Source of the DNA: Candidatus Latescibacterota bacterium
Lineage (GTDB): Bacteria; Latescibacterota; UBA2968; UBA8231
Direction: 5' to 3'
Length of the DNA: 64,000 bases
NCBI GenBank assembly: GCA_965217585.1
Contig: OZ244561.1
Location: 6,112,001-6,176,000, forward strand
Below are positions 1-64,000 of the stretch, in pieces; positions within the stretch are counted from its first letter, which is position 1; every line of letters begins with the position of its first letter. The position numbers and the translations under genes were made by a program. The notes beneath the pieces are model-generated. The model worked only from the letters and a program-made list of their open reading frames with translations. It was not told the origin of the DNA and searched no databases.

Positions 1-230
1 CGCTGGGAGTGCGCCCGGAGTTCGTGCGACCGGCTGCCACAGCGCGGCTGCGGGCCGAGGTGGTGCGTGACGAATACCAAGGCGCGTGCCGCTACATCCA
101 CCTACAGGCCGAGTGCGGCCGGCTGGTCATGCGGGTAGCCGATCGGGAGCGAGTGGCCGTGGGAGCGTCTTTGGGTTTGGACTTTGCTCGGGTGCTGTTG
201 TTCGATCCGGCAAGCGGCAAGCGGCTCTAA
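1..230 (+). CDS. C-terminal part of sugar ABC transporter ATP-binding subunit (TOBE/OB domain), 5' truncated by window edge
   Basis: Frame reads LGVRPE...VVRDEYQGA...VLLFDPASGKRL*, the typical MalK-family C-terminus. Confidence 0.8.
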   Translation, partial: LGVRPEFVRPAATARLRAEVVRDEYQGACRYIHLQAECGRLVMRVADRERVAVGASLGLDFARVLLFDPASGKRL

Positions 231-304
231 GAAGCGGTCTGAAAACTCCCGGCGAGCCGCGTTGGGCACGGTCGAGAGGCTCTATAGGACGGTAAAAAAT
301 AAAC

Positions 305-333
305 TTGTCCGAATTTTATCCGCTAGGTATGTT
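305..333 (+). promoter_or_regulatory. Putative sigma70 promoter of the interrupted lipoprotein gene
   Basis: TTGTCC-17 nt-TATGTT preceded by an A-rich tract; AAGGAGG RBS before ATG 373. Confidence 0.5.
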
Positions 334-552
334 TATGCAAACGTAATCATTGCTGTTTAAGGAGGCTCTCCCATGCTGCGCTTGCTTCTCATCTTCATCC
401 CCTCTCTTCTAGTTGCCTGCTCCGGCGATAAGCCTGCGCCGATTGCGCCAGCGGGCAAGGCCATCTCAGCCGCCCCAAAGCCGGATCCGCCTACCAACCT
501 GCGCTTTGACGATCCAACTAAGTAGGTGACAAAAAGTTCGTTTACACCAGGT

Positions 553-1106
553 TTATGACTTCAGCCAGAAATTATCAGCGTAGACGCCGGCTTTTTGCAA
601 TCGCTCCTGCGGCCTCAGTTGCCAGATATACTGGCATGCCCTATCGGCGGACTCATCGATGGAGGCGGTGGGTTGGTTGGCCAACCCGCGTCCTTTCACC
701 CAACGCCATAAATGATCCATCGCATTCAACTCCGGGGTGGCCCGCGGTAATAGACGAATTTCCATATTCAGGTCGGCCGCCAACCGCAAACTGCCTTCCG
801 CTTTATGAGGCGAGCCCCGATCTTCAAAGAGGACGATCTGCCATCCGCGCCAGTGGGCGCGTATGAGACGCAGAAAAATCTGGTGGGTATCTTGCGTCCA
901 TTCCTGCGAAATCAGCAGCGCGACCTCGCCACTTTTGATGTTAAGCGCGCCGTGCAGAATCCGTTTGGCGCGCTGGCCGGTGATCGGCACCTGCACCGGT
1001 TGGCCACGGTGCCCATAACAACTATACAACGGCGGCGTTTCGGTGAGAATGACTTCATCCAGCATGAGGATTACGGTGCGTTTCCGCGTCGCCAGCCCCT
1101 TTTTAA
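553..1106 (-). CDS. IS630 transposase OrfB (DDE catalytic part), probably joined to OrfA by -1 frameshift
   Basis: LMLDE, LFEDRGSPH, LPRATPELNAMDHLW motifs; slippery TTAAAAAGGGG at ~1096-1106 (minus strand) in the OrfA/OrfB overlap. Confidence 0.85.
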
Positions 1107-1625
1107 CCCGCCTTTGGCTTGCCGCCAAGTCGGCGAGCGCAAGGACAAGGTATGCCGAGGCCGTTTCCATTTAATATCTAATCGAACCAGCGCTTGGCGG
1201 ATACTAGACACCGAAACGCAGAGGGTATGCTCTGCGTGTAGATACTGCGCCAATAACGACGCGGTCCATACCGTTGAATTGAGGCCGAAAAGACGAGGAT
1301 CGTGATCGATGACTTCGTCTAGCAGGGGCTCAATCACGCCTTTTACTTTACCCGGTCGTCCACTGCGGGGGGCGGCTTGAAGGCGCGTCGCCAGATTCGA
1401 GATCGACGATTGCTCAAACAGCCGGATCCATTTATAGATGGCTTGACGCGTAACACACAGGCGTTGAGCAACATGAGTTACCGAATCGCCCGCCGCCACC
1501 CAAAGCAGGGCTTGCGCTCGACGTAAGACCATCGCATCCGGGGTTTGGACGACCAAAGCCTCCAACAAGCGGCGCTCGCGGCGGGGAAGGGAAAACGGAG
1601 TCATAAGCGGCCTCCGGGCATACAA
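1071..1625 (-). CDS. IS630 transposase OrfA (HTH / winged-helix part)
   Basis: RRAQALL...VAQRLCVTRQAIYKWIRLF, PRSGRP, WTASLLAQYL, SVSSIRQAL, WKRPRH motifs. Confidence 0.88.
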   Translation of the reverse strand: MYARRPLMTPFSLPRRERRLLEALVVQTPDAMVLRRAQALLWVAAGDSVTHVAQRLCVTRQAIYKWIRLFEQSSISNLATRLQAAPRSGRPGKVKGVIEPLLDEVIDHDPRLFGLNSTVWTASLLAQYLHAEHTLCVSVSSIRQALVRLDIKWKRPRHTLSLRSPTWRQAKGGLKRGWRRGNAP

Positions 1626-2199
1626 CTAAGTTTAGAGGGCAAGGGAAAAGTGTCAACGGACTTTTTGTTAACTACTTAGCTCATCCTGTCGTGTGCGCTG
1701 GGATGCTTCTGAAGGGGCAACAGACTATGACGTAGCCTACAAAGACTCTTCTAACGAGGCCGGCTATTGGTTAAAAGAGCCGCACAAAGGGACTAGGCTG
1801 CACAATATCATTACGGAGCTTTCTCCGAATACGACGTATCGCTGGATGGTACGGGCTGGCAACACTGCAGGTAGGTCTTTATGGCAAGAAGGGCCTACCT
1901 TTACTACGCTGCCGGACAGCACGGCAGGTCAAAGGGGCGATACAACCACGGATGACGCTCCAGACGACAACTCGGAATCGATCGCTGCGCTACCCGATAG
2001 TACGTCATCGTCTGATAGCTCATCGTCGTCCGACAGTTCCTCAGCTACGTCCAGCTTGGACTCTTCGCCGTCTGATGTGGTTTTTATCCCGGATGCTGCT
2101 CTGAGGACGGCCGTAGAGCAGGCGCTAGAGAAGAGTCCCGGTGAGACGATCACGCAAGCTGATATGAATACCCTAGAGTTTTTTAAGGGAACCCGTTTA

Positions 2200-2730
2200 G
2201 GAATCAAGAACCTTAGAGGGTTAGAAACAGCGGAAAATTTGACATTTTTGACACTTGATCTCAATGCAATTTCAGATCTTACTCCATTGCAAAATTTGAC
2301 AAATTTGGAGAGATTGCAAGCTGCAAATAATGCAATTTCCGATCTTACTCCATTGGCTAATTTAATCAACCTGCGAAGCTTATATATTGTTAATAATCAG
2401 ATTTCCGATCTTACCCCTTTGCAAAACCTGACTAGTTTGAAGAACCTGGAATTTACCAACAATTACGTTTCCGATCTTACTCCCATAAAAAACTTAGATC
2501 TATCTGGATTAATTTTTAACTTTAATTACGTTTCCGATCTTACTCCATTAAGCAATATAGATCGGTTAGTTGGTCTACGATTTAGCGGGAACGATGTTTC
2601 AGATCTCACTCCATTGACAAATTTATCCTATCTACGCCGGATTGATTTTGACTGGAATAACGTTTCAGATTTATCGCCTTTGCTAGCATTGCCTCGCTTG
2701 GAAAAACTAAATGCTTGGGGCAATCCTTTA
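2200..2730 (+). repeat. Tandem ~66-bp (22-aa) LRR-coding repeats
   Basis: Recurring ATTTC(A/C)GATCTTACTCC(A/C)TTG-like unit at ~2268, 2334, 2401, 2467, 2530, 2596, 2662; markedly AT-rich. Confidence 0.85.
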
Positions 2731-3586
2731 AGCGAAACCTCTATCAATGAACATATCTCAGCACTTCAAAGTCGTGACATCACTGTATCTTTTTCGTCTT
2801 TCGATCCATTTGCCGAAGGTCCTTTTAGTATCGAGTTAGTCTTTCTTGATGATTTCACCGAGAGGGAAAAGGAGATATGGCACCAGGTTGCGAAGCGTTG
2901 GGAAGCGGCGATACAGACTGAACTGCCAGATTACGAGTTCCCTAATGCATGGTCTACTGGCTCTTGGCCATGTGGCGAACACCCGATTGAAATATCTGCC
3001 GGCGAACAAATAGATGATCTGCGAATTTATATAGAGAAGTTCACTGATAAGGGTGATATAGCGGGCTATGGGAGCGCCCGTCTAAGACGTTCAAGCTCCT
3101 TTCCGATTATTGGTTGTATCGGAATAGACGAACGGCTTGATACTCGTCTAGATTATATGAGGGATGTAGGAATCCATGAAATGGCACATGTTTTAGGTTT
3201 TGGCTCTAGCTCTTGGCGCTATAACGAAAGGGTTCGCCGTTCAAATGGCGATACTTATTTCACCGGGCCAAAAGCTATTGCGGCTTTTAATCAGGCCGGT
3301 GGTACAGATTATCAAGGCGCAAAAGTCCCACTAGACCCAGGTGGGGGCCATTGGCACCATAGCGTTCTAGCCGGTGAAATTATGAATGCCTATACTAACC
3401 CCCGAGTACTTTCAGCCATAACGCTTCAAGCACTGAGCGATATGGGCTACTCCGTTGATCTTTCAGTGGCCAAGCCCTACGTGCTGCCCTCCTCAACAGC
3501 TGCGAAACCCATCGCCGACGAGGTGCCCTTCTGCTCACTTGAAGGGCTGCCCCCGCCGGTCTATGTGGACGATTGATCCAACAGAG

Positions 3587-3625
3587 GCGGGCGCGAAGGA
3601 TGCCGCCTACGCGCCCGCTCCTTTT
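3587..3625 (+). terminator. Rho-independent terminator after LRR/peptidase gene
   Basis: GCGGGCGCG...CGCGCCCGC stem followed by TCCTTTT. Confidence 0.6.
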
Positions 3626-3806
3626 GCTACTTCTCTACCGGCGCGTTGACCGCACGACCAACGGCTAGGCGCAGGCGATAGCTTGCGCTTGGCCCAATTC
3701 TTTCCCAACATACGCTTTCGCATCGAAATCAAAGACCGTTCCGCCGCGCTAGTAAGGGATTGCTTTCGCACGGTCGATGTTTCCAACGAAGCGAACGCGT
3801 TCTAAG

Positions 3807-4838
3807 ATGTCTTGGTTACAGCTAAAAGGAGTGACGCGGCGCTTTGGCAAGGCCGAGGTCCTGTCTGGCATCGACCTGTCGCTGGGGGCCGACGAGATGC
3901 TGGTAGTGCTGGGGCCGACCGGCGCAGGCAAGACCACGCTGCTGCGGATCGTCGCCGGGTTGGACGCGCCCGACGCGGGCCGAGTCGAGATGGGCGGCGA
4001 GGAGGTGACGCATTGGCCGCCGGCCGACCGCGACATTGCGTTTGTCTTCCAGCACTTTGCTCTCTATCCCGACTGGAGCGTGCGGCGCAACTTGGAATTT
4101 CCGCTCAAGGCACCGCGCTGGCAGATGGCGAGCGGCGAGATTGACCAGCGCGTCGGCTGGGCGGCCGAGCTGCTGAAGATCGAGCGGTTGCTCGACCGGC
4201 CGGCGGCCCGCCTGTCGGGTGGGGAAATGCAGCGGGTGGCCATTGGGCAGGCGATTGTGCGGCGGCCGCGGCTGTTTCTCTTTGATGAGCCGCTGACCAA
4301 TTTGGACGCCAAGCTACGGGAGTCCCTTCGCCTAGAGCTGGCCCTGTTGCGGCAGGAGCTGGGCATCCCGGCAATCTACGTGACCCATGACCAAGCCGAG
4401 GCTCTGTCCATGGGCGATTCGATCGCCGTGCTGGCCGAGGGAAGGATTTTGCAGCAGGGCAGCCCAGAGGTCATTTATCGCCAGCCGGTCTCGCCCGTAG
4501 TGGCGCGCCAATTGGGTCAACCCGCGATCAACATCCTCAGCGTACAGCGGCGCGGGGATATGTGGATTGACCCGAACGGAGCCGAGCGGATGCCGGCACT
4601 GAGCGGCGGCGCGGGCGAGATGCTGCTCGGCGTCCGGCCGGAGGACATCGCGCCGGAGGGGGGGGCCGTGCCGGGTGTGGTGCGCGTCGTCGAGGACGCT
4701 GGGGCCGCGTGGATTTTATGGGTGGATTGGGCCGGGGCGTCCATTCACATCATCGCGTCTAAGGAACGGCGTTTTGCCCCGGGAGAGACCGTGTATCCGC
4801 GCATTGACGCGGCGCGGGCGCTGCTCTGGCCATGCTAA
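3807..4838 (+). CDS. Sugar/polyol ABC transporter ATP-binding protein (MalK family)
   Basis: Walker A GPTGAGKTT, signature LSGGEMQR, Walker B FLFDEP, VTHDQ; ATG 3807 preferred over 3777. Confidence 0.93.
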   Translation: MSWLQLKGVTRRFGKAEVLSGIDLSLGADEMLVVLGPTGAGKTTLLRIVAGLDAPDAGRVEMGGEEVTHWPPADRDIAFVFQHFALYPDWSVRRNLEFPLKAPRWQMASGEIDQRVGWAAELLKIERLLDRPAARLSGGEMQRVAIGQAIVRRPRLFLFDEPLTNLDAKLRESLRLELALLRQELGIPAIYVTHDQAEALSMGDSIAVLAEGRILQQGSPEVIYRQPVSPVVARQLGQPAINILSVQRRGDMWIDPNGAERMPALSGGAGEMLLGVRPEDIAPEGGAVPGVVRVVEDAGAAWILWVDWAGASIHIIASKERRFAPGETVYPRIDAARALLWPC

Positions 4839-4851
4839 CAGGAGGATAGAC

Positions 4852-6768
4852 TTGCGAAATTTGTCGATGTGGAGCGCACTGGGCATTGCGGCGATTGTAG
4901 CCTGTGGACAGCAGGAGCCGACTGCCAAAAAGGAGGAATTACCACTGGCCGAGGTGGGCACAGAGTTGATCACGGATCGGGATATCCGCTACCTGATCGA
5001 CAATGTGGCCGAGTGGGCCAAGAGCGAGCAAGAGGGCGACGCCAAGGTCCACGAATACTTGGAGTCGCTAATCAATCGAGCCCTCATTCTCCGAGAAGCG
5101 CGCGCCGGCAAATTAGACCGGAGTCCGGCGTTTGCCAGCGAGGTAGCGACGGCCCTGCGGCGGCGGCTGATACGAGAGATCGAGCAGCGCGCCGTCGAGG
5201 ACCAGGTCTCCATTACCGAGGAAGAAATGCGGGGCATCTTTGCCGAGCAGAACTGGGAGCGCTGGATCAAAATAGCCCATATCGTCGTACCCACCCAAGA
5301 GCGCGCCGAGGAGGCGATGGCGGCTCTGCGGGCCGGTACCCCCTTTGAGGAAGTAGTGCGCGAATTTTCGACCCATTCGCGCACGGCCGCGCTCGGGGGC
5401 GTGAAACCCCAGTATTACAGCCGCTTCCACGCCGTTCCACTGGTGCGCGATGTACTCTTTAGTCTCAAAGTGGGGGAGATATCGGAGCCTATAGCCGTCC
5501 CGCAGGGCTACGAAATTTTCAAGGTTCTGGACGAGTTGCAAGGGTCTTACGAACAAACTAGGGAATTTCTCTTTAAAACACTGTCCGAGGAGCGGCTGGA
5601 CGCCCGCAGAAAGGCGTATGTGGATTCGCTGGCCGAGCAGTTCCAATTGACTCCGGATCCGCACGGCTTGGGCATTCTAATGGAAATCTTACGCAGTGGG
5701 CGGGAGGATCCGGCGACCGGCAAAATGACGTTCCAGATTCCAGACGGTGCCGCCGAGACGCCCCTCTTCAGGTATGAGGGCGGACAGATTGCGCTCGGGG
5801 AAGCCATATTGCTATCCCCGGTCATTCGCCAAGGCAGAGACATATCCGACAGCACGAGAGTGACCCATTTTCTGGAACTCGACGTAGTAATGCCGCAGCT
5901 CATGTGGATGGAGGCAGATAAGTTGGAGCTCGACCGCGAACTCGAAGAATGGGTCAAGCGCAAGGAAGAAGAAGTGCTGATTGTGACCATGCGCCAGATT
6001 GCCACTGCTACCGACGAGGAGATAAGCCAACAAGAGGTACTCGATTACTACGAAGAAACCAAGGACCAGTACCGGACCGCCTCGGAGGTGAACGTGGTGG
6101 AGATCCAGGTGGCCAGCGAGGCCGGGGCCGAGGGGCTGCTCGCCGAGATTCGCGTCCTCTTCCGCCGGGCCTCTCCTTTGATCGATCTGCTCACTAGAAT
6201 GAAACAAAAGCAGCAGGCCGGGCGGGATCTGACCGAAGAGGTGCAGGCGCTGCGGGAGATGGACGACGATCTCGAGGTTCTGGAATGGCTCCGCCAGCGG
6301 CTGGATGAGCGGGGCGGAGTGGAGACGATCTTGGAGGAAATAGCTACGGCATCGAGTCCAAAAGAGTTGGCCGAAGAGTACATCATGCGGCAACTGGCTG
6401 CCACCCGCAGCCTGCGGCCGGGCGCTAGCGAAACAGAGGGGCACTACCATCTCTACTGGTACGAGACGGCGCGCTTTGGGGATTTGGTCGCAGCGGCCTT
6501 TGAGGGGGAGCTCGGTTCGCTCATCGGTCCCATGCAGGTCGGGCCTTCCTATTCTATTGCCAAAATTCTCAGTCGGCAGGAATCAGAAGCGCGTCCCTAT
6601 GAAGAGCGCGAGAGGCAGATAAGAGCCAATATCCGCAAGGAGCGCGAGAGGGAATTGTTCGGGCGCTGGTTGAAAGATCTGCGCACCTCGTACGCAGATG
6701 AGGTGCGCTATTTCGACGAGAACATCGAAAAGTTAGGTCGGGAATTGACCGCGGAGGGACGCGGATAG
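4852..6768 (+). CDS. PpiC/parvulin-type peptidyl-prolyl isomerase lipoprotein (SurA/PrsA-like chaperone)
   Basis: AGGAGG RBS then TTG 4852; lipobox IVAC; LAEVG..IT, IAHIVV...FEEVVREFS...GEISEPI...GYEIFKV rotamase motifs; second degenerate rotamase domain. Confidence 0.82.
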   Translation: MRNLSMWSALGIAAIVACGQQEPTAKKEELPLAEVGTELITDRDIRYLIDNVAEWAKSEQEGDAKVHEYLESLINRALILREARAGKLDRSPAFASEVATALRRRLIREIEQRAVEDQVSITEEEMRGIFAEQNWERWIKIAHIVVPTQERAEEAMAALRAGTPFEEVVREFSTHSRTAALGGVKPQYYSRFHAVPLVRDVLFSLKVGEISEPIAVPQGYEIFKVLDELQGSYEQTREFLFKTLSEERLDARRKAYVDSLAEQFQLTPDPHGLGILMEILRSGREDPATGKMTFQIPDGAAETPLFRYEGGQIALGEAILLSPVIRQGRDISDSTRVTHFLELDVVMPQLMWMEADKLELDRELEEWVKRKEEEVLIVTMRQIATATDEEISQQEVLDYYEETKDQYRTASEVNVVEIQVASEAGAEGLLAEIRVLFRRASPLIDLLTRMKQKQQAGRDLTEEVQALREMDDDLEVLEWLRQRLDERGGVETILEEIATASSPKELAEEYIMRQLAATRSLRPGASETEGHYHLYWYETARFGDLVAAAFEGELGSLIGPMQVGPSYSIAKILSRQESEARPYEERERQIRANIRKERERELFGRWLKDLRTSYADEVRYFDENIEKLGRELTAEGRG

Positions 6769-6856
6769 GATCGGGTGGGAGCATAAGTAAGAATGCCAAC
6801 AATGATTCCACCCTCGCCAATCTATCGCCGCTCAAGCGGAAAAAGAAATAAAAAGC

Positions 6857-6886
6857 TTGATTTTCATCAGTCGAATTGCGTATCCT
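6857..6886 (+). promoter_or_regulatory. Putative sigma70 promoter upstream of family C gene
   Basis: A-rich UP-like tract, TTGATT-18 nt-TATCCT in an AT-rich intergenic region. Confidence 0.45.
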
Positions 6887-7079
6887 ACCTCATAATTATA
6901 CATCTATACATCACGTCGAAATCACCGCTGGAATGTTTCCGGTATAGGTGTAAATAAACTTTTAAAAATCAATGTCTTGTGCCAGAAAGGAGGTGTTCCT
7001 TTTTCGTCGGAGTAAATCAGTCTAGGTCTGGGCTAAGCCCGGACATGTCGCATTGACCTCAACCTTGGAGTTTAAAGCC

Positions 7080-7994
7080 ATGAAGAAATTTGCCCTTATC
7101 GCTGGAGCCATTTTAATCTCCACTACTTGTTGGGCCCATCTACCCGAAGGGGTGGTGAGGCCGGCTGTTCAGTTCCCCACCGGACAGACTCCCATCATCG
7201 ACAGTGATCTGTCCGATTGGGACGTGGTTACTGATCCCTATTTGATCACCCACGAGGATTTGACCGAGACGGTGACCGGATTGGGCACTCAGCGCGATGC
7301 CGCGGATTTGGCCCTACGGGCCTTCGTCGGTTGGAGCCCAGAGACCAACAAAATCTACATCATGGAAGACCGCTTTGACGATGCTGTCTGGGTGGGCGAT
7401 CACAGTTGGGAAAACGCCAAAGGTAGTGGCTGTTCCGCCAATGCTCGCGATTTCCTGGAGATCCAGATCGACGGCGATCACAGCGGCGGTCAGTTCAATT
7501 CCTGGAACGACGACTCCCTAACCCAGGAAGAAAAAGACATTCTGCACGGCCAGCAGGCCCAGGGGTACGGTCTGCGCCCGAACGGACGCTACGCTTGGCA
7601 CAAAACCTACGAGCACGCCTTGCCACCGTTTGGCGACGCGGCCTTCACTTGCACCAGCGGCCCAGGTGAGCCCGGCAACTTCTATGCCGAGTACATGTAT
7701 ACCCCGTGGAACGATCTGCGCTGGACCGACGTACCCAACAGCGTCCAGCATATTCTCCAAGAAAATGAGATCTTCGGTTTCAACTTCACGGTTCTAGATT
7801 CGGACGATGGGGGCGGCTACGATGGCTACTGGACCTTGAGCGGCGACACCAATAGCTGTCACCACGCCGATTTCCTCAGCGACTTTTATCTGAGCCCGGT
7901 TGATCCCGACATCGACTGGGCCTCGCAAGTCCGGGGGGGCACGGCGGTGGAGGAAAAGGGCTGGGGCCAGATAAAGGCCACCTTTGCCGAGTAG
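7080..7994 (+). CDS. Secreted CBM9/DOMON-like protein with C-terminal TAVExxxWGxIK tail (family C, copy 1)
   Basis: Signal peptide MKKFALIAGAILISTTCWA|H; PIIDSDLSDW, DGDHSGG motifs; ends TAVEEKGWGQIKATFAE; paralogue of 28665-29600. Confidence 0.7.
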   Translation: MKKFALIAGAILISTTCWAHLPEGVVRPAVQFPTGQTPIIDSDLSDWDVVTDPYLITHEDLTETVTGLGTQRDAADLALRAFVGWSPETNKIYIMEDRFDDAVWVGDHSWENAKGSGCSANARDFLEIQIDGDHSGGQFNSWNDDSLTQEEKDILHGQQAQGYGLRPNGRYAWHKTYEHALPPFGDAAFTCTSGPGEPGNFYAEYMYTPWNDLRWTDVPNSVQHILQENEIFGFNFTVLDSDDGGGYDGYWTLSGDTNSCHHADFLSDFYLSPVDPDIDWASQVRGGTAVEEKGWGQIKATFAE

Positions 7995-8033
7995 TTGTAC
8001 TGCGCAGTGAAGGTTTGGCTGCGCATGATCGCC

Positions 8034-8076
8034 ATGCCGCCATGCCGAGAGTTTCCTCTGGCATGGCGGCATTTTT
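8034..8076 (+). terminator. Rho-independent terminator after family C gene
   Basis: 13-bp stem ATGCCGCCATGCC / GGCATGGCGGCAT followed by TTTT. Confidence 0.75.
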
Positions 8077-8118
8077 GTATACGTGGTAGCACGGGACCGA
8101 AAGGGGTAGGAGGTGCAG

Positions 8119-9864
8119 ATGAGGAGGGATTGTTCAATCTCGCGGATTTACCGGCCCCTGCTGGTGCCGCTCTGGTTGGTGCTGGCGGCGGCAGCGCAGG
8201 CTGCAGATACCCAAGTGATTGGCGGCAGTGCAGGCGGGGAGAGCTGGGAGGAAAGTGCCGCGGCAGCGCCGATCATTGATTTTACCAGCCGTCCCGGATG
8301 GATCTTGCCCAGCTTTATCGATACTACTACCAACATCGCCTTGGGGACGTTAGCGCGCGGTGGCAGGGTGGTTTCGCCAAATGCCCAGGCCGTCTTGCGG
8401 GGCGACAAGGAGACGCTGGCAGCAAACCTGGAGAGCATGGTGGACGGAGATCATCAGACGGCTTTTGAGGTCAAGAACATAACTGCTTCGGGCATTCTCG
8501 TGATCTTCGATCTGGGAGCCCGATTCGGGGTGAATCGCATACGCTTTTTCCCGCGCACCTCTTTTCCGGATGATTTCATGAGGGGGTATGCGCTCTTCAT
8601 CAACGACGGTATTTTCGGCGCTGAAATCGTAGCCGAATCCATCGACGGGCTGCCGACCAAAAATCTCTTCGCCCAGATAGATCAGCAGACCGGCAATAGC
8701 CAGGATACTGTAAACGTGCAGTTTCCCCTGCGCTATGTGCGCTATCTCCTCTTGCAAGCCACGGACAGATCCAATTGGGAAATTGACGAGATTGAAGTCT
8801 TCGGGCAGGGTTTTGTCCCCGAGGCTGACTATTTGTCCCAGGTCTTCGATTTTAATCAACCCACGCTCTGGGGCCAACTGCACTGGGCCGCCGAGGCAGT
8901 GGGACATCCCGAAAAGTCCCGGTTTTTCATCCGCACCCGCAGCGGCAGCAGTCCGTCTCCCACAGAGGAGCCGGACGCCTGGAGCCCTTGGTCCGCTCCC
9001 TACCTTAGCGGAGATACTCCGATTCTTTCGCCGGCACCGCGGCAGTACTTCCAGTTTCGCATGGACTTTGAAAGCGACGGTCTGAGGGACGGCACCGCAG
9101 TGGATTCGCTGGCTTTTGAATTTTCCGATCCAGTAGCGGAGTCCATTGTCGGGGAAATATGGCCCCAGGATGTACCGGTTGGGGTGGATACGACCTTTAC
9201 TTATGCCGTCCAAGTGGTCGGCGGCCGAGGTTTCGACCACTTGGAGATCGATAGCTCTGTTCCGGTGCATACGGTTCGGTCGCTGCACCTCGACGACTTG
9301 GAGGTGGAGAATTTCGTCGCGGAGCCCCACGAGAGCGGCCTAGCTGTGACCTTTCCCCGCCAGAGCGGCAGCCACGATCTGCAGGTGGTTTTCGACGCCG
9401 CGATTTTGCGCTACGAGACGGTTTTCAGTGGGCGCCTGCGCGACAGCCAGGCGGACGGCTTGCCCCAGGAAATTGAAGAAGGAGATGCGGCGGGATCGCT
9501 GCTCGGCGACGATTTGAGCGTGCGGGTGCCGCTGGATCAGGACCCAGTCGTCCACCGGGTGACCGTGGCACCCAACCCTTTTACGCCGAATGGAGACGGG
9601 ATCAACGATCAGGCGATAATCAGCTACGATCTACTGCACTTGATAAACGACGTTCCGGTTTCTTTGCGGGTCTACGACCTAGCCGGAAAACAAGTGGCGG
9701 AATTGCCGGTGGAAAACAACCAGAGTGGGCGTCATCTGGTGCACTGGAACGGCCAGAATGACCAAGGTCGATATCTGCCGCCGGGCCTTTACATCTTGCA
9801 GGTGAAAGTGGCCACGGACAGCGGCACGGTGAGCCATAGCAGTCCTATCGCAGTCATCTATTAG
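8119..9864 (+). CDS. Secreted discoidin-like + WSxWS + FlgD-Ig C-terminal domain protein (family A, subtype alpha)
   Basis: Signal peptide; MVDGD..DLGARFGVNRIRFFPR; WSPWSAPY; PNPFTPNGDGIND...VYDLAGK...WNG...PGLYIL; ends AVIY. Confidence 0.75.
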   Translation: MRRDCSISRIYRPLLVPLWLVLAAAAQAADTQVIGGSAGGESWEESAAAAPIIDFTSRPGWILPSFIDTTTNIALGTLARGGRVVSPNAQAVLRGDKETLAANLESMVDGDHQTAFEVKNITASGILVIFDLGARFGVNRIRFFPRTSFPDDFMRGYALFINDGIFGAEIVAESIDGLPTKNLFAQIDQQTGNSQDTVNVQFPLRYVRYLLLQATDRSNWEIDEIEVFGQGFVPEADYLSQVFDFNQPTLWGQLHWAAEAVGHPEKSRFFIRTRSGSSPSPTEEPDAWSPWSAPYLSGDTPILSPAPRQYFQFRMDFESDGLRDGTAVDSLAFEFSDPVAESIVGEIWPQDVPVGVDTTFTYAVQVVGGRGFDHLEIDSSVPVHTVRSLHLDDLEVENFVAEPHESGLAVTFPRQSGSHDLQVVFDAAILRYETVFSGRLRDSQADGLPQEIEEGDAAGSLLGDDLSVRVPLDQDPVVHRVTVAPNPFTPNGDGINDQAIISYDLLHLINDVPVSLRVYDLAGKQVAELPVENNQSGRHLVHWNGQNDQGRYLPPGLYILQVKVATDSGTVSHSSPIAVIY

Positions 9865-9882
9865 TATCAATAGGGGGGCCAT

Positions 9883-12609
9883 ATGACCAGATGGAGTGCG
9901 CGTGCGGGCCGACAGCTTTTCCTCACAACTGCGGGTATCGCACTACTGTTGAGTATTGCAGCAGTACCCGACGGAGCCGTAGCCCAAGGACTCGATTATG
10001 GCCACAGATTGGGCCTGCAGCGCGGCGGCGAGGTCTCGTACGAACCAGTGGGTTCGGGCGTGCTCTTTGACGCCTTGGACCCAGCCGTGCGGCGCTGGTA
10101 CGTGCCGCAGGAACTCTTCCTGCTCTATCGCTGGAAACAATGGGAGTACACCAATTATGCCCGGGACCACTACCAGCGTTATTTGAATCCCGATATAGAG
10201 GGGGATTATTTCTACGACCTGTATGGGTCTTTCATCACCAAAGGATGGCTCATCTACGATTGGCGCCAGCAGCAGCCGCAGCAGTTCGGCAGCGCCATTT
10301 TCAAAGATCCGCGGTTTGGATCGTGGTTCAACCGGCTGGTCATCTCCTCGGACCGCAGCGGCCAGTACCACATGGCCCTGACCATTGGCGAACAGATCCG
10401 CACCACGCTGACGCCCATGACTTTTTCCAAGCCGGCTTTCGACGGGGTGCAGATGGATCTCCAGTCCGACAAGTACGCGGCTACGATATTGATGTCGCGC
10501 ATCAGCTCGCCGGGCAGAGCGGGCACCATAACAGTGGAAGCGACCAATAGCACCAACCTCTTCGGCTTTAGGGGAACGACTCAGATCGGCGATTTTGTCA
10601 ACGTGGGTGCCACGTATGTCAACGCCCATCATTCCCAGACCCTGATAGAGAGCCTCGAAGGCGACCCCATAAGCGGATCCCTGACCGTGGGACAGAACCT
10701 CGAACCCATCAGCCAGCTCTTCGTCCGTCTGAGCGATGATTCACCCACGGATCGCGAAGGTGGAGCCGCGCTGTTTTCCCACGATATCATCATCGAGGCC
10801 GAGACCGAGGTTGTGGTTGTAACAGATGACGGCGAAGAGAAGATCGAAATTCGCAAAGAGACGGTGCGCGGCAGCGAGATCGGCTTCAGCGCCCTCATCA
10901 ACGGGGGGTTTCGCCGGCGGGGTTTTCTCGCCGCCGACGGCAGCGAGCAGATCGTGCTGACCTATGATTTCACCAGCGAGAACCGCTCGTACAACGGCCC
11001 GGATCTCTCCACCATCCGCAAGGTCACCATCGAATTGGCCGTAGCCAACGACTACCGCATTGAGATGGGGTCGGATCGCCAGACCAATCTGCCCGAGCGC
11101 CAGCCGGTCTTCCTGACTCAGGCGCGGGCTGCGGGCAATGTAAAAGACGGCTCCAATCTGAGATTGGTGCGCTTTGATTACGGTTTGCCCACGGGCAACG
11201 ATATCTTCGGCGGCACCATCGAAGTAAACGATCTGCTGGGCTTTGATCTCTACGCCGAGTTCGATCGCAGCCGGCGCTTCCGCAGATACCCCAATCGCAA
11301 ATTCACCGAACATCTCATGGACTCCGACGAGGCTAGTGCTTGGATGATCAATCTGTCGAGGCGGGGCTATGCCTTCTTCCTTTTTGGTGAAGTCTACAGC
11401 ATGGATTACGACTACGGCACTACCGGCTTGCTCACGGAAGCGAACGGGGACATTGACTACACCAACGAACGCCGGTTTTTCTACGAATTCGTCGAGGACA
11501 ACGACGATCAGGATCGCACTCCCGATTGGCAGCGCGTCAACCAAAGAGGGCCGGACCGGGAAATTTTTCCAGGCTGGGACGAGAACAACGATTTCATCTC
11601 CGATTTTAACCAGAACGACACCGACTTCCGGCCGAATTACATTCCCGATTACGAAGAACCTTTCTTGCGCTACAGCGTCGATCGCCCCGAGTTCCTCTTC
11701 GGAGTGGACATGAACAACAATTTCTGGATCGATCGCTTTGAAAACGACGAAGAGCCCGATTTCCCCTACGACCGCGACCGCCGCGGAGGCAATATCTATG
11801 CAGGTGCTCACATCGTGCCTGGGATGCGGGTGACGGTTGGTCTCAAGCAGGAGCGCACGCTGGCCCGCGACCGGGATGAAAACAGCAGCTACGGGATGTT
11901 CACTTGGGATCGGGATATAGCCGGGTTGGGCCGGCTGCGGGTCTTCGACATGGTCAAGCTGGTCGAGGACACTATCCCGGACGATATCGTCCAATGGGTG
12001 CAGCCGGCGGGTACCGAGGCGAATCTGCAGCGGGTTCCAGACCTGTTGGCCGCTCCCAATACGTGGATAAATTCCGCCTATATCGGGTTTGACTACACCG
12101 GGAGTGCCAAGCTGAAACTGGTCAACAAAGTGAAGTACGATGTCTGGCATCAGCGGGAGGAGCAGGCGGACTTCCGCGACAAGTACCAGTTTTTCGGCCT
12201 CATTAACAAGGCTGAGTACCGGCAACAGTGGGGACGCTTTCGGCTCTTTCCCAAGATCAAAAATGAACTGCGTTTCGAAGCGCCCTTGCTGAGCAACGAG
12301 CCGGTGCGAAAAGAGGACACCCTAATCCTGTTCCTCATTGGCCAGACTCCTATACTGACCGGCTCGGAAGTACAGGTGGGCGTCGAGTACACCCTATTCA
12401 ACCAATTCGAAGAAGACGCGAAAGCCCTAGGTCTACAGGAAGATTTTCAGGAGTTGGTGCTGGCGGTCCAATACTCCAATACAGGCGCTTATTTAGGATA
12501 CGCTTTGACCACCCAGTTGGGTGTGAGAATCCGCCGCATAGACGAAAAGGGACAAAATCCCTCTACGGGCATATCGCAGTTCATTACGGTAATCGCGGGA
12601 CTCGATTAA
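9883..12609 (+). CDS. Large secreted/outer-membrane protein of unknown function with Asp/Asn-rich putative Ca-binding block (family B, copy 1)
   Basis: Signal peptide; YxPQEL..Y.WK.WEYTNYAR; TTLTPMTFSKP.F.G.Q.D; DNDDQDR.PDW, FPGWDENNDFISDFNQND; amphipathic beta-strand-like C-terminal region. Confidence 0.65.
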   Translation: MTRWSARAGRQLFLTTAGIALLLSIAAVPDGAVAQGLDYGHRLGLQRGGEVSYEPVGSGVLFDALDPAVRRWYVPQELFLLYRWKQWEYTNYARDHYQRYLNPDIEGDYFYDLYGSFITKGWLIYDWRQQQPQQFGSAIFKDPRFGSWFNRLVISSDRSGQYHMALTIGEQIRTTLTPMTFSKPAFDGVQMDLQSDKYAATILMSRISSPGRAGTITVEATNSTNLFGFRGTTQIGDFVNVGATYVNAHHSQTLIESLEGDPISGSLTVGQNLEPISQLFVRLSDDSPTDREGGAALFSHDIIIEAETEVVVVTDDGEEKIEIRKETVRGSEIGFSALINGGFRRRGFLAADGSEQIVLTYDFTSENRSYNGPDLSTIRKVTIELAVANDYRIEMGSDRQTNLPERQPVFLTQARAAGNVKDGSNLRLVRFDYGLPTGNDIFGGTIEVNDLLGFDLYAEFDRSRRFRRYPNRKFTEHLMDSDEASAWMINLSRRGYAFFLFGEVYSMDYDYGTTGLLTEANGDIDYTNERRFFYEFVEDNDDQDRTPDWQRVNQRGPDREIFPGWDENNDFISDFNQNDTDFRPNYIPDYEEPFLRYSVDRPEFLFGVDMNNNFWIDRFENDEEPDFPYDRDRRGGNIYAGAHIVPGMRVTVGLKQERTLARDRDENSSYGMFTWDRDIAGLGRLRVFDMVKLVEDTIPDDIVQWVQPAGTEANLQRVPDLLAAPNTWINSAYIGFDYTGSAKLKLVNKVKYDVWHQREEQADFRDKYQFFGLINKAEYRQQWGRFRLFPKIKNELRFEAPLLSNEPVRKEDTLILFLIGQTPILTGSEVQVGVEYTLFNQFEEDAKALGLQEDFQELVLAVQYSNTGAYLGYALTTQLGVRIRRIDEKGQNPSTGISQFITVIAGLD

Positions 12610-12658
12610 CGCGCACCAGTGCGCGGCCCTCGAACGGGGTAAACCTGGAGGTAGCGGC

Positions 12659-14569
12659 ATGAAAAGAACGATGCCGATTTCGCTGCTTGTAGCCGCTTTG
12701 GCCTTGGCCATGCTGTCGGGGCAATCCAGTGCCTTGGAGATTTTCCGCATTGGTGGCGAAAATTTCCCGCCGCCAGAGGCGTCGGATCCAGCGGTCACTT
12801 TTACCTCAGTGCCGTGGAGTGATTTTCTGGAAAAGGATGGTTTTGACGACGAGGCGTTTGCCGAGGACATCCTGCGGCCCCTCTTCCTGACTCCAGAGGA
12901 CAATATCGCCCTGACCAGTCTGAGTCGCGGTGGCGGGCCTTTGTCGCGCGGCTGCGGGGGGTACCAGTTTCTCCTCGACGGTTGCAATGCTACGCGGATG
13001 GTCGATGGGGATCTTAGTACCTTTTACCTAAAGCAGCCCTACGGCTATGTATTTCAGTCCGGGGACCGCTCGAGTTGGCTCATCTTCGATTTGGGGGGGG
13101 CCTTCTCCGTAAACCGGGTTCGGCTCATCAGTACGCCGGGCACCTCCCTTTATCCAGACAAGCTCCTAGTCACTACTAGCACGATTCCCCAGATTGTAGA
13201 GCGGGGCTCATACGGCGGCGTGGATCCCGGCAGGTCGGTTTTTTCCATAGTAGAAAATACCCAGGATAGCATAGAGGCCGTCTTTCCCACTATGCGGGCC
13301 ACGGAGGTGGGCCTGCTGATCACAGTGACGACCAGCAGAAACATGGAAATATCCGAGGTGGAGATATACGGAGAGGGCTTTGTCAACAGGGCCTCCTACG
13401 TCAGCAAGCTTTTCGACTTAGAGGAACCGGCCATTTTGGGCGAGATGCGCTGGCAGGGCCGGAAAGACCCGCAGGTCCGAATCGACATCCATTCGCGTTC
13501 CGGCAAGACTTTGGACCCCAATATGTACTGGCGCAACACCGGACGGGGGGACGAGCTTTCCCGCTTTGACGAGAATGGGAAGCTGCTGGATGCAAAGGGC
13601 TATGCCGGCTTGAAAACCGGCGAAGCTGCGGAAATTACCTACGATATCGAGAACTGGAGCTTCTGGTCGCCCCCCTATGAGTTCGCCGACAGCCTCGGCA
13701 CTTCCGTGATCTCCCCAAGCCCCAATAACGTCTTCCAATTCCGCGTCGATTTCCAGCCCGATGCCTTGCAGGGCGGGGAGGTAGATTTCGTCGAGTTTTC
13801 GGTCACCAAGCCTCCTTTGGCCCAAAATGTAGTGGGAGAAGTTTACCCTCCCGAAGTGCCTTTGGGAGAGGTCTCGCAATTCACGTACACGATCTCTCCC
13901 ACCATGACGCCGGACCACTCTGGTTTCGACCAGATCGAAATAGCGACCCCCTTTGGCTTTGCCGGTGTCGATTCGGTGCGGGCCACTGGTCTAGTCGATT
14001 GGTCTGTCCAGGTCGAAAGCCCGGATTCGACCCTCTTCTCCGTGAAACTTTCACCGCGTCGGGAAGTGGGCGATCTGGGCGGGCCGATCGAGGTGTACTT
14101 TCGCGCACCAGTGTTGCGCTACGGCACTCCATTCGACGGCTGGGTCCGGGATTCCGACCGTCCCTTGGAATTGGCGCAGCGGATCAACCCGGGCAATGCC
14201 GCGCCCGAATTAATAAGCGAAACCCTCTCGGTGCGCACTTCGCTGAGCGCGCGTCTGCTGGCGGACCTACTGGTCGAGCCTAGGGTTTTCAGCCCCAATG
14301 GGGATGGAGTGAACGATATCTCCAGATTCTCTTTGAATCTGCTACAGGTGACGGAAAATGTACCCTTGAGACTGGAAATTTTCGACCTGTCCGGTCGGCT
14401 GTTGAGCCAGCAAGAAGGGTTGCACGAGAGCGGCCGATTCAGCTTTTCGTGGAACGGTAGAGACGATCAGCAAGAACTAGTAGCGCCCGGCCTCTATATG
14501 TACCGCATCGTCGTGGAGGCCAAAAACGGGGACGATCAGCAAACAGGCACCATTGCAGTGGTTTACTAG
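12659..14569 (+). CDS. Family A secreted FlgD-Ig protein, subtype beta
   Basis: Signal peptide; mature start LEIFRIGGE..PPPE; WSFWSPPY; FSPNGDGVND; ends AVVY. Confidence 0.75.
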   Translation: MKRTMPISLLVAALALAMLSGQSSALEIFRIGGENFPPPEASDPAVTFTSVPWSDFLEKDGFDDEAFAEDILRPLFLTPEDNIALTSLSRGGGPLSRGCGGYQFLLDGCNATRMVDGDLSTFYLKQPYGYVFQSGDRSSWLIFDLGGAFSVNRVRLISTPGTSLYPDKLLVTTSTIPQIVERGSYGGVDPGRSVFSIVENTQDSIEAVFPTMRATEVGLLITVTTSRNMEISEVEIYGEGFVNRASYVSKLFDLEEPAILGEMRWQGRKDPQVRIDIHSRSGKTLDPNMYWRNTGRGDELSRFDENGKLLDAKGYAGLKTGEAAEITYDIENWSFWSPPYEFADSLGTSVISPSPNNVFQFRVDFQPDALQGGEVDFVEFSVTKPPLAQNVVGEVYPPEVPLGEVSQFTYTISPTMTPDHSGFDQIEIATPFGFAGVDSVRATGLVDWSVQVESPDSTLFSVKLSPRREVGDLGGPIEVYFRAPVLRYGTPFDGWVRDSDRPLELAQRINPGNAAPELISETLSVRTSLSARLLADLLVEPRVFSPNGDGVNDISRFSLNLLQVTENVPLRLEIFDLSGRLLSQQEGLHESGRFSFSWNGRDDQQELVAPGLYMYRIVVEAKNGDDQQTGTIAVVY

Positions 14570-14593
14570 ATCGAAAGGGGTAGAGCATATTTT

Positions 14594-17146
14594 ATGAACA
14601 GAATGCAAGTCGTCCTCTATACCCTATTGCTCTCCGTCACGGCCTGGGCCCAGGGCTATCGCCTCGAGCCAAATCAGTTGATCGTTAGTGAGAGCGACTG
14701 GCCGGAGTGGAATTTCCCCAAGGGCAGTGTGGATTTTGGTGACGAAGGGGCCCGGCCCCATTTTGTGCGGCGGCAGATCAATGCCTCACTGAACGCGGGT
14801 GCCTTCAGTCGCGAGGACGTGCCCGGGGGCATCCGACGGGCCGGGACCAACTTGGCGGGGGCCGCCCAGCTCATGGACGGTCAGGTGGAGACCTACTGGG
14901 AGCCGGATCTGGATGCGCCGCTGCGCGACTGGTGGGTCGAGGTGGATCTGGGTCGGGTGGTGTGGGCGGAGAAAGTGGTGGTGAAATTTGTTGCCGCAGG
15001 GTTGGGGGATCCGTTTTTGCAGTTCAAGGTGCTCACCTCCAATGGGGATGAGGCCTTCCAGGGTAGTGCAAGCTTGGACTATCGGGTGGCCGGTCGCAGC
15101 GAGGGGTTGAACAAGACGCAGCGGGTTTTCGAGTATGCTCTGCGTCCTGCCGAGTCGGCGGATCCGGATTTGAGTGGAGATCTGATCCAGTATGTGCAGA
15201 TTGTGGCCACGGCTAGCGATGGCCGTCGTGGGGCGGAGGTGAGTGCGTCTGGTTGGTCGGGCTTGGCGGCGGAGGATCGGGGGGATGTGCTTTATTTTCG
15301 TCGGGAGTCGACGGGAGTGGAGCGGGAGGTATCTCAGGCGGAGTACGAGACCATAAGCGATGCCCAGTTGCAGGGTCCGATCCGCTATTATCGGTCGGAG
15401 CGTCCTCGGTTGGCCGAAGTGGAAGTGTGGACGGTGGGGGAGAATATTGGTTTGGGCTGGAAGGAGCGCGGGGGGTCGATCCAGGCCTTTGGGGGCGTGG
15501 GCGGACAATCCAATATAGTCGACGGCGATTACACCACCGCCTGGAACGCAGAAGTATCGTTTTCCGGAGCTGCCGGAGCGCAAATCAAGAACCGGGACCG
15601 AAACCTACTGTTCGACCTAGGCACTTGGTACTGGGTCGACCGCACCTTTATTGTCTACGGCAATTCCATCTTTCCCAATTATATACTCAGTCTTTCGGAT
15701 GGCAGTCTGGCACCCGATGGCAGCCGGGTCTTTACCTCCGTGGTTGCGCGCGGCAGAGACGATGTCACGCTTGGCAGCGAGGCCCAAGCGCCCGCAGGGT
15801 CGCTGCCGACAGACACGGCTATGCAGGCCAATTCCTTTCCTCCCATAAAGGGGCGCTATTTCAAGTTCGACTATCGCCTGATCAACGTCGGGCGGGTAGC
15901 GTGGGGAGCCGATATAAGGCAACTGCTGCTCTACGGCTTTGGTTTTCTTCCTCAGGTCACCCTGCACACGCCGGCGATCGAGTTGGGAGACACCCCCCGC
16001 ATCCTTTCCACTATCTCCTGGGAGGCCCAAACGCCGCCCGGCACCCAGCTACAGATCCGCACCCGAACCGGAAACCGACTCACCGTGGACAAGCATTTCT
16101 ACGACAAACAGGGCGTTGAAGTGGACGAGGCGGCCTATCGCAAGATGCTGTCCTTCCTGCGCGGGGATTCGACGGTCGCCTTTGTGCCCGACGAGGCGGA
16201 CTGGAGCCAGTGGAGCCAATTTTACGAGCAACCCGGAGCGGCCATCACCTCGCCTAGTCCGCGGCGCTATATAATGATTGAGGCCGGTCTGCTCTCGGAC
16301 GACCCCCACCAATCCGCGGTGTTGCACAACCTGAATATTGGTCTGAAAGATCCATTGGCCCACCAAATTCTGGGTGAAGTAACGCCCCGCAGAGCCCAAC
16401 AGAGCGGTCAACCCGAGGAGTTCACTCTGTTCCTGACGATCCCGCCCAACGAGGAGGGCCCGTCGGGTTTGGGGTTCGATCAGGTGCTCGTTGAAGTGCC
16501 CCCGAGCGCCGAAGTGGAGTTGGTGGATGTGCGGGTGGGCTTGGCCGACGATCTGGCGGCGGGGGGCGGTCAGGTGTATCGGGCGGACGAGTTGGAGGTA
16601 AAGGCCGGGTCTGATTCGTTGTGGGTGCGCCTGCCCGGGGTGGTGCAGTCGGCCGAGTCTCAGGTGATGCTGCGATTTTCGAGTGTGTTTTATCTGGCGA
16701 GCAATGCGTTTCTGGTCTCGGTGGGTCTGGGGGAGGCGGCGGCTGTGGTGTGGCAGCGGGTGGACGCGACGGCTTCGGGGGAGGGGCTGACGGTGCTGAC
16801 GCCGGTGGTGGGTGGACTGTTAGGTGCCCTGGAGGTTACGGGAAATCCCTTCACGCCGAACGGCGATGGCATCAACGATGCGGTGAAATTCATCTTTCCC
16901 ATATTTAAGATGCCAGGGCAGACCTCGCTGGTATTGGCGGTCTACGGTCTCGATGGGGCGCTAGTACATCGTTCGGCGCAGTCCGTAGCGCACGCCGCCG
17001 GTGTTCAGGAGGTGAGTTGGGACGGCCGGGACCGGGATGGGGTGCTATTGCCGCCTGGCTTGTATATCTGCCGGGTGGGTCCAGAGGTGGACGCAGAGGG
17101 TATCGGCGAATTCACGGTGGCCGCGGTCGTGGCCAGTGTGTACTGA
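14594..17146 (+). CDS. Family A secreted FlgD-Ig protein, subtype gamma (two discoidin-like domains); near-duplicate of 41268-43835
   Basis: Signal peptide; QGYRLEPNQL; LMDG..WWVEVDLG and IVDGD..FDLG domains; WSQWSQFY; NPFTPNGDGIND; ends ASVY. Confidence 0.78.
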   Translation: MNRMQVVLYTLLLSVTAWAQGYRLEPNQLIVSESDWPEWNFPKGSVDFGDEGARPHFVRRQINASLNAGAFSREDVPGGIRRAGTNLAGAAQLMDGQVETYWEPDLDAPLRDWWVEVDLGRVVWAEKVVVKFVAAGLGDPFLQFKVLTSNGDEAFQGSASLDYRVAGRSEGLNKTQRVFEYALRPAESADPDLSGDLIQYVQIVATASDGRRGAEVSASGWSGLAAEDRGDVLYFRRESTGVEREVSQAEYETISDAQLQGPIRYYRSERPRLAEVEVWTVGENIGLGWKERGGSIQAFGGVGGQSNIVDGDYTTAWNAEVSFSGAAGAQIKNRDRNLLFDLGTWYWVDRTFIVYGNSIFPNYILSLSDGSLAPDGSRVFTSVVARGRDDVTLGSEAQAPAGSLPTDTAMQANSFPPIKGRYFKFDYRLINVGRVAWGADIRQLLLYGFGFLPQVTLHTPAIELGDTPRILSTISWEAQTPPGTQLQIRTRTGNRLTVDKHFYDKQGVEVDEAAYRKMLSFLRGDSTVAFVPDEADWSQWSQFYEQPGAAITSPSPRRYIMIEAGLLSDDPHQSAVLHNLNIGLKDPLAHQILGEVTPRRAQQSGQPEEFTLFLTIPPNEEGPSGLGFDQVLVEVPPSAEVELVDVRVGLADDLAAGGGQVYRADELEVKAGSDSLWVRLPGVVQSAESQVMLRFSSVFYLASNAFLVSVGLGEAAAVVWQRVDATASGEGLTVLTPVVGGLLGALEVTGNPFTPNGDGINDAVKFIFPIFKMPGQTSLVLAVYGLDGALVHRSAQSVAHAAGVQEVSWDGRDRDGVLLPPGLYICRVGPEVDAEGIGEFTVAAVVASVY

Positions 17147-17318
17147 GAGTATAGACGCAAATTCCTCCCGACGTTGCCGCAGCGCAGGCCGTCAATCCCG
17201 CAGGGGCTGGCGGCCTGTCGCACATTGTCCCTCTGATCCCATTCCACCATCGTCTTTCCAACCGCAGGGAAAGTACTAGCCGGTCCCTATAGCTGCTTGG
17301 GACAGGGGGCGAATACGG

Positions 17319-19313
17319 TTGAAAAAGAAAATCCCCGCAGAGTACCTGCAATACCTGACGAAAGAGACCAACTTGGCAGCAGATCAGCAAAGTGCCACCG
17401 GCATTCCCATGCGGGGCATATTGATCGGTGCGGTGCTCTCCTTTCTGATCAATTTCCTCGATGTGTATTGCACACTCATGATACGCGGGTCGTACCTGAC
17501 CCTGAATTTCAGTACGCCGGCGGCTCTTTTCTTTTTTTTCATTCTGGTGCTGGCTAGCGGCCTAATAACCCTCATCCGCAGGCCCCTGGCGCTAAGTCAG
17601 ACCGAGCTGATCACTATCTACATCATGATGATAGTGAGCTGCTGTGTCCCCAGCATGGGGTTGACGCCGGTCCTGCTGCCCCAACTGGTGGGTCCCATTT
17701 ACTACGCCAGCCCCGAGAACGACTGGGCCGAGATCTACAACCAGTTCATACCCAACTGGCTCATTCCGCAGGGGGAAAACGTCGCGCGCTATTTCTACGA
17801 AGGACTGCCTCAGGGTGCTCCCATTCCCTGGGGGCCTTGGATTGTGCCCCTGACCTACTGGTACGGTTTCTTCCTCTCCCTCTGTCTGGTCATGACGTTT
17901 ACTATGATTATCCTGCGCAAGCAGTGGGTGGACCGAGAAAAACTGGTCTATCCCTTGGTCCAGGTGCCGATGGAGATGATCCAGCAGGAGAGAAAGGGAA
18001 TTATCGGCAAGTCCTTCTTTACCAATAAAGTAATGTGGGTCGCCTTTGCCTTTTCGTTCATTCTGATCAGCATCAACGGGTTGAATTCCTATTACCCCTA
18101 CTTCCCGCTAATTGAGCGGGACTTCAGGCTGCCCATTTTCCGCGACACGGTCATTCTCTGGTTCTCCTTCAGTCCGTCTTGGCTCGGCTTCTTCTATTTT
18201 GTCGGTCTCGACATTTCCGCTTCCATCTGGATTTTCCACACCCTCACCCTGATCCAGAAGGGCATTTTCAACATCGTCGGCATCCAGAGTACGGAGCGGA
18301 TAGACCACTACGCCCGCGATACGTACACCTCCCATCAGGGCATGGGGGCCATGATCATCTTCGTGCTGATCATGGTATGGGGGTCGCGCGAACACCTAGG
18401 CGATGTATTTCGCAAGGCGCTTGGACGCGCACCCGAAATAGACGACTCCGGCGAGGTGGTGTCCTATCGGCAGGCGGTGTTGGGTTTGTTCGCTTCGCTG
18501 TTCCTCTTTGGCTTTGGCCTGTGGGTGAGCGGCCTGCCGCTCTTGGGAACCCTGATGTTCATCTTTAGCGCCATGGTGATTTTTCTCAGTCTGACCCGCG
18601 TTGTGACCGAAGGTGGCGTCCCAGCCATGAGGCCGCCGGTGATGAGTTCGACCTTTGTCATTTCGGGGGGCGGCACCCAAGCCTTGGGGGCTTCCGGGCT
18701 AGTGGTGCTGGGCTTCTCCTATGGCTGGCATTCCGAAATCCGCTCTTTTGTGATGGCGTCGGTGGCCAATGGGCTAAAAATGAGCGAAGTCATCAGAGGC
18801 TCCAAACGCCCTCTGTTCTGGGCCGTGATCATCGCCATTGTGGTCAGCCTGATAGGCTCTACGTATATGGTTCTGTACTTGGCTTATAAATACGGCGGCA
18901 TCAACCTCAATCCGCTCTTTTTTGGCTGGAAGGGGGGCATTGGCCCCACGGATATGGCCCCGCGCATTGTCTCAGAACCTACGGGTCCCCGTCTCGACGC
19001 TTGGCTGTTCATGGGCATTGGCGGGGCGGTGATGGCGGGATTGATGTGGGTCCGGCACCAAGTCCTCTGGTGGCCCCTCAGTCCGCTGGGGTATTTGATC
19101 AGTGCCAATTGGAAGACCAGCCATATTTACGCCAGCGTATTCCTCGCTTGGTTTCTCAAATTGGTCATCCTGAGGTATGGCGGGCCCAAGCTGTACCGCA
19201 GCTTGCGCCCGTTTTTCCTCGGTCTTATCCTCGGGGAAATTGTGGCGGCCGGAGTCTGGCTGGTCATCGATTATTTCACCGGACACATGGACAGTTTCCT
19301 CACCCAAGTATAG
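17319..19313 (+). CDS. Polytopic inner-membrane protein, DUF6785/DUF6784-like putative (oligo)peptide/oligosaccharide transporter, copy 1
   Basis: Many hydrophobic helices; ELITIYIM, YYASPENDW, ILRKQWVDREKLVYPL, WWPLSPLGY, PFFLGLILGE motifs; TTG start. Confidence 0.72.
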   Translation: MKKKIPAEYLQYLTKETNLAADQQSATGIPMRGILIGAVLSFLINFLDVYCTLMIRGSYLTLNFSTPAALFFFFILVLASGLITLIRRPLALSQTELITIYIMMIVSCCVPSMGLTPVLLPQLVGPIYYASPENDWAEIYNQFIPNWLIPQGENVARYFYEGLPQGAPIPWGPWIVPLTYWYGFFLSLCLVMTFTMIILRKQWVDREKLVYPLVQVPMEMIQQERKGIIGKSFFTNKVMWVAFAFSFILISINGLNSYYPYFPLIERDFRLPIFRDTVILWFSFSPSWLGFFYFVGLDISASIWIFHTLTLIQKGIFNIVGIQSTERIDHYARDTYTSHQGMGAMIIFVLIMVWGSREHLGDVFRKALGRAPEIDDSGEVVSYRQAVLGLFASLFLFGFGLWVSGLPLLGTLMFIFSAMVIFLSLTRVVTEGGVPAMRPPVMSSTFVISGGGTQALGASGLVVLGFSYGWHSEIRSFVMASVANGLKMSEVIRGSKRPLFWAVIIAIVVSLIGSTYMVLYLAYKYGGINLNPLFFGWKGGIGPTDMAPRIVSEPTGPRLDAWLFMGIGGAVMAGLMWVRHQVLWWPLSPLGYLISANWKTSHIYASVFLAWFLKLVILRYGGPKLYRSLRPFFLGLILGEIVAAGVWLVIDYFTGHMDSFLTQV

Positions 19314-21881
19314 TTGCTCAACGTGGCCGCGCTAGAGCCTGCTTCCCCCAATGGGGCGTCTGGGCCTTCTCCATTCGAGATGGCGACGGTGCTCAGTTGC
19401 CTTTTTCTGTCGGGGGCCGCCAGCCTGTTCTACGAAGTCTGCTGGATCAGAAAGGCCGGACTGTTCTTTGGCAGTACGACCTTCGCCTTGGCGACAGTTC
19501 TCGCCGTGTTTTTCCTCGGACTGGCCATTGGCAGTGCCTTGGCCGGTCGCTTGGCGACGTCGCTGCAGCGCCCGTTGCGGATCTATGGGATCGTCGAACT
19601 GGCCATCGCGGTGTTGGGCCTAGCGAGCAACGCGCTACTGGACGTGGCCGACGACGGCTACGGAATGCTCTATCGCTGGGCCGATGGCTCGGCACCTTGG
19701 ATTGCGCTGGCGCGCTTGGTCTTAGTGGCAGCCGTGATCCTCGCGCCCACGATTCTGATGGGGGCGACGGTCCCCTTGCTCGCTAAGGCGACCATCCGCC
19801 GACACCGCAGCCTCGGATTTGCCGCGGGTGGCCTCTACGGCATCAATGCGCTGGGGGCTGCCGCTGGGGCGGCTCTGGCCGGCTTTGTGACCCTGCCGGT
19901 CCTGGGGCTCGCCGCGACCATCTACTTGGGGGCGGGCCTCAATGTTTTGTGTGGCGTCGCCGTGCTGCTGGTCTGTTGGCAAATGAACTCCGCTCCGCTT
20001 CCCGACCAAGAAGACCAATCGACAGACGCGGGCAGGATGCTGAGAGTACCCGTCCTGCTGCCCTTGTTCTTTCTGACCGGGTTTGTCGGCGTGGCCATCG
20101 AGATTCTGTGGGCGCGCTACCTGCCGCTGATGATCACCAGTTCGGTGTACGCGTACACTCTGCCGCTGGTCGTGGTTCTGCTCGGCATTGGCCTTGGTAG
20201 CCTCGTCATCGCGCCGCTGTGCGACCGCAGCCGGTATCCAGTCGTCGTCTTCGGCCTCCTCCAGGCTTGCACTGGGCTGAGCGCCTTGGTCGCCATGAAG
20301 CTTCCCCGGGATCTCTGGACGGTGCTCGGGCAGGCCGCTCCAGAGCTGATAAGCGCCAACCACTTCATGGGCCTTCACGGTGCCATATTGCTGCCGGGCG
20401 CGCTGGCTTCGGGGGCCTCGTTTCCCCTCGTGGTCCGCCTGGTGTCGAGGAACGTCGCCGACGCGAGTTGGACGATCGGCCGGCTGACGGCAATCAATAC
20501 CGCAGGTGCCATTGCGAGTGCGGTGATCATGGCTTGGGGACTTTCCTGGTTGGGGCTCGACCTCGCGCTGCGGACGGTCACCGGCATGGCCATTGTCGGT
20601 GCCAGTGTGGCCTTTGCCGCAGGGGTAGGCCGCCAGATGGGCCGGCGCGTCGCGGCCTTGCTGATCGCCTTCAGTATAATTGGGTGGGGACTCGCCGCGA
20701 CCCTGCTCAAAACGAGGCTGCCCCACGACCATCTGTCTTCCGAGGGGACCCTGCTCGAAGTAGTGGAGGGCCAAGGTGCCAGCCTTGCCGTGGTGCAACT
20801 CGAAGACAAGGTGCTGCTCGGGATCGACCGCTTGTGGCAGGGTTCCAACAAGAAGAACCAGCAGACCTTTGCCGGCCATCTGCCCATGCTGCTGCGCGGC
20901 GATGGCAACGGGACGGATGTGCTGGTAGTGGGTATGGGTACTGGCCAAGCTGCGGGGCGATTTCTGTTGTGGGATGTCCATAGGCTCGATTGCCTAGATG
21001 TGGAAGCGGCTGTTTTCGATCTCGCCCGCCGCTACTTTGGCGCGACTTGGCTGGACGACCCTCGGGTGCGCGCCCTAGCAGAAGACGGCCGGGATTACAT
21101 CCGCCACAGCCAAGCCCGCTACGATGTGATCGGCATTGAAGTGGGCCAACTCTTTCGCCCGGGTATCATTTCCTTTTACACCAAAGATTTTTACCAGCGC
21201 CTCAAACAGCGGCTAGAGCCCGGCGGTCTAGTGACGCAATTCGTGCCGGTGCGGATGCTTTCCACGCCGCAAGTGCTCGACATCGTCGCCACCTTCATCA
21301 GCGTCTTTCCGCAGAGTCAGCTCTGGTTCAATGGGCCCGAGTTTGTCTTGATCGGTCGCCGGGCGGATGCCTTTGCGCTCGACATCCCATCCCTCGAAGA
21401 GCGGCTGGGGAGGACTGAAATTCGCCGCGATCTGCATTACCGGCACCCGCTGGACGCGAATACGGGGTTGCTCAACGAGTCCGACAGCGTCTTGGGGAGC
21501 TTCCTAGCTGCGGCTGAGGATCTGCGCATCTTAGCTCGCGATGGGCGGATTCTCGCGGATGACGTGCCTAGGTTTGACTACGAACTCGATCCGCATCAAG
21601 ATATCGAGGTGCGCACCGTGGGTGCCTTGCTCGAGATCGAAAAACCCTTGCGCAAGGCGGCCTCTGTCGCGCTTGATGGGAGGCGCATGGCCCGCATTGA
21701 ACAAATGCGCAAACAAAATCTGTACGCCTTGGCCAACCTGATCGTCGACCGCGGCAACAAAGCCTTGCAGGCCGGGCAACTAAAGTTGGCCGAGCGGACT
21801 GCGCGGGAGGTGCTGGCCGAGGTGCCGGCGCATACTAGGGCGCTTTGGCTCCTCGAAAGGATTGAGGGCCGCGTTCGGTGA
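19314..21881 (+). CDS. Fused MFS-like membrane domain / spermidine-synthase-like SAM-binding domain protein
   Basis: FLSGAASLFYEVCW.R, PTILMGATVP, LYGINALGA repeated twice; VLVVGMGTG, EDGRDY..YDVI; start may be ATG 19380. Confidence 0.82.
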   Translation: MLNVAALEPASPNGASGPSPFEMATVLSCLFLSGAASLFYEVCWIRKAGLFFGSTTFALATVLAVFFLGLAIGSALAGRLATSLQRPLRIYGIVELAIAVLGLASNALLDVADDGYGMLYRWADGSAPWIALARLVLVAAVILAPTILMGATVPLLAKATIRRHRSLGFAAGGLYGINALGAAAGAALAGFVTLPVLGLAATIYLGAGLNVLCGVAVLLVCWQMNSAPLPDQEDQSTDAGRMLRVPVLLPLFFLTGFVGVAIEILWARYLPLMITSSVYAYTLPLVVVLLGIGLGSLVIAPLCDRSRYPVVVFGLLQACTGLSALVAMKLPRDLWTVLGQAAPELISANHFMGLHGAILLPGALASGASFPLVVRLVSRNVADASWTIGRLTAINTAGAIASAVIMAWGLSWLGLDLALRTVTGMAIVGASVAFAAGVGRQMGRRVAALLIAFSIIGWGLAATLLKTRLPHDHLSSEGTLLEVVEGQGASLAVVQLEDKVLLGIDRLWQGSNKKNQQTFAGHLPMLLRGDGNGTDVLVVGMGTGQAAGRFLLWDVHRLDCLDVEAAVFDLARRYFGATWLDDPRVRALAEDGRDYIRHSQARYDVIGIEVGQLFRPGIISFYTKDFYQRLKQRLEPGGLVTQFVPVRMLSTPQVLDIVATFISVFPQSQLWFNGPEFVLIGRRADAFALDIPSLEERLGRTEIRRDLHYRHPLDANTGLLNESDSVLGSFLAAAEDLRILARDGRILADDVPRFDYELDPHQDIEVRTVGALLEIEKPLRKAASVALDGRRMARIEQMRKQNLYALANLIVDRGNKALQAGQLKLAERTAREVLAEVPAHTRALWLLERIEGRVR

Positions 21882-21893
21882 ACGAAGCGGCGC

Positions 21894-23918
21894 TCAAAAA
21901 TACCCGATGACGTTGCCGATCTTCCCGGTGAAGAAGTCTATGATCCACCACAGCCCGGCCACTACGATCTGGCCGATGATCAAACCCAAGAAAAACAGCC
22001 TGGACTTCCGGTACAGCGACGATCCACCGTATTTGAGGATGATGGTCTTGAAGAACCACGCCAGGAACACGCTGAACCACACCCAATTCATGATGTAGAA
22101 CGTGCCGGTGGCAAAGCCTATGGGGTGTACGGGCCACCACACGAACCGGTACCTGACATAAGTCAACACCCCCATGAGACCCGCGCCGATTCCGGTGAAA
22201 ACCCACCCGCCCCAATTGACCGGCACCGGATCGTTGATTTTAGGGGTTATGAAAGTGAAGACCGTATTCTGGGGAATCGAAACGAAAAAGAAGCCGTATA
22301 GATTGATCCCGCCATAGGTGTGCGCCAGATGCATGAGCTGCCATATGGAACTGACCAAGCTAATTAAAACGGCCAAGAACAACGCCCACACCACCCTCCT
22401 TTTATTTTTGATTTCTTCCGCCAGTTTCAGGGCGTTGGCGAGAATCGGCATGAAAAACACGCGGATATTCGCGCTCCAGATGTAGGTGAATGCCACGCCG
22501 ATCAGCCCGGAGGTGCCCAGGGCGGTGGTCCCCAGCCCGGATATGACGAAATCGGCCGGCGTCAACGGGGTGCGGATCACCGAGATTCCTCCCTCCGCCA
22601 CGGCCCGGGTAAGGGCGATGAAGATGACGAACGCGGCGGCCAGGAAGATCGGCACGATCCACAGGGGCAGCCCGGACTTCCACAGCCAGACTACCATCAA
22701 TCCCAGCCCAGTGAGCAGACCCCAGACCGCGGTGCGATAGGACAGGATCTCGCCGCTGTCATCGATTTCGGGATCTCCTTTCAAGGCCTTTCTGAAGACC
22801 TCTCGGAGATGCTCCCGCCCCATCCACATACCGGACAGCACCAGCACGATCATGGCACCCATGGCCTGGTGCGCCAGGTACGGGCCGACCGAATTGGCAA
22901 AGCGGCTCAGGTTTTCGCTGCTGTGGATACCCAAGATATTGAACGCGCCCCGCTGCAGGGTCGACAACAGGAAAAAGAGCCAGAAGCCCAGGGCGATATC
23001 GCGATTGATCAGATAGGCGAAACCAAGCAGGGCCACGTTCAGGTCCAGGCGGAGGTAGGTACTCCCCCTGAACAGGTTTAGCTCCGTATAGGTGCTGAGG
23101 CCTGGCACGAAAGGGAAATAATTGTGCAGGGCATTGATATTGCCCATGATGAAGGGGACGGCGAACCCCGCCCACATGAGCCCGCTCTTGAAGAACGGCT
23201 TGATCCTCGGGGCCAGCGCCTCGGGGCTGCGCGCCCCTCGCGGTTCATCCTGGATCATCTCCAGGGGCACCTGGACCAGCGGGTAGATCAACTTTTCCTG
23301 TTCCATCCACTGCTTGCGCAGGATGACCATCATACACAGGGAGACCCAGAACAGCGCGATGATGAACAAGCCCCAGTAGAACAGCGGCTCCAGCCAGGCC
23401 TCCCAGGGTATGGACCCATCTTGGGGCAGTCCTTCGTAGAAGAGCTTCACCGCCCGGTAGTCGTCGACTACCATCCACCGGGGCAGGTGGGGGTGGATGA
23501 GATTGGCCCAGTCGTTCTCGGGCGTGGCGTAGTAGAAAACCCCGGTGATGATCGGTAGCACATAGGAAGTGAAACCAATGGTAGGCAGGGCCGCGGCGAC
23601 CATGGCCATGATGTACACCACGGCCAGTTCGGCGCGGGCCAGGACCAGCCTTCTGCTGACCAGCCCCAGGCCCACATTGATCAGCGCCACATAAACGAAG
23701 AAGGAGAACAGAGAAACGGGTGTGCTGAAATTGTGCGCCGGCGAGGTGCCTCCCAGCATCAGCTTGATATAGGCGGAACTGATACCCACGAAAAGCGCCA
23801 TCAAGGCGCCGACAAAGACAGCCCTGAAGGTAATATCCCCGGCCTCTCCCCCGGAGAACCCCGGCGAGGAGGAGGGTTTTAAATACCTTCGAAATGCTTC
23901 TGGCACTTCCTTGTCCAA
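21894..23918 (-). CDS. DUF6785/DUF6784-like polytopic membrane protein, copy 2
   Basis: Same motifs as 17319-19313 (YYATPENDW, ILRKQWMEQEKLIYPL, WWPVHPIGF); TTG 23918 aligns its N-terminus (DKEVPEAFRRYL) with copy 1 (KKKIPAEYLQYL). Confidence 0.72.
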   Translation of the reverse strand: MDKEVPEAFRRYLKPSSSPGFSGGEAGDITFRAVFVGALMALFVGISSAYIKLMLGGTSPAHNFSTPVSLFSFFVYVALINVGLGLVSRRLVLARAELAVVYIMAMVAAALPTIGFTSYVLPIITGVFYYATPENDWANLIHPHLPRWMVVDDYRAVKLFYEGLPQDGSIPWEAWLEPLFYWGLFIIALFWVSLCMMVILRKQWMEQEKLIYPLVQVPLEMIQDEPRGARSPEALAPRIKPFFKSGLMWAGFAVPFIMGNINALHNYFPFVPGLSTYTELNLFRGSTYLRLDLNVALLGFAYLINRDIALGFWLFFLLSTLQRGAFNILGIHSSENLSRFANSVGPYLAHQAMGAMIVLVLSGMWMGREHLREVFRKALKGDPEIDDSGEILSYRTAVWGLLTGLGLMVVWLWKSGLPLWIVPIFLAAAFVIFIALTRAVAEGGISVIRTPLTPADFVISGLGTTALGTSGLIGVAFTYIWSANIRVFFMPILANALKLAEEIKNKRRVVWALFLAVLISLVSSIWQLMHLAHTYGGINLYGFFFVSIPQNTVFTFITPKINDPVPVNWGGWVFTGIGAGLMGVLTYVRYRFVWWPVHPIGFATGTFYIMNWVWFSVFLAWFFKTIILKYGGSSLYRKSRLFFLGLIIGQIVVAGLWWIIDFFTGKIGNVIGYF

Positions 23919-24148
23919 ACAGGCATCCCCATCTGACAAAATACAATGCAAGCGGCAGTAATATACAGCAGTAAACTGCCCCGAGCCAGCTACAGAAAAG
24001 CGACTGGAGCAGAGCAGCCCGGAATCGCTTCAACTGTGCGGGCACAGGCATTTTTCGCGTGTATCGGGCCGGTAAAAAACGTATATTCAACCTTCGGGTG
24101 GAAGTGAGATTTGGGTTTATCCCTCTCTTGCAGCGGAGGTGTTAAAAC

Positions 24149-26671
24149 ATGCACTCCCCCAGGGTGTTGCACTGGGCCAGCGCCGGGTTCGCCGTGCTGC
24201 TCTTGTCCATCCAGGTCCAGGCGCAGGCGTATCGCCTCAGCGGCAACCAGCTCGCAATCGACCGGCGTTCCCACTGGGTAAACTGGGAGATCGCCGGCGG
24301 CCTCGTCGAGATTTCGCCGGACGGTCAGGTTGCCCCTCGCTTCATCCAGAAAAACACCAATGCGGTGCTGGATGCAGAGCAGTTCGAAAATTCCACCAGC
24401 CCCGGCGGGCTCGAGGTCGGCTCCAATCCGTCGGAGGCGCGCAATCTGATCGACGGCGACATGGATACATCCTGGGGGCCCGATCCCGACAGTCCTCTGG
24501 AAAACTGGCGCTTCACCCTGCACCTGGGCCGGATTGTCATCGCCTCGAAAATCGTCCTGCGCTTTGCCGCCGAAGACGTGGGGGACCCCTTTCTCCAGTT
24601 CAAGGTTCTGGCCTGGCGCCAAGGGCCCAAGCGGGCCTGGGATCGGCCCTACACCCTGGCGGGAACGAATATCCCGAACTTCTGGGAAATCGGCCGTACC
24701 GACAAATCCAACAAGCAGCAAAGAGTCTTCGAATTCGTCGTCGAGCCTACCGAATCCACGGATGAGCTGTTCACCGGGGATCCGATCGAAGCGGTGCGGG
24801 TGATCGTCACGGACAGCGATTTTTTTAGGGCCGAAGAGATTTCAAAGGAGGCCTACGAGGCGTTGCTGCCCGAAAAGCGCGGGGTGGTGGAATACTACAG
24901 GAAGGATGCCTCGGGATGGGAAACCCTGGTTTCGGAGCAGGATTACGAGGCGATCGACGCAGCGAACCAGGGCCCGATACGCTACTTCCGCAAGGAAATC
25001 CCCCGCTTGGCCGAAATCGAGGTCTGGACCCCCGGCGAAAATATCAACATGGGTGCCACCGAGCGGGGGGGAATCCTCCATCTGGTAACCGATGCCGGGC
25101 CAAAGGACCTGGGCCGCTCGGTCACGGACGGGGATTACAGCACCGGGCACGACGGCTCGATCTTCGAGGACCAGACCTTCACCTTCTTCGAAGACCTAGG
25201 CGCTCTGTTCTGGGTTGATACCATGCAGTTCATTCTCGACGGAGTCACGAGCATCGACGAGTTCTTCTTGGATGTATCCGATGGTACCAGGGCACCCGAC
25301 GGCACCATCAAGTGGACCCGGGTGGCCGCCAATCTGGTCCGGTCGAAATTCCGCGAGTTCAGGATCGAGCCGGTCCGGCTCCGCTACATCCGCACGCCCT
25401 TCCAGAACCCGACCCGGAGACTGACTTACATAGGGATCACCGAGGTGATGCTCTACGGGGAAGGCTACGTTCCGGAGGTGGTGCTGAGTTCGGGGCTGAT
25501 CGAGCTGGGGGCCCGGAAAAACCTCATCGCCATCAACTGGGAGGCGGACACGCCGCCCGGCACCACGGTCCAGATGCAGACCCGGACGGGCAACCAGTTG
25601 GACGAAATCAAGATCTACCACGACACCAGCGGCAAGGTCGTGACGGAGGTGGCCTTCAACAAGCTGCCCAGTTTCAAGCAGGGCGAGATCACCAGCCTTT
25701 TTGTGCCGGGAGGGGACTGGAGCACCTGGAGCCCTCCCCATCGCCACAGCGGCGAGCTCATCCTGTCCCCCAGCCCGAGGGAGTTCATGGAGATCAGGGC
25801 GCTGCTGCTGTCGGAGCGCGCCGACGCGGCCCCCACGCTGCGATCCGTCACCGTGGATCTCTCCAATCCGCTGGCCGCCCAGCTGCTGGGAGAGGTGTGG
25901 CCCAACCGCATCGAGACCACGGGTAAGGCCGAGGAGTTCGCGTTTTTCCTGCGCCCCTCTTTCAGCGGCTCCAGGCAAGGATTCGACGAAATCGCCATTG
26001 CCGCCTCGGCCGGAGTGGCCCTGGAGGAATTGCTCGAAGTGCGCCTAGGCAGCGACGCAGATTTTCTCAACAACGAAGCGACTCTTTTGACCCCTGCTGA
26101 ACTGGCGGAGTACCGAACCCGGCCCGATACCCTCTGGTTCCGCCTGTCCGATCCGGTGGGAAGGGACGTGGACATGGTAGAGATCCGCTTCCGCTCGACG
26201 ATCTTTGCCAATAGCGCCTCGTTCGACGCTGCCGTGCAAAGCTCTGGCGCTGCTGGTTTCTGGCAGAAGGTCGACGGCGGCGAAGCCACGGACCTGGTGG
26301 ACAGCCAGACCACGACGGTGCTGGCCCTCGGAGACAACGAACTCATCAAAGACGTGCGCCTCGATTCCAAGGTCGTGACGCCCAATGGCGACGGTGTCAA
26401 CGACGCGCTGAAATTCAGTTTCAGCATCGCCCGCTTGATCCAGAGCGACGGGGTGAGCGTGAGCATATACGACCTCAGCGGTGCTCTGGTCAAAAAGCTG
26501 GCGGCAGACAAAGCGGACCCGCGCGGACAGTACGATGTGCTGTGGTTCGGAGAAAATGCCTCGGGTCAACTGGTCCCCGTGGGGATTTATCTGGCCAGAA
26601 TCGAAGTCGACACCGATGTGGAAACAGGAGTGGAAACCTCGGCGCAGCACCTAGTCTACGTAGCCTACTGA
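24149..26671 (+). CDS. Family A secreted FlgD-Ig protein, subtype gamma
   Basis: Signal peptide; QAYRLSGNQL; GDPFLQFKVL; PRLAEIEVWT.GENI; WSTWSPPH; TPNGDGVND; ends YVAY. Confidence 0.76.
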   Translation: MHSPRVLHWASAGFAVLLLSIQVQAQAYRLSGNQLAIDRRSHWVNWEIAGGLVEISPDGQVAPRFIQKNTNAVLDAEQFENSTSPGGLEVGSNPSEARNLIDGDMDTSWGPDPDSPLENWRFTLHLGRIVIASKIVLRFAAEDVGDPFLQFKVLAWRQGPKRAWDRPYTLAGTNIPNFWEIGRTDKSNKQQRVFEFVVEPTESTDELFTGDPIEAVRVIVTDSDFFRAEEISKEAYEALLPEKRGVVEYYRKDASGWETLVSEQDYEAIDAANQGPIRYFRKEIPRLAEIEVWTPGENINMGATERGGILHLVTDAGPKDLGRSVTDGDYSTGHDGSIFEDQTFTFFEDLGALFWVDTMQFILDGVTSIDEFFLDVSDGTRAPDGTIKWTRVAANLVRSKFREFRIEPVRLRYIRTPFQNPTRRLTYIGITEVMLYGEGYVPEVVLSSGLIELGARKNLIAINWEADTPPGTTVQMQTRTGNQLDEIKIYHDTSGKVVTEVAFNKLPSFKQGEITSLFVPGGDWSTWSPPHRHSGELILSPSPREFMEIRALLLSERADAAPTLRSVTVDLSNPLAAQLLGEVWPNRIETTGKAEEFAFFLRPSFSGSRQGFDEIAIAASAGVALEELLEVRLGSDADFLNNEATLLTPAELAEYRTRPDTLWFRLSDPVGRDVDMVEIRFRSTIFANSASFDAAVQSSGAAGFWQKVDGGEATDLVDSQTTTVLALGDNELIKDVRLDSKVVTPNGDGVNDALKFSFSIARLIQSDGVSVSIYDLSGALVKKLAADKADPRGQYDVLWFGENASGQLVPVGIYLARIEVDTDVETGVETSAQHLVYVAY

Positions 26672-26682
26672 GGAGGATGGAG

Positions 26683-28581
26683 ATGAGAGATATGGCATCC
26701 GTGTTTCTCTGGGTCGTCGTCCTGCTGCTCTTCCCGGGGCGCGAGAACGCCTCGGGACTCGTCATCTACCGCCTGGGCGGCGAGGAGCTTCCACTGCCTC
26801 CGGAGGCCGGCGAACAGGATGTGGACTTCGTGCAGCTGGGCTGGTTGGAAGTGGAGGAGGCCCAGGGTGGCGAGCTCTATCAGCTCGATATGGACGCCCA
26901 GGGCATTCGGGCGCTGGAGTACGATCCGCAGGTGAACATAGCACCAACGGCCGAGGATAGAGGCGGCAAACCCATCCTGCCGGCCCTCAACGGGCAGGTG
27001 TGGGACGGGGATATCAACACGGTGTGGAATGCCACCCGCTACCTGTGCATCGAGTTTCGCGGTACCGCCGGCCACCAGTGCCGCGAGGGCTTTGCCCAGT
27101 CGGGAACGACGCAAATCATTCTCGGCGACGGCACCATGGTCCTGGACCGGGTCCGGATCCTGTCCGGCCTGAACGACCCGGCCGGGGTGGCGCGCACCGT
27201 GCGTCTCTCCATCTCCTCGCTGGCCAATATGCCCTTCATGAGCAGCCACTCCCATCCCCCGCTCAGTTCCTACATCGTCGAGGTGCACAACAACAACGAT
27301 CCATATCTCGAGATACCGCTGCCGCCGCACGAAGACGGCACCTTCCTTCAGGTGGCCCTGGGCGAACACGACCACCCTTGGAAAGTCCACGATATCGAGG
27401 TCTACGCCAAAGGTTTTGTTGAGCGCTCTACTTACATTTCCAACCGCATTGATGCCCAGAAGCCGGTGGCCTGGGGCCAGCTCCGCTGGGCCGGACGCAA
27501 GGCTCCCGGAGCCAAGGTCTTCATACAAACCCGGAGCGGGGCGGGGGAAGACCCTCTGCGCTACTGGAAATTCATCGGCAATGAAAGCGAAAAGGTGGGG
27601 GTGACCCGATCCCAGTACAACAGGCTCAAGCCCGGCGAGCAGGGCGGTACCACCTACAATCGGGAGGACTGGACGTTCTGGTCGGCACCGTACGATTTCG
27701 CCGACAGCGCGGGGACGGCCATCTCGGCGAGCCCGGACCGCTTTTTCCAATTCAAGGTGGACTTTTTTCCGGGGACGGATGGCGGCGGCGAACTGGACTT
27801 TCTGGAGCTGCGCGCCGCTTGGCCCCCTCTCGCTTCCGAACTGGTGGCCGAGATCTACCCGTTCGAAGTAGAGCCGGGGGAGACGACGCGATTTACCTAT
27901 GCCCTCAGGCCGGTCATTGGAGACGGGGATATCGGCTTCGACCGCTTGAAACTAACTTCGTCTTCCAACAGGATCATGTCCGTCGAAACCGTGCGGTTGG
28001 GAGGGGTGGATGTCGACTTCGCGGTGGAGCACCAGACCGAAAACGAAGTGGTCATCGCCCTGCCGGCCATAGAGCGGGAAGATACCGCTGTCCTGATCGA
28101 GGTGATATTCGAGGCGATTGCCCTGCGCTACGGATCCACTTTCGACGCTAGGGTTTTCTCCAGTCGTCGCCCTCTCGAAGTCCCCCAGGGGGTGCTCCCA
28201 GGCGATGCCACCGACGCGTCCGCTGGCGATCGGGTATCCGTCATCACCGCGATCGAAGATAAAACCCGGCTAAGGGCCGAGGCCGCGCCTCCGGTCTTTA
28301 CCCCGAACGGGGACCAGGTCAACGACGGTTTCCACATAACCTACGACCTTTTCGAGATCTCGGGTTCGGGGTCCGTGACGGTCGAGATACGGGATCTGAC
28401 CGGTCGCTTGGTGCGCCAGGTCTATGCCGGGGACGACCCGGTGGGTCACTACCAGCGGGCATGGGACGGAAAGGACCAGGCCGGGCGGGTGGTGCGTCCG
28501 GGCGTGTATCTGTACCGCGTCTCGGTGGACACGGACGAGGGAGAAACGGACGAAATCGGCACCCTGCACGTGGCCTACTGA
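26683..28581 (+). CDS. Family A secreted FlgD-Ig protein, subtype beta
   Basis: AGGAGG at 26671 then ATG 26683; LVIYRLGGE..PPE; WTFWSAPYDFADS; FTPNGDQVND; ends HVAY. Confidence 0.76.
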   Translation: MRDMASVFLWVVVLLLFPGRENASGLVIYRLGGEELPLPPEAGEQDVDFVQLGWLEVEEAQGGELYQLDMDAQGIRALEYDPQVNIAPTAEDRGGKPILPALNGQVWDGDINTVWNATRYLCIEFRGTAGHQCREGFAQSGTTQIILGDGTMVLDRVRILSGLNDPAGVARTVRLSISSLANMPFMSSHSHPPLSSYIVEVHNNNDPYLEIPLPPHEDGTFLQVALGEHDHPWKVHDIEVYAKGFVERSTYISNRIDAQKPVAWGQLRWAGRKAPGAKVFIQTRSGAGEDPLRYWKFIGNESEKVGVTRSQYNRLKPGEQGGTTYNREDWTFWSAPYDFADSAGTAISASPDRFFQFKVDFFPGTDGGGELDFLELRAAWPPLASELVAEIYPFEVEPGETTRFTYALRPVIGDGDIGFDRLKLTSSSNRIMSVETVRLGGVDVDFAVEHQTENEVVIALPAIEREDTAVLIEVIFEAIALRYGSTFDARVFSSRRPLEVPQGVLPGDATDASAGDRVSVITAIEDKTRLRAEAAPPVFTPNGDQVNDGFHITYDLFEISGSGSVTVEIRDLTGRLVRQVYAGDDPVGHYQRAWDGKDQAGRVVRPGVYLYRVSVDTDEGETDEIGTLHVAY

Positions 28582-28603
28582 ACCGTCTTCTGCCTCGAAA
28601 GCG

Positions 28604-28638
28604 AAAAAACCTGGAGGACGAATTCCCCCAGGTTTTTT
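28604..28638. terminator. Bidirectional intrinsic terminator between convergent genes
   Basis: AAAAAACCTGG...CCAGGTTTTTT symmetric hairpin. Confidence 0.8.
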
Positions 28639-28664
28639 CTGTACAGGCCCAGACAACGCTGGCC

Positions 28665-29600
28665 TTATTTGACGAACTCAGACTTGATCCGGCCCCAGGA
28701 ATCGGTCTCCACGGCCGTGGGGAACATGCTCAAATCGACCGGTGCCAGCTCGAAGTCGGCCGCGACGCTGGCGTTTTTCCAGACATTGTGGACCGGCGGG
28801 AAATCGTAGGAACCTTCGTAAGAGTCGTCCGTGTCGTAGTCTTTGAACAGATACCCGATGTGGATGATATTCCCGAGTTCAAGATCCACTATCGTGCTGT
28901 TTTCCGGGCCCCGGTAGTCCAGGAATTCCCAGGGCGTCACCTTGAACTCGTAGGTGTAGGTACCCGGCCCATCGGACTCGCCGGTGCGCGACCAGCCGGC
29001 TTCGAGGTATTCCGGACTGGGGGTGGTCTTGCCGTCCGTCAGCCAGGGGAACTCGGTATCGTGGTGGTACATGAACAGCCACCACCCGTCGATCGGCGGC
29101 ACCAGCGCTGTGTAGAGCTGCATGTAAGCATATTCTATTTGCAGGCGCTCGTGGTCCGACAGCTCGTGTAGAGCGGTATGCCCCCCCTCGAACGCTTCGC
29201 CGCCGCTGTGGTCGGCATCGACCACGAAATTGATGTCGTCGTCCCAGTTGTGGCCGGACGGGGTCTCTCGTTTGTTGTGGAGAAAGTCGTCGACCACGTC
29301 GGACATCGAGTAGATCCGGTTGGTCTCTTCGTTCCAGCCGACGATGCACTTGATGTTGATGTCCGAGAAGTCGAGATCGGTCCCAATGCCGCGCACCGTC
29401 TCATAGAAGTCTTCCCCCAGATTTATGTGGTAGCTCTCGGGAACCATGTCCCAGTCGCTCAAATCGCCGTCGATGACCGGCAGAGCGTGGGCGGGGAACC
29501 CGAAGGCGAAGTAGGTTACATCGGGCGGCTCGTGCGCTGCCAGCCCCGTGGACAAAGCCGCTGTAAGACACGCGGCCAAAAGGATTTTCGATACTTTCAT
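28665..29600 (-). CDS. Secreted CBM9/DOMON-like protein with TAVExxxWGxIK tail (family C, copy 2)
   Basis: Signal peptide ...STGLAA|H; PVIDGDLSDW, DADHSGG; ends TAVETDSWGRIKSEFVK. Confidence 0.7.
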   Translation of the reverse strand: MKVSKILLAACLTAALSTGLAAHEPPDVTYFAFGFPAHALPVIDGDLSDWDMVPESYHINLGEDFYETVRGIGTDLDFSDINIKCIVGWNEETNRIYSMSDVVDDFLHNKRETPSGHNWDDDINFVVDADHSGGEAFEGGHTALHELSDHERLQIEYAYMQLYTALVPPIDGWWLFMYHHDTEFPWLTDGKTTPSPEYLEAGWSRTGESDGPGTYTYEFKVTPWEFLDYRGPENSTIVDLELGNIIHIGYLFKDYDTDDSYEGSYDFPPVHNVWKNASVAADFELAPVDLSMFPTAVETDSWGRIKSEFVK

Positions 29601-29900
29601 GGCTCCTTCTCCTCCTTGATGATATGGGAATGTTGATCATCGCTTTCGCGGTAGAGGTGGATGTGTGCCGATCGTCGACCTCCTTTCTATATCGAGAGCT
29701 TTTACCAAAACCGCTTTTTTCGCAGTCTTTTCGCTCGCTCTCGGGGCACAGGCAGATTTTCGGATAGGCCCTGATACTGGCACCTAGTCCGGACTGTCGT
29801 AGCTCATATCGTGTCAATAAAGCAAAAATACAGCTCAAACTCAAGTATTTTGACTTTTTATAGAGACGTAGAGACGCCTTGATAGCGCGGTTTTCAGCCG

Positions 29901-32708
29901 CTATTCCAGGCCGGCGTACACGGTCGCATAGACGAAATTGCCGGTTCGGGTTTTCCTGTTGCGCGCCGCGATCTCGAGACTGCTGTGATTGAGGCTGACC
30001 CCGAGCTGGGTAGTCAGCCGGTACCCCAGATACTCACCTCTATTGGTCAACTGCGCGGCCACGACCGTATTGCGCAGATCGCCCGTGGGCGCTCCCTGGT
30101 CCAGACTCTCTTCGTCGGCGACCATGTCCTGGAAAAACTCCTGTTCGAGTCCCGTTTCTATAGTGGTCTTCCTCATCAACGGGAACTTGAAGACCAGAAA
30201 AAAGATCCCGGACCACGACTCGCGTTCTGCGCTGGCCATCGAGTCGGGGGTATTGTCTTTTAAAAGCTCGCTCTTGAACTTCGGCTGGATGCTCAGGCGG
30301 CCCAGCTGGTATAGGTAATCCACCTTGTTGATGAGTCCGAAAAAGCGCGTGTCTCTGGCGGCACCGAGGCGGCTTTCGTCCCGGCGCGGGCGCACGGTCT
30401 TGTATTTGAGTTTGTTGACGGATCGCACCCCGACATCGGAGCGGCGCTCGACTTCCGCATAAGCGGTGTTGATCCAGGCGTCTTCGGCGAAGAGGGGATC
30501 CGCTATGGATCGCTGCGATCCGGGTGCCCCCGGGAGCTGGATCCACTGGAAAAGGTCGTCCTGGATGTCGTCCTTGGCCTTCTTGAACATGTCGAAGAGG
30601 CGGATCTGGCCGATCCCGGCGTAGTTCTTCTCAAAGGCGAAAAGCCCGTAGGTGGTCCGGTTTGTCCGGTCGTCCGATATGAGCGACTGGCGCACCTGGC
30701 CCGCAGTCAATTTCACGTGCGGCGTCAAATCGATGCCGAAGTAGATATTGTACCCTTTGTGGTCCCTCTTGTAGGGATAGTCGGGCTCGTGGTCGTTTTC
30801 AAAGCGGTCCACCCACCCGTTGTTGTTCAAATCCATGCCGAAGAGGAATTCTGGACGATCCGAGGCGTATCTCAGGAAGGGCTCGTCGTAGTCGGGAAAG
30901 TTGTTGCGCTGGAAGAAATTGTCGTTCTGGTTGAAGTCGGAGATAAAATCCTTGTTTTCATCCCAACCGGGAAAGACGGCGTCGTCGGCGAACCCTTCCG
31001 CTGATCGGCCTTCCGCTCCCCTTTCGAGGCCGGTCCTGGGGTCTTGAAAGAGCCGCTTCTGGTCCGGCAGCCGGTCCTGATCGTCGTTGTCGTCCACGAA
31101 GTCGTAGATATTCCTCGTCGGGTCTTCGTAGTCGACCCGGCCGAATCCATCCACGATGAAGGGGCTGGTGTTGTACTCCGCCTCCATATAAAAGCCCTCG
31201 GCGAAGAAGAACCACGGATGGGCCACCTTCGCCAGATTGATCATCCACGCCGCGGCCGCCTCGTCGCCCACCAGGCCCGAGGCCGCCGCGTGGGTCTCTA
31301 GGCGCCGGTTGGGATACTGCCTGTAGCGGTGGTTCACGTCAAATTCGGTGTACAGGTCAAACCCCATCAGGTCCCTCACCTCCACGGTGAGACCGACGAC
31401 CTGGTTCGCCGTGGGCAGACCGTAGTCGAAGACGACCTCGGTCCTGTTCGAGCCGTTCTTGACGTTGCCCTCGGCCTGGGCCACCAGCAGGAAGACCGGT
31501 TGCGCCTCCGCGTTGGTCTGCGCGTCGGAGGTGATCTCTACCTTGTAGTCGTTGACCAGAACGAGTCGGAACCTGACGCCCTTGATCTGGTTGGCGATAT
31601 CTACATCGCCGACGGCTTCGGCGAGCAGATTCAGGTCGTACCTGAGCAAGATCTGTTCGCTGCCGTCCGCCACTCGCACGCCTTCTCTGAAGACCCCGCC
31701 TTCCCGGCGGGGGAACGGGGGCGGTCGTTCGGCGAGGGTGCGGTATTTCTCCGCCAGCAGACTGTTTATCGCGCCGCCGGTGAAAACCGTGTCCCGCTCC
31801 CCGAGCATCGTGGTTATCTCTATGGACTCGGCCAGGAGGACCGCCCCCCCTTCGGCGTCTGCGGGAGAGTCGTCGCTGAGCCGGATGACGATGGACTCGA
31901 TCTGGTCTTCGAGCTGTCTGGCGGTGAGGGCCCCTTTGAACAGGTTGCCTTTGAAGCTCTCCAGGGTGGCCCGGCCGGTGTGTGCATTGACCAGGGTCCC
32001 CCCCACGGTGACGTGGTCGCCTAGGTTCACCGTCGCCCGGCCCCCCAGCAGATTGGTGTAGCTGTTGAAGGAAGCTGGATTGGGGTCCGTGATAAAGCCG
32101 GGCGCGCTGATGCGGGAGGACAGGCCGGTCACGGACAAATCGTCCGAGCGAAAGTCCACCTGTATGCCGTTAAAGACAGCTTTGCGGAAAGTCATCGGCG
32201 TCAAGGTGGTGAAAATCTCGTCGCCGATAGTGATGGAATAGGCGTACTGCCCTTTCAGGTCGGAAGCTATTACGAGGTTGCCGAAGATGCCGGCGTACTC
32301 GGGGCGCTGGAGGATACGGCTGCCCTCGGAGGTGCGCGGACGCTCCTCAGTCCAGTCGTAGATCAGCCATCCTTTGGTTAGAAAATTGCCGTAAAAATCG
32401 TAGAAGTAGTCCCCCTCGTAAAAAGGATTTACGTAGCGCAGGTAGGGCCGTCTGCGTCTGGCATAGTTGGTGTACTCCCACGTCTTCCAGCGATACTCCT
32501 GGTACAGTTCCTGGGGCAGGTACCTCTTCTTCACCGCCAGATCCAGGGCACCTGTATCGAACCATGGACCTTGCGGGCGGAACGCCACCTGCCCGCCCCG
32601 GTTGTATCCCAGCCGGTTGCCGTAGTCCTGCTGCGGAAAAACGCGCTCCACAGGCGCGGCGAGTAGGAAGAAGAGGGTTGCGCCAAGTAGCGGACCCGTT
32701 CTCGTCAT
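29901..32708 (-). CDS. Family B large putative outer-membrane protein, copy 3
   Basis: GGAGG RBS before ATG 32708; QDYGNRLG..RGG; YLPQELYQEYRWKTWEYTNYAR; DDNDDQDRLPD; FPGWDENKDFISDFNQND; ends VYAGLE. Confidence 0.65.
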   Translation of the reverse strand: MTRTGPLLGATLFFLLAAPVERVFPQQDYGNRLGYNRGGQVAFRPQGPWFDTGALDLAVKKRYLPQELYQEYRWKTWEYTNYARRRRPYLRYVNPFYEGDYFYDFYGNFLTKGWLIYDWTEERPRTSEGSRILQRPEYAGIFGNLVIASDLKGQYAYSITIGDEIFTTLTPMTFRKAVFNGIQVDFRSDDLSVTGLSSRISAPGFITDPNPASFNSYTNLLGGRATVNLGDHVTVGGTLVNAHTGRATLESFKGNLFKGALTARQLEDQIESIVIRLSDDSPADAEGGAVLLAESIEITTMLGERDTVFTGGAINSLLAEKYRTLAERPPPFPRREGGVFREGVRVADGSEQILLRYDLNLLAEAVGDVDIANQIKGVRFRLVLVNDYKVEITSDAQTNAEAQPVFLLVAQAEGNVKNGSNRTEVVFDYGLPTANQVVGLTVEVRDLMGFDLYTEFDVNHRYRQYPNRRLETHAAASGLVGDEAAAAWMINLAKVAHPWFFFAEGFYMEAEYNTSPFIVDGFGRVDYEDPTRNIYDFVDDNDDQDRLPDQKRLFQDPRTGLERGAEGRSAEGFADDAVFPGWDENKDFISDFNQNDNFFQRNNFPDYDEPFLRYASDRPEFLFGMDLNNNGWVDRFENDHEPDYPYKRDHKGYNIYFGIDLTPHVKLTAGQVRQSLISDDRTNRTTYGLFAFEKNYAGIGQIRLFDMFKKAKDDIQDDLFQWIQLPGAPGSQRSIADPLFAEDAWINTAYAEVERRSDVGVRSVNKLKYKTVRPRRDESRLGAARDTRFFGLINKVDYLYQLGRLSIQPKFKSELLKDNTPDSMASAERESWSGIFFLVFKFPLMRKTTIETGLEQEFFQDMVADEESLDQGAPTGDLRNTVVAAQLTNRGEYLGYRLTTQLGVSLNHSSLEIAARNRKTRTGNFVYATVYAGLE

Positions 32709-32789
32709 GGAACCCTCCTGAGGGATCGCCTGGCCGTCGCCGGTCTCTCGAAGTGCGGTCTGGTGCTTGGCACGGCGCGTCTCCAACGG

Positions 32790-35588
32790 CTATTCTATGC
32801 CGGAGTAAACCGTGATAAAGGTGGCGTTATTGGTCTCCGAATCGCTTGCTTTGACGATTCTATCGTTTACCCCGGCGATCACCTCGACCGACCGCCGCGT
32901 CAATTTAAAGCCCGTTTGCAGGGTGAGCTTATAACCCAGATAATCCGTGACGGTAGACCACTGCAGGGCCAAGCTGAGCTCGTTCAAGTCGCCTGTGGGG
33001 CCGAGCGTGCCCCGGTCTTCCAGCTCGTCCTCGTCTGCCGCTAGGTCGCTGAGGCGCATGTACTCCACGCCCGCCTGCAGCGACGATTTTTGCATCACGG
33101 GGAGCTGGGCGAGCAGGGAGAGGAGGCCCGTCCACTGTTTTCTCTTGTCTTCGCGCTGCAGGAAGGGCGTCTGCCGCAGGAATTCGCTCTTGGCCTGCGG
33201 CCGGATGAACAGCTCGCCGAGCCAGTAGGTGTAGTCCGCTTTGTTTATGAGCCCGAAGAACGTCGAATTGTCGCGCAGCGGGTTTCCGTCCAGATCCCTC
33301 GGGTCGTCGATCTGCTGCGAGAAGACCTCGTATTTGACCTTGTTGTGCACGTTCAAGTCGGGGATCTGGGTGTAGGTCAGACCGAACCACAGGGTGTATA
33401 TCCAGGTGTCCTGGGCGGGCAGGAGATCCACGACGCGCCCGGGAAGGCCGGCCTTGAGGAACGGGGTCGGCTCGAAGCGGTCGTCGGGGATATCGTCTTG
33501 GGTCTTTTTGAGCATGTTGAAGAATCTGAGCCGTCCTACATTCGCGTAATCCCTGTCGAGGGTGAAGAGCCCGTACGTGGTCGCGTTGTCCCGCGCCGCA
33601 GACATCAGCTCTTGGCTCGTCCGGCCCAAGCTCAGCCGCACGCCGGGTGCCAGCTCCGCGCCGCCGTAAACATTGTAGCCGAGGTGGTCCCTTTTGTAGG
33701 GGAAATCGGGCTCCTCGTCGTTTTCGAAACGGTCTATCCAAGCATTGTTGTTCAGATCGATGCCGAAGAGAAACTCGGGGCGGTCCACCCCGTAGCGCAG
33801 GAAAGGCTCTTCGTAGTCGGGCAGCCGGTTGCTGATCGTCTCGTTGTCGTTCTGGTTGAAGTCGGAGACGAAATCGTTGTTTTCGTCCCAGCCGGGAAAG
33901 ACCTGCCGGTCGGACCCCGGTTGATTGGGCCGCGACCAGTCGGGGAAGCGGTCTTGGTCGTCGTTGTCGTCGACGAACTCGTAGAAAAACATGGTCGGGT
34001 TGTCGTAGGTGATGTCCCCGCTCGTATCGACGGTGAACGGACTGGTGGAGTACTCGCGGTCCATGGAAAAGGCTTCCCCGAAAAAGAACCACGGGAAGGC
34101 TAGGTAGGAGAGGTTGACCATCCACCCGTCGGCCCGGAAAGAAGCGTCCTCGAAGTCCCTTTCGGCGTTGAACAGGGCCAGGTTGGGGTACTGCCGGAAC
34201 CGGTGGTTGACATCGTATTCGGCGTAGAGATCGAATCCCGCGATATCCCGCGCTTCGAGGGTGAAGCCGTATATTTGATGGGCCGTGGGCAAGCCGTAGT
34301 CAAAGACGACTCGCCGCTGGTTGGAGCCGTCCTTTACATTGTCTGGGGCCCGCGCCATATCGAAGAGCACGGGTTCCCCTTCGTCGAGGACTTCCCGAGT
34401 GAGGGGGGCCTGCGGCAGCGCCGCCCGCCCCGTCTGCCGGTCGGACCAGACCTGGACGCGGTAGTCGTTGGCCAGGACTAGGTCGAACGTCACCTTGACG
34501 ATCTCGGTCGGATCAGGGCCGATGTAGGCCGGGTCGGTGAAATCGTAGCTGATTATGATCTTTTGCAGTCCGCTCGCCGACAGAAAGCCCTCCTCTTGAA
34601 AACCGCCTTCGATAATCGGCCAGCGCGTCGGATCGTTGGTGAGGCTCTCCAGTCTCAGGTCCTGCCGCACACCGGTCTGGAAATCCTCGTGGACTGCGAT
34701 TACGTCGTACTCGAAGAGGGCCGCTCCGCCCTCTCCGTCTTCGGGCGAATCGTCGCTGAGCACGAGCGCGATAGCGGTGACCGGCAAGCTGGCCTGGCCT
34801 TCGCCGAGGGTGCCTTTGAAGGAGGACGAACTGAAAAAGGAACCCAAGGTGGTGCGCGAGTGGTGCGCATTGAGGTAGGTGGCCCCGACCGTGACGAAAT
34901 CGCCCACCTGGACCGTCGTCCTGCCGCCGACCAAGTTAGTGATATTGGTCCGCCTTTCCGGATCGCGGCGGCCGCCGACCTGGGGGCTGCTCAGACGCGA
35001 AAACAGCATGGTGGCGGCGTACTTGTCCGAGGCGAGGTCGAGTTGGATGCCGTTGAACAGAGGTTTCGAAAAGGTCATGGGGGTCAGCGTCGTCCTGATC
35101 TGATCCCCTATAGTCACGGCGTAAAAGGCCCCCCCTTTCGAGTCGGAGGCCACTATCAGCCGGCTGAACCAGTTGTTGTAGTTCGGATCCTGGTATATCG
35201 AACTGCCCAGCGGCGTCAATACGTCCTGGCGCCAGTCGTAGATGAGCCATCCCCGGGTGACGAAGTTGCCGTAGATATCGTAGAAATAGCCGCCTTCGAG
35301 CGCGGTGTTCACGTAGCGCTGGTAGGGCGATCTGGCGTAGTTGGAGTACTCCCAGGTCTTCCACCGGTACTCCTGGTAGAGTTCCTGCGGGATGTACCAT
35401 CTTTTCACTGTGGGATCGAGCGCGTCGAAGAGCACCCCCGAACCTATCGGTTCGAAGGTGACGGAACCACCCCGACGCTCTCCGAGGCGAGAACTGGACG
35501 TCTGGGCGTGGGAAGGGATGGTGAAGGCTAAAACAGCGAGGAGACCCACCAGGACCTCGGCGACTACCCGGTTCTTATTCGCTGCCAT
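32790..35588 (-). CDS. Family B large putative outer-membrane protein, copy 2
   Basis: Signal peptide; RLGERRGG..FEPIGSGVLFDALDP; same Asp/Asn-rich block; ends VYSGIE. Confidence 0.65.
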   Translation of the reverse strand: MAANKNRVVAEVLVGLLAVLAFTIPSHAQTSSSRLGERRGGSVTFEPIGSGVLFDALDPTVKRWYIPQELYQEYRWKTWEYSNYARSPYQRYVNTALEGGYFYDIYGNFVTRGWLIYDWRQDVLTPLGSSIYQDPNYNNWFSRLIVASDSKGGAFYAVTIGDQIRTTLTPMTFSKPLFNGIQLDLASDKYAATMLFSRLSSPQVGGRRDPERRTNITNLVGGRTTVQVGDFVTVGATYLNAHHSRTTLGSFFSSSSFKGTLGEGQASLPVTAIALVLSDDSPEDGEGGAALFEYDVIAVHEDFQTGVRQDLRLESLTNDPTRWPIIEGGFQEEGFLSASGLQKIIISYDFTDPAYIGPDPTEIVKVTFDLVLANDYRVQVWSDRQTGRAALPQAPLTREVLDEGEPVLFDMARAPDNVKDGSNQRRVVFDYGLPTAHQIYGFTLEARDIAGFDLYAEYDVNHRFRQYPNLALFNAERDFEDASFRADGWMVNLSYLAFPWFFFGEAFSMDREYSTSPFTVDTSGDITYDNPTMFFYEFVDDNDDQDRFPDWSRPNQPGSDRQVFPGWDENNDFVSDFNQNDNETISNRLPDYEEPFLRYGVDRPEFLFGIDLNNNAWIDRFENDEEPDFPYKRDHLGYNVYGGAELAPGVRLSLGRTSQELMSAARDNATTYGLFTLDRDYANVGRLRFFNMLKKTQDDIPDDRFEPTPFLKAGLPGRVVDLLPAQDTWIYTLWFGLTYTQIPDLNVHNKVKYEVFSQQIDDPRDLDGNPLRDNSTFFGLINKADYTYWLGELFIRPQAKSEFLRQTPFLQREDKRKQWTGLLSLLAQLPVMQKSSLQAGVEYMRLSDLAADEDELEDRGTLGPTGDLNELSLALQWSTVTDYLGYKLTLQTGFKLTRRSVEVIAGVNDRIVKASDSETNNATFITVYSGIE

Positions 35589-35629
35589 CCGGTCTATCTC
35601 CTGCCTGAAAGATAAAAGGCATTCGGCTT

Positions 35630-37819
35630 CTAATACACCACGGCTACAGTCCCGCTCATTTCTTCACTTCCGGTATCGGTGTCGACCGCCAGGCTGAACA
35701 GGTATATCCCGGGCGGCACCACCTTCTCCGACAGGTCCGTGCCGTCCCAACGCCACGAGTACCTGCCGCTTTTGTAGTTTTTCACCTCTTCTTTGACGAG
35801 CCGGCCCGCAAGGTCGTACACCCGCACGGTAGTTCTGGCCCCGTCGATCAGCCTGGTGAGATCGTAATTAATCGTGGTGTGGTCGTTGACCTCATCGCCG
35901 TTGGGCGTGAAGACCTCGGGGCTAGCCGCGACATTGATCAGGAAGCTCCCTTTTATCGGCGCCTTTACCACCAGGTCCGCCGGATTGCGCAGGAGCGCGC
36001 TGCCGCCGCTCACTTCGAGCGCGTTGCCCCCGGTCGTCTCCTGGGGAAAGCCTGCCGGATCGTCGGGCAATGCCCTGCCGGAGAACGCCGTTCCGTTTCG
36101 CAGTACGGTGCCCTTGAAGTTTATGCGCAGGAGCGCCGGATTTCCCGCTTCTGGACGGCTGTCCCGTATCCCGGGGAAACGGATCCTGAAGCGATCGTCC
36201 GCTACGAGATCTATGCTGAATTTCCCTTTGACCAGAGGCCCGGCCAGATCGGCGAGCGATTCCTGCGAGAAATCCTCGGCCATGCGGGTCCCGTCCGCCA
36301 GGGACAACTCGACGGCGCCGATCGATGCCACCTGCACGGGGGTGGTGACTTCGAACGAACTGAATCCCAGATCGGAAGCCGTTCGTATATCGGGCACGAC
36401 GGCGTATGAAAACTCCGTGATTTCCCCCAGCTCGGTTTCGCGCGGGGATATCTCGGCTATGACCTCCCGGGCCAGGGACTGGGTGGAAAAATCGAAAGAC
36501 AGGGAGCCGACACCCTTGGCGGAAAAGAGGTCTTCACTGGAGAAATCCACCTTGAACTGGAAGTAGCGGCGCGCTCCCGGCGAGAGGATTTTGACGCCCC
36601 CCCGTCCGGCTTCCATCTCTTCCGCCGTCACGGCTCCGGCGGGAGAATAAGGCGGTGTCCACGGACTCCAATCCTGGATATCGTCGCGCACTAGGCCTTT
36701 TTCCGCGGTCTTCAGTTTTCTGTAATCCTCCTCGGTGAGGGCTATCTCACTCCTCTGTTTTAGGGACAGATCTTTGAACAGGACCAGGGCTTTCCGCACC
36801 CCTAGGCCGGGATGGTCGAGGAGGGTTGTCAATTCCCTTTCATCCGACCCTTCGTCGAATGCGTCCGCCTTCTTCCAGGGCACGGACTCTTGATCGAGAT
36901 CGGTCCTGACGCGGTTGAATACTACGGGCGTGTCGTCCATGCCGCTTCTCGTGCTTATCTCAAAGCGCGACCTGCGGGGATCGCCCAGACTTTCCTCTAC
37001 CCAGCGCAGGTTTCCCCACAGGGCCAGACGCTGGTCCCGCCCCAGCTCGAACACGTCGGACAGGTAGGACGCGACCGGCACGAAACCCTCGCCAAAGACC
37101 TGGACTTCGGCTATTTCAAAGCCGATGGTCGTGTGCGACTTGATGCGGATGAAGCGGACGTACTGGGGGTCTATCGGCAGGTCCACCACTGGATCTTCGT
37201 TTTGCAGGTCGAGCCGGACGCTGGTGAATATCGGCAGTCCGCCGCTCTGCGTCTCCTTCCTCCCGTCGTTGAGCAGGATCTCGTAACCCCTCAAGTAGTC
37301 GTCCTGAAAAGGGAGGTTGGGAGCGGGGAAATCCGGATGGGCGTTGCGCGGAAAAAAAGCGATGCGGCTCACCCCGAAGCGGGCCCCGAGGTCGAGTTGG
37401 ACGACCACGCCGAGGGCGTTGATCCGCCGGATCGAGGTGCTCTTTCTCTCGAAGGCGGTACTGCCGTTATCGTCTATGGCGGTCAGCAGTTCGGCATCGA
37501 GGTTTTCCAGCAGAGTGGGCGCTGTTACCGCACCTCCTCTGTCGAGGAGTCCCAGCGCGATGTTCTCCGTCACATCCGCGCTGGTGGGGAATATCCAGTT
37601 TTCTCTGAAAGCGAAATTGACGACCCCTCCAGGGGTATTTCCGCGGCCCACTTCTTGGGGACCTGCCACGAATACGGGGGCGATGTGTCCGCCGCCCTCT
37701 TGCCAGGGCCGCCCTCCTTCTCCGCCGAGGCGGATGGTGTCTCCCCGCGCTTTGCCGATCGATCCGGGGAAACCTATCAAGCCGGTCAGGATAACCGGGA
37801 CTAGACGAGGAATCAGCAC
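35630..37819 (-). CDS. Family A secreted FlgD-Ig protein, subtype alpha
   Basis: GAAAGGA RBS then GTG 37819 giving a signal peptide; NIALGLLDRGG, DLGARFGVSRIAFFPR shared with 8119-9864; WSPWTPPY; FTPNGDEVND; ends AVVY. Confidence 0.74.
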   Translation of the reverse strand: MLIPRLVPVILTGLIGFPGSIGKARGDTIRLGGEGGRPWQEGGGHIAPVFVAGPQEVGRGNTPGGVVNFAFRENWIFPTSADVTENIALGLLDRGGAVTAPTLLENLDAELLTAIDDNGSTAFERKSTSIRRINALGVVVQLDLGARFGVSRIAFFPRNAHPDFPAPNLPFQDDYLRGYEILLNDGRKETQSGGLPIFTSVRLDLQNEDPVVDLPIDPQYVRFIRIKSHTTIGFEIAEVQVFGEGFVPVASYLSDVFELGRDQRLALWGNLRWVEESLGDPRRSRFEISTRSGMDDTPVVFNRVRTDLDQESVPWKKADAFDEGSDERELTTLLDHPGLGVRKALVLFKDLSLKQRSEIALTEEDYRKLKTAEKGLVRDDIQDWSPWTPPYSPAGAVTAEEMEAGRGGVKILSPGARRYFQFKVDFSSEDLFSAKGVGSLSFDFSTQSLAREVIAEISPRETELGEITEFSYAVVPDIRTASDLGFSSFEVTTPVQVASIGAVELSLADGTRMAEDFSQESLADLAGPLVKGKFSIDLVADDRFRIRFPGIRDSRPEAGNPALLRINFKGTVLRNGTAFSGRALPDDPAGFPQETTGGNALEVSGGSALLRNPADLVVKAPIKGSFLINVAASPEVFTPNGDEVNDHTTINYDLTRLIDGARTTVRVYDLAGRLVKEEVKNYKSGRYSWRWDGTDLSEKVVPPGIYLFSLAVDTDTGSEEMSGTVAVVY

Positions 37820-38145
37820 AAGTCCTTTCCTTCTTGTTTGACAGCTTTCTCCATCTGGATGGCGAGTATGGCACGCCGCTTGCGCCCGGAATCGTGGATG
37901 GGTTATCGACGAACTGCATCGCGGCTCGGCGACGGGGGATGGGGGGCTCAGTCCCAATTTTGAGATAATATATATTAAGATAGTATTTATTACAGGAGCA
38001 AGCTTTTTGCGCACTTTGTCCCGCCCCGTCCGGCGGCGGCTGGACAAAGCTTTGAGGAGCCGTCTGAAAATCCCGGTGAGCCCCGAGCGCGGGCGAAAAG
38101 GTCGGCCTTGCCGGCGGGCGTTTTCAAGCGGCTGCAAAGGGAGCA

Positions 38146-39870
38146 TCAATCGGCTCCGGCGGCGAGTTCGAGCTGGTTTTCCCGGATGGTCACCTCGGCG
38201 GCGTATTTTTCTCGCAATTCCGCCAAATACTGTTCGAATATCACCTGCTTCCTCAGCCATTTCACCGTCGCTTCGACGCGCTTTTTGACCTGCGCGAAAC
38301 TCTGGCTCCCTTCCTCTCTGGAGACCACTTTGAATACTGAATACCCACCCTTTACCTCGACGGGGCCTGTGAGTTCCCCCAGCGGGGCCTCCTGGGCGGC
38401 GCGTACCAGGCGGCTGTAGCGCGCTCTTTCGAAGTCGTGGATGTGCATATTCCCCTCTTCGTCCTGCTGCTCGGCCGGCCGCGTGGAATGGGTCCTGGCC
38501 AGTTCGCCCAACGAGGCACCGCCGCGGATCTGCGCCGCCAGACTCCGGGCCTCTTCCTCTGTCTCTACGAGGATCTCCTGCAAGTATAGCTCGGGCCTCG
38601 CGAAATCGTCTCGATGGCTGTCGTAGTAGGACCGCACCTCCTCGGCGGTCACCGCGAGTTCGTCCTCCATCAATTGCTCCCGGAGTACGATCATCAAGAG
38701 CTGTTCGCGCCGTTCGTCGAGAGCCCGGGCTACCGCCTCTTCCCTGTGTATCCCGGTGCGGAGAGCCGCTTCTACGATCACGGCGTTGGCGACCACGGTG
38801 CGGTCCGCAAAGGAGACGGCCTGGGCGCTGTCGGCAAAACCGGCGAGCGGCAGTTTTGCGGTCCTGGCCGCATCGATAAAATCCTCTGCGGTTATTTTTC
38901 CGCCGGAGTGTCTGTAGAGCGTGATACTGCGCTCTGCCGCGGTCTCAAAAGACGCTTGGTCGTCTATTTTTTCCAGAAAAAGGTGCCAGCCCGCCCGGTC
39001 TATTTCGACACCGTATTCACCCCTGAGCTTGGCCGCGATGGCCGCTCTCTGGTCGGTGTATTTCTCTATGTAGAGTGTCCGGTAGATTTTGCGCAGTACA
39101 TCGTCGTTGAGACCGAGGGTCGCCGCATCCGTGAGTTTGTAAATGGCAAAGCGATTTTCGCCGCGCTGCACGGGCTCCGATACCTCGCCCACCTCGAGGG
39201 AGAACAACGCGTCTCGCACGTCCGGAGGGACATCCAGCGGGGTGCTGTAAGCGCCCTCGTCGCCGCCTCTGGCCGCAGTCCGTGCGCCGCTCGAATACTT
39301 TTTGGCGACCTCGCTAAAGCTCTTGCCCGCCCTGAGTTCCCCCACGGCGGCCGCCGCTTTGTCTTCGCCTGCGACCAGTATTTCGTCGAATCTGACCGCC
39401 TTGGACAAACCTTCTCTTTCGAAGTATTCCGCCACTTCTTCCCGGGTTATTTGCACCTTTATCTCCCTCGCCTGGAAAACGGCCAACAGTCTTTTCTCTT
39501 TGAACCGGCGCATGTTCTTTAAAAAGCGGGGACTCTGGTCGATGCCTTGGTCTAGGGCCTCCAGCGCCAAAAGCTCCCTGTCGATCATGGTCTGCAGGTG
39601 GTTCCTGAAGCGTTCTATCCCCGTTTTTTCGCTCTGGAGATATTTGGGGATGTCGCGGCTGAATGCCCGAAATTGTCTTAGGGTGATCGCCCTGTCCCCT
39701 ACTTGGGCGATTATCGGATCTGGGTCCGGGACCGCGGCCGACTCCTGCTTTTCTTCCGCACAGTAGGTGCCGACGAGCAAAAGCGCCGCCGGGACCAGTC
39801 CCATTCTGCCGGTCCTTTTTACGACAGTGGAGATATGGGCTATTTTTCGATATCTATTGCGTTGGTCCAT
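38146..39870 (-). CDS. PpiC/parvulin-type peptidyl-prolyl isomerase (SurA/PrsA-like), copy 2
   Basis: IIAQVGDRAIT, FDEILV...FSEVAKKYS...GEVSEPV, second domain LQEILV...GELTGPVEVKGGYSVFKV; hydrophobic N-terminus with Cys; exact start uncertain (39870 or 39804). Confidence 0.82.
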   Translation of the reverse strand: MDQRNRYRKIAHISTVVKRTGRMGLVPAALLLVGTYCAEEKQESAAVPDPDPIIAQVGDRAITLRQFRAFSRDIPKYLQSEKTGIERFRNHLQTMIDRELLALEALDQGIDQSPRFLKNMRRFKEKRLLAVFQAREIKVQITREEVAEYFEREGLSKAVRFDEILVAGEDKAAAAVGELRAGKSFSEVAKKYSSGARTAARGGDEGAYSTPLDVPPDVRDALFSLEVGEVSEPVQRGENRFAIYKLTDAATLGLNDDVLRKIYRTLYIEKYTDQRAAIAAKLRGEYGVEIDRAGWHLFLEKIDDQASFETAAERSITLYRHSGGKITAEDFIDAARTAKLPLAGFADSAQAVSFADRTVVANAVIVEAALRTGIHREEAVARALDERREQLLMIVLREQLMEDELAVTAEEVRSYYDSHRDDFARPELYLQEILVETEEEARSLAAQIRGGASLGELARTHSTRPAEQQDEEGNMHIHDFERARYSRLVRAAQEAPLGELTGPVEVKGGYSVFKVVSREEGSQSFAQVKKRVEATVKWLRKQVIFEQYLAELREKYAAEVTIRENQLELAAGAD

Positions 39871-40019
39871 TTTTCACTGACTCTCCTTGCCGCACGACGA
39901 TTCTGCCGGACTGCGCTGCGCCTGAAGATATATGGCAGGTTAGGACGGAGGTCAAACCGTCGGCGGAGCCGCGCCTCAGCTCCGCCGGACTCGCGTGCCA
40001 GGTCCTGTGGGCGGATGGA

Positions 40020-40049
40020 TTGACACGCCGCCCGTTGGGGTTGTACAAT
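40020..40049 (+). promoter_or_regulatory. sigma70 promoter upstream of oxidoreductase
   Basis: TTGACA-18 nt-TACAAT. Confidence 0.65.
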
Positions 40050-40161
40050 GTCGAGGTGGGCCGGCCGGGAAAGGGTGCTGCAGAACGTAGCCCAGCCGAT
40101 CCCGAGACTCAGTCCCCAGTAGACAACGCAGATACCCACCAAAATTCGAGGTGATTGGATT

Positions 40162-41184
40162 ATGCCCTCGCGCAAACTTCACCGCATAGGGGTCCTGACC
40201 TGCCATCCCACCCATCACCACATGCCGAACATCTACGGCCCCCTCATTCAGTGCGTGCCGATGCAGGAAGACTACACCCCGACTCGCATGACCGGCATGG
40301 AACTGACCCATATCTGGGACCACGATCCCCAACGGGTGGAGAGCTTCTGCGCCAAATTCGGCACGGTCCCGGTGGAACGCTACGACGATATGGTGGACAA
40401 AGTGGACGGCATCATGCTCACCAATTTGTGCGCGGGCGACTATTTCCACCTGCTCGCGGCACCTTATTTGCAAGCGGGCATCCCCGTTTTCTTCAATCGC
40501 TGTTTTACGCCGCGGCTCGGCCAGGCCCGGGAAATCGTCGAGCTTTCGCAGAAGCACGGCACCCCCATCATCGTCGCTTCCGCCTGGGAGTACACGGAAG
40601 GGGCGTACGCCCTCCAGGAAGCGGCCGGGCAGTTCGGCCTGTCCGAGATTCGCGGTATAACGGCTTATAACTCCTCCAACGAGATCACCCACGATGTCCA
40701 CGGCCTGTGGCTGGTTCTGGCCGCTGCCGGTGGCGACATTGAGAGCGTTGCGGTGCACCGGAGTATAACGAGCATTTACGAGCACGGCTCCGACACTTGG
40801 ACGGTCAAGTTCAGACAACGCGACGATCATCCTGTATTCTACGCCACCATACACAATACGGTCGCCTTCGGCGGCAATGCCTCGATGAGGATAAATTTCC
40901 GCAATACGGTCTACGAACAGGCCCTGCCGTGGGGCGGGACCAGGGAAACCCGTATGCAGTATTGCTTCATACCTCCTCTCCTGGCCTTCCAGCGCATTAT
41001 CGAGGGGCGGGGTATGGAGCAATCGCACGACCACATCCTGGAGAAAACGGCGGCATTCCTCGCCGGGTTTAAATCGCATCTCGAGCTTGGCGGAAAAGAG
41101 GTTTTGCTCGCCGAACTGGACGACGAGTTCTATGTCGCGGGCGATCCTCAACCCCTCACATACCCCGACGCCGTGTTCGATTAG
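40162..41184 (+). CDS. Gfo/Idh/MocA-like oxidoreductase (divergent)
   Basis: RIGVL...THIWDHD...DMVDKVDGIML...HLLAAPYLQAGIPVFFNR Rossmann-like N-terminus. Confidence 0.62.
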   Translation: MPSRKLHRIGVLTCHPTHHHMPNIYGPLIQCVPMQEDYTPTRMTGMELTHIWDHDPQRVESFCAKFGTVPVERYDDMVDKVDGIMLTNLCAGDYFHLLAAPYLQAGIPVFFNRCFTPRLGQAREIVELSQKHGTPIIVASAWEYTEGAYALQEAAGQFGLSEIRGITAYNSSNEITHDVHGLWLVLAAAGGDIESVAVHRSITSIYEHGSDTWTVKFRQRDDHPVFYATIHNTVAFGGNASMRINFRNTVYEQALPWGGTRETRMQYCFIPPLLAFQRIIEGRGMEQSHDHILEKTAAFLAGFKSHLELGGKEVLLAELDDEFYVAGDPQPLTYPDAVFD

Positions 41185-41267
41185 CAGGCCGACTTCTCCG
41201 GTCCGCGATCTATGACCACTGATCCGTCCGGGAACAAAAGTCGATTGTGACGATGAAGCGAATCTCA

Positions 41268-43835
41268 ATGAATGGATTGAGCCTCATTCTCTATACCCTG
41301 CTACTCAGCGCCACGGTCTGGGCCCAGGGCTATCGCCTTGAGCCGAACCAGTTGGTCATCAGCGAGAGCGACTGGCCGGGGTGGAATTTCCCCGCAGGCA
41401 GTGTGGATTTTAGCGCCGAAGGGGTGCGGCCCCATTTTGTGCGGCGGCAGATCAATGCCGCGCTGAATGCGGGCGCTTTCAGTCGCGAGGACGTGACCGG
41501 GGGCATCCGACGGGCGGGGACCAATTTCGCCGGGGCCGCGCAGCTCATGGACGGTCTGGAAGAAACCTACTGGGAGCCGGAGCTGGCCGCGCCGTTGCGC
41601 GACTGGTGGGTCGAGGTGGATTTGGGCCGGGTGGTGTGGGCCGAGAAAGTGGTAGTGAAATTTGTCGCCGAAGGGGCGGGCGATCCGTTTTTGCAGTTCA
41701 AGGTGCTCACCTCCAATGGCGATGAAGCCTTCCAGGGTAGTGAGAGCCTGAACTACCGGGTGGCCGGTCGCAGCGAGGGGTTGAATAAGACGCAGCGGGT
41801 TTTCGAATATGCTCTGCGTCCTTTCAAGTCGGCGGATCCGGGTTTGAGTGGAGATCTGATCCAGTATGTGCAGATTGTGGCCACGGCCAGCGATGGCCGT
41901 CGTGGGGCGGAGGTCAGCGCGTCTGGTTGGGAGGGCTTGGCGGCGGCGGATCGGGGGGATGTGCTGTATTTCCGCCGGGAGTCGTCGGGGGTGGAGCGGG
42001 AGGTGGCGCAGGAGGAATACGAGACCATAAGCGATGCCCAGTTGCAGGGTCCGATCCGTTATTATCGTTCGGAGCGTCCTCGGTTGGCGGAAGTGGAGGT
42101 GTGGACGGTGGGGGAGAATATTGGTTTGGGCTGGAAGGAGCGCGGGGGGTCGATCGAGGGATTTGGGGAAGCGGGCGGACAATCCAATGCAGTCGACGGC
42201 GATTATACCACCGTCTGGAGTGCAGAAGCGGGATTTTCCACCAAGGGCTTGGGCGGTCGAGATGACGATTTCACTGTGTTGATCAAGAACCGGGATCGGG
42301 ACCTCTTATTGGACCTGGGCACCTGGTACTGGGTCGATCGCGCCTTTATCGTCTATGGCAGTGCCACATTCCCCAATTATGTGCTCAATTTTTCGGATGG
42401 CAGTCTGGCACCCGATGGCAGCCAGATCTTTACCTCCGTGGTTGCGCGCGGCAGAGACGATGTCACGCTTGGCAGCGAGGCCCGTGCGCCCGCCGGGTCG
42501 CTGCCGACGAACACGTTCATGCAGGACAATATCTTCTCCTCTATCAAGGGTCGCTTTTTCAGGTTCGACTATCGCGTCGTCACTACCGGGTTGATCCGTT
42601 CTGGTATAAAGGAGCTTCTGCTCTATGGCTCTGGTTTTCTGCCGCAGGTCACCCTGCAAACGCCAGCGATCGAGTTGGGAGATACCCCCCGCATCCTTTC
42701 CACCATCTCCTGGGAGGCCCAAACGCCGCCCGACACCCAGCTACAGATCCGCACCCGAACCGGGAACCGACTCACCGTGGACAAGCATTTCTACGACAAA
42801 CAGGGCGTTGAAGTGGACGAGGCGGCCTATCGCAAGATGCTGTCGTTTCTGCGCGGGGATTCGACGGTCGCCTTTGTGCCCGACGAGGCGGACTGGAGTC
42901 CGTGGAGCCAATTCTACGAGCAACCCGGCGTGGCCATCACCTCGCCCAGTCCGCGGCGCTATATAATGATTGAGGCTGGCCTGCTCTCGGACGATCCCAA
43001 CCAATCCGCGGTGTTGCGCAACCTGAATATTGGTCTGAGAGATCCATTGGCCCACCAAATTCTCGGTGAAGTAACGCCCCGCACAGCCCAACAAAGCGGT
43101 CAACCCGAGGAGTTCACTCTGTTGCTGACGATCCCGCCCAATGAGGAGGGTTCGTCGGGTTTGGGATTCGATCAGGTGCTCTTTGAAGTGCCCCCGAGCG
43201 CCGAAATGGAGTTGGTGGATGTGCGGATGGGCTTGGCCGCCGACCTGACGGCGGGGGGCGGTCAGGTGTATGGGGCGGACGAGCTGGAGGTAAAGGCCGG
43301 GTCTGATTCGTTGTGGGTGCTCCTGCCCGGGGTGGTGCAGTCGGCCGAGTCTCAGGTGGTGCTGCGATTTTCGAGTGTGTTTTATCTGGTGAGCAATGCG
43401 TTTCTGGTCTCGGTGGGTCTGGGGGAGGAGGCTGTGGTGTGGCAGCGGGTGGACGCGACGGCTTCGGGGGAGGGGCTGACGGTGCTGACGCCGGTGGTGG
43501 GTGGACTGTTAGGCGATCTGGAGGTTGTAGGGAATCCATTCACGCCGAACGGAGATGGCATCAACGATGCGGTGAAATTCGTCTTTCCCATATTTAAGAT
43601 GCCGGGTCAGACGGCGCTGGTATTGGCGGTCTACGGTCTCGATGGGGCGCTAGTGCACCGTTCGGCGCAGTCCGTAGCGCACGCCGCTGGTGTTCAGGAG
43701 GTGAGTTGGGACGGCCGGGACCGGGATGGAGTGCTGTTGCCGCCTGGCTTGTATATCTGCCGGGTGGGTCCAGAGGTGGACGCAGAGAGTATCGGCAAAT
43801 CTACAGTGACCACCGTCGTGGCCAGTGTGTACTGA
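41268..43835 (+). CDS. Family A secreted FlgD-Ig protein, subtype gamma; near-duplicate of 14594-17146
   Basis: Long stretches identical to 14594-17146 at DNA and protein level; ends ASVY; ATG 41268 chosen by alignment. Confidence 0.78.
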   Translation: MNGLSLILYTLLLSATVWAQGYRLEPNQLVISESDWPGWNFPAGSVDFSAEGVRPHFVRRQINAALNAGAFSREDVTGGIRRAGTNFAGAAQLMDGLEETYWEPELAAPLRDWWVEVDLGRVVWAEKVVVKFVAEGAGDPFLQFKVLTSNGDEAFQGSESLNYRVAGRSEGLNKTQRVFEYALRPFKSADPGLSGDLIQYVQIVATASDGRRGAEVSASGWEGLAAADRGDVLYFRRESSGVEREVAQEEYETISDAQLQGPIRYYRSERPRLAEVEVWTVGENIGLGWKERGGSIEGFGEAGGQSNAVDGDYTTVWSAEAGFSTKGLGGRDDDFTVLIKNRDRDLLLDLGTWYWVDRAFIVYGSATFPNYVLNFSDGSLAPDGSQIFTSVVARGRDDVTLGSEARAPAGSLPTNTFMQDNIFSSIKGRFFRFDYRVVTTGLIRSGIKELLLYGSGFLPQVTLQTPAIELGDTPRILSTISWEAQTPPDTQLQIRTRTGNRLTVDKHFYDKQGVEVDEAAYRKMLSFLRGDSTVAFVPDEADWSPWSQFYEQPGVAITSPSPRRYIMIEAGLLSDDPNQSAVLRNLNIGLRDPLAHQILGEVTPRTAQQSGQPEEFTLLLTIPPNEEGSSGLGFDQVLFEVPPSAEMELVDVRMGLAADLTAGGGQVYGADELEVKAGSDSLWVLLPGVVQSAESQVVLRFSSVFYLVSNAFLVSVGLGEEAVVWQRVDATASGEGLTVLTPVVGGLLGDLEVVGNPFTPNGDGINDAVKFVFPIFKMPGQTALVLAVYGLDGALVHRSAQSVAHAAGVQEVSWDGRDRDGVLLPPGLYICRVGPEVDAESIGKSTVTTVVASVY

Positions 43836-43923
43836 GAGTCTAGCGCAAATTCCTCCCGGCGTTGCCGCTTTGAGCAAGGGCGACCATTAAAAGGAATCGT
43901 GTGGTTTCCTCGACAGGCACCTT

Positions 43924-45804
43924 TCAGTACGTGGCATACAAGACGCCGGTTTTTTCGACCTTTTCCCGGTCGGCATCAACCGAAACCCGATACAGGTAAA
44001 TCCCTGGCGGCACCAAGCCGCCGGCCTCGTCCCGACCATCCCACGCCCGCTCGTACTCGCCGATCCCATCCGCGCCCGAATACACTTGCCGCACTCGGCG
44101 ACCCGACAAGTCCCACACCTCCACCGTCACCTGCGCATTGCCCGTAATCTCCAAGACGTGATAGAAGATGCCTATCCCGTCGTTGCGGCCATCGCCATTG
44201 GGCGTAAAAATGGTCGGCTCGACTCGCACCTGCAACAGCCTCTGCTCCTGCGCGGCGGTGACCACCGACACCCGGTTGCCCTCGTATTTCGCCGTAGCGT
44301 CCCCCGCATTGACCCCCTGCGGCACCTCCAAAGGCTGGTCGCTGTCCGACACCTGCGCTGCAAAGATTGCTCCGTAGCGCAGCACCTGTGCGGCGAAGTC
44401 GACCTCGACTAGCGTTCCCGAGTCCTGCTCCTGGAGGCGTGGGAAACTGACCGCCAGCCGATGCGGCTCCTCGGCTTCCACTGTAAAGGCCACAGGCGCA
44501 TCGCCGATGCGCACTGCCTCCACCGCGCTGATAATCGAGGAGGTCTCGATTTCTAGCTGGTCAAAGCCGACATCGCCTGAGTGAATCGTCGGCCGCAACG
44601 CATAGGTGAAGGACGATTGTTGCCCTACTTTTGCTTCGACAGGCCAAACCTCGCCCACTAGGTTCGTCGCCACCGGCTCAGAGGCGCGCAACTCCACGAA
44701 ACCCACCCGGCCGCCGGCGTTTTCACGGGGCAGAAAATCGACTTTGAACTGGAAGTAGCGTCTGGGGCTCGTCGATACCACCGGAGTGCCGCTGCTGTCG
44801 GCAAAGTTATAGGGTGCCGACCAAAAGGTCCAGTGGTCGAGGTCGTGGGTGATGCCGGCCCGTTCATTGAGTTTGAGACCGTTGTAACCAGCGCGACTCA
44901 CCTCGGCTTTGCCGCCGCGGCCGGTAAAGCGCCAGAACACGTCCGCATCGTCGTCTAGGCCGCTACGGGTCTGGATGAGGACCTGGGCTCCGGGATCCTG
45001 AACCCCGGACCAGCACAGGTCTCCCCAGGCCATGGGCCGCTCGAAATCGATGACATCGGAAATATAGGTGGCCTGTTTGACGAACCCCTTGGCGTAGACT
45101 TCTATCTCGTTCACTTCCCAGTCCGTGTTGTGCTCGGCCAAGGCCACCTGGACAAACTCTACTGCCTCGTGCGATGGGATGGGAATGTCGAGGATTTGCT
45201 CCCGGTTGTCTCTCACTTCGATAATCCAGGGCGATTTCGGCGGAACGATGCCGTAGTTGACTATGGGTCGCGGGCCGATGTGGACGCGGAGGATGCCCAC
45301 GGTTCGGCCTGGGTCGGTAAACCCGGATATCACCCGAAGCCGGTCGATGTTGTAGAGACCGCCTAGGAAGATATTGGCCGTGCCCGCCCGACTGAAATCA
45401 TCGGTGCAGGCCCCGGATCTGATACTGTGTTCGGCGCACAGATACTTTTCCGCCAGCCAGAAAGTACCCGTATCACCATCCCACACTTCTCTATTTATAT
45501 TGGCCCTTAAATGTGCCCCTCCTTTTTCTTCGATTCCGGGTGCTATGTTGAAGTCTGGATTGCGTTTGAGGGGCTGGATACCGGCACTATCCACGTCCAA
45601 GTCGATGATTTCCCCATGAGGTTCGGCATCGAAATCCATCCAGCTCAACTGTCTGAAGTCCACCCCGTCACGGCCTTCCTCAGGAGGTTTGGGCCGATCT
45701 TCGCCGCCGAACCGGTAAATGGTCAGACCCGAGGCCGGGCCAACCCAAAAACCGATCACCCAAGAAAAAACCCAGAATAGAGAAAGGAAGCGTGCTACTT
45801 TCAT
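43924..45804 (-). CDS. Family A secreted FlgD-Ig protein, subtype beta
   Basis: Signal peptide; LTIYRFGGE..PPE; VWDGD; WTFWSAPYNFADS; FTPNGDGRND; ends YATY; closest to 26683-28581. Confidence 0.76.
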   Translation of the reverse strand: MKVARFLSLFWVFSWVIGFWVGPASGLTIYRFGGEDRPKPPEEGRDGVDFRQLSWMDFDAEPHGEIIDLDVDSAGIQPLKRNPDFNIAPGIEEKGGAHLRANINREVWDGDTGTFWLAEKYLCAEHSIRSGACTDDFSRAGTANIFLGGLYNIDRLRVISGFTDPGRTVGILRVHIGPRPIVNYGIVPPKSPWIIEVRDNREQILDIPIPSHEAVEFVQVALAEHNTDWEVNEIEVYAKGFVKQATYISDVIDFERPMAWGDLCWSGVQDPGAQVLIQTRSGLDDDADVFWRFTGRGGKAEVSRAGYNGLKLNERAGITHDLDHWTFWSAPYNFADSSGTPVVSTSPRRYFQFKVDFLPRENAGGRVGFVELRASEPVATNLVGEVWPVEAKVGQQSSFTYALRPTIHSGDVGFDQLEIETSSIISAVEAVRIGDAPVAFTVEAEEPHRLAVSFPRLQEQDSGTLVEVDFAAQVLRYGAIFAAQVSDSDQPLEVPQGVNAGDATAKYEGNRVSVVTAAQEQRLLQVRVEPTIFTPNGDGRNDGIGIFYHVLEITGNAQVTVEVWDLSGRRVRQVYSGADGIGEYERAWDGRDEAGGLVPPGIYLYRVSVDADREKVEKTGVLYATY

Positions 45805-46218
45805 CGACGTTCACCCCGCAAATTCGGGATAGTGCTCCGCTAGTCGCTGTAAGAAGCTATGTAAAATTCCCAATGTGTCCCGACCCGAGTGGAAAAGCGG
45901 CGGATATGAGGAGCGAGGGACGCGCAGCGCCCGGATCCCGAAAGATAGTGTTGCAAGGGCGTTGTGTCATCTTTTTCTGGCCGCTAGTTGGAGGTCCCAG
46001 TCGTTGAAACCGGCTTGTGGCGATGTAGAGGGTACCCGGCCGGTGCGCTCGCGTTCGGGCCGACGGGTAGGTTTTCGGATAGGCTGTTAGTATCTTTATC
46101 GTCAGTCGTCGGTGAAAATTCAACTTGCTGGCTCAGTGGCACGGGAGAGGTGCAATAGAGCGCCCTGGACCACACCAGCGCGCTGGGTTGTTTCTCATCA
46201 GTATCAGGGGAATCGATC

Positions 46219-47874
46219 GTGACGCGAATATCAGTCCTTGTTTTCTCGGTAGCGGCAACCATGTATTGGGCGTGCGGCACCGCAGAGCACCCGCCGGACC
46301 AAGCCCAAGAATCGCTGCCAGACCAACCTCCGCTCCTCGGCCGCATCGACTTTCCCACTTCCGGTACACCCGCGGCCCAAGAGGAGTTCGAATTGGGGGT
46401 GCTGGCGCTGCACAGCTTCTGGTACGAGGAGGCGCGCGACCACTTTCGCAAGGCGCGGGAACTGGACCCCAGTTTCGCCATGGCCTACTGGGGCGAGGCC
46501 ATGACGCACGACGCGCCTCTGCAGGGCCCCGGGGGCGTGCAGGATTCAAAGGCCGGCCAAGCGATTCTCGACCAGCTAAATGAACTGCAAGCGCAAGGAA
46601 AGCTGCAATGGACGGCGCGCGAGCAGGGATTCGTCGATGCACTGCGGCCGCTCTATCGCGAGCGGGGCAGTTCAAAGGGTCGCCGGGATTTTGCCGCGGC
46701 CATGGAGCAACTCGCCGCGCGCTACCCGGACGACGACGAAGTGGTCGTCTTCGCGGCATTGGCCCGCATGAGCGCCGCCCGGGTCCAAAGGGGATTCACT
46801 TGGGACGATTCCGCGTTTGTGGAGCCGCTCGCCGCCATTTTGGAGGAAGTGTACCAGCGCCGGCCGGAGCATCCCGGCGTGGTGCACTATCTCATCCACG
46901 TGTACGATTCGCGCACTTTCGCCCATAGGGGCTTGGACTTGGCCCGGTTCTATGCTCGCCTGGCACCGGCCTCGTCGCACGCGCTGCACATGCCGAGCCA
47001 CATTTTTCGCTGGCTCGGCATGTGGGCGGAGATGGCTGCTTCAAACGAGGATTCCTACGCGGCGACCGTGCAGTGGCAGGAGCGGACGGGGCGGCCCCTG
47101 TACAAGCGCGACTTCCACTCGCTCGACTGGCTGTTGGACGCCTATCTCAAGTTGGGCCGTTTGCAGGACGCGCAGGGCGTGCTTGATGAACTCGACGCTG
47201 TGGCGCGCGAAGCTCAGCGGCGGGGCGAGAAACTGGACCTTATTCCCTACAATAAGATTATGTTCAAAAGCCGCTACCAAAGGGTCGCGCTGGCCGTGGG
47301 CCGCACCGACGTGCGGCTGCCGGTCGCAGAGGAGGTCGATGTGGCCTCCATGCCGCCGGGCCAGGGCGCGCGCTTTATTGGCTATCGCGCCGCAGTGGCG
47401 GGGCAGGACTCGCTGTTTCGCCTCGCTGTCGAACGCGTGCGAGCCTACTCGCGCATACCGACTTTAAGGAGATTCGAGAATTATCTCCAAGCGGTGGCCC
47501 ACTACCTCGACTCCGTCCACGCCCGGGCGCGCGGCGAGGCCGCTGCCGCGCTGGAGTCGGCCCGCCGGGCCATGGAAGGGGAGCGACGGGAAAAAGCCCC
47601 GCCCGACATTTTGGGTAGTGAGCTGTATGCGGAACTGCTCCTAGAGCAGGGCCATGCCCAAAGGGCCCGCCCGTTGTTTGCCCAGCTTTTGGAGATGCGG
47701 CCGCGGGACCCGCTATACGTGCTCGGTCTGGCGCGGGCCGAAGCGGCCCTAGGCAGCGGGGGAGAAGCTGTGCGTTTTTATCGCGAACTCCTCGATATCT
47801 GGCGCGATGCCGATGCCGATTTACCCGCGCTCAAAGAGGCGCAGGATTACGTCCAGCAACACGGTGCTCAATGA
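46219..47874 (+). CDS. TPR-repeat lipoprotein
   Basis: Lipobox YWAC; LGRIDFPTS..AQEEFELGVLALHSFWYEEA..DPSFAMAYWG, HPGVVHYLIH, HALHMPSHIF motifs of a common TPR family. Confidence 0.75.
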   Translation: MTRISVLVFSVAATMYWACGTAEHPPDQAQESLPDQPPLLGRIDFPTSGTPAAQEEFELGVLALHSFWYEEARDHFRKARELDPSFAMAYWGEAMTHDAPLQGPGGVQDSKAGQAILDQLNELQAQGKLQWTAREQGFVDALRPLYRERGSSKGRRDFAAAMEQLAARYPDDDEVVVFAALARMSAARVQRGFTWDDSAFVEPLAAILEEVYQRRPEHPGVVHYLIHVYDSRTFAHRGLDLARFYARLAPASSHALHMPSHIFRWLGMWAEMAASNEDSYAATVQWQERTGRPLYKRDFHSLDWLLDAYLKLGRLQDAQGVLDELDAVAREAQRRGEKLDLIPYNKIMFKSRYQRVALAVGRTDVRLPVAEEVDVASMPPGQGARFIGYRAAVAGQDSLFRLAVERVRAYSRIPTLRRFENYLQAVAHYLDSVHARARGEAAAALESARRAMEGERREKAPPDILGSELYAELLLEQGHAQRARPLFAQLLEMRPRDPLYVLGLARAEAALGSGGEAVRFYRELLDIWRDADADLPALKEAQDYVQQHGAQ

Positions 47875-47912
47875 GCCATTGACCCTCGCCCCGCGCGAGA
47901 GGGAGGAAGCAG

Positions 47913-50348
47913 ATGAATAGCTGGCAGAAAGCGCGTTGTATCGTCGCCTTGGGCATGGCCACGGCGACAGGCCCCAGCGCTGATACAGTGATAGAGCCGC
48001 TGGCGGGAACGAATCTGGCCTTGGGCAAGAGCGCGACTTTTTCTTTAGAGCCCAACTACAGCTTGTGTGCCGGGGGCGATGAGACCGATCTCTTCGATGG
48101 CGAGTTCTGGCAGCCCGGCGACACTGGCTTCTGGACCGACAAGGGAACGGTCGGCTGGCAATTCGGCCGCAAGCCCGGCGTCCTCATTTCGCTCGATCTC
48201 GGGGATGTTTACTCCATTGATGCCCTTGGTTTTGACACCACTTCTGGGGCGTCCCAAGTCACCTTTCCCGCGGCGCTCTTCGCCTATGTGTCCGACGACG
48301 GTCAGACCTGGCGCTATGTGGCCGATCTGATCAATGAGGCGATTCCCCAGGACCAGTACGTGCGCCATCGCTTTGTCGCTCGGGGTCTGAAAACCCGTGG
48401 ACGCCACCTCGCAATATACATCGCCAAGGGGGGCTTTTACGGATTCGTGGACGAAATTGAGGTGATGCAGGGCCGCGGCGACCCGGCGGCTGTTTCTTTC
48501 GCAGAGGCCGGAATCGACCAAGGCGCGATCGAAAGCGACGCTTTAAAGCGCGCCGAAGGTGCCGTGCAGAAGAATATCGACCTCTACTTTGTCCAGGCCG
48601 CCCGCGATCAGGTGATGTCCATGCAGGGAGCAGACACGGCCGCTATTCTGCGCCAACTTGAAACCTTGGAGCGCGTCGTTTTCACCGGCAGCGGTAGCGA
48701 AGAAGTGGATTACTCCAAGGGGCTGCCCCACACCGAGGTCGGTCGCAGAATTTGCGCGGCGATGGGTGCCTATTTCAGCCGCCGCGCCGACCGCGCCGCG
48801 ATCATCTGGCAGCCGACCGACTCGATGTGGTCGCACCGGACCAACCCGTTTGCGCGGCCGGTAAGCGCGGTCGCGCCCAGTTTGCACGCGGATATGATGA
48901 TCGGCGAGTACGAACCGGTCGCTTTCAACGTGTCGAACAATACCGACGAGCCGCTGACGGTACAGGTCGAAGTCGGCGCATTGAAGGGGGTTGGGGGAGA
49001 GGATATCTGGCCAGACGCGCAGATCACACGACATATTGCAACCCATGTCGTGGGCAGTGGATTCCTGTTTTTCGACGACGCCCTGCCTCCTCTCGAAGAC
49101 GATGGCGCAATCCTGCCGCCGGGCATGACGCGCCAAGTGTGGCTGGTGTTCCACTCGCGGGGCCTCGAGCCGCAACAGTACGAGGGCAAGGTCGCGGTCA
49201 CCGTCGGCGATGCGCACTTTGAGATTCCGCTCAGCGCTACGGTGTTTCCCGTGGAAATGCCAGCCGATCCGACGTATATCGCCCAGTCGTGGGGCTACTT
49301 CACCTGGACGCCGGCTCTGGGGTACGAGCAGCAGGCCGCCGTGGAACTTGAGCGCTGCTATGCCAACTCCCACGTGCTACACCACGCGTACATTCCCTGG
49401 CCCAAGGTCGATAAGGCGACTGGTGAGTTGGTCCGACCGATTGAGGTCGATTTCACCAAACTCGACGAGATGCTCGCGTACCGGCCCTACGTGAGGCAGT
49501 GGCTGCTGTGGACCGGTTTTGAATTCGGCTACATGGACCTCAATTACCACCGCGCGACTAAGGTGCCAAAGGTCGGCACTCCCGAACACGAATCCCTGTT
49601 CAAGGAGTGGGTGCGACAAATCCGCGACCACATGCAGGCGAGGGGCTATCCGACGGATAAATGGGCCTTTTACTGGGTCGATGAGCCCGGCGACAAGAGA
49701 TTTGTCGAGTACATTATTCCGTCGTCGAAATTCGCCAAGGAGGTCGATCCGACGATCCTCATTTGGGAGGATCATCAAATTTCGCTGGAGATGCTGGAAA
49801 AGCACCCCGATGCCATCGACATCCACTGCTGTCCGCTAAAGTACTATCGCCAACATCCCGAAATCCTCGCCCACGTGCTGGCGGAAGAACACGCCGGCTC
49901 CCAGTACGTCGTGGGAAGTGCCAAAGCCAGCGATCCCCACCAGTATTATCGCCTGCACCACATGGCTGCGGTCGAGTTGGGGTTGGACGGTGCTGGCATG
50001 TGGGTCTGGGGAGACGACGGCGGACAGTTCAACGACTACGCGGGCCGCTATCCCAGCTACGGCATGGTCTATGCCTCCGAGCACGGGCCGATCACCAGCA
50101 AGCGGCGGGAGGCCTGGCGCGAAGGCATCGAAGATGTCGAATTGTGGCGTCATCTGGGCAGCATCGCGGCAAAAACCGGCGATGCTGGTCTGGCACAACT
50201 CCACCGGGAAGGTCCGGCCCGCTTGGTCAACAGGCAGGATGGCCGGGCCGATTTGGTGCAGGTGGACCTACACAGCGGCACGCCCGGGGAATTGCTCGAG
50301 ATGCGGCTGGAGGTGCTGAAGGTCCTGGCTGAGGCCCTGGCAAAATAG
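47913..50348 (+). CDS. Secreted discoidin/F5-8-like domain + glycoside hydrolase-like (GH123/DUF4091-like) protein
   Basis: NLALGKSA, LFDG, SLDLG, VSDDGQTW, FVDEIEV; GEYEPVAFNV; YWVDEP; SKRREAWREGIED C-terminal motif. Confidence 0.6.
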   Translation: MNSWQKARCIVALGMATATGPSADTVIEPLAGTNLALGKSATFSLEPNYSLCAGGDETDLFDGEFWQPGDTGFWTDKGTVGWQFGRKPGVLISLDLGDVYSIDALGFDTTSGASQVTFPAALFAYVSDDGQTWRYVADLINEAIPQDQYVRHRFVARGLKTRGRHLAIYIAKGGFYGFVDEIEVMQGRGDPAAVSFAEAGIDQGAIESDALKRAEGAVQKNIDLYFVQAARDQVMSMQGADTAAILRQLETLERVVFTGSGSEEVDYSKGLPHTEVGRRICAAMGAYFSRRADRAAIIWQPTDSMWSHRTNPFARPVSAVAPSLHADMMIGEYEPVAFNVSNNTDEPLTVQVEVGALKGVGGEDIWPDAQITRHIATHVVGSGFLFFDDALPPLEDDGAILPPGMTRQVWLVFHSRGLEPQQYEGKVAVTVGDAHFEIPLSATVFPVEMPADPTYIAQSWGYFTWTPALGYEQQAAVELERCYANSHVLHHAYIPWPKVDKATGELVRPIEVDFTKLDEMLAYRPYVRQWLLWTGFEFGYMDLNYHRATKVPKVGTPEHESLFKEWVRQIRDHMQARGYPTDKWAFYWVDEPGDKRFVEYIIPSSKFAKEVDPTILIWEDHQISLEMLEKHPDAIDIHCCPLKYYRQHPEILAHVLAEEHAGSQYVVGSAKASDPHQYYRLHHMAAVELGLDGAGMWVWGDDGGQFNDYAGRYPSYGMVYASEHGPITSKRREAWREGIEDVELWRHLGSIAAKTGDAGLAQLHREGPARLVNRQDGRADLVQVDLHSGTPGELLEMRLEVLKVLAEALAK

Positions 50349-50359
50349 AAAGGTTCGCT

Positions 50360-50494
50360 ATGATAACCGCCGAACAGGTGGCTCACTATCAAACGTTCGG
50401 CTTTCTGGCCCTGCGCGCAGCCTTCAAGCGCGACGAGATGGCCGCCATTGGTCGGACATTCGACGAGTTGCTCGACCAGGAACGCGAGGGGTGA
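50360..50494 (+). pseudogene. N-terminal remnant of phytanoyl-CoA dioxygenase (PhyH) family gene
   Basis: AGAAAGG RBS, then MITAEQVAHYQTFGFLALRAAFKRDEM...EREG* (44 codons), the typical PhyH N-terminus, with no catalytic part following. Confidence 0.68.
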
Positions 50495-50537
50495 CCTTTT
50501 GCGGGTGCCAAGCGACCTTAGAAGGGGAGGGCCGTCG

Positions 50538-51689
50538 ATGGAGGAATGGACGCGCAGGACTTTTATCCAGCAGACGCTTGGCGCGGGTGGTGCGCTGGCC
50601 TTGGGCCTTGCGTGCGCTCGTCCAGAGAGCGACGCCGATCCCTTTACTGGCGGCGAATTGCTGGAGAATCTGGGCTTCCTTGACGGCAAGGAGCCTCTGC
50701 AACTAGGCGACGGGCTCGACGCGCGATTCCACACCGATTTGACCGCGCTCACGCCCGCCACCTTAATCACCCCCAATGAGCACTTCTTTGTGCGCACGCG
50801 CTGTTCCGACCTGATCAATTTTGCCCAGCCGTGGAAAATCGCGGTGCGCGGACTGGTCGAGCGACCCGTGGAAATCGGTCTGGACGAGTTGAAGCTCTTG
50901 GTCAAACCCATGGGCACCGTGCTGTTGGAGTGCGCCGGCAATCAGCGCCGGCCCTTTGGGCTGATGAGCGCGGCCCAGTGGTCGGGCGTCCCTCTGACCG
51001 AGGTGCTAGAGGGGCTGAACATCAAGGCCGAGGCGACCCGCATCCTGATCTCGGGCTTTGACGAGTACTCAACCAAACCGCACGCTTCGATTCCAGGGGC
51101 GAGCTGGGTTTTTACCTTTGCGGAGCTTGAGCAATACGGTGCCTTTTTGGCCACTGAAATGAACGGCGAACCGCTGTCGCGCGATCACGGTTTCCCCGTG
51201 CGCCTAGTCGTGCCCCGGTGGTTTAGTTGCGTGGACATCAAATGGGTCAATGAGATTGCGTTGGTCGACGACGGCGCAATGGCGACGAGTCAGATGTTGG
51301 AATTTGCCAGCCGTATCAACCAGCAAGGCGACCCCAAGCTCGCTAGGGACTTCAACCCCGCGCTGATCGACCAGGCGGCTCTGCCCATCCGCGTTGAAAA
51401 ATGGCGTCTCGCCGAGCGGATCGTCTATCGAGTGGTCGGTCTGATGTGGGGAGGCGAGCGGTCGACCGACAAATTGATGATTCGGTTTGGCAGAGACCAA
51501 GATCCCGTTCCGGTCAATAGGCCCTACGCGCAGGAGACCAACGACACCTGGACGCTCTGGTCGCATGCGTGGGAACCCGCGAGGATGGGTTTCTACGATA
51601 TTACCATGCACATTGACGACGCTAGCATCAGGACGTGGCGGCTCGATCGGGGGCTGCACCGACGGCGGATCTATATCAGACAGGTTTGA
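50538..51689 (+). CDS. Tat-exported sulfite oxidase family molybdopterin oxidoreductase (lipoprotein)
   Basis: TRRTFI twin-arginine signal + GLAC; TPNEHFFVR, LECAGN, WSGVPL, MNGEPLSRDHGFPVRLVVP, KW motifs. Confidence 0.85.
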   Translation: MEEWTRRTFIQQTLGAGGALALGLACARPESDADPFTGGELLENLGFLDGKEPLQLGDGLDARFHTDLTALTPATLITPNEHFFVRTRCSDLINFAQPWKIAVRGLVERPVEIGLDELKLLVKPMGTVLLECAGNQRRPFGLMSAAQWSGVPLTEVLEGLNIKAEATRILISGFDEYSTKPHASIPGASWVFTFAELEQYGAFLATEMNGEPLSRDHGFPVRLVVPRWFSCVDIKWVNEIALVDDGAMATSQMLEFASRINQQGDPKLARDFNPALIDQAALPIRVEKWRLAERIVYRVVGLMWGGERSTDKLMIRFGRDQDPVPVNRPYAQETNDTWTLWSHAWEPARMGFYDITMHIDDASIRTWRLDRGLHRRRIYIRQV

Positions 51690-51692
51690 TGC

Positions 51693-53516
51693 CTAGCCCT
51701 GGTGGGCGTGGGTCACGGCCCGATCAATTTTTTCGTTCCAGGGATCTGCCACGCGGGCCTGGTACCTGCCGTCGTTGAAGTAGGCGGCCTTGGGCATCCA
51801 GCGGTCTTCCAGAATGACCTGGCGGTGGGCCCTTTTGAGGCGGGACTTGAGTTTGGCGAGCGCGGCGGCCTTGTGGCGGGCTTTTGGTCCGGGGGACATG
51901 GCTAGGATTTCGTCGGCTGTATGCCAGCCCCGGATGAGGGTGGCGGGAAAAGCGAACCAGCGGCAGATGTAGCCGATTCTCAGGCGTACGAGCGGATCCC
52001 GCGAGGCCCTGCGGGCGCGGGCGAGGATGGCCTCCAGGTCGTCGACGTCGTCCGCAGTGAAGCAGGAGACCTGGTCGTGGAGGCCGCGCAGCCCTTGGAA
52101 CCAGCGACCCTGCCGAGGGCGTTGCCAGATGGCTTCGAGGCGGTCGTAGAAGACGCGGACTGCGCCGGCCGCCTTGTGGAAGAGCCGACGGAAAAATTCG
52201 TCCAGGAGCGCATCCACATCCTGGTCCGAGTCCCACCAGAGCTTGGAGGCCAGCCAGATGTGGGGGCCGAAGCCGGGCCAGTGGGGATAGGCTTCGGCGT
52301 AGAAGCCCTTGACGCCGGTGCGGTGCTGGAATTTGATGTCGTCGGCCAGCAGGTGGGGGAAGAAACGGGGCAGCACCCAGCCCAGGCCATAGTAGTCGTA
52401 CTTGCAGACGTGGTCGCATTGCCGGCTCCAGGTGCGAATGAATGCGCGGTCCTTGTCGCGGTATTCGCGGTCGAAGTGCTGGGCAGTGTCCTGGGTGAGG
52501 AAGATGGCGACGTTGGGCTCCAGATGGTCGATGGTCTGGGGAGGCGATTCCACGTTGATGTAGGCCAGGCAGCCGACGAACTTTCCCGGGTGGGATTCCC
52601 GCAGCGCCCGGGCCACGGTGTTGATGTAGGTGAACCACCGGTCGGAGTAGACCGGACGGTCGCGAAAGACCAGGCCGGGCACGTCGAGTGCCCGGCAGTT
52701 TTCGCACTGGCAAAAATCCGCGTTGTCGTTCATGCCCAAAGAGAAGCAGTGGGCCTCGGGATTGGCATCGAAGTAGCGGCGCACGGCCTGGATGGTAAGG
52801 TCGATGACCGCGGGATTGCTGGTGCAGGGCTGGCCAAAGCGGGCATTGCTTTCGGCGTCGCTGGTGGGAATGAGGCGCTGCCCGTCGATGAGGGCGTAGT
52901 ACTCGGGATGGCTCTTGCCGTAGCGAGCGACCGGAAAGATGCTGTAGAGGGCGTGGTGAAAGCCGGCGTAGGGCAATTGCGGTCGGCGGCGGCTGACCCG
53001 GTTGCGGCGCTCCCATTGCGCTCCTTCCAGACCGGAGATGCCGCTGAATTCGCGGTGGAGGAAATGGGGCCGCTTTTCCTCGTTTATCGGGGCCAGCCGC
53101 AGGGTGGTTTGCACGGGGATGTCCGCGAAGAGTTCTCCGGGCATGAAAAAGCGGACGCCGAGGTGGTCCTCCAGGAGCCCGTACACGCCGTAGCACGTGC
53201 CGCAGTCGCTGCCGCCCAGAATGAAGAGGTCTCTGCCAGAGGTGGCCAGGCGGTAGCCCTCGACGCCCGCGTCTCCGGCGTCCAGACCCAGGGATTGGGC
53301 GCATGTAGTGGCTCCCACGTGGAGGGCGGTGCTTCCCCGGGGTGCGGGTTTGCCGTCATCCGGTTTCATCGGAGGAGCTATACCAATGATTTTTTCGAGA
53401 ATGGCCTGCAGATCCATGGCCGCTTCGCGGAGTACTTCTCCGGCATCATCGGGCAGGACAATAGCGGTTTTGGGCATGCCCTTATTGGCTAGGGTGAAGG
53501 TCTTGGAAGGGGCCAT
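51693..53516 (-). CDS. DUF4838-like protein (GH-like N-terminal domain + TIM barrel)
   Basis: EGYRL..GTCYGVYGLLEDHLGVRFFMPG, HPEYYALIDG, QPCTSNP, SLGMND..FCQCENC, LAY, KLWWD motifs; GGAGG RBS before ATG 53516. Confidence 0.75.
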   Translation of the reverse strand: MAPSKTFTLANKGMPKTAIVLPDDAGEVLREAAMDLQAILEKIIGIAPPMKPDDGKPAPRGSTALHVGATTCAQSLGLDAGDAGVEGYRLATSGRDLFILGGSDCGTCYGVYGLLEDHLGVRFFMPGELFADIPVQTTLRLAPINEEKRPHFLHREFSGISGLEGAQWERRNRVSRRRPQLPYAGFHHALYSIFPVARYGKSHPEYYALIDGQRLIPTSDAESNARFGQPCTSNPAVIDLTIQAVRRYFDANPEAHCFSLGMNDNADFCQCENCRALDVPGLVFRDRPVYSDRWFTYINTVARALRESHPGKFVGCLAYINVESPPQTIDHLEPNVAIFLTQDTAQHFDREYRDKDRAFIRTWSRQCDHVCKYDYYGLGWVLPRFFPHLLADDIKFQHRTGVKGFYAEAYPHWPGFGPHIWLASKLWWDSDQDVDALLDEFFRRLFHKAAGAVRVFYDRLEAIWQRPRQGRWFQGLRGLHDQVSCFTADDVDDLEAILARARRASRDPLVRLRIGYICRWFAFPATLIRGWHTADEILAMSPGPKARHKAAALAKLKSRLKRAHRQVILEDRWMPKAAYFNDGRYQARVADPWNEKIDRAVTHAHQG

Positions 53517-53556
53517 TTCGCGCCTCCTGTGTCGGCAGGGAGTACACTCGGACAGA

Positions 53557-53585
53557 ATCATATATTTGCATTGTTCGACTGTCAA
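53557..53585 (-). promoter_or_regulatory. sigma70 promoter of DUF4838-like gene
   Basis: Minus strand TTGACA-17 nt-TATGAT. Confidence 0.7.
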
Positions 53586-53683
53586 ACATCCTCTGAGCGG
53601 AGCCGGTCGGCATGGCTTTCGAGGAGCGCCGACTGGGAGCACTGGTCCGAGTCCGCGACCAGCCAAGACGGGATAGGTTACAC

Positions 53684-56600
53684 ATGTTGCGACACGTGAT
53701 TTTGGTCGCCGGCTTATTGTTTGGGTCGGGGATGTGCGCCCTGATCTACCAGATGGTCTGGCTGCGCGAATTCCGCTTTGTTTTTGGGGCCTCTACTCTA
53801 GCATCGGCCGCGGTGCTGTCCGTCTTTCTGGGGGGGCTTGGCGCGGGCGGGTTCTGGTTCGGGCGGCGCGTTGACCGCAACCCGCGGCCCCTAGCCCTAT
53901 ACGCCTACCTCGAACTGCTCATTGCGGCCTCGGCTGCCCTCACTCCATTGCTGGTGTGGATAGCGCGCGAGTTCTACGTCGCCTTAGGCGGAGTCCTGCT
54001 GCTGGGGCCGGTCGTGGCCACGCTGTTGCGGCTCGTGCTAACCGCGTGTGCGCTGGCCGTTCCGACCTTTCTCATGGGCGGAACGCTGCCCGCCGCGGCC
54101 AGAGCCGTCGGCGGCGATGAGGATGCTGGGAGACGCCGGGTCGCCGTGCTGTACGGAATTAATACGCTCGGCGCTGTGACCGGGGCTTTGCTGGCTACTT
54201 TCGCGCTGTTGGAACGCCTAGGGGCGGATGCGACCCTGTGGGCCGCCGCCGCGCTAAACGCCGTTGTCGGAGGCTGTGCCCTGTGGATTGCGCGCGCCTA
54301 CCCAGCCGTCTTTGACAAGCAAGTGTCTGTTGCTCAAGCGGTAGATGGAGAGGTGCAGCGCTCCGGCTACGTGCGGATGCTAATTTTTGCCACCGCCGCG
54401 GTGGCCGGGCTGGCCTTTCTGCTCATGGAACTGGTCTGGTATCGGATGCTGGCGCCACTGCTCGGGGGCACCACCTATACCTTTGGCCTCATCCTAGCCG
54501 TGGCACTACTGGGCATCGGCTTGGGGGGGACCGCCTATGCGTTGTGGGGACGCAAGCGGACCCCCGCGCTCGCTGGGCTGGCGCTGACTTGCATCCTAGA
54601 AGCACTGTGTGTAGCCATTCCCTTTGCGCTGGGCGATCAGGTAGCTGTGCTAGCAGGTGGCCTGCGCGAGTGGGGGGCTTTGGGTTTTGGTGGACTGGTG
54701 CTCTCGTGGTCTGTGGTGGTGGGCATCGTGGTGCTTCCCACGGCGGTCGTTGCGGGGTATCAGTTTCCGCTCCTCATTGCGCTGCTAGGTCCCGGGGCGC
54801 GCCAACTCGGGCTCGACGTGGGCTGGACCTATGCTTGGAACACACTAGGGGCCATTCTGGGTGCCTTGCTCGGGGGCTTTGTCTTGCTGCCGTGGCTTTC
54901 CGCCCCGGGCGCGTGGCAACTCGTGGTAGTACTACTCGCGGTTTTGGGAGGCGGTATTGCTGCGTTTTCGTGGGCGCGTGGCAGACGGGAGGTAGAAAGC
55001 GCAAAATGGGCTGGTCTGCAGTCGGGCCTCGCTGTCGCTTTGGCCGCGATCGCCGCGTCCTTATTGTTGGCGACTGGACCCACCGCTGCGTGGCGGCACA
55101 GTCCGATTGGGGCAGGGCTAAACGTGCTGTCCAATTTGAGTGCCAACGAGCTACAGGGTTGGATGCAAGGGCAGCGGCGCGCCGTGCGCTGGGAGCGGGA
55201 AGGCGTTGAAAGCTCGGTGGCCATTCGCGTGTCCGACCGGGGGCCAGTGCTCTTTTTGAACGGCAAGAGCGAAGGATCTGCCGTGGGGGACGCTTCCACC
55301 CAGATCATGAGCGGGATGATCGGAGCCATTCTGCATCCACGTCCGCGCAATGCCTTGGTCATTGGACTTGGGACCGGATCTACGGCTGGTTGGCTGGCCG
55401 CTATCGACGCATTGGAGCGCGTCGATGTGGTGGAGTTGGAGGCGGCGGTGGTCGAAGCGGCCAGCGCCTTTGGGCCGGTCAATGTGAACGCCGTCGGCCA
55501 TCCCAAGGTGCGCACTGTCGTCGGCGATGGGCGGGAGGTCGTCCTGACCACTCGGCAATCCTACGACCTCATCTTCTCCGAGCCTTCCAATCCCTACCGG
55601 GCGGGGGTCGCTAGCCTGTACACGCGAGAATTCTACGAAGGAGTTGCCCCGCTGCTGCGGGACGGCGGCCTGTTCGCGCAGTGGGTGCAAATGTACGAGG
55701 TGGACGAGCAAACTATCCGCACCATCTACGCTACCCTGAGTTCGGTTTTTGCGCACGTGGAAACTTGGCAGACCCAGCGCGGGGATTTGCTGCTGCTGTC
55801 TTCTGCCAGCCCGGTGTCGTATGATATTCCCAGACTGCGCGCCCGAGTCGCCGAGGAACCCTACCGCAGTGCGCTGGCCGCTGTCTGGCGCACCGCGGAT
55901 CTCGAAGGCTTCCTCGCCCACTACGTAGCCGGTCCTACGGTGGCGCGCGATTTGGCGCGCGAGCAGGCGTTGAATACGGATGATCGCACCTTGGTGGAGT
56001 ACGCCTTTGCCCGCCATCTGGGGCTCGGGAGGCATTTCAATATCGAGACGGTGGAACAATTGGCGCGGGCCCAGGGAGAAGATCGGCCCCGCGTGACGGG
56101 TGGGGCCGTGGACTGGGAATGGGTCACAGACCAGCGCCTCGCCTTTCTGATTGGCCAAGGGGAACAAATTCGCCCGGCCCGGTACCCGGATTCGACGCCG
56201 CACCAGCGATATCGCCTGAGAGCCTTATCGGCTTGGTGGGACTCGCGGTCGCGCAATGGGCTGGCGTGGTGGCAAAGTCAGCCGCGCCAGCCGCGAGGGC
56301 TGCACGAAGTGTCGGCGGTGGCTTACATGATGACGGTCAATCAGCGCGAGGAGGCCGCCCAGTACATCGAGCAGTTGCGCGACCTCCAGCCCGTTGAAGC
56401 GGATGTGATCTTGGCCATTTTGCGCACGCGCCAGGGGCGGATAGCGGAAGCAGTCGCCGCACTGGAGGCCGCTTTCGGGGGGTACGGCCGCGATCCTTGG
56501 GCCTGGCCGGCACTCATGCAGCGCGGCTTGGCTTTGGCGCTGGACCTCGGCGGCCGGGATGCGGCTCATGCCGAGCGGTTGTACGCGGCGCTGCGTTCTC

Positions 56601-56833
56601 CGTTTGTCATGGATTACGCGCGGGAGACGCGGCTGAACGCATTGCTGAATCTGGGCTATGAGCTCAATTTTCCGCAGAACTGCATAGAGGTGCTCAACGA
56701 GCTGGAACCGCACGTGCCTTGGAAGCGCGATTTGCTCGAAGCGCGCGTCAAATGCTACCAAGCCGCAGACCATCCCTATCTCGAAAGGGCGCGACGCGAT
56801 CTCGACAAGTATCTCGCCTTAGAGGAAAAGTGA
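53684..56833 (+). CDS. Fused MFS-like / spermidine-synthase-like protein with C-terminal helical extension
   Basis: SGMCALIYQMVWLR, PTFLMGGTLP, LYGINTLGA; ALVIGLGTGST, DVVELE, GDGRE, YDLIFSEPSNPYRAG..LYTREFY. Confidence 0.85.
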   Translation: MLRHVILVAGLLFGSGMCALIYQMVWLREFRFVFGASTLASAAVLSVFLGGLGAGGFWFGRRVDRNPRPLALYAYLELLIAASAALTPLLVWIAREFYVALGGVLLLGPVVATLLRLVLTACALAVPTFLMGGTLPAAARAVGGDEDAGRRRVAVLYGINTLGAVTGALLATFALLERLGADATLWAAAALNAVVGGCALWIARAYPAVFDKQVSVAQAVDGEVQRSGYVRMLIFATAAVAGLAFLLMELVWYRMLAPLLGGTTYTFGLILAVALLGIGLGGTAYALWGRKRTPALAGLALTCILEALCVAIPFALGDQVAVLAGGLREWGALGFGGLVLSWSVVVGIVVLPTAVVAGYQFPLLIALLGPGARQLGLDVGWTYAWNTLGAILGALLGGFVLLPWLSAPGAWQLVVVLLAVLGGGIAAFSWARGRREVESAKWAGLQSGLAVALAAIAASLLLATGPTAAWRHSPIGAGLNVLSNLSANELQGWMQGQRRAVRWEREGVESSVAIRVSDRGPVLFLNGKSEGSAVGDASTQIMSGMIGAILHPRPRNALVIGLGTGSTAGWLAAIDALERVDVVELEAAVVEAASAFGPVNVNAVGHPKVRTVVGDGREVVLTTRQSYDLIFSEPSNPYRAGVASLYTREFYEGVAPLLRDGGLFAQWVQMYEVDEQTIRTIYATLSSVFAHVETWQTQRGDLLLLSSASPVSYDIPRLRARVAEEPYRSALAAVWRTADLEGFLAHYVAGPTVARDLAREQALNTDDRTLVEYAFARHLGLGRHFNIETVEQLARAQGEDRPRVTGGAVDWEWVTDQRLAFLIGQGEQIRPARYPDSTPHQRYRLRALSAWWDSRSRNGLAWWQSQPRQPRGLHEVSAVAYMMTVNQREEAAQYIEQLRDLQPVEADVILAILRTRQGRIAEAVAALEAAFGGYGRDPWAWPALMQRGLALALDLGGRDAAHAERLYAALRSPFVMDYARETRLNALLNLGYELNFPQNCIEVLNELEPHVPWKRDLLEARVKCYQAADHPYLERARRDLDKYLALEEK

Positions 56834-56873
56834 CGGACCGGATCAATTAGACCACGACAAAGGAGGATAGCTC

Positions 56874-58130
56874 ATGCAACCTGTGATGTTCATGGGACAG
56901 ATTCAGGCATTTGAAAACGACGGCGCGGACTATATTATCGAGCGCCTGTGGGACGGGGGTATCAGGGAATTGGTGTTGGGCGATCTGATTTTGCGGCAAG
57001 GCGAGACTCAGGGCCCTTCCTTTGCCCCCAATGTGGATTTTTACCACGACTGTGCAAAACAGCCGCCCCAACTGCCCGCGGCCCTAGCGGCGTCGAGCCG
57101 CATTTTCGGCGATGCGGTAAAAGCCGCGGCCGACAAGGGGTTTGCCATCTATTTCCACGATTGGGGACAGTTCGGCTGGTTCGAATCGGGCTCGTGCCTG
57201 AACAATCCCGAGCAGGTGCGCTACGGCTTGGCGCGCACCCGGGACACCTTTGCCCAATATCCCGACACCGGCGGTTTTGTGCTCGACGGCCCCGAATACG
57301 GCTACGAAATTGAGCCGGGACACCGCAGTGACGTATTCACGTGTTTCTGTCGCCACTGCGAGAACAAGGCGCGGGAATTGGGCTGCGATTTCGCCGCTAT
57401 GCAGGAAGCGGCCGAGCGCCTGCGGGCCCGCCTGAGCGCATTGAGTCCAGCCGTGATGCGCGGTTTTATCGAGGCGCAGACCGGGCCTTTTGACGCGGTG
57501 GATTTGCTCTTGCAGGAGCCCGCGCTCTTCGACTGGATTCGCTTCAAGACCATGTGTATCGAGCACTACGTGGGTGAATTTTACCGCGGCGTCAAAGAGA
57601 TTGACCCGAAATTAAAGCTGGCCTGTGGACCCCGCATCTCGGCCTTTGCGCCGCTGACCGGATACAATTATCGGCGCTTGGGTGAAGTGACCGATTTTAT
57701 TGCCCCCAAGCTCTACTTCTGGCAGCACGGTATCGACGGGTTGAAGGGGACGGTGTACCGCTACGCCCAAACGCTGGTGGAACTGAACGAGGGCGTGGAC
57801 GAGGGGTTGGCGCTGGATTTTGTCTTTAAACTTTTCGGCTTCACTATGCCCGGCGTGCGCACCCTAGACGAATTGTCGGCACCGCTCAACGAAGCCTTTT
57901 TCCGCGAGACCGTACCCGGGGAAATCGCCAAGATGATCTTCCGCACCGGTCCGGTGGAGCGCCTCAAACCCTGGGTCGGCCTGCACCACGGTGGGGTGCG
58001 GATCTCGTCCAACGAACTCGAATTGCTCTTGCAGGCCATTGTCGCCAGCGGCCTGCAGAGCCTCATCTACTGGCACTACTCGGACATGAGCGAAGAGGAG
58101 TGGCAGGTACTGCAAGGATTTATTCGCTGA
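56874..58130 (+). CDS. Uncharacterised glycoside-hydrolase-like TIM-barrel protein with CFCxxC motif
   Basis: AAGGAGG RBS; GFVLDGPEY, TCFCRHC, DWIRFK, DFIAPKLY; no signal peptide. Confidence 0.5.
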   Translation: MQPVMFMGQIQAFENDGADYIIERLWDGGIRELVLGDLILRQGETQGPSFAPNVDFYHDCAKQPPQLPAALAASSRIFGDAVKAAADKGFAIYFHDWGQFGWFESGSCLNNPEQVRYGLARTRDTFAQYPDTGGFVLDGPEYGYEIEPGHRSDVFTCFCRHCENKARELGCDFAAMQEAAERLRARLSALSPAVMRGFIEAQTGPFDAVDLLLQEPALFDWIRFKTMCIEHYVGEFYRGVKEIDPKLKLACGPRISAFAPLTGYNYRRLGEVTDFIAPKLYFWQHGIDGLKGTVYRYAQTLVELNEGVDEGLALDFVFKLFGFTMPGVRTLDELSAPLNEAFFRETVPGEIAKMIFRTGPVERLKPWVGLHHGGVRISSNELELLLQAIVASGLQSLIYWHYSDMSEEEWQVLQGFIR

Positions 58131-58131
58131 C

Positions 58132-61100
58132 ATGACAGAATTCTCCTTTGCGCGCTCGCGACACTTTCCCCGCACCGACCTCGCCGCAGATACGGTCTTG
58201 GTGGTGCCGGATGGCCTCCAAGCAACTCCGCCCGTTGTGCAACTACAGGGCGCTATCACCGCTGTGGCGGGGCGGGCACCCGACATTGTGCCGCAGCAGG
58301 ATTTCACCGAGACGCTCTTTGGCAGTGCCCAGGTGATTGCCTGCGGCAATATGACGAACAACGCCGCTCTGCGTCGGCTCTACGCGGCCCGTTGCTGTTT
58401 TGTCGATACCTTTTTTCCCGGCGGGGACGGCTATTTTGTCAAGTCAATTTCAGATCCCTTCGGCTATGGCAAAAACTGTATCGTCCTCGGGGCCAGCAGC
58501 CGGGAAGGGTTGCTGGCGGCCTTGGCAGTGTTCGAGGACTTGGTCCGCACCAGTGCCGGAGAGCTGCACAGGGTGCATGCCGCTCAGTTCCAGCATCCTC
58601 TGCCCCCGTTTCCTACTGAAGAACAATTGGAGAAGATGGTGCAGGACGATCTCAAGACTTGGGAAGGCGCTTGGGTCTCCACGCCTTTTCGGGGCGGTCA
58701 GGTGGAGAACTACGCCTGGTATTATTATCTGACCGACCACCCAGTGTGGGGCCGTGCCGTGCCGGACATCTTCGCCGGTTCCTTGGAACCCTGGCTGGCT
58801 CAGCGGCGCGACTACCCGGAGACCTACCACTGCTTTTTTCACTTCCACAGCCTCATCCACCTCTGGGAGCTGATCGAGGATAGTCCGCTCTATACCGAGG
58901 CCGACCGCCGCGGGGTGGTGACCATGATAGGCGAGATGCTGCGTCACTTGGCTGGCCTGTTCTATATGGAGGAAAGAGTCAACCCCCCAGACCTGATTCG
59001 CCAGAACCACACCACCTATATCGCCATGGACTTGGCTGCAGGCCACAACTACCTGAGCAAGCGCTACGGCATTGGCGAATTCGCGCCCACCGAGGAAGTG
59101 GTAGAGCGGATTTTTGCCGGCCAGAACGATTGCTACAAAGCCAACGACGACGGTGGAGTGGGGTACGCTTGGCTCGTGCCCCAGGAGACGTTCTCGTACG
59201 CGTTGTTTAAAAAGAACGACTACGGGTACATCGAGAACGGCCACATTGCCGATCTATGCAAGCTCGCGGTGGTGACTACGGACAATATGCGCAGCGAGAG
59301 CAACCACGGGGATACTTCGGGGTACGCCCCTTTTTCTCCGTCCGAGGGGTGGGAGGGCCGCTTGTGGGCACCGATGATCTCCACTTGGTATGCGCGCAAC
59401 CCCGAGCATCTGTGGATTCTCAACTGGCTGGGTGCGCGCAAGAAGCCGACGCTGATGCACGTGTTGCGGGGGCTTTATGCCGGCGTCGAATGGGGCGAAA
59501 ATGGATTGGCGCTCGCCGACTGCGTCCCCGAGGAACCAGTGGGTCTGCTCGGTATATACGCGATGAAATTGCCGGCCCAAGCGCTGGGGTGGGTGCGCGC
59601 GTACGCCCCGGCTGATAACCAGCCCGATCCGCAAAAAGACTACTTCGACAAGCTCTCTCTGCGGCGCGACTTCGACCCGATGAGTGAGTACCTGCTGCTC
59701 GAAGGGAGCGGCACGTTCTGTCACGGGCACGAAGACAGCAATACCATTGTCCGGCTGACTTGGAACGACCGAGCTTGGTTGGGGGACGGCGACTATATCC
59801 GGGCGGCACCCAAATTCCACAATTCAATCGCCGTCATCCGCGACGGCGTGGGTGTATTAAAGCCGCCGGGAGATGGCTTGCTGATGCCGCTGCTGGCCTC
59901 GCTGAACTACCGCAGCGAAAGTGCTGCTTTTGGCTTGGTGCAGACCGAGGCTGCCGGGTACAACGGAGTTGACTGGCGGCGCAATATCTTTTGGGGGAAG
60001 GGGCGCTATTTCGCGGTGATTGACCAATTGCAATGCACCGAGGCCGGGGACTACCGCTGCTACTGCTTGTGGCGTCTGGTGGGGGAGGCCGAACTCAAAG
60101 GGTCCAGGGTGTGTCTGCACCAAGAGGGCGAACACTTCTACATCGACAATGCCGATGGATCGGCCCAGGAAATCGTCGCCGACTTGCACGAGAAAAGCCG
60201 CTGGCGCAATTATCCACACGCCGGGGACATACTCCATGTCCTGCACCAGCAAGCCGCCCGCACCATGCAGCCAGGGGAGAATCTCGTCTATATCAATCTG
60301 CTGACGCCGCATCCCGACATCCGCCTAGCGCGCCTGAATGAAAGTACCGTCGAGATCCGCGATGGGGAAGAGACGACCATTTTGGGCGTCGGCCATACCC
60401 GTCTGGGAGCGCTGGCAATTGAGGCTGAAATGTTCGGAATCTCTCTAAAGGGGGATAGCCTGACCTTGCAGGGCATTGAACGCCTAGGCTTCGCCGAGGG
60501 CGCGCATTGGACCTGGCAGGTGTTTGACGGGTCGCCTGCGACGCTCAAAGTAGGACAGAGCGAAACGGCTCAACGCATCTGCGACGCTATGAATGCCGTC
60601 GCACCAGAATCGCCCCCCGCTGCGCCGGAACCTCCCTCGCTCCGGCCGCAGAACGGCTGGACCGCCGCGTGGAGCCGGGATCTGGGATCGACCGAGATCA
60701 GCGCTGTAGCTGTTGACAGTGAATTGCTGCTCGTCGGCACGGAGGAAGGGGATGTCGTCCAACTAGGGCTCGGGGACGGTGCGGCGATGTGGTCGCACCA
60801 ACTGGGCCCGGACCGGGCGGCTAGTGCCCTGCTTCTGGCCGATATCGACGCGGATGGGGTAGTGGAAGCGCTGGTGGGCACGGACGATGGGCAATTGGCC
60901 GTACTCGAAGGCCACAGCGGCGAGCAGCGCTGGGGCAGGACCTTGAAAAACTCGGGGTGGGGTGCAAAAGTCTCCGGCCTAGCTGTGGCTGATCTGGAGG
61001 GCCGGGGCCGCACGAGTGTCATAGCGTCGACCGTGGGCTGGTACATAAATGCCTTTGATGCGGATAGCACGCTCGAATGGGCGGAGTGGGTGCGCTACCA

Positions 61101-61725
61101 TGCGATCACGGCGCTCGCTGCAGCGGATGTGGACGGCGATGGCCAAGCCGAGGTGATTGCGGGGACCGAATACTCTACCCCGCTCAATGTGCACAATAGC
61201 GATGGGTCCTTCCGCTGGACTACCTTTGAAGAGGTGGGGTCCGAGGGCAATGCCACCACGCCACGCCGCGGCATCGGCCTCACCCATCTGCAACTGGTCG
61301 ATGTCGATGGAGACGGCGTGCGCGAAATTGTTTATGGCACGCAGGACGGCTGGATTTACGCGGTCAAACCGCAGGATGGGGCCGAGGTCTGGCACGTCAA
61401 TATAGTCGGCGAGGTTGTGGGGCTCATCGCCTTTCCCTTTGGCCTGGTCGCGGCCAGCGAATTCGGCGAACTCTACGCCTTCAGCCGCCGAGGGGAATTG
61501 CGCTGGCACGTCCAGATCGGCGAGTGGATTCGGGCTATCGCTCCGGTGGGGGAGTACATTGTCGCAGCCGTGGAAAAGGGCGCGCTGCTAGCCTGTGATG
61601 CAGAGGGCAGGTGTGTGGGCTCTATGGCGCTGGAAGCGGAAATTCGCGGTTTGTGGCCGTGCCGCGGCGGCGTGGTGTGTAGTCTGGCGGGGGGGCGGCT
61701 TAGTTGCGTGGGACTTGGCGTTTAA
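58132..61725 (+). CDS. Heparinase II/III / polysaccharide-lyase-like protein with C-terminal FG-GAP/PQQ-like beta-propeller
   Basis: QNHTT, HGHEDSN, HNSI, WRRNIFW..YFAVID motifs; C-terminal ADIDADG, ADVDGDG, VDVDGDG repeats. Confidence 0.6.
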   Translation: MTEFSFARSRHFPRTDLAADTVLVVPDGLQATPPVVQLQGAITAVAGRAPDIVPQQDFTETLFGSAQVIACGNMTNNAALRRLYAARCCFVDTFFPGGDGYFVKSISDPFGYGKNCIVLGASSREGLLAALAVFEDLVRTSAGELHRVHAAQFQHPLPPFPTEEQLEKMVQDDLKTWEGAWVSTPFRGGQVENYAWYYYLTDHPVWGRAVPDIFAGSLEPWLAQRRDYPETYHCFFHFHSLIHLWELIEDSPLYTEADRRGVVTMIGEMLRHLAGLFYMEERVNPPDLIRQNHTTYIAMDLAAGHNYLSKRYGIGEFAPTEEVVERIFAGQNDCYKANDDGGVGYAWLVPQETFSYALFKKNDYGYIENGHIADLCKLAVVTTDNMRSESNHGDTSGYAPFSPSEGWEGRLWAPMISTWYARNPEHLWILNWLGARKKPTLMHVLRGLYAGVEWGENGLALADCVPEEPVGLLGIYAMKLPAQALGWVRAYAPADNQPDPQKDYFDKLSLRRDFDPMSEYLLLEGSGTFCHGHEDSNTIVRLTWNDRAWLGDGDYIRAAPKFHNSIAVIRDGVGVLKPPGDGLLMPLLASLNYRSESAAFGLVQTEAAGYNGVDWRRNIFWGKGRYFAVIDQLQCTEAGDYRCYCLWRLVGEAELKGSRVCLHQEGEHFYIDNADGSAQEIVADLHEKSRWRNYPHAGDILHVLHQQAARTMQPGENLVYINLLTPHPDIRLARLNESTVEIRDGEETTILGVGHTRLGALAIEAEMFGISLKGDSLTLQGIERLGFAEGAHWTWQVFDGSPATLKVGQSETAQRICDAMNAVAPESPPAAPEPPSLRPQNGWTAAWSRDLGSTEISAVAVDSELLLVGTEEGDVVQLGLGDGAAMWSHQLGPDRAASALLLADIDADGVVEALVGTDDGQLAVLEGHSGEQRWGRTLKNSGWGAKVSGLAVADLEGRGRTSVIASTVGWYINAFDADSTLEWAEWVRYHAITALAAADVDGDGQAEVIAGTEYSTPLNVHNSDGSFRWTTFEEVGSEGNATTPRRGIGLTHLQLVDVDGDGVREIVYGTQDGWIYAVKPQDGAEVWHVNIVGEVVGLIAFPFGLVAASEFGELYAFSRRGELRWHVQIGEWIRAIAPVGEYIVAAVEKGALLACDAEGRCVGSMALEAEIRGLWPCRGGVVCSLAGGRLSCVGLGV

Positions 61726-63179
61726 GAAGCATAGAGAGCAAATAGTTTAGCGCGGTCCAGGTACACTTTGACCTTGAGCCCCCCGCGCATCTGCGAGACC
61801 ATCTTCTGTTCGAGACCGCCCGCTTTGCTTCCGTCTGCGTCTTGCCGATCGCCTTTCCATTGTACCCGGTATTCTGTTTCATCGGCCGAGAAGGGTATGC
61901 AGTCGTCGCGGCCAAAACCCGGCACGACCCGGTCAAACGGATCGACTAGCTCCACTCGCAGCGAGCCGCCACTGGCGTCGGCGTTGATCCACAATGCATG
62001 GGGATCAATGTTCAGGGGAACCGTGGTCACAACTCCCTGAGTGTCCGTCTTCAGACAGACTAGGCGATCCTTTTCGATCTTCGCCAGATTGATTCCCCGC
62101 TGGAGTTCCTCGCCGCGGCGCGGGGGCTCGCCGTGCAGATCGTTCGAGCCGCCGTGATAGACCCATATCTCCTCGTCCATGACAAAGGGGGCATGCGGGG
62201 GATAGACACTTCCACAATCATAGCTGCCTCGGGGACCGCAGAGCAGAATTGGTTCGCGGTTGCCCGCCCGATGCCAAGTCCGGCCGTCCTGCGAATAGGT
62301 CAACTGAACGTCCATCTGGTTCATCCATGCGGGCATCCAGTCTTCGATCTGGTTCTGGGCGATCCATCCCTCGTGGAGCGTGTGAAACACGGACAGGAAG
62401 CCGATGCGCAAGCCGCGATACGCCAGCGAACTCATGCCGTAAAACTCGTGGTCCTGAGGGGGATCGAGTTCATCGGGTGCGACGATGATCTGGCGCGGGG
62501 TCCAGTTTTCAAAATCATTGCTCTCGGCCATGCAAATGATGCGCACGTTGGGCCGGCCCCGCAGATAGACGACGTAGCGGTGGATTTTTGCATCCCAATA
62601 AGCGACCAGATGGGTATCCGAGCCCTGTGGAATGACCGGGTTGAGCCAGTGTCGGGGCACGTCCCAATGGATCCCGTCGGCAGAATACGCCACGCAGACC
62701 GGCTGGACAATGCCGGCGAATATCATGTCGCCGCTCTGGAACATAAAGAGCATCTTGTAGCGCTTGGCCGGATCTGTTTCAATGGGATCTTTCATGACTC
62801 CGGTCCCAGCCCCCCACCTAAAAAATGGAAAGACTAGGTTATTCTCTTTGCTGCCGCCGTCCTCGAAGAGGTTGAGGACGGGTTTTTCCCAGTGGATCCC
62901 GTCTTGGGAGACGGCGTAGGCCAGTCCGTCTGCTTGGTCGCCGCGCGCTTCGCTCAGTTTTCGGCCCACGCCGTACCACATCTTGAAGATGTTTTCGTCG
63001 TCGTCGTACGTTACATTGATGTAGCTGCCGATCAGCCACTCATCTTCCCAGGCTCGATCCTTCTCGATCAGCGGTTGTGGCGAAACCTTCTTTGCGGGAA
63101 CGACCCCTTGCACGACGCGGTCGAGACTTTCGATACACGCATCGTCAATGAACAAAAAGGCCGATTTATCGTCCGTCAT
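61722..63179 (-). CDS. Five-bladed beta-propeller glycoside hydrolase-like protein (GH32/43/130-like)
   Basis: LFIDD, FKMWY, Asp-boxes SQDGIHW, SADGIHW, SNDFENW, SQDGRTW; RBS before ATG 63179. Confidence 0.68.
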   Translation of the reverse strand: MTDDKSAFLFIDDACIESLDRVVQGVVPAKKVSPQPLIEKDRAWEDEWLIGSYINVTYDDDENIFKMWYGVGRKLSEARGDQADGLAYAVSQDGIHWEKPVLNLFEDGGSKENNLVFPFFRWGAGTGVMKDPIETDPAKRYKMLFMFQSGDMIFAGIVQPVCVAYSADGIHWDVPRHWLNPVIPQGSDTHLVAYWDAKIHRYVVYLRGRPNVRIICMAESNDFENWTPRQIIVAPDELDPPQDHEFYGMSSLAYRGLRIGFLSVFHTLHEGWIAQNQIEDWMPAWMNQMDVQLTYSQDGRTWHRAGNREPILLCGPRGSYDCGSVYPPHAPFVMDEEIWVYHGGSNDLHGEPPRRGEELQRGINLAKIEKDRLVCLKTDTQGVVTTVPLNIDPHALWINADASGGSLRVELVDPFDRVVPGFGRDDCIPFSADETEYRVQWKGDRQDADGSKAGGLEQKMVSQMRGGLKVKVYLDRAKLFALYAS

Positions 63180-63190
63180 GTTATTTCTCC

Positions 63191-64000
63191 TCATGAAGTG
63201 TCTGCAACATTTCCAGTAGTCCAGGTCACGGGGGGTGGATTGACGCCGTACTGTTCGGCCCAGTCGATCAATGCCTGGGGTATTTCGTCAACATTGCGAT
63301 AGCCGCCCAAGAGTTGCCAGTCGATGGCGTTGGTCGTTCGCTGCAATACTCGTTGGTCTGGTGGATCGAGATATTGATCCGTCTTCATCCAGCGGTAGGC
63401 GTAGCCGTAGATTATCACCTTTGAGGTGCGCTGGCTCAAATTGGGTGCCGCCGTGTGGAAAGTACGGTTTTCAAAGAGGATGGCGTCGCCGGCGCACAAT
63501 AGCGGATCGACCACCGTCGGCGGATCGACCGCGCCCGCGGGAATGGCTAGGGGCATCTCATTGCGATGCGTACCGCGGGCCATCATGGTCATGCCGGAGT
63601 TGGGTGCGGCAAAGTCGGTCAGGCAGTAGCACACCTTTACGCCGAGGCGTGGCAAGCCGGCTTGTCCCAGATCTTCGGCAATGCCAATATCGCGATGCCA
63701 GCCGCGCCTCGGAGCGGTGGTATGTGGATCTTGGGGCTTTTTGTAAATCAGTGAAGCCGAGTGGAGCTGGATATTGGGCGAGAGCAACTGCACAACTAGG
63801 GGAACGGTTGCCGAGTTGGAGACGAGCTGGTCAAACGCTTCCTCCTCGACGACGCCCTGGCGCAATTGCATCTGGATCTCTGCTGGATCGTCGAGGAACG
63901 ATTGCAGCAAGCGATCGCCTGCTCTGGTCAGGCAAGCCACGGTTGCAGCATCGATGGCTTGCGGGACCATGAGAAAGCCGTCGGCCTCAAAAGCGCGGCG
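63191..64000 (-). CDS. Phytanoyl-CoA dioxygenase (PhyH) family protein, 5' truncated by window edge
   Basis: FEADGFLMV, WHRD (HxD), AGDAILF..RTFHTAAPN..R motifs. Confidence 0.85.
   Translation of the reverse strand, partial: RRAFEADGFLMVPQAIDAATVACLTRAGDRLLQSFLDDPAEIQMQLRQGVVEEEAFDQLVSNSATVPLVVQLLSPNIQLHSASLIYKKPQDPHTTAPRRGWHRDIGIAEDLGQAGLPRLGVKVCYCLTDFAAPNSGMTMMARGTHRNEMPLAIPAGAVDPPTVVDPLLCAGDAILFENRTFHTAAPNLSQRTSKVIIYGYAYRWMKTDQYLDPPDQRVLQRTTNAIDWQLLGGYRNVDEIPQALIDWAEQYGVNPPPVTWTTGNVADTS

Follow-up and report, generated by a model that had tools for sequence, protein, structure and literature searches.

A repeated envelope cassette in Latescibacterota that combines T9SS-type secreted proteins with a predicted outer-membrane barrel of a new family

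Introduction

Two described envelope systems are close to the locus presented here. Polysaccharide utilization loci (PULs) of the SusC/SusD type, found in Bacteroidota, normally carry degradative enzymes such as glycoside hydrolases, lyases or peptidases. In Flavobacterium, type 9 secretion system (T9SS) cargo with a type B C-terminal domain (CTD) is encoded with an adjacent barrel, as in SprB/SprF, the cargo gene being followed by a porP/sprF-like gene.

In the window, a stretch of 64,000 nucleotides from a Candidatus Latescibacterota bacterium, a conserved envelope cassette, phylum-wide in distribution, occurs two and a half times. At its core is a gene pair, A followed by B, together with C and usually also P. 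Going by a literature search, in which no paper describing it was found, the cassette is undescribed so far, as the earlier note had supposed. It appears to link secreted binding proteins with an outer-membrane barrel of a new family, and probably serves to capture or display material on the surface of the cell.

Organization of the modules

The first module lies on the plus strand. It opens with P1 (4852..6768), a SurA/PrsA-like parvulin peptidyl-prolyl isomerase (PPIase) and probable lipoprotein, whose open frame begins at 4675 and whose lipoprotein signal peptide, with ...IVAC, starts at 4867 (Pfam Rotamase_2 2.2e-17, Rotamase 4e-12; SurA_N_3 under cut-off). It is followed by C1 (7080..7994; 7053-7994 in BLASTP), a secreted protein with a predicted CBM9 fold, and by an A-alpha protein (8113..9864) with a signal peptide, a discoidin-like domain, a beta-rich middle and a T9SS-type CTD (FlgD_ig 6e-9, CHU_C 6e-8, weak F5_F8_type_C 0.016). 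The stop of the latter gene lies 18 nt upstream of B1 (9883..12609), which encodes the predicted 908-aa barrel. Two further genes for T9SS-type cargo come next, A-beta (12659..14569; CHU_C 1.1e-8, FlgD_ig 4.5e-7; BLASTP) and A-gamma (14594..17146), the second with an N-terminal F5/8 type C (discoidin) domain (F5_F8_type_C 2.2e-7, FlgD_ig 4e-6). M1 (17319..19313) is a polytopic inner-membrane protein by hydropathy, with DUF6785 and DUF6784 (Pfam 3e-120 and 9e-32), distantly placed in the OPT superfamily. Its accessory neighbor S (19314..21881, plus strand) is a polytopic membrane protein fused to a spermine/spermidine-synthase-like domain (Spermine_synth 6e-11).

The second module is mostly on the minus strand, with M2 (21894..23951, minus; DUF6785 4e-132, DUF6784 1e-28, OPT 5e-6), two plus-strand genes, A-gamma (24149..26671; CHU_C and FlgD_ig both over cut-off; BLASTP) and A-beta (26683..28581; FlgD_ig 6.6e-11, CHU_C 1.4e-8), and then, all on the minus strand, C2 (28665..29600), B3 (29901..32708; 29901-32786 in BLASTP), B2 (32790..35588), A-alpha (35630..37819; CHU_C 1.4e-9, FlgD_ig 2.7e-8) and P2 (38146..39870; Rotamase_2 1.7e-27, Rotamase 1.7e-19). 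Here A-alpha is directly upstream of B2, with a 41-nt gap, and B3 is the second of a tandem pair. The partial third set comprises A-gamma (41268..43835, plus; 41247-43835 in BLASTP) and A-beta (43924..45804, minus; FlgD_ig 9e-9, CHU_C 2e-8).

Gene calls are naive longest open frames. Each gene that the earlier note listed corresponds to such a frame, at the same coordinate or at most about 100 nt away, and the choice of start codon is the sole difference; its "43924" is the stop end of the minus-strand gene 45804..43924. By BLASTP the window holds eight A genes, falling into three subgroups, three B, two C, two PPIase and two DUF6785 genes. In the all-against-all comparison the B paralogues share 44-49% identity over their full length (B1 and B2 49%, B3 with either 44-47%), the C proteins 30% (E 4e-31), the PPIases 28-35% (E 2e-35) and the DUF6785 proteins 42%. 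The A-gamma protein of the partial set, at 86% identity, is a recent duplicate of that of the first module.

The outer-membrane barrel

B is a large protein of roughly 900 residues, modeled as an outer-membrane beta-barrel, and its family is without a described relative: no Pfam, NCBIfam or PDB sequence match was obtained. The AlphaFold2 model has about two dozen long strands and, in B1, an insert (about 278-415) that forms a beta-sandwich. Foldseek retrieves SlpA, MtrB, LptD, ushers and TonB-dependent transporters (E 6e-9 to 1e-3), and VIA-align gives tied Z values of 10-12 to many barrels, with FhaC, PelBC, an usher and a polysaccharide secretin among the tied best. The three approaches agree on a barrel, in line with the outer-membrane role previously proposed; the matches are to generic large barrels and would indicate the fold class only, not family membership. 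Two segments of B1, the N-terminal region (about 40-160) and an Asp/Asn-rich segment (about 535-640), are conserved and unfolded in the model, and it is here, not in the predicted barrel strands, that conservation peaks over the 81 B paralogues of the genome. B has no Plug domain (Pfam) and no recognizable TonB box, and therefore no evident energy source for import. Over its 7.3 Mb the genome yields a single SusD match and 25 Plug domains, so that the earlier distinction from SusC/SusD systems holds.

The secreted proteins A, C and P

In the A proteins a signal peptide is combined with beta-sandwich domains, discoidin-like ones among them, and with a T9SS-type CTD. CHU_C and/or FlgD_ig reach at least the gathering score in all eight A proteins of the window, and CHU_C alone does so in six; the NCBIfam CTD models, type A as well as type B, stay under cut-off. 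Of the three A-gamma proteins, two score over cut-off for F5_F8_type_C and one under it; the domain is weak in A-alpha and A-beta, and the nearest Atlas cluster of A-alpha carries it in 70% of cases. The genome encodes the T9SS translocon SprA (SprA_N 2e-22) and the sortase PorU (627 bits over cut-off), which adjoins a PorV-like gene, while GldL, GldM and PorP_SprF gave no match in a genome search in which the controls were equally silent. The statement that no T9SS core gene is present is accurate for the window itself; all the A proteins, however, have a C-terminal sorting domain of the T9SS type. Independence of the cassette from the T9SS was therefore rejected, as the A proteins are T9SS-type cargo.

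C1 has no Pfam or NCBIfam match. Its AlphaFold2 model (pLDDT 79.8) gives this secreted protein a CBM9 fold, Foldseek matching it to CBM9 structures 1i82 (E 2.4e-10, TM(target) 0.75) and 7nwo (E 2e-9, TM(target) 0.68). A conserved His is the first residue after the predicted signal-peptide cleavage site, a DxDH motif is invariant, and the C-terminal tail bears a TAVE..WGxIK tag (WGRIK in C2). The view of A and C as binding proteins gains from these results, as Pfam, Atlas neighbors and Foldseek all point to carbohydrate-binding-type folds. Judging from its sequence, P is a probable lipoprotein parvulin: a regular expression finds a lipobox-like signal in 25 of 45 paralogues in the genome, and Pfam detects SurA-like N-terminal similarity.

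Abundance and distribution

HMM scans of the 7.32 Mb genome found 81 B, 47 C, 45 PPIase, 78 DUF6785 and 264 A-like genes; the last number applies to E<=1e-5 and may take in proteins matched solely via the C-terminal domain, and at E<1e-20 it is 171. Together with 10 paralogues of S, these genes occupy 1.12 Mb, or 15.3% of the genome. The B genes are grouped in about 60 arrays, and an A gene is upstream of 49 of the 81, with another B upstream of 21 more. Compared with 1000 random placements over the whole genome, the number of genes at most 10 kb from a B gene is far above expectation for C (37/47; random mean 8.2, maximum 18), P (33/45; mean 8.0), A-like genes (154/264; mean 48.6) and DUF6785 (36/78; mean 14.3). 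The repetition of the parts list is not due to chance, and its extent is larger than noted earlier, since the cassette recurs dozens of times. The genome is also rich in repeat and adhesion domains (LRR, TPR, FG-GAP, discoidin).

In 77 of 80 loci from other Latescibacterota genomes, the gene next upstream of B, on the same strand, is an A gene; A is a member of all 80, C of 68, P of 56 and M of 36. The subtypes PCABAAM, CAAABPM and ABCAPA recur as orthologous sets, and in the common CAAABPM subtype M comes directly after P. The genomes in which the family occurs come from many record sources and not from a single habitat. Among 151 surveyed genomes of the phylum, B was detected in 95, against 93 for C and 80 for A-alpha. 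All three are found in 63 of 63 genomes of the bacterium's own family, and in three sister families B and A occur in none of 51 genomes and C in one. Counted from the survey tables, presence or absence of B and C is concordant in 147 of 151 genomes. DUF6785 does not share this pattern: it is present in all 49 searched genomes of two sister families without B, and was not found in any of the 13 genomes of f10, a family with B. The proposed functional unit thus stands for A, B and C, coupled across genomes and kept in order, and the membrane protein drops out of it. DUF6785 was rejected as a defining part, and M is a frequent neighbor, not a core component.

Among 127 flanking proteins, Pfam recognized PhyH (7), MR_MLE (5), sulfatases (4) and ABC parts (3-4). 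Sugar-acid dehydratase-like, sulfatase and FGE-sulfatase-like genes flank cassettes, and FG-GAP/UnbV_ASPIC, FGE-sulfatase and SBP_bac_1 form recurrent clusters nearby. Neither the 25 commonest Pfam families of these 127 proteins nor the 10 most recurrent neighbors include a glycoside hydrolase, a lyase or a peptidase. The recurrent neighbors include no glycosyltransferase, polymerase or flippase set, and no regulator of the cassettes was identified. RNA-library contigs from three studies cover C, A, B and A of the first module, although DNA carry-over is possible.

Possible functions

The reading to which we give about an even chance is that of T9SS-fed cassettes for surface capture and uptake, analogous to PULs. 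P would help the A proteins, and perhaps B, to fold in the periplasm; the A proteins, once exported by the T9SS, would remain surface-located, next to or on the B barrel that belongs to them. Together with C they would then bind a polymer as substrate, glycans or glycoproteins being the best candidates, and we infer that fragments could pass the outer membrane via B, without a TonB plug, to be taken up by inner-membrane carriers encoded nearby, often the OPT-like DUF6785 protein and sometimes ABC systems. Every one of the roughly 60 diverged arrays would have a substrate of its own, as PULs do in Bacteroidota. Such scale and divergence are typical of substrate-specific uptake systems. The transport and catabolic neighbors, the conserved A-B unit with its phyletic coupling to C, the binding-type folds, the large barrel alongside SprA and PorU, the scarcity of SusD and Plug alternatives and the RNA contigs count in the same direction. 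Against uptake speak the lack of a degradative enzyme family among the commonest neighbors, the lack of an evident energy source and of an identified regulator, the phyletic independence of M, with fewer than half of its genes close to a B gene, and a gene order that resembles T9SS cargo followed by anchor barrel and not susC followed by susD.

This order counts for the main, though less likely, alternative, in which B, despite its size, would take the part that PorP/SprF barrels play for type-B-CTD cargo and would fix its own A proteins to the cell exterior as adhesins or as a coat. The diverged copies would then be variable surfaces for host, particle or phage interactions instead of nutrient importers. 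The type B sorting domain CHU_C, at or over the gathering score in six A proteins of the window, suits such display, as do the silence of PorP_SprF with its equally silent control, the S-layer-anchoring SlpA among the best Foldseek matches and the abundant adhesion domains; conservation of B outside the strands would fit contact with something common, for example, the conserved CTD or the T9SS. However, both NCBIfam CTD models fail to reach their cut-offs, transporters and catabolic enzymes adjoin the cassettes, C and P have no obvious role in pure display, and the family is not tied to one habitat. Harvesting of peptides or proteins instead of glycans seems unlikely. A would bind a proteinaceous matrix, as discoidin domains bind collagen in animals, B would pass oligopeptides, SurA-like P would shuttle them through the periplasm and M, adjacent to P in the CAAABPM subtype, would import them; the OPT match of M2 is just above threshold (25.9 bits against a cut-off of 25.8). 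The carbohydrate-binding fold of C, the sulfatase and sugar-acid genes, the uncoupling of M from B and the lack of peptidases among the commonest neighbors all argue otherwise. It is very improbable that B exports a surface polymer or helps to insert A, the cassette building an envelope structure: a dedicated chaperone and the secretion barrels among the best VIA-align matches would agree with this, but these matches are all generic and tied, no polymer-synthesis set recurs, and roughly 60 diverged arrays are hard to explain by a single export task.

Comparison with known systems

C shares its fold with CBM9, and 3 of 72 C homologues carry PF06452. Unlike CBM9, a module of enzymes, C stands alone as a secreted protein and is set apart by its His as first mature residue, DxDH motif and tail; ethylbenzene dehydrogenase gamma and NxrC, which bind heme and are related in fold, likewise match it in Foldseek. 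B resembles very large barrels, such as that of the SlpA/S-layer deinoxanthin-binding complex of Deinococcus, in size and strand number, and these, MtrB, LptD and ushers are its best Foldseek matches (E 6e-9 to 1e-4). Nevertheless, identity to the very large barrels is just 7-10%, the query-normalized TM only 0.15-0.28, a sequence-level match is lacking, and VIA-align ties them with ordinary porins.

With SprB/SprF the cassette has in common a CHU_C-type cargo gene followed by a barrel gene, in a genome with SprA and PorU. In contrast, B has about three times the length of the 273-position PorP_SprF profile, lacks a PF11751 match and contains two large extra conserved segments, and it is accompanied by several A genes, C and P. 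With the PULs it shares many diverged copies per genome, an outer-membrane barrel paired with surface binders encoded alongside, carbohydrate-binding-type folds, and transporter, sulfatase and sugar-acid enzyme neighbors. Unlike in PULs, there is no Plug or TonB-dependent receptor domain in B, no SusD-like lipoprotein and no CAZyme family among the commonest neighbors; the binders are T9SS cargo and not lipoproteins, the binder gene precedes that of the barrel, and a dedicated parvulin is included.

Gene order and paralogy in the window

The gene order was established from the ORF listing together with Pfam and NCBIfam scans. Module 1 runs along the plus strand and comprises a parvulin PPIase, P (4852/4867-6768), a secreted protein of CBM9 fold, C (7080-7994), a discoidin-type secreted protein, A (8113-9864), a barrel protein of about 900 residues, B (9883-12609), two further A genes (12659-14569 and 14594-17146) and a DUF6785/DUF6784 membrane protein, M (17319-19313). 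It is followed on the same strand by S (19314-21881), a membrane protein with a spermine-synthase-like domain, and the intergenic gaps are short from P at 4852 through S at 21881. Module 2 lies mostly on the minus strand, which carries P (39870-38146), A (37819-35630), two B genes (35588-32790 and 32708-29901), C (29600-28665) and M (23951-21894); two A genes (24149-26671 and 26683-28581) are on the plus strand. The last pair of A genes is found at 41268-43835 (plus) and 45804-43924 (minus).

All-against-all BLASTP bears out each gene family named in the earlier note, the differences being limited to some start codons. Identity is 44-49% among the three B proteins and 42% between the M proteins; it is 28-35% for the P pair and 30% (E 4e-31) for the C pair. 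The eight A proteins fall into three subgroups, alpha, beta and gamma. One A-gamma pair (14594-17146 and 41247-43835) is 86% identical over its full length, far closer than the other pairs in the window, which points to a recent duplication. No RNA families were found in the window with Rfam, and a scan for promoters and terminators gave sites no more numerous than in shuffles.

The 1.4-kb gap between the divergent P and A-gamma genes contains a 340-aa ORF with no family assigned (40162-41184, plus strand). The minus-strand ORF of 430 aa that overlaps it (39976-41268) looks spurious and was rejected as a gene, since it has no family match and an odd composition and its plus-strand counterpart is more plausible. 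A second large S-type protein is encoded at 53612-56833; like 19314-21881 it is polytopic and fused to a spermine/spermidine-synthase-like domain (29% identity between the two domains), and several of the 10 such genes in the genome adjoin DUF6785 genes. The gene at 1693-3576 combines fn3-like and leucine-rich repeats with a region similar to leishmanolysin (peptidase M8), a mixture that is eukaryote-like; the next gene (3777-4838) encodes an ABC ATPase that has a TOBE domain. Just past the third A pair, a TPR protein (46219-47874) adjoins an 811-aa secreted protein (47913-50348) that has a weak discoidin match (E 0.0014) and lacks a T9SS-type C-terminal domain. Further on lie a DUF4838/GH20b-like gene (51693-53666) and a gene for an FG-GAP/VCBS-type repeat protein (58132-61725).

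Copy number and clustering in the genome

The genome is a single contig of 7.32 Mb. Hidden Markov models built from the window's own proteins were run against all of its ORFs of at least 120 aa and matched, at E<=1e-5, 81 B, 47 C, 45 P, 78 M, 10 S and 264 A-like genes. Genes were called as longest ORFs, and the A-like count, 171 of which are found at E<1e-20, may include proteins matched mainly via the shared C-terminal domain. Together, these A, B, C, P, M and S genes take up 1,121,124 nt, or 15.3% of the genome.

Gene strings such as PCABAAM, CAAABPM, ABCAPA, pABBCAA and ABABA occur along the chromosome. Chance repetition of the modules is ruled out by their non-random placement: within 10 kb of a B gene lie 37 of the 47 C genes (mean of 1000 random placements, 8.2), 33 of the 45 P genes (8.0), 154 of the 264 A-like genes (48.6) and 36 of the 78 M genes (14.3). 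Immediately upstream of B, on the same strand and with a gap below 400 nt, an A gene is present for 49 of the 81 B genes. A second B is found there in 21 cases (tandem barrels), C or P in 2, and the remaining 9 have no gene of these families. At 6.80-6.85 Mb and 3.63-3.66 Mb of the genome, A-like genes form long arrays that contain no B, with as many as nine consecutive genes, and one of these arrays adjoins tandem genes for PD40 propellers that bear the C-terminal tail of the C proteins.

Conservation and the core of the cassette

Relatives of B number more than 1000 in a 90%-clustered protein collection, all of them unnamed or 'hypothetical'. In a library clustered at 50% identity, 1021 representative clusters match at E<=1e-3, of which 738 and 348 remain at E<=1e-10 and E<=1e-30, respectively. 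A pattern scan with one genome per species confirmed 537 loci, the best 80 of which were analysed as B plus up to 10 kb per side, on contigs that are in some cases short. The record titles of these best 80 name Latescibacterota/Latescibacteria and Gemmatimonadetes/-ota, with one each for Handelsmanbacteria, Planctomycetota and 'uncultured bacterium'. Among the best 80 of 537, A is present in 80 loci, C in 68, P in 56 and M in 36; A stands directly upstream of B in 77, and the subtypes of the cassette recur as orthologous sets.

The phyletic distribution was surveyed in 151 genomes sampled across the phylum. B (E<=1e-10) is present in 95 of them, C (E<=1e-8) in 93, A-alpha (E<=1e-30) in 80 and M, traced as DUF6785 (E<=1e-10), in 137. 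All four are found in each of the 63 genomes of the organism's own family. The 51 genomes of three sister families contain no B and no A-alpha, a single C, and M in all 51; in the 13 genomes of another family, B and C are found in 13 and M in none. In this last family A-alpha was missed in all 13 genomes, and the B matches are weak too. A hand count finds B and C concordant in 147 of the 151 genomes (92 with both, 55 with neither), 3 having B only and 1 C only.

Thus, A, B and C co-occur phyletically and the order of A before B is kept, so that the recurring functional unit proposed in the earlier note holds. The membrane protein, which the same note had regarded as the inner-membrane transporter, does not: its pattern across the 151 genomes is independent of that of B, and this rules it out as a core subunit. 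Since M is found in sister families without A, B and C, and was not found in the family that has B and C, the core of the cassette is A+B+C, with P as a usual companion and M as a frequent neighbour rather than a component. The P family is too generic for phyletic tracing. DUF6785/DUF6784 genes are massively multiplied, with 78 copies here and 25-68 first-look candidates per genome, sister families without A, B and C included; in the latter these proteins must have other partners.

Neighbouring genes and RNA libraries

In the best 80 of the 537 loci, the ORFs that flank B and belong to none of the families number 355 and form 164 clusters. The commonest neighbour is an FG-GAP/UnbV_ASPIC protein, of the repeat type also encoded at 58132-61725 of the window (a cluster of 37 among the 355, for example 14364-16382 of locus L036), followed by an FGE-sulfatase-like protein (11), an unannotated protein (10), a solute-binding protein (8) and TPR proteins. 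A Pfam tally of 127 further flanking representatives gave TPR 7, PhyH 7, MR_MLE 5, sulfatase 4 and ABC parts 3-4. The 25 commonest of the 139 families in these 127 proteins include no glycoside hydrolase, polysaccharide lyase or peptidase.

RNA libraries from three studies (runs X8 and X14, X17, X19) yielded assembled contigs that match module 1 at 95-100% identity, on its C, A, B and A genes. This shows that the C-A-B-A stretch is present in RNA libraries and is not proof of transcription. The contigs on the C gene have the top word depth in three of the four RNA runs, a measure that cannot rank genes. Parts of module 1 are without cover, positions 5247-5893 for example in all four runs, which is not evidence of silence.

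A proteins and type IX secretion

All eight A proteins in the window have an N-terminal signal peptide and a C-terminal domain that matches Pfam CHU_C and/or FlgD_ig at or above the gathering score. CHU_C is a type IX secretion signal in Pfam. In the four A proteins scanned, the NCBIfam models TIGR04183 (type A) and TIGR04131 (type B) stay below their cut-offs, as does the model for the C-terminal end of PorU on the same stretch. The discoidin (F5/8 type C) domain scores above the cut-off in two of the three A-gamma proteins and below it in the third, and the match is weak in A-alpha (E 0.016) and A-beta (E 0.15). The first 450 residues of A-alpha have as their closest named Atlas neighbour (score 0.94) a cluster in which 70% of the members carry F5_F8_type_C. 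Searches of PDB sequences with two A proteins retrieved FlgD only, through the C-terminal domain.

Components of the secretion machinery are found elsewhere in the genome: a homologue of SprA on an open frame of 2153 aa (SprA_N, 80 bits) and PorU (627.5 bits), both scoring above the cut-off, and, directly beside PorU, a PorV-like gene that scores below its cut-off (153.8 bits, cut-off 250). GldL and GldM (PorL/PorM) gave no match in the genome with TIGR03513 or TIGR03517, models with which the controls were silent too. On the basis of their C-terminal domains and the genomic SprA and PorU, the A proteins are best read as T9SS cargo. The view that nothing related to T9SS is recognisable here has to be corrected in this respect.

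The B barrel

B has no match in Pfam or NCBIfam, either whole or in pieces (to E<=10 for the pieces), and a 41-sequence profile finds no match among PDB sequences. Its AlphaFold2 model (mean pLDDT 64, pTM 0.63) consists of about two dozen long antiparallel strands from residue ~150 to the C-terminus, with a beta-rich insert at ~278-415; residues 22-159 and 535-627 stay unfolded. Foldseek retrieves large or generic outer-membrane barrels only, namely SlpA/SDBC (6e-9), MtrB (1.7e-7), LptD, ushers and TonB-dependent transporters, with a query-normalised TM of 0.15-0.28 among the ten best rows. A VIA-align comparison with 48,161 chains reaches a plateau of Z 10-12 on which porins, Omp85 proteins, ushers and TonB-dependent transporters are tied. 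Atlas places B in unnamed clusters only, the nearest named one, DUF6029 (0.89), being below the level that counts. Over the 81 paralogues, conservation is highest in the Asp/Asn-rich region 561-640 and in parts of the N-terminal region, and the insert is most variable.

Since no family matches and the structural matches are only to generic large barrels, B is, as modelled, an outer-membrane barrel of no described family. Its earlier assignment as the outer-membrane component is thereby strengthened.

The C protein

The C proteins of the window have no Pfam match. An AlphaFold2 model from a 30-sequence alignment (pLDDT 79.8) is matched by Foldseek to the CBM9 structures 1i82 (E 2.4e-10, probability 1.00, TM(target) 0.75) and 7nwo (2e-9), with heme-binding relatives of the fold ranking lower. 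PF06452 is detected in 3 of 72 C homologues and in 2 of 10 tag-bearing proteins scanned, and the C profile reaches the beta-xylanase chain 7nwn in the PDB at E 0.1 only.

Two histidines are invariant in the 30 sequences: H20, right after the predicted signal-peptide cleavage, and H134 in a DxDH motif. A first-residue histidine is present in about 40 of the 47 paralogues in the genome by eye and in 51 of 63 full-length homologues by regular expression; in the window, the predicted first mature His is located at 7137 (module 1) and 29535 (module 2). A first-residue histidine together with a second one is the signature of histidine-brace copper sites. The pair in C may be a metal (histidine-brace-like) or cofactor site, judged from sequence. 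No paper joining the histidine brace and CBM9 was found in the literature searched.

Of the 47 C paralogues, 42 end in the tail TAVE-xx-[ST]WG-x-[IL]K, as do 54 of 63 homologues (7950-7994 and 28665-28710 in the window), and further bearers lie at genome loci L081-L087. With a loose regular expression it is also found in 42 non-C ORFs, about 30 of which look genuine; these are small and secreted, and their folds are unrelated. A scan of ten non-C bearers gave four PD40 propellers, one WD40 propeller, two CBM9_1 proteins (one above the cut-off, one just below) and three without a match. The tail looks like a modular C-terminal tag, in the manner of a sorting or docking tag.

P and M proteins

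The two P proteins match Rotamase_2 (64 and 97 bits) and Rotamase (47 and 71 bits), all above the cut-offs; the N-terminal similarity to SurA is limited to SurA_N_3 below its cut-off. A lipoprotein signal is seen in most of the P paralogues shown, and in 25 of 45 by a crude regular expression. The M proteins contain PF20581 and PF20580 (402 and 442 bits, 110 and 100 bits) and at least 10 hydrophobic segments, and OPT is borderline in M of module 2 only (25.9 bits, cut-off 25.8).

Possible roles of the cassette

In the best-supported reading, whose chances are about even, the cassette is a capture-and-uptake system comparable to polysaccharide utilisation loci. The A proteins would be exported by T9SS and displayed at the surface, C would be an accessory binder or possibly a catalyst, B would form the outer-membrane conduit, P would act as a dedicated periplasmic foldase, and neighbouring inner-membrane carriers would perform the final uptake step. 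The copies are many and diverged, their folds are of binding type, catabolic and transport genes lie nearby and SusCD systems are scarce, all of which favours capture and uptake. Counting against it, no hydrolase figures among the 25 commonest flanking families, neither a plug nor energy coupling is evident, M is distributed independently, and cargo precedes barrel in the gene order. In the main rival reading, B would serve as a cargo anchor, like a large PorP/SprF, and the cassettes would build a variable surface. Such a role, compatible with uptake, is rather unlikely. When B (22-908) was predicted in complex with the C-terminal domain of A-alpha (478-583), both runs scored 0.00 (mark 0.32), a result that counts neither way.

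Quite improbable is a more elaborate version, in which the cassette would be a TonB- and SusCD-independent, phylum-specific polymer-harvesting machine. T9SS-displayed discoidin proteins would capture the substrate; C would be a new oxidative enzyme of histidine-brace type (copper or other metal) or a cofactor carrier, standing in for hydrolases, which do not figure among the commonest neighbours; B would be an import pore; and the TAVE..WGxIK tail would be a so far unnoticed C-terminal tag for sorting or docking, by which C, along with about 30 further small proteins that are secreted, reaches the outer membrane. The cassettes are grouped here with surface capture/uptake loci or T9SS cargo-partner pairs, and have a barrel of a new family at their centre.

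Latescibacterota are widespread and uncultured, and about one seventh of this 7.3-Mb genome is given to one repeated cassette. Its central barrel has no relative in Pfam, NCBIfam or the PDB, but public data contain about 1000 clusters of it at 50% identity. If uptake is the true role, the cassette would be a second, independent solution to the problem solved by SusC/SusD loci in Bacteroidota, and nutrient capture would be tied to type IX secretion; if display is, B would represent a new class of cargo anchor. With either reading, A, B and C provide a marker set for the ecology of the phylum and a set of testable proteins.

Comparison with known systems

Neither Pfam nor NCBIfam has a model for a B or C of this type, and no description of the cassette was found in the literature searched, outside supplementary files and subscription journals. 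In its treatment of outer-membrane uptake, a 2015 analysis of Latescibacterota genomes assumed non-specific porins (PMC4454575).

The locus differs from SusC/SusD loci in that it has no SusC-like Plug transporter, the 25 Plug matches of the genome all lying outside the window, and no SusD beside the barrel, the sole PF07980 match being at 5.216 Mb, again outside. B itself is unlike a TonB-dependent transporter: residues 22-160 match neither Plug nor TonB_dep_Rec, even at E<=10, and its structural matches to such transporters in Foldseek and VIA-align are no better than those to porins. This agrees with the earlier note, in which neither SusC/SusD nor a TonB box was recognisable. From PorP/SprF, B differs in size, the PF11751 profile having 273 positions and B about 900 residues with no Pfam match; PF11751 has no match in the genome, and its control was silent too. 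C has the first-residue His and the second conserved His in common with histidine-brace LPMO-like proteins at the sequence level, but its fold differs from that of LPMO/AA-family enzymes, being CBM9/DOMON-like instead, and it shares the beta-sandwich of CBM9 according to Foldseek. P shares the PPIC-type rotamase domain with parvulins of the SurA/PrsA type, and M has both Pfam domains of the DUF6785/DUF6784 proteins of the OPT superfamily.
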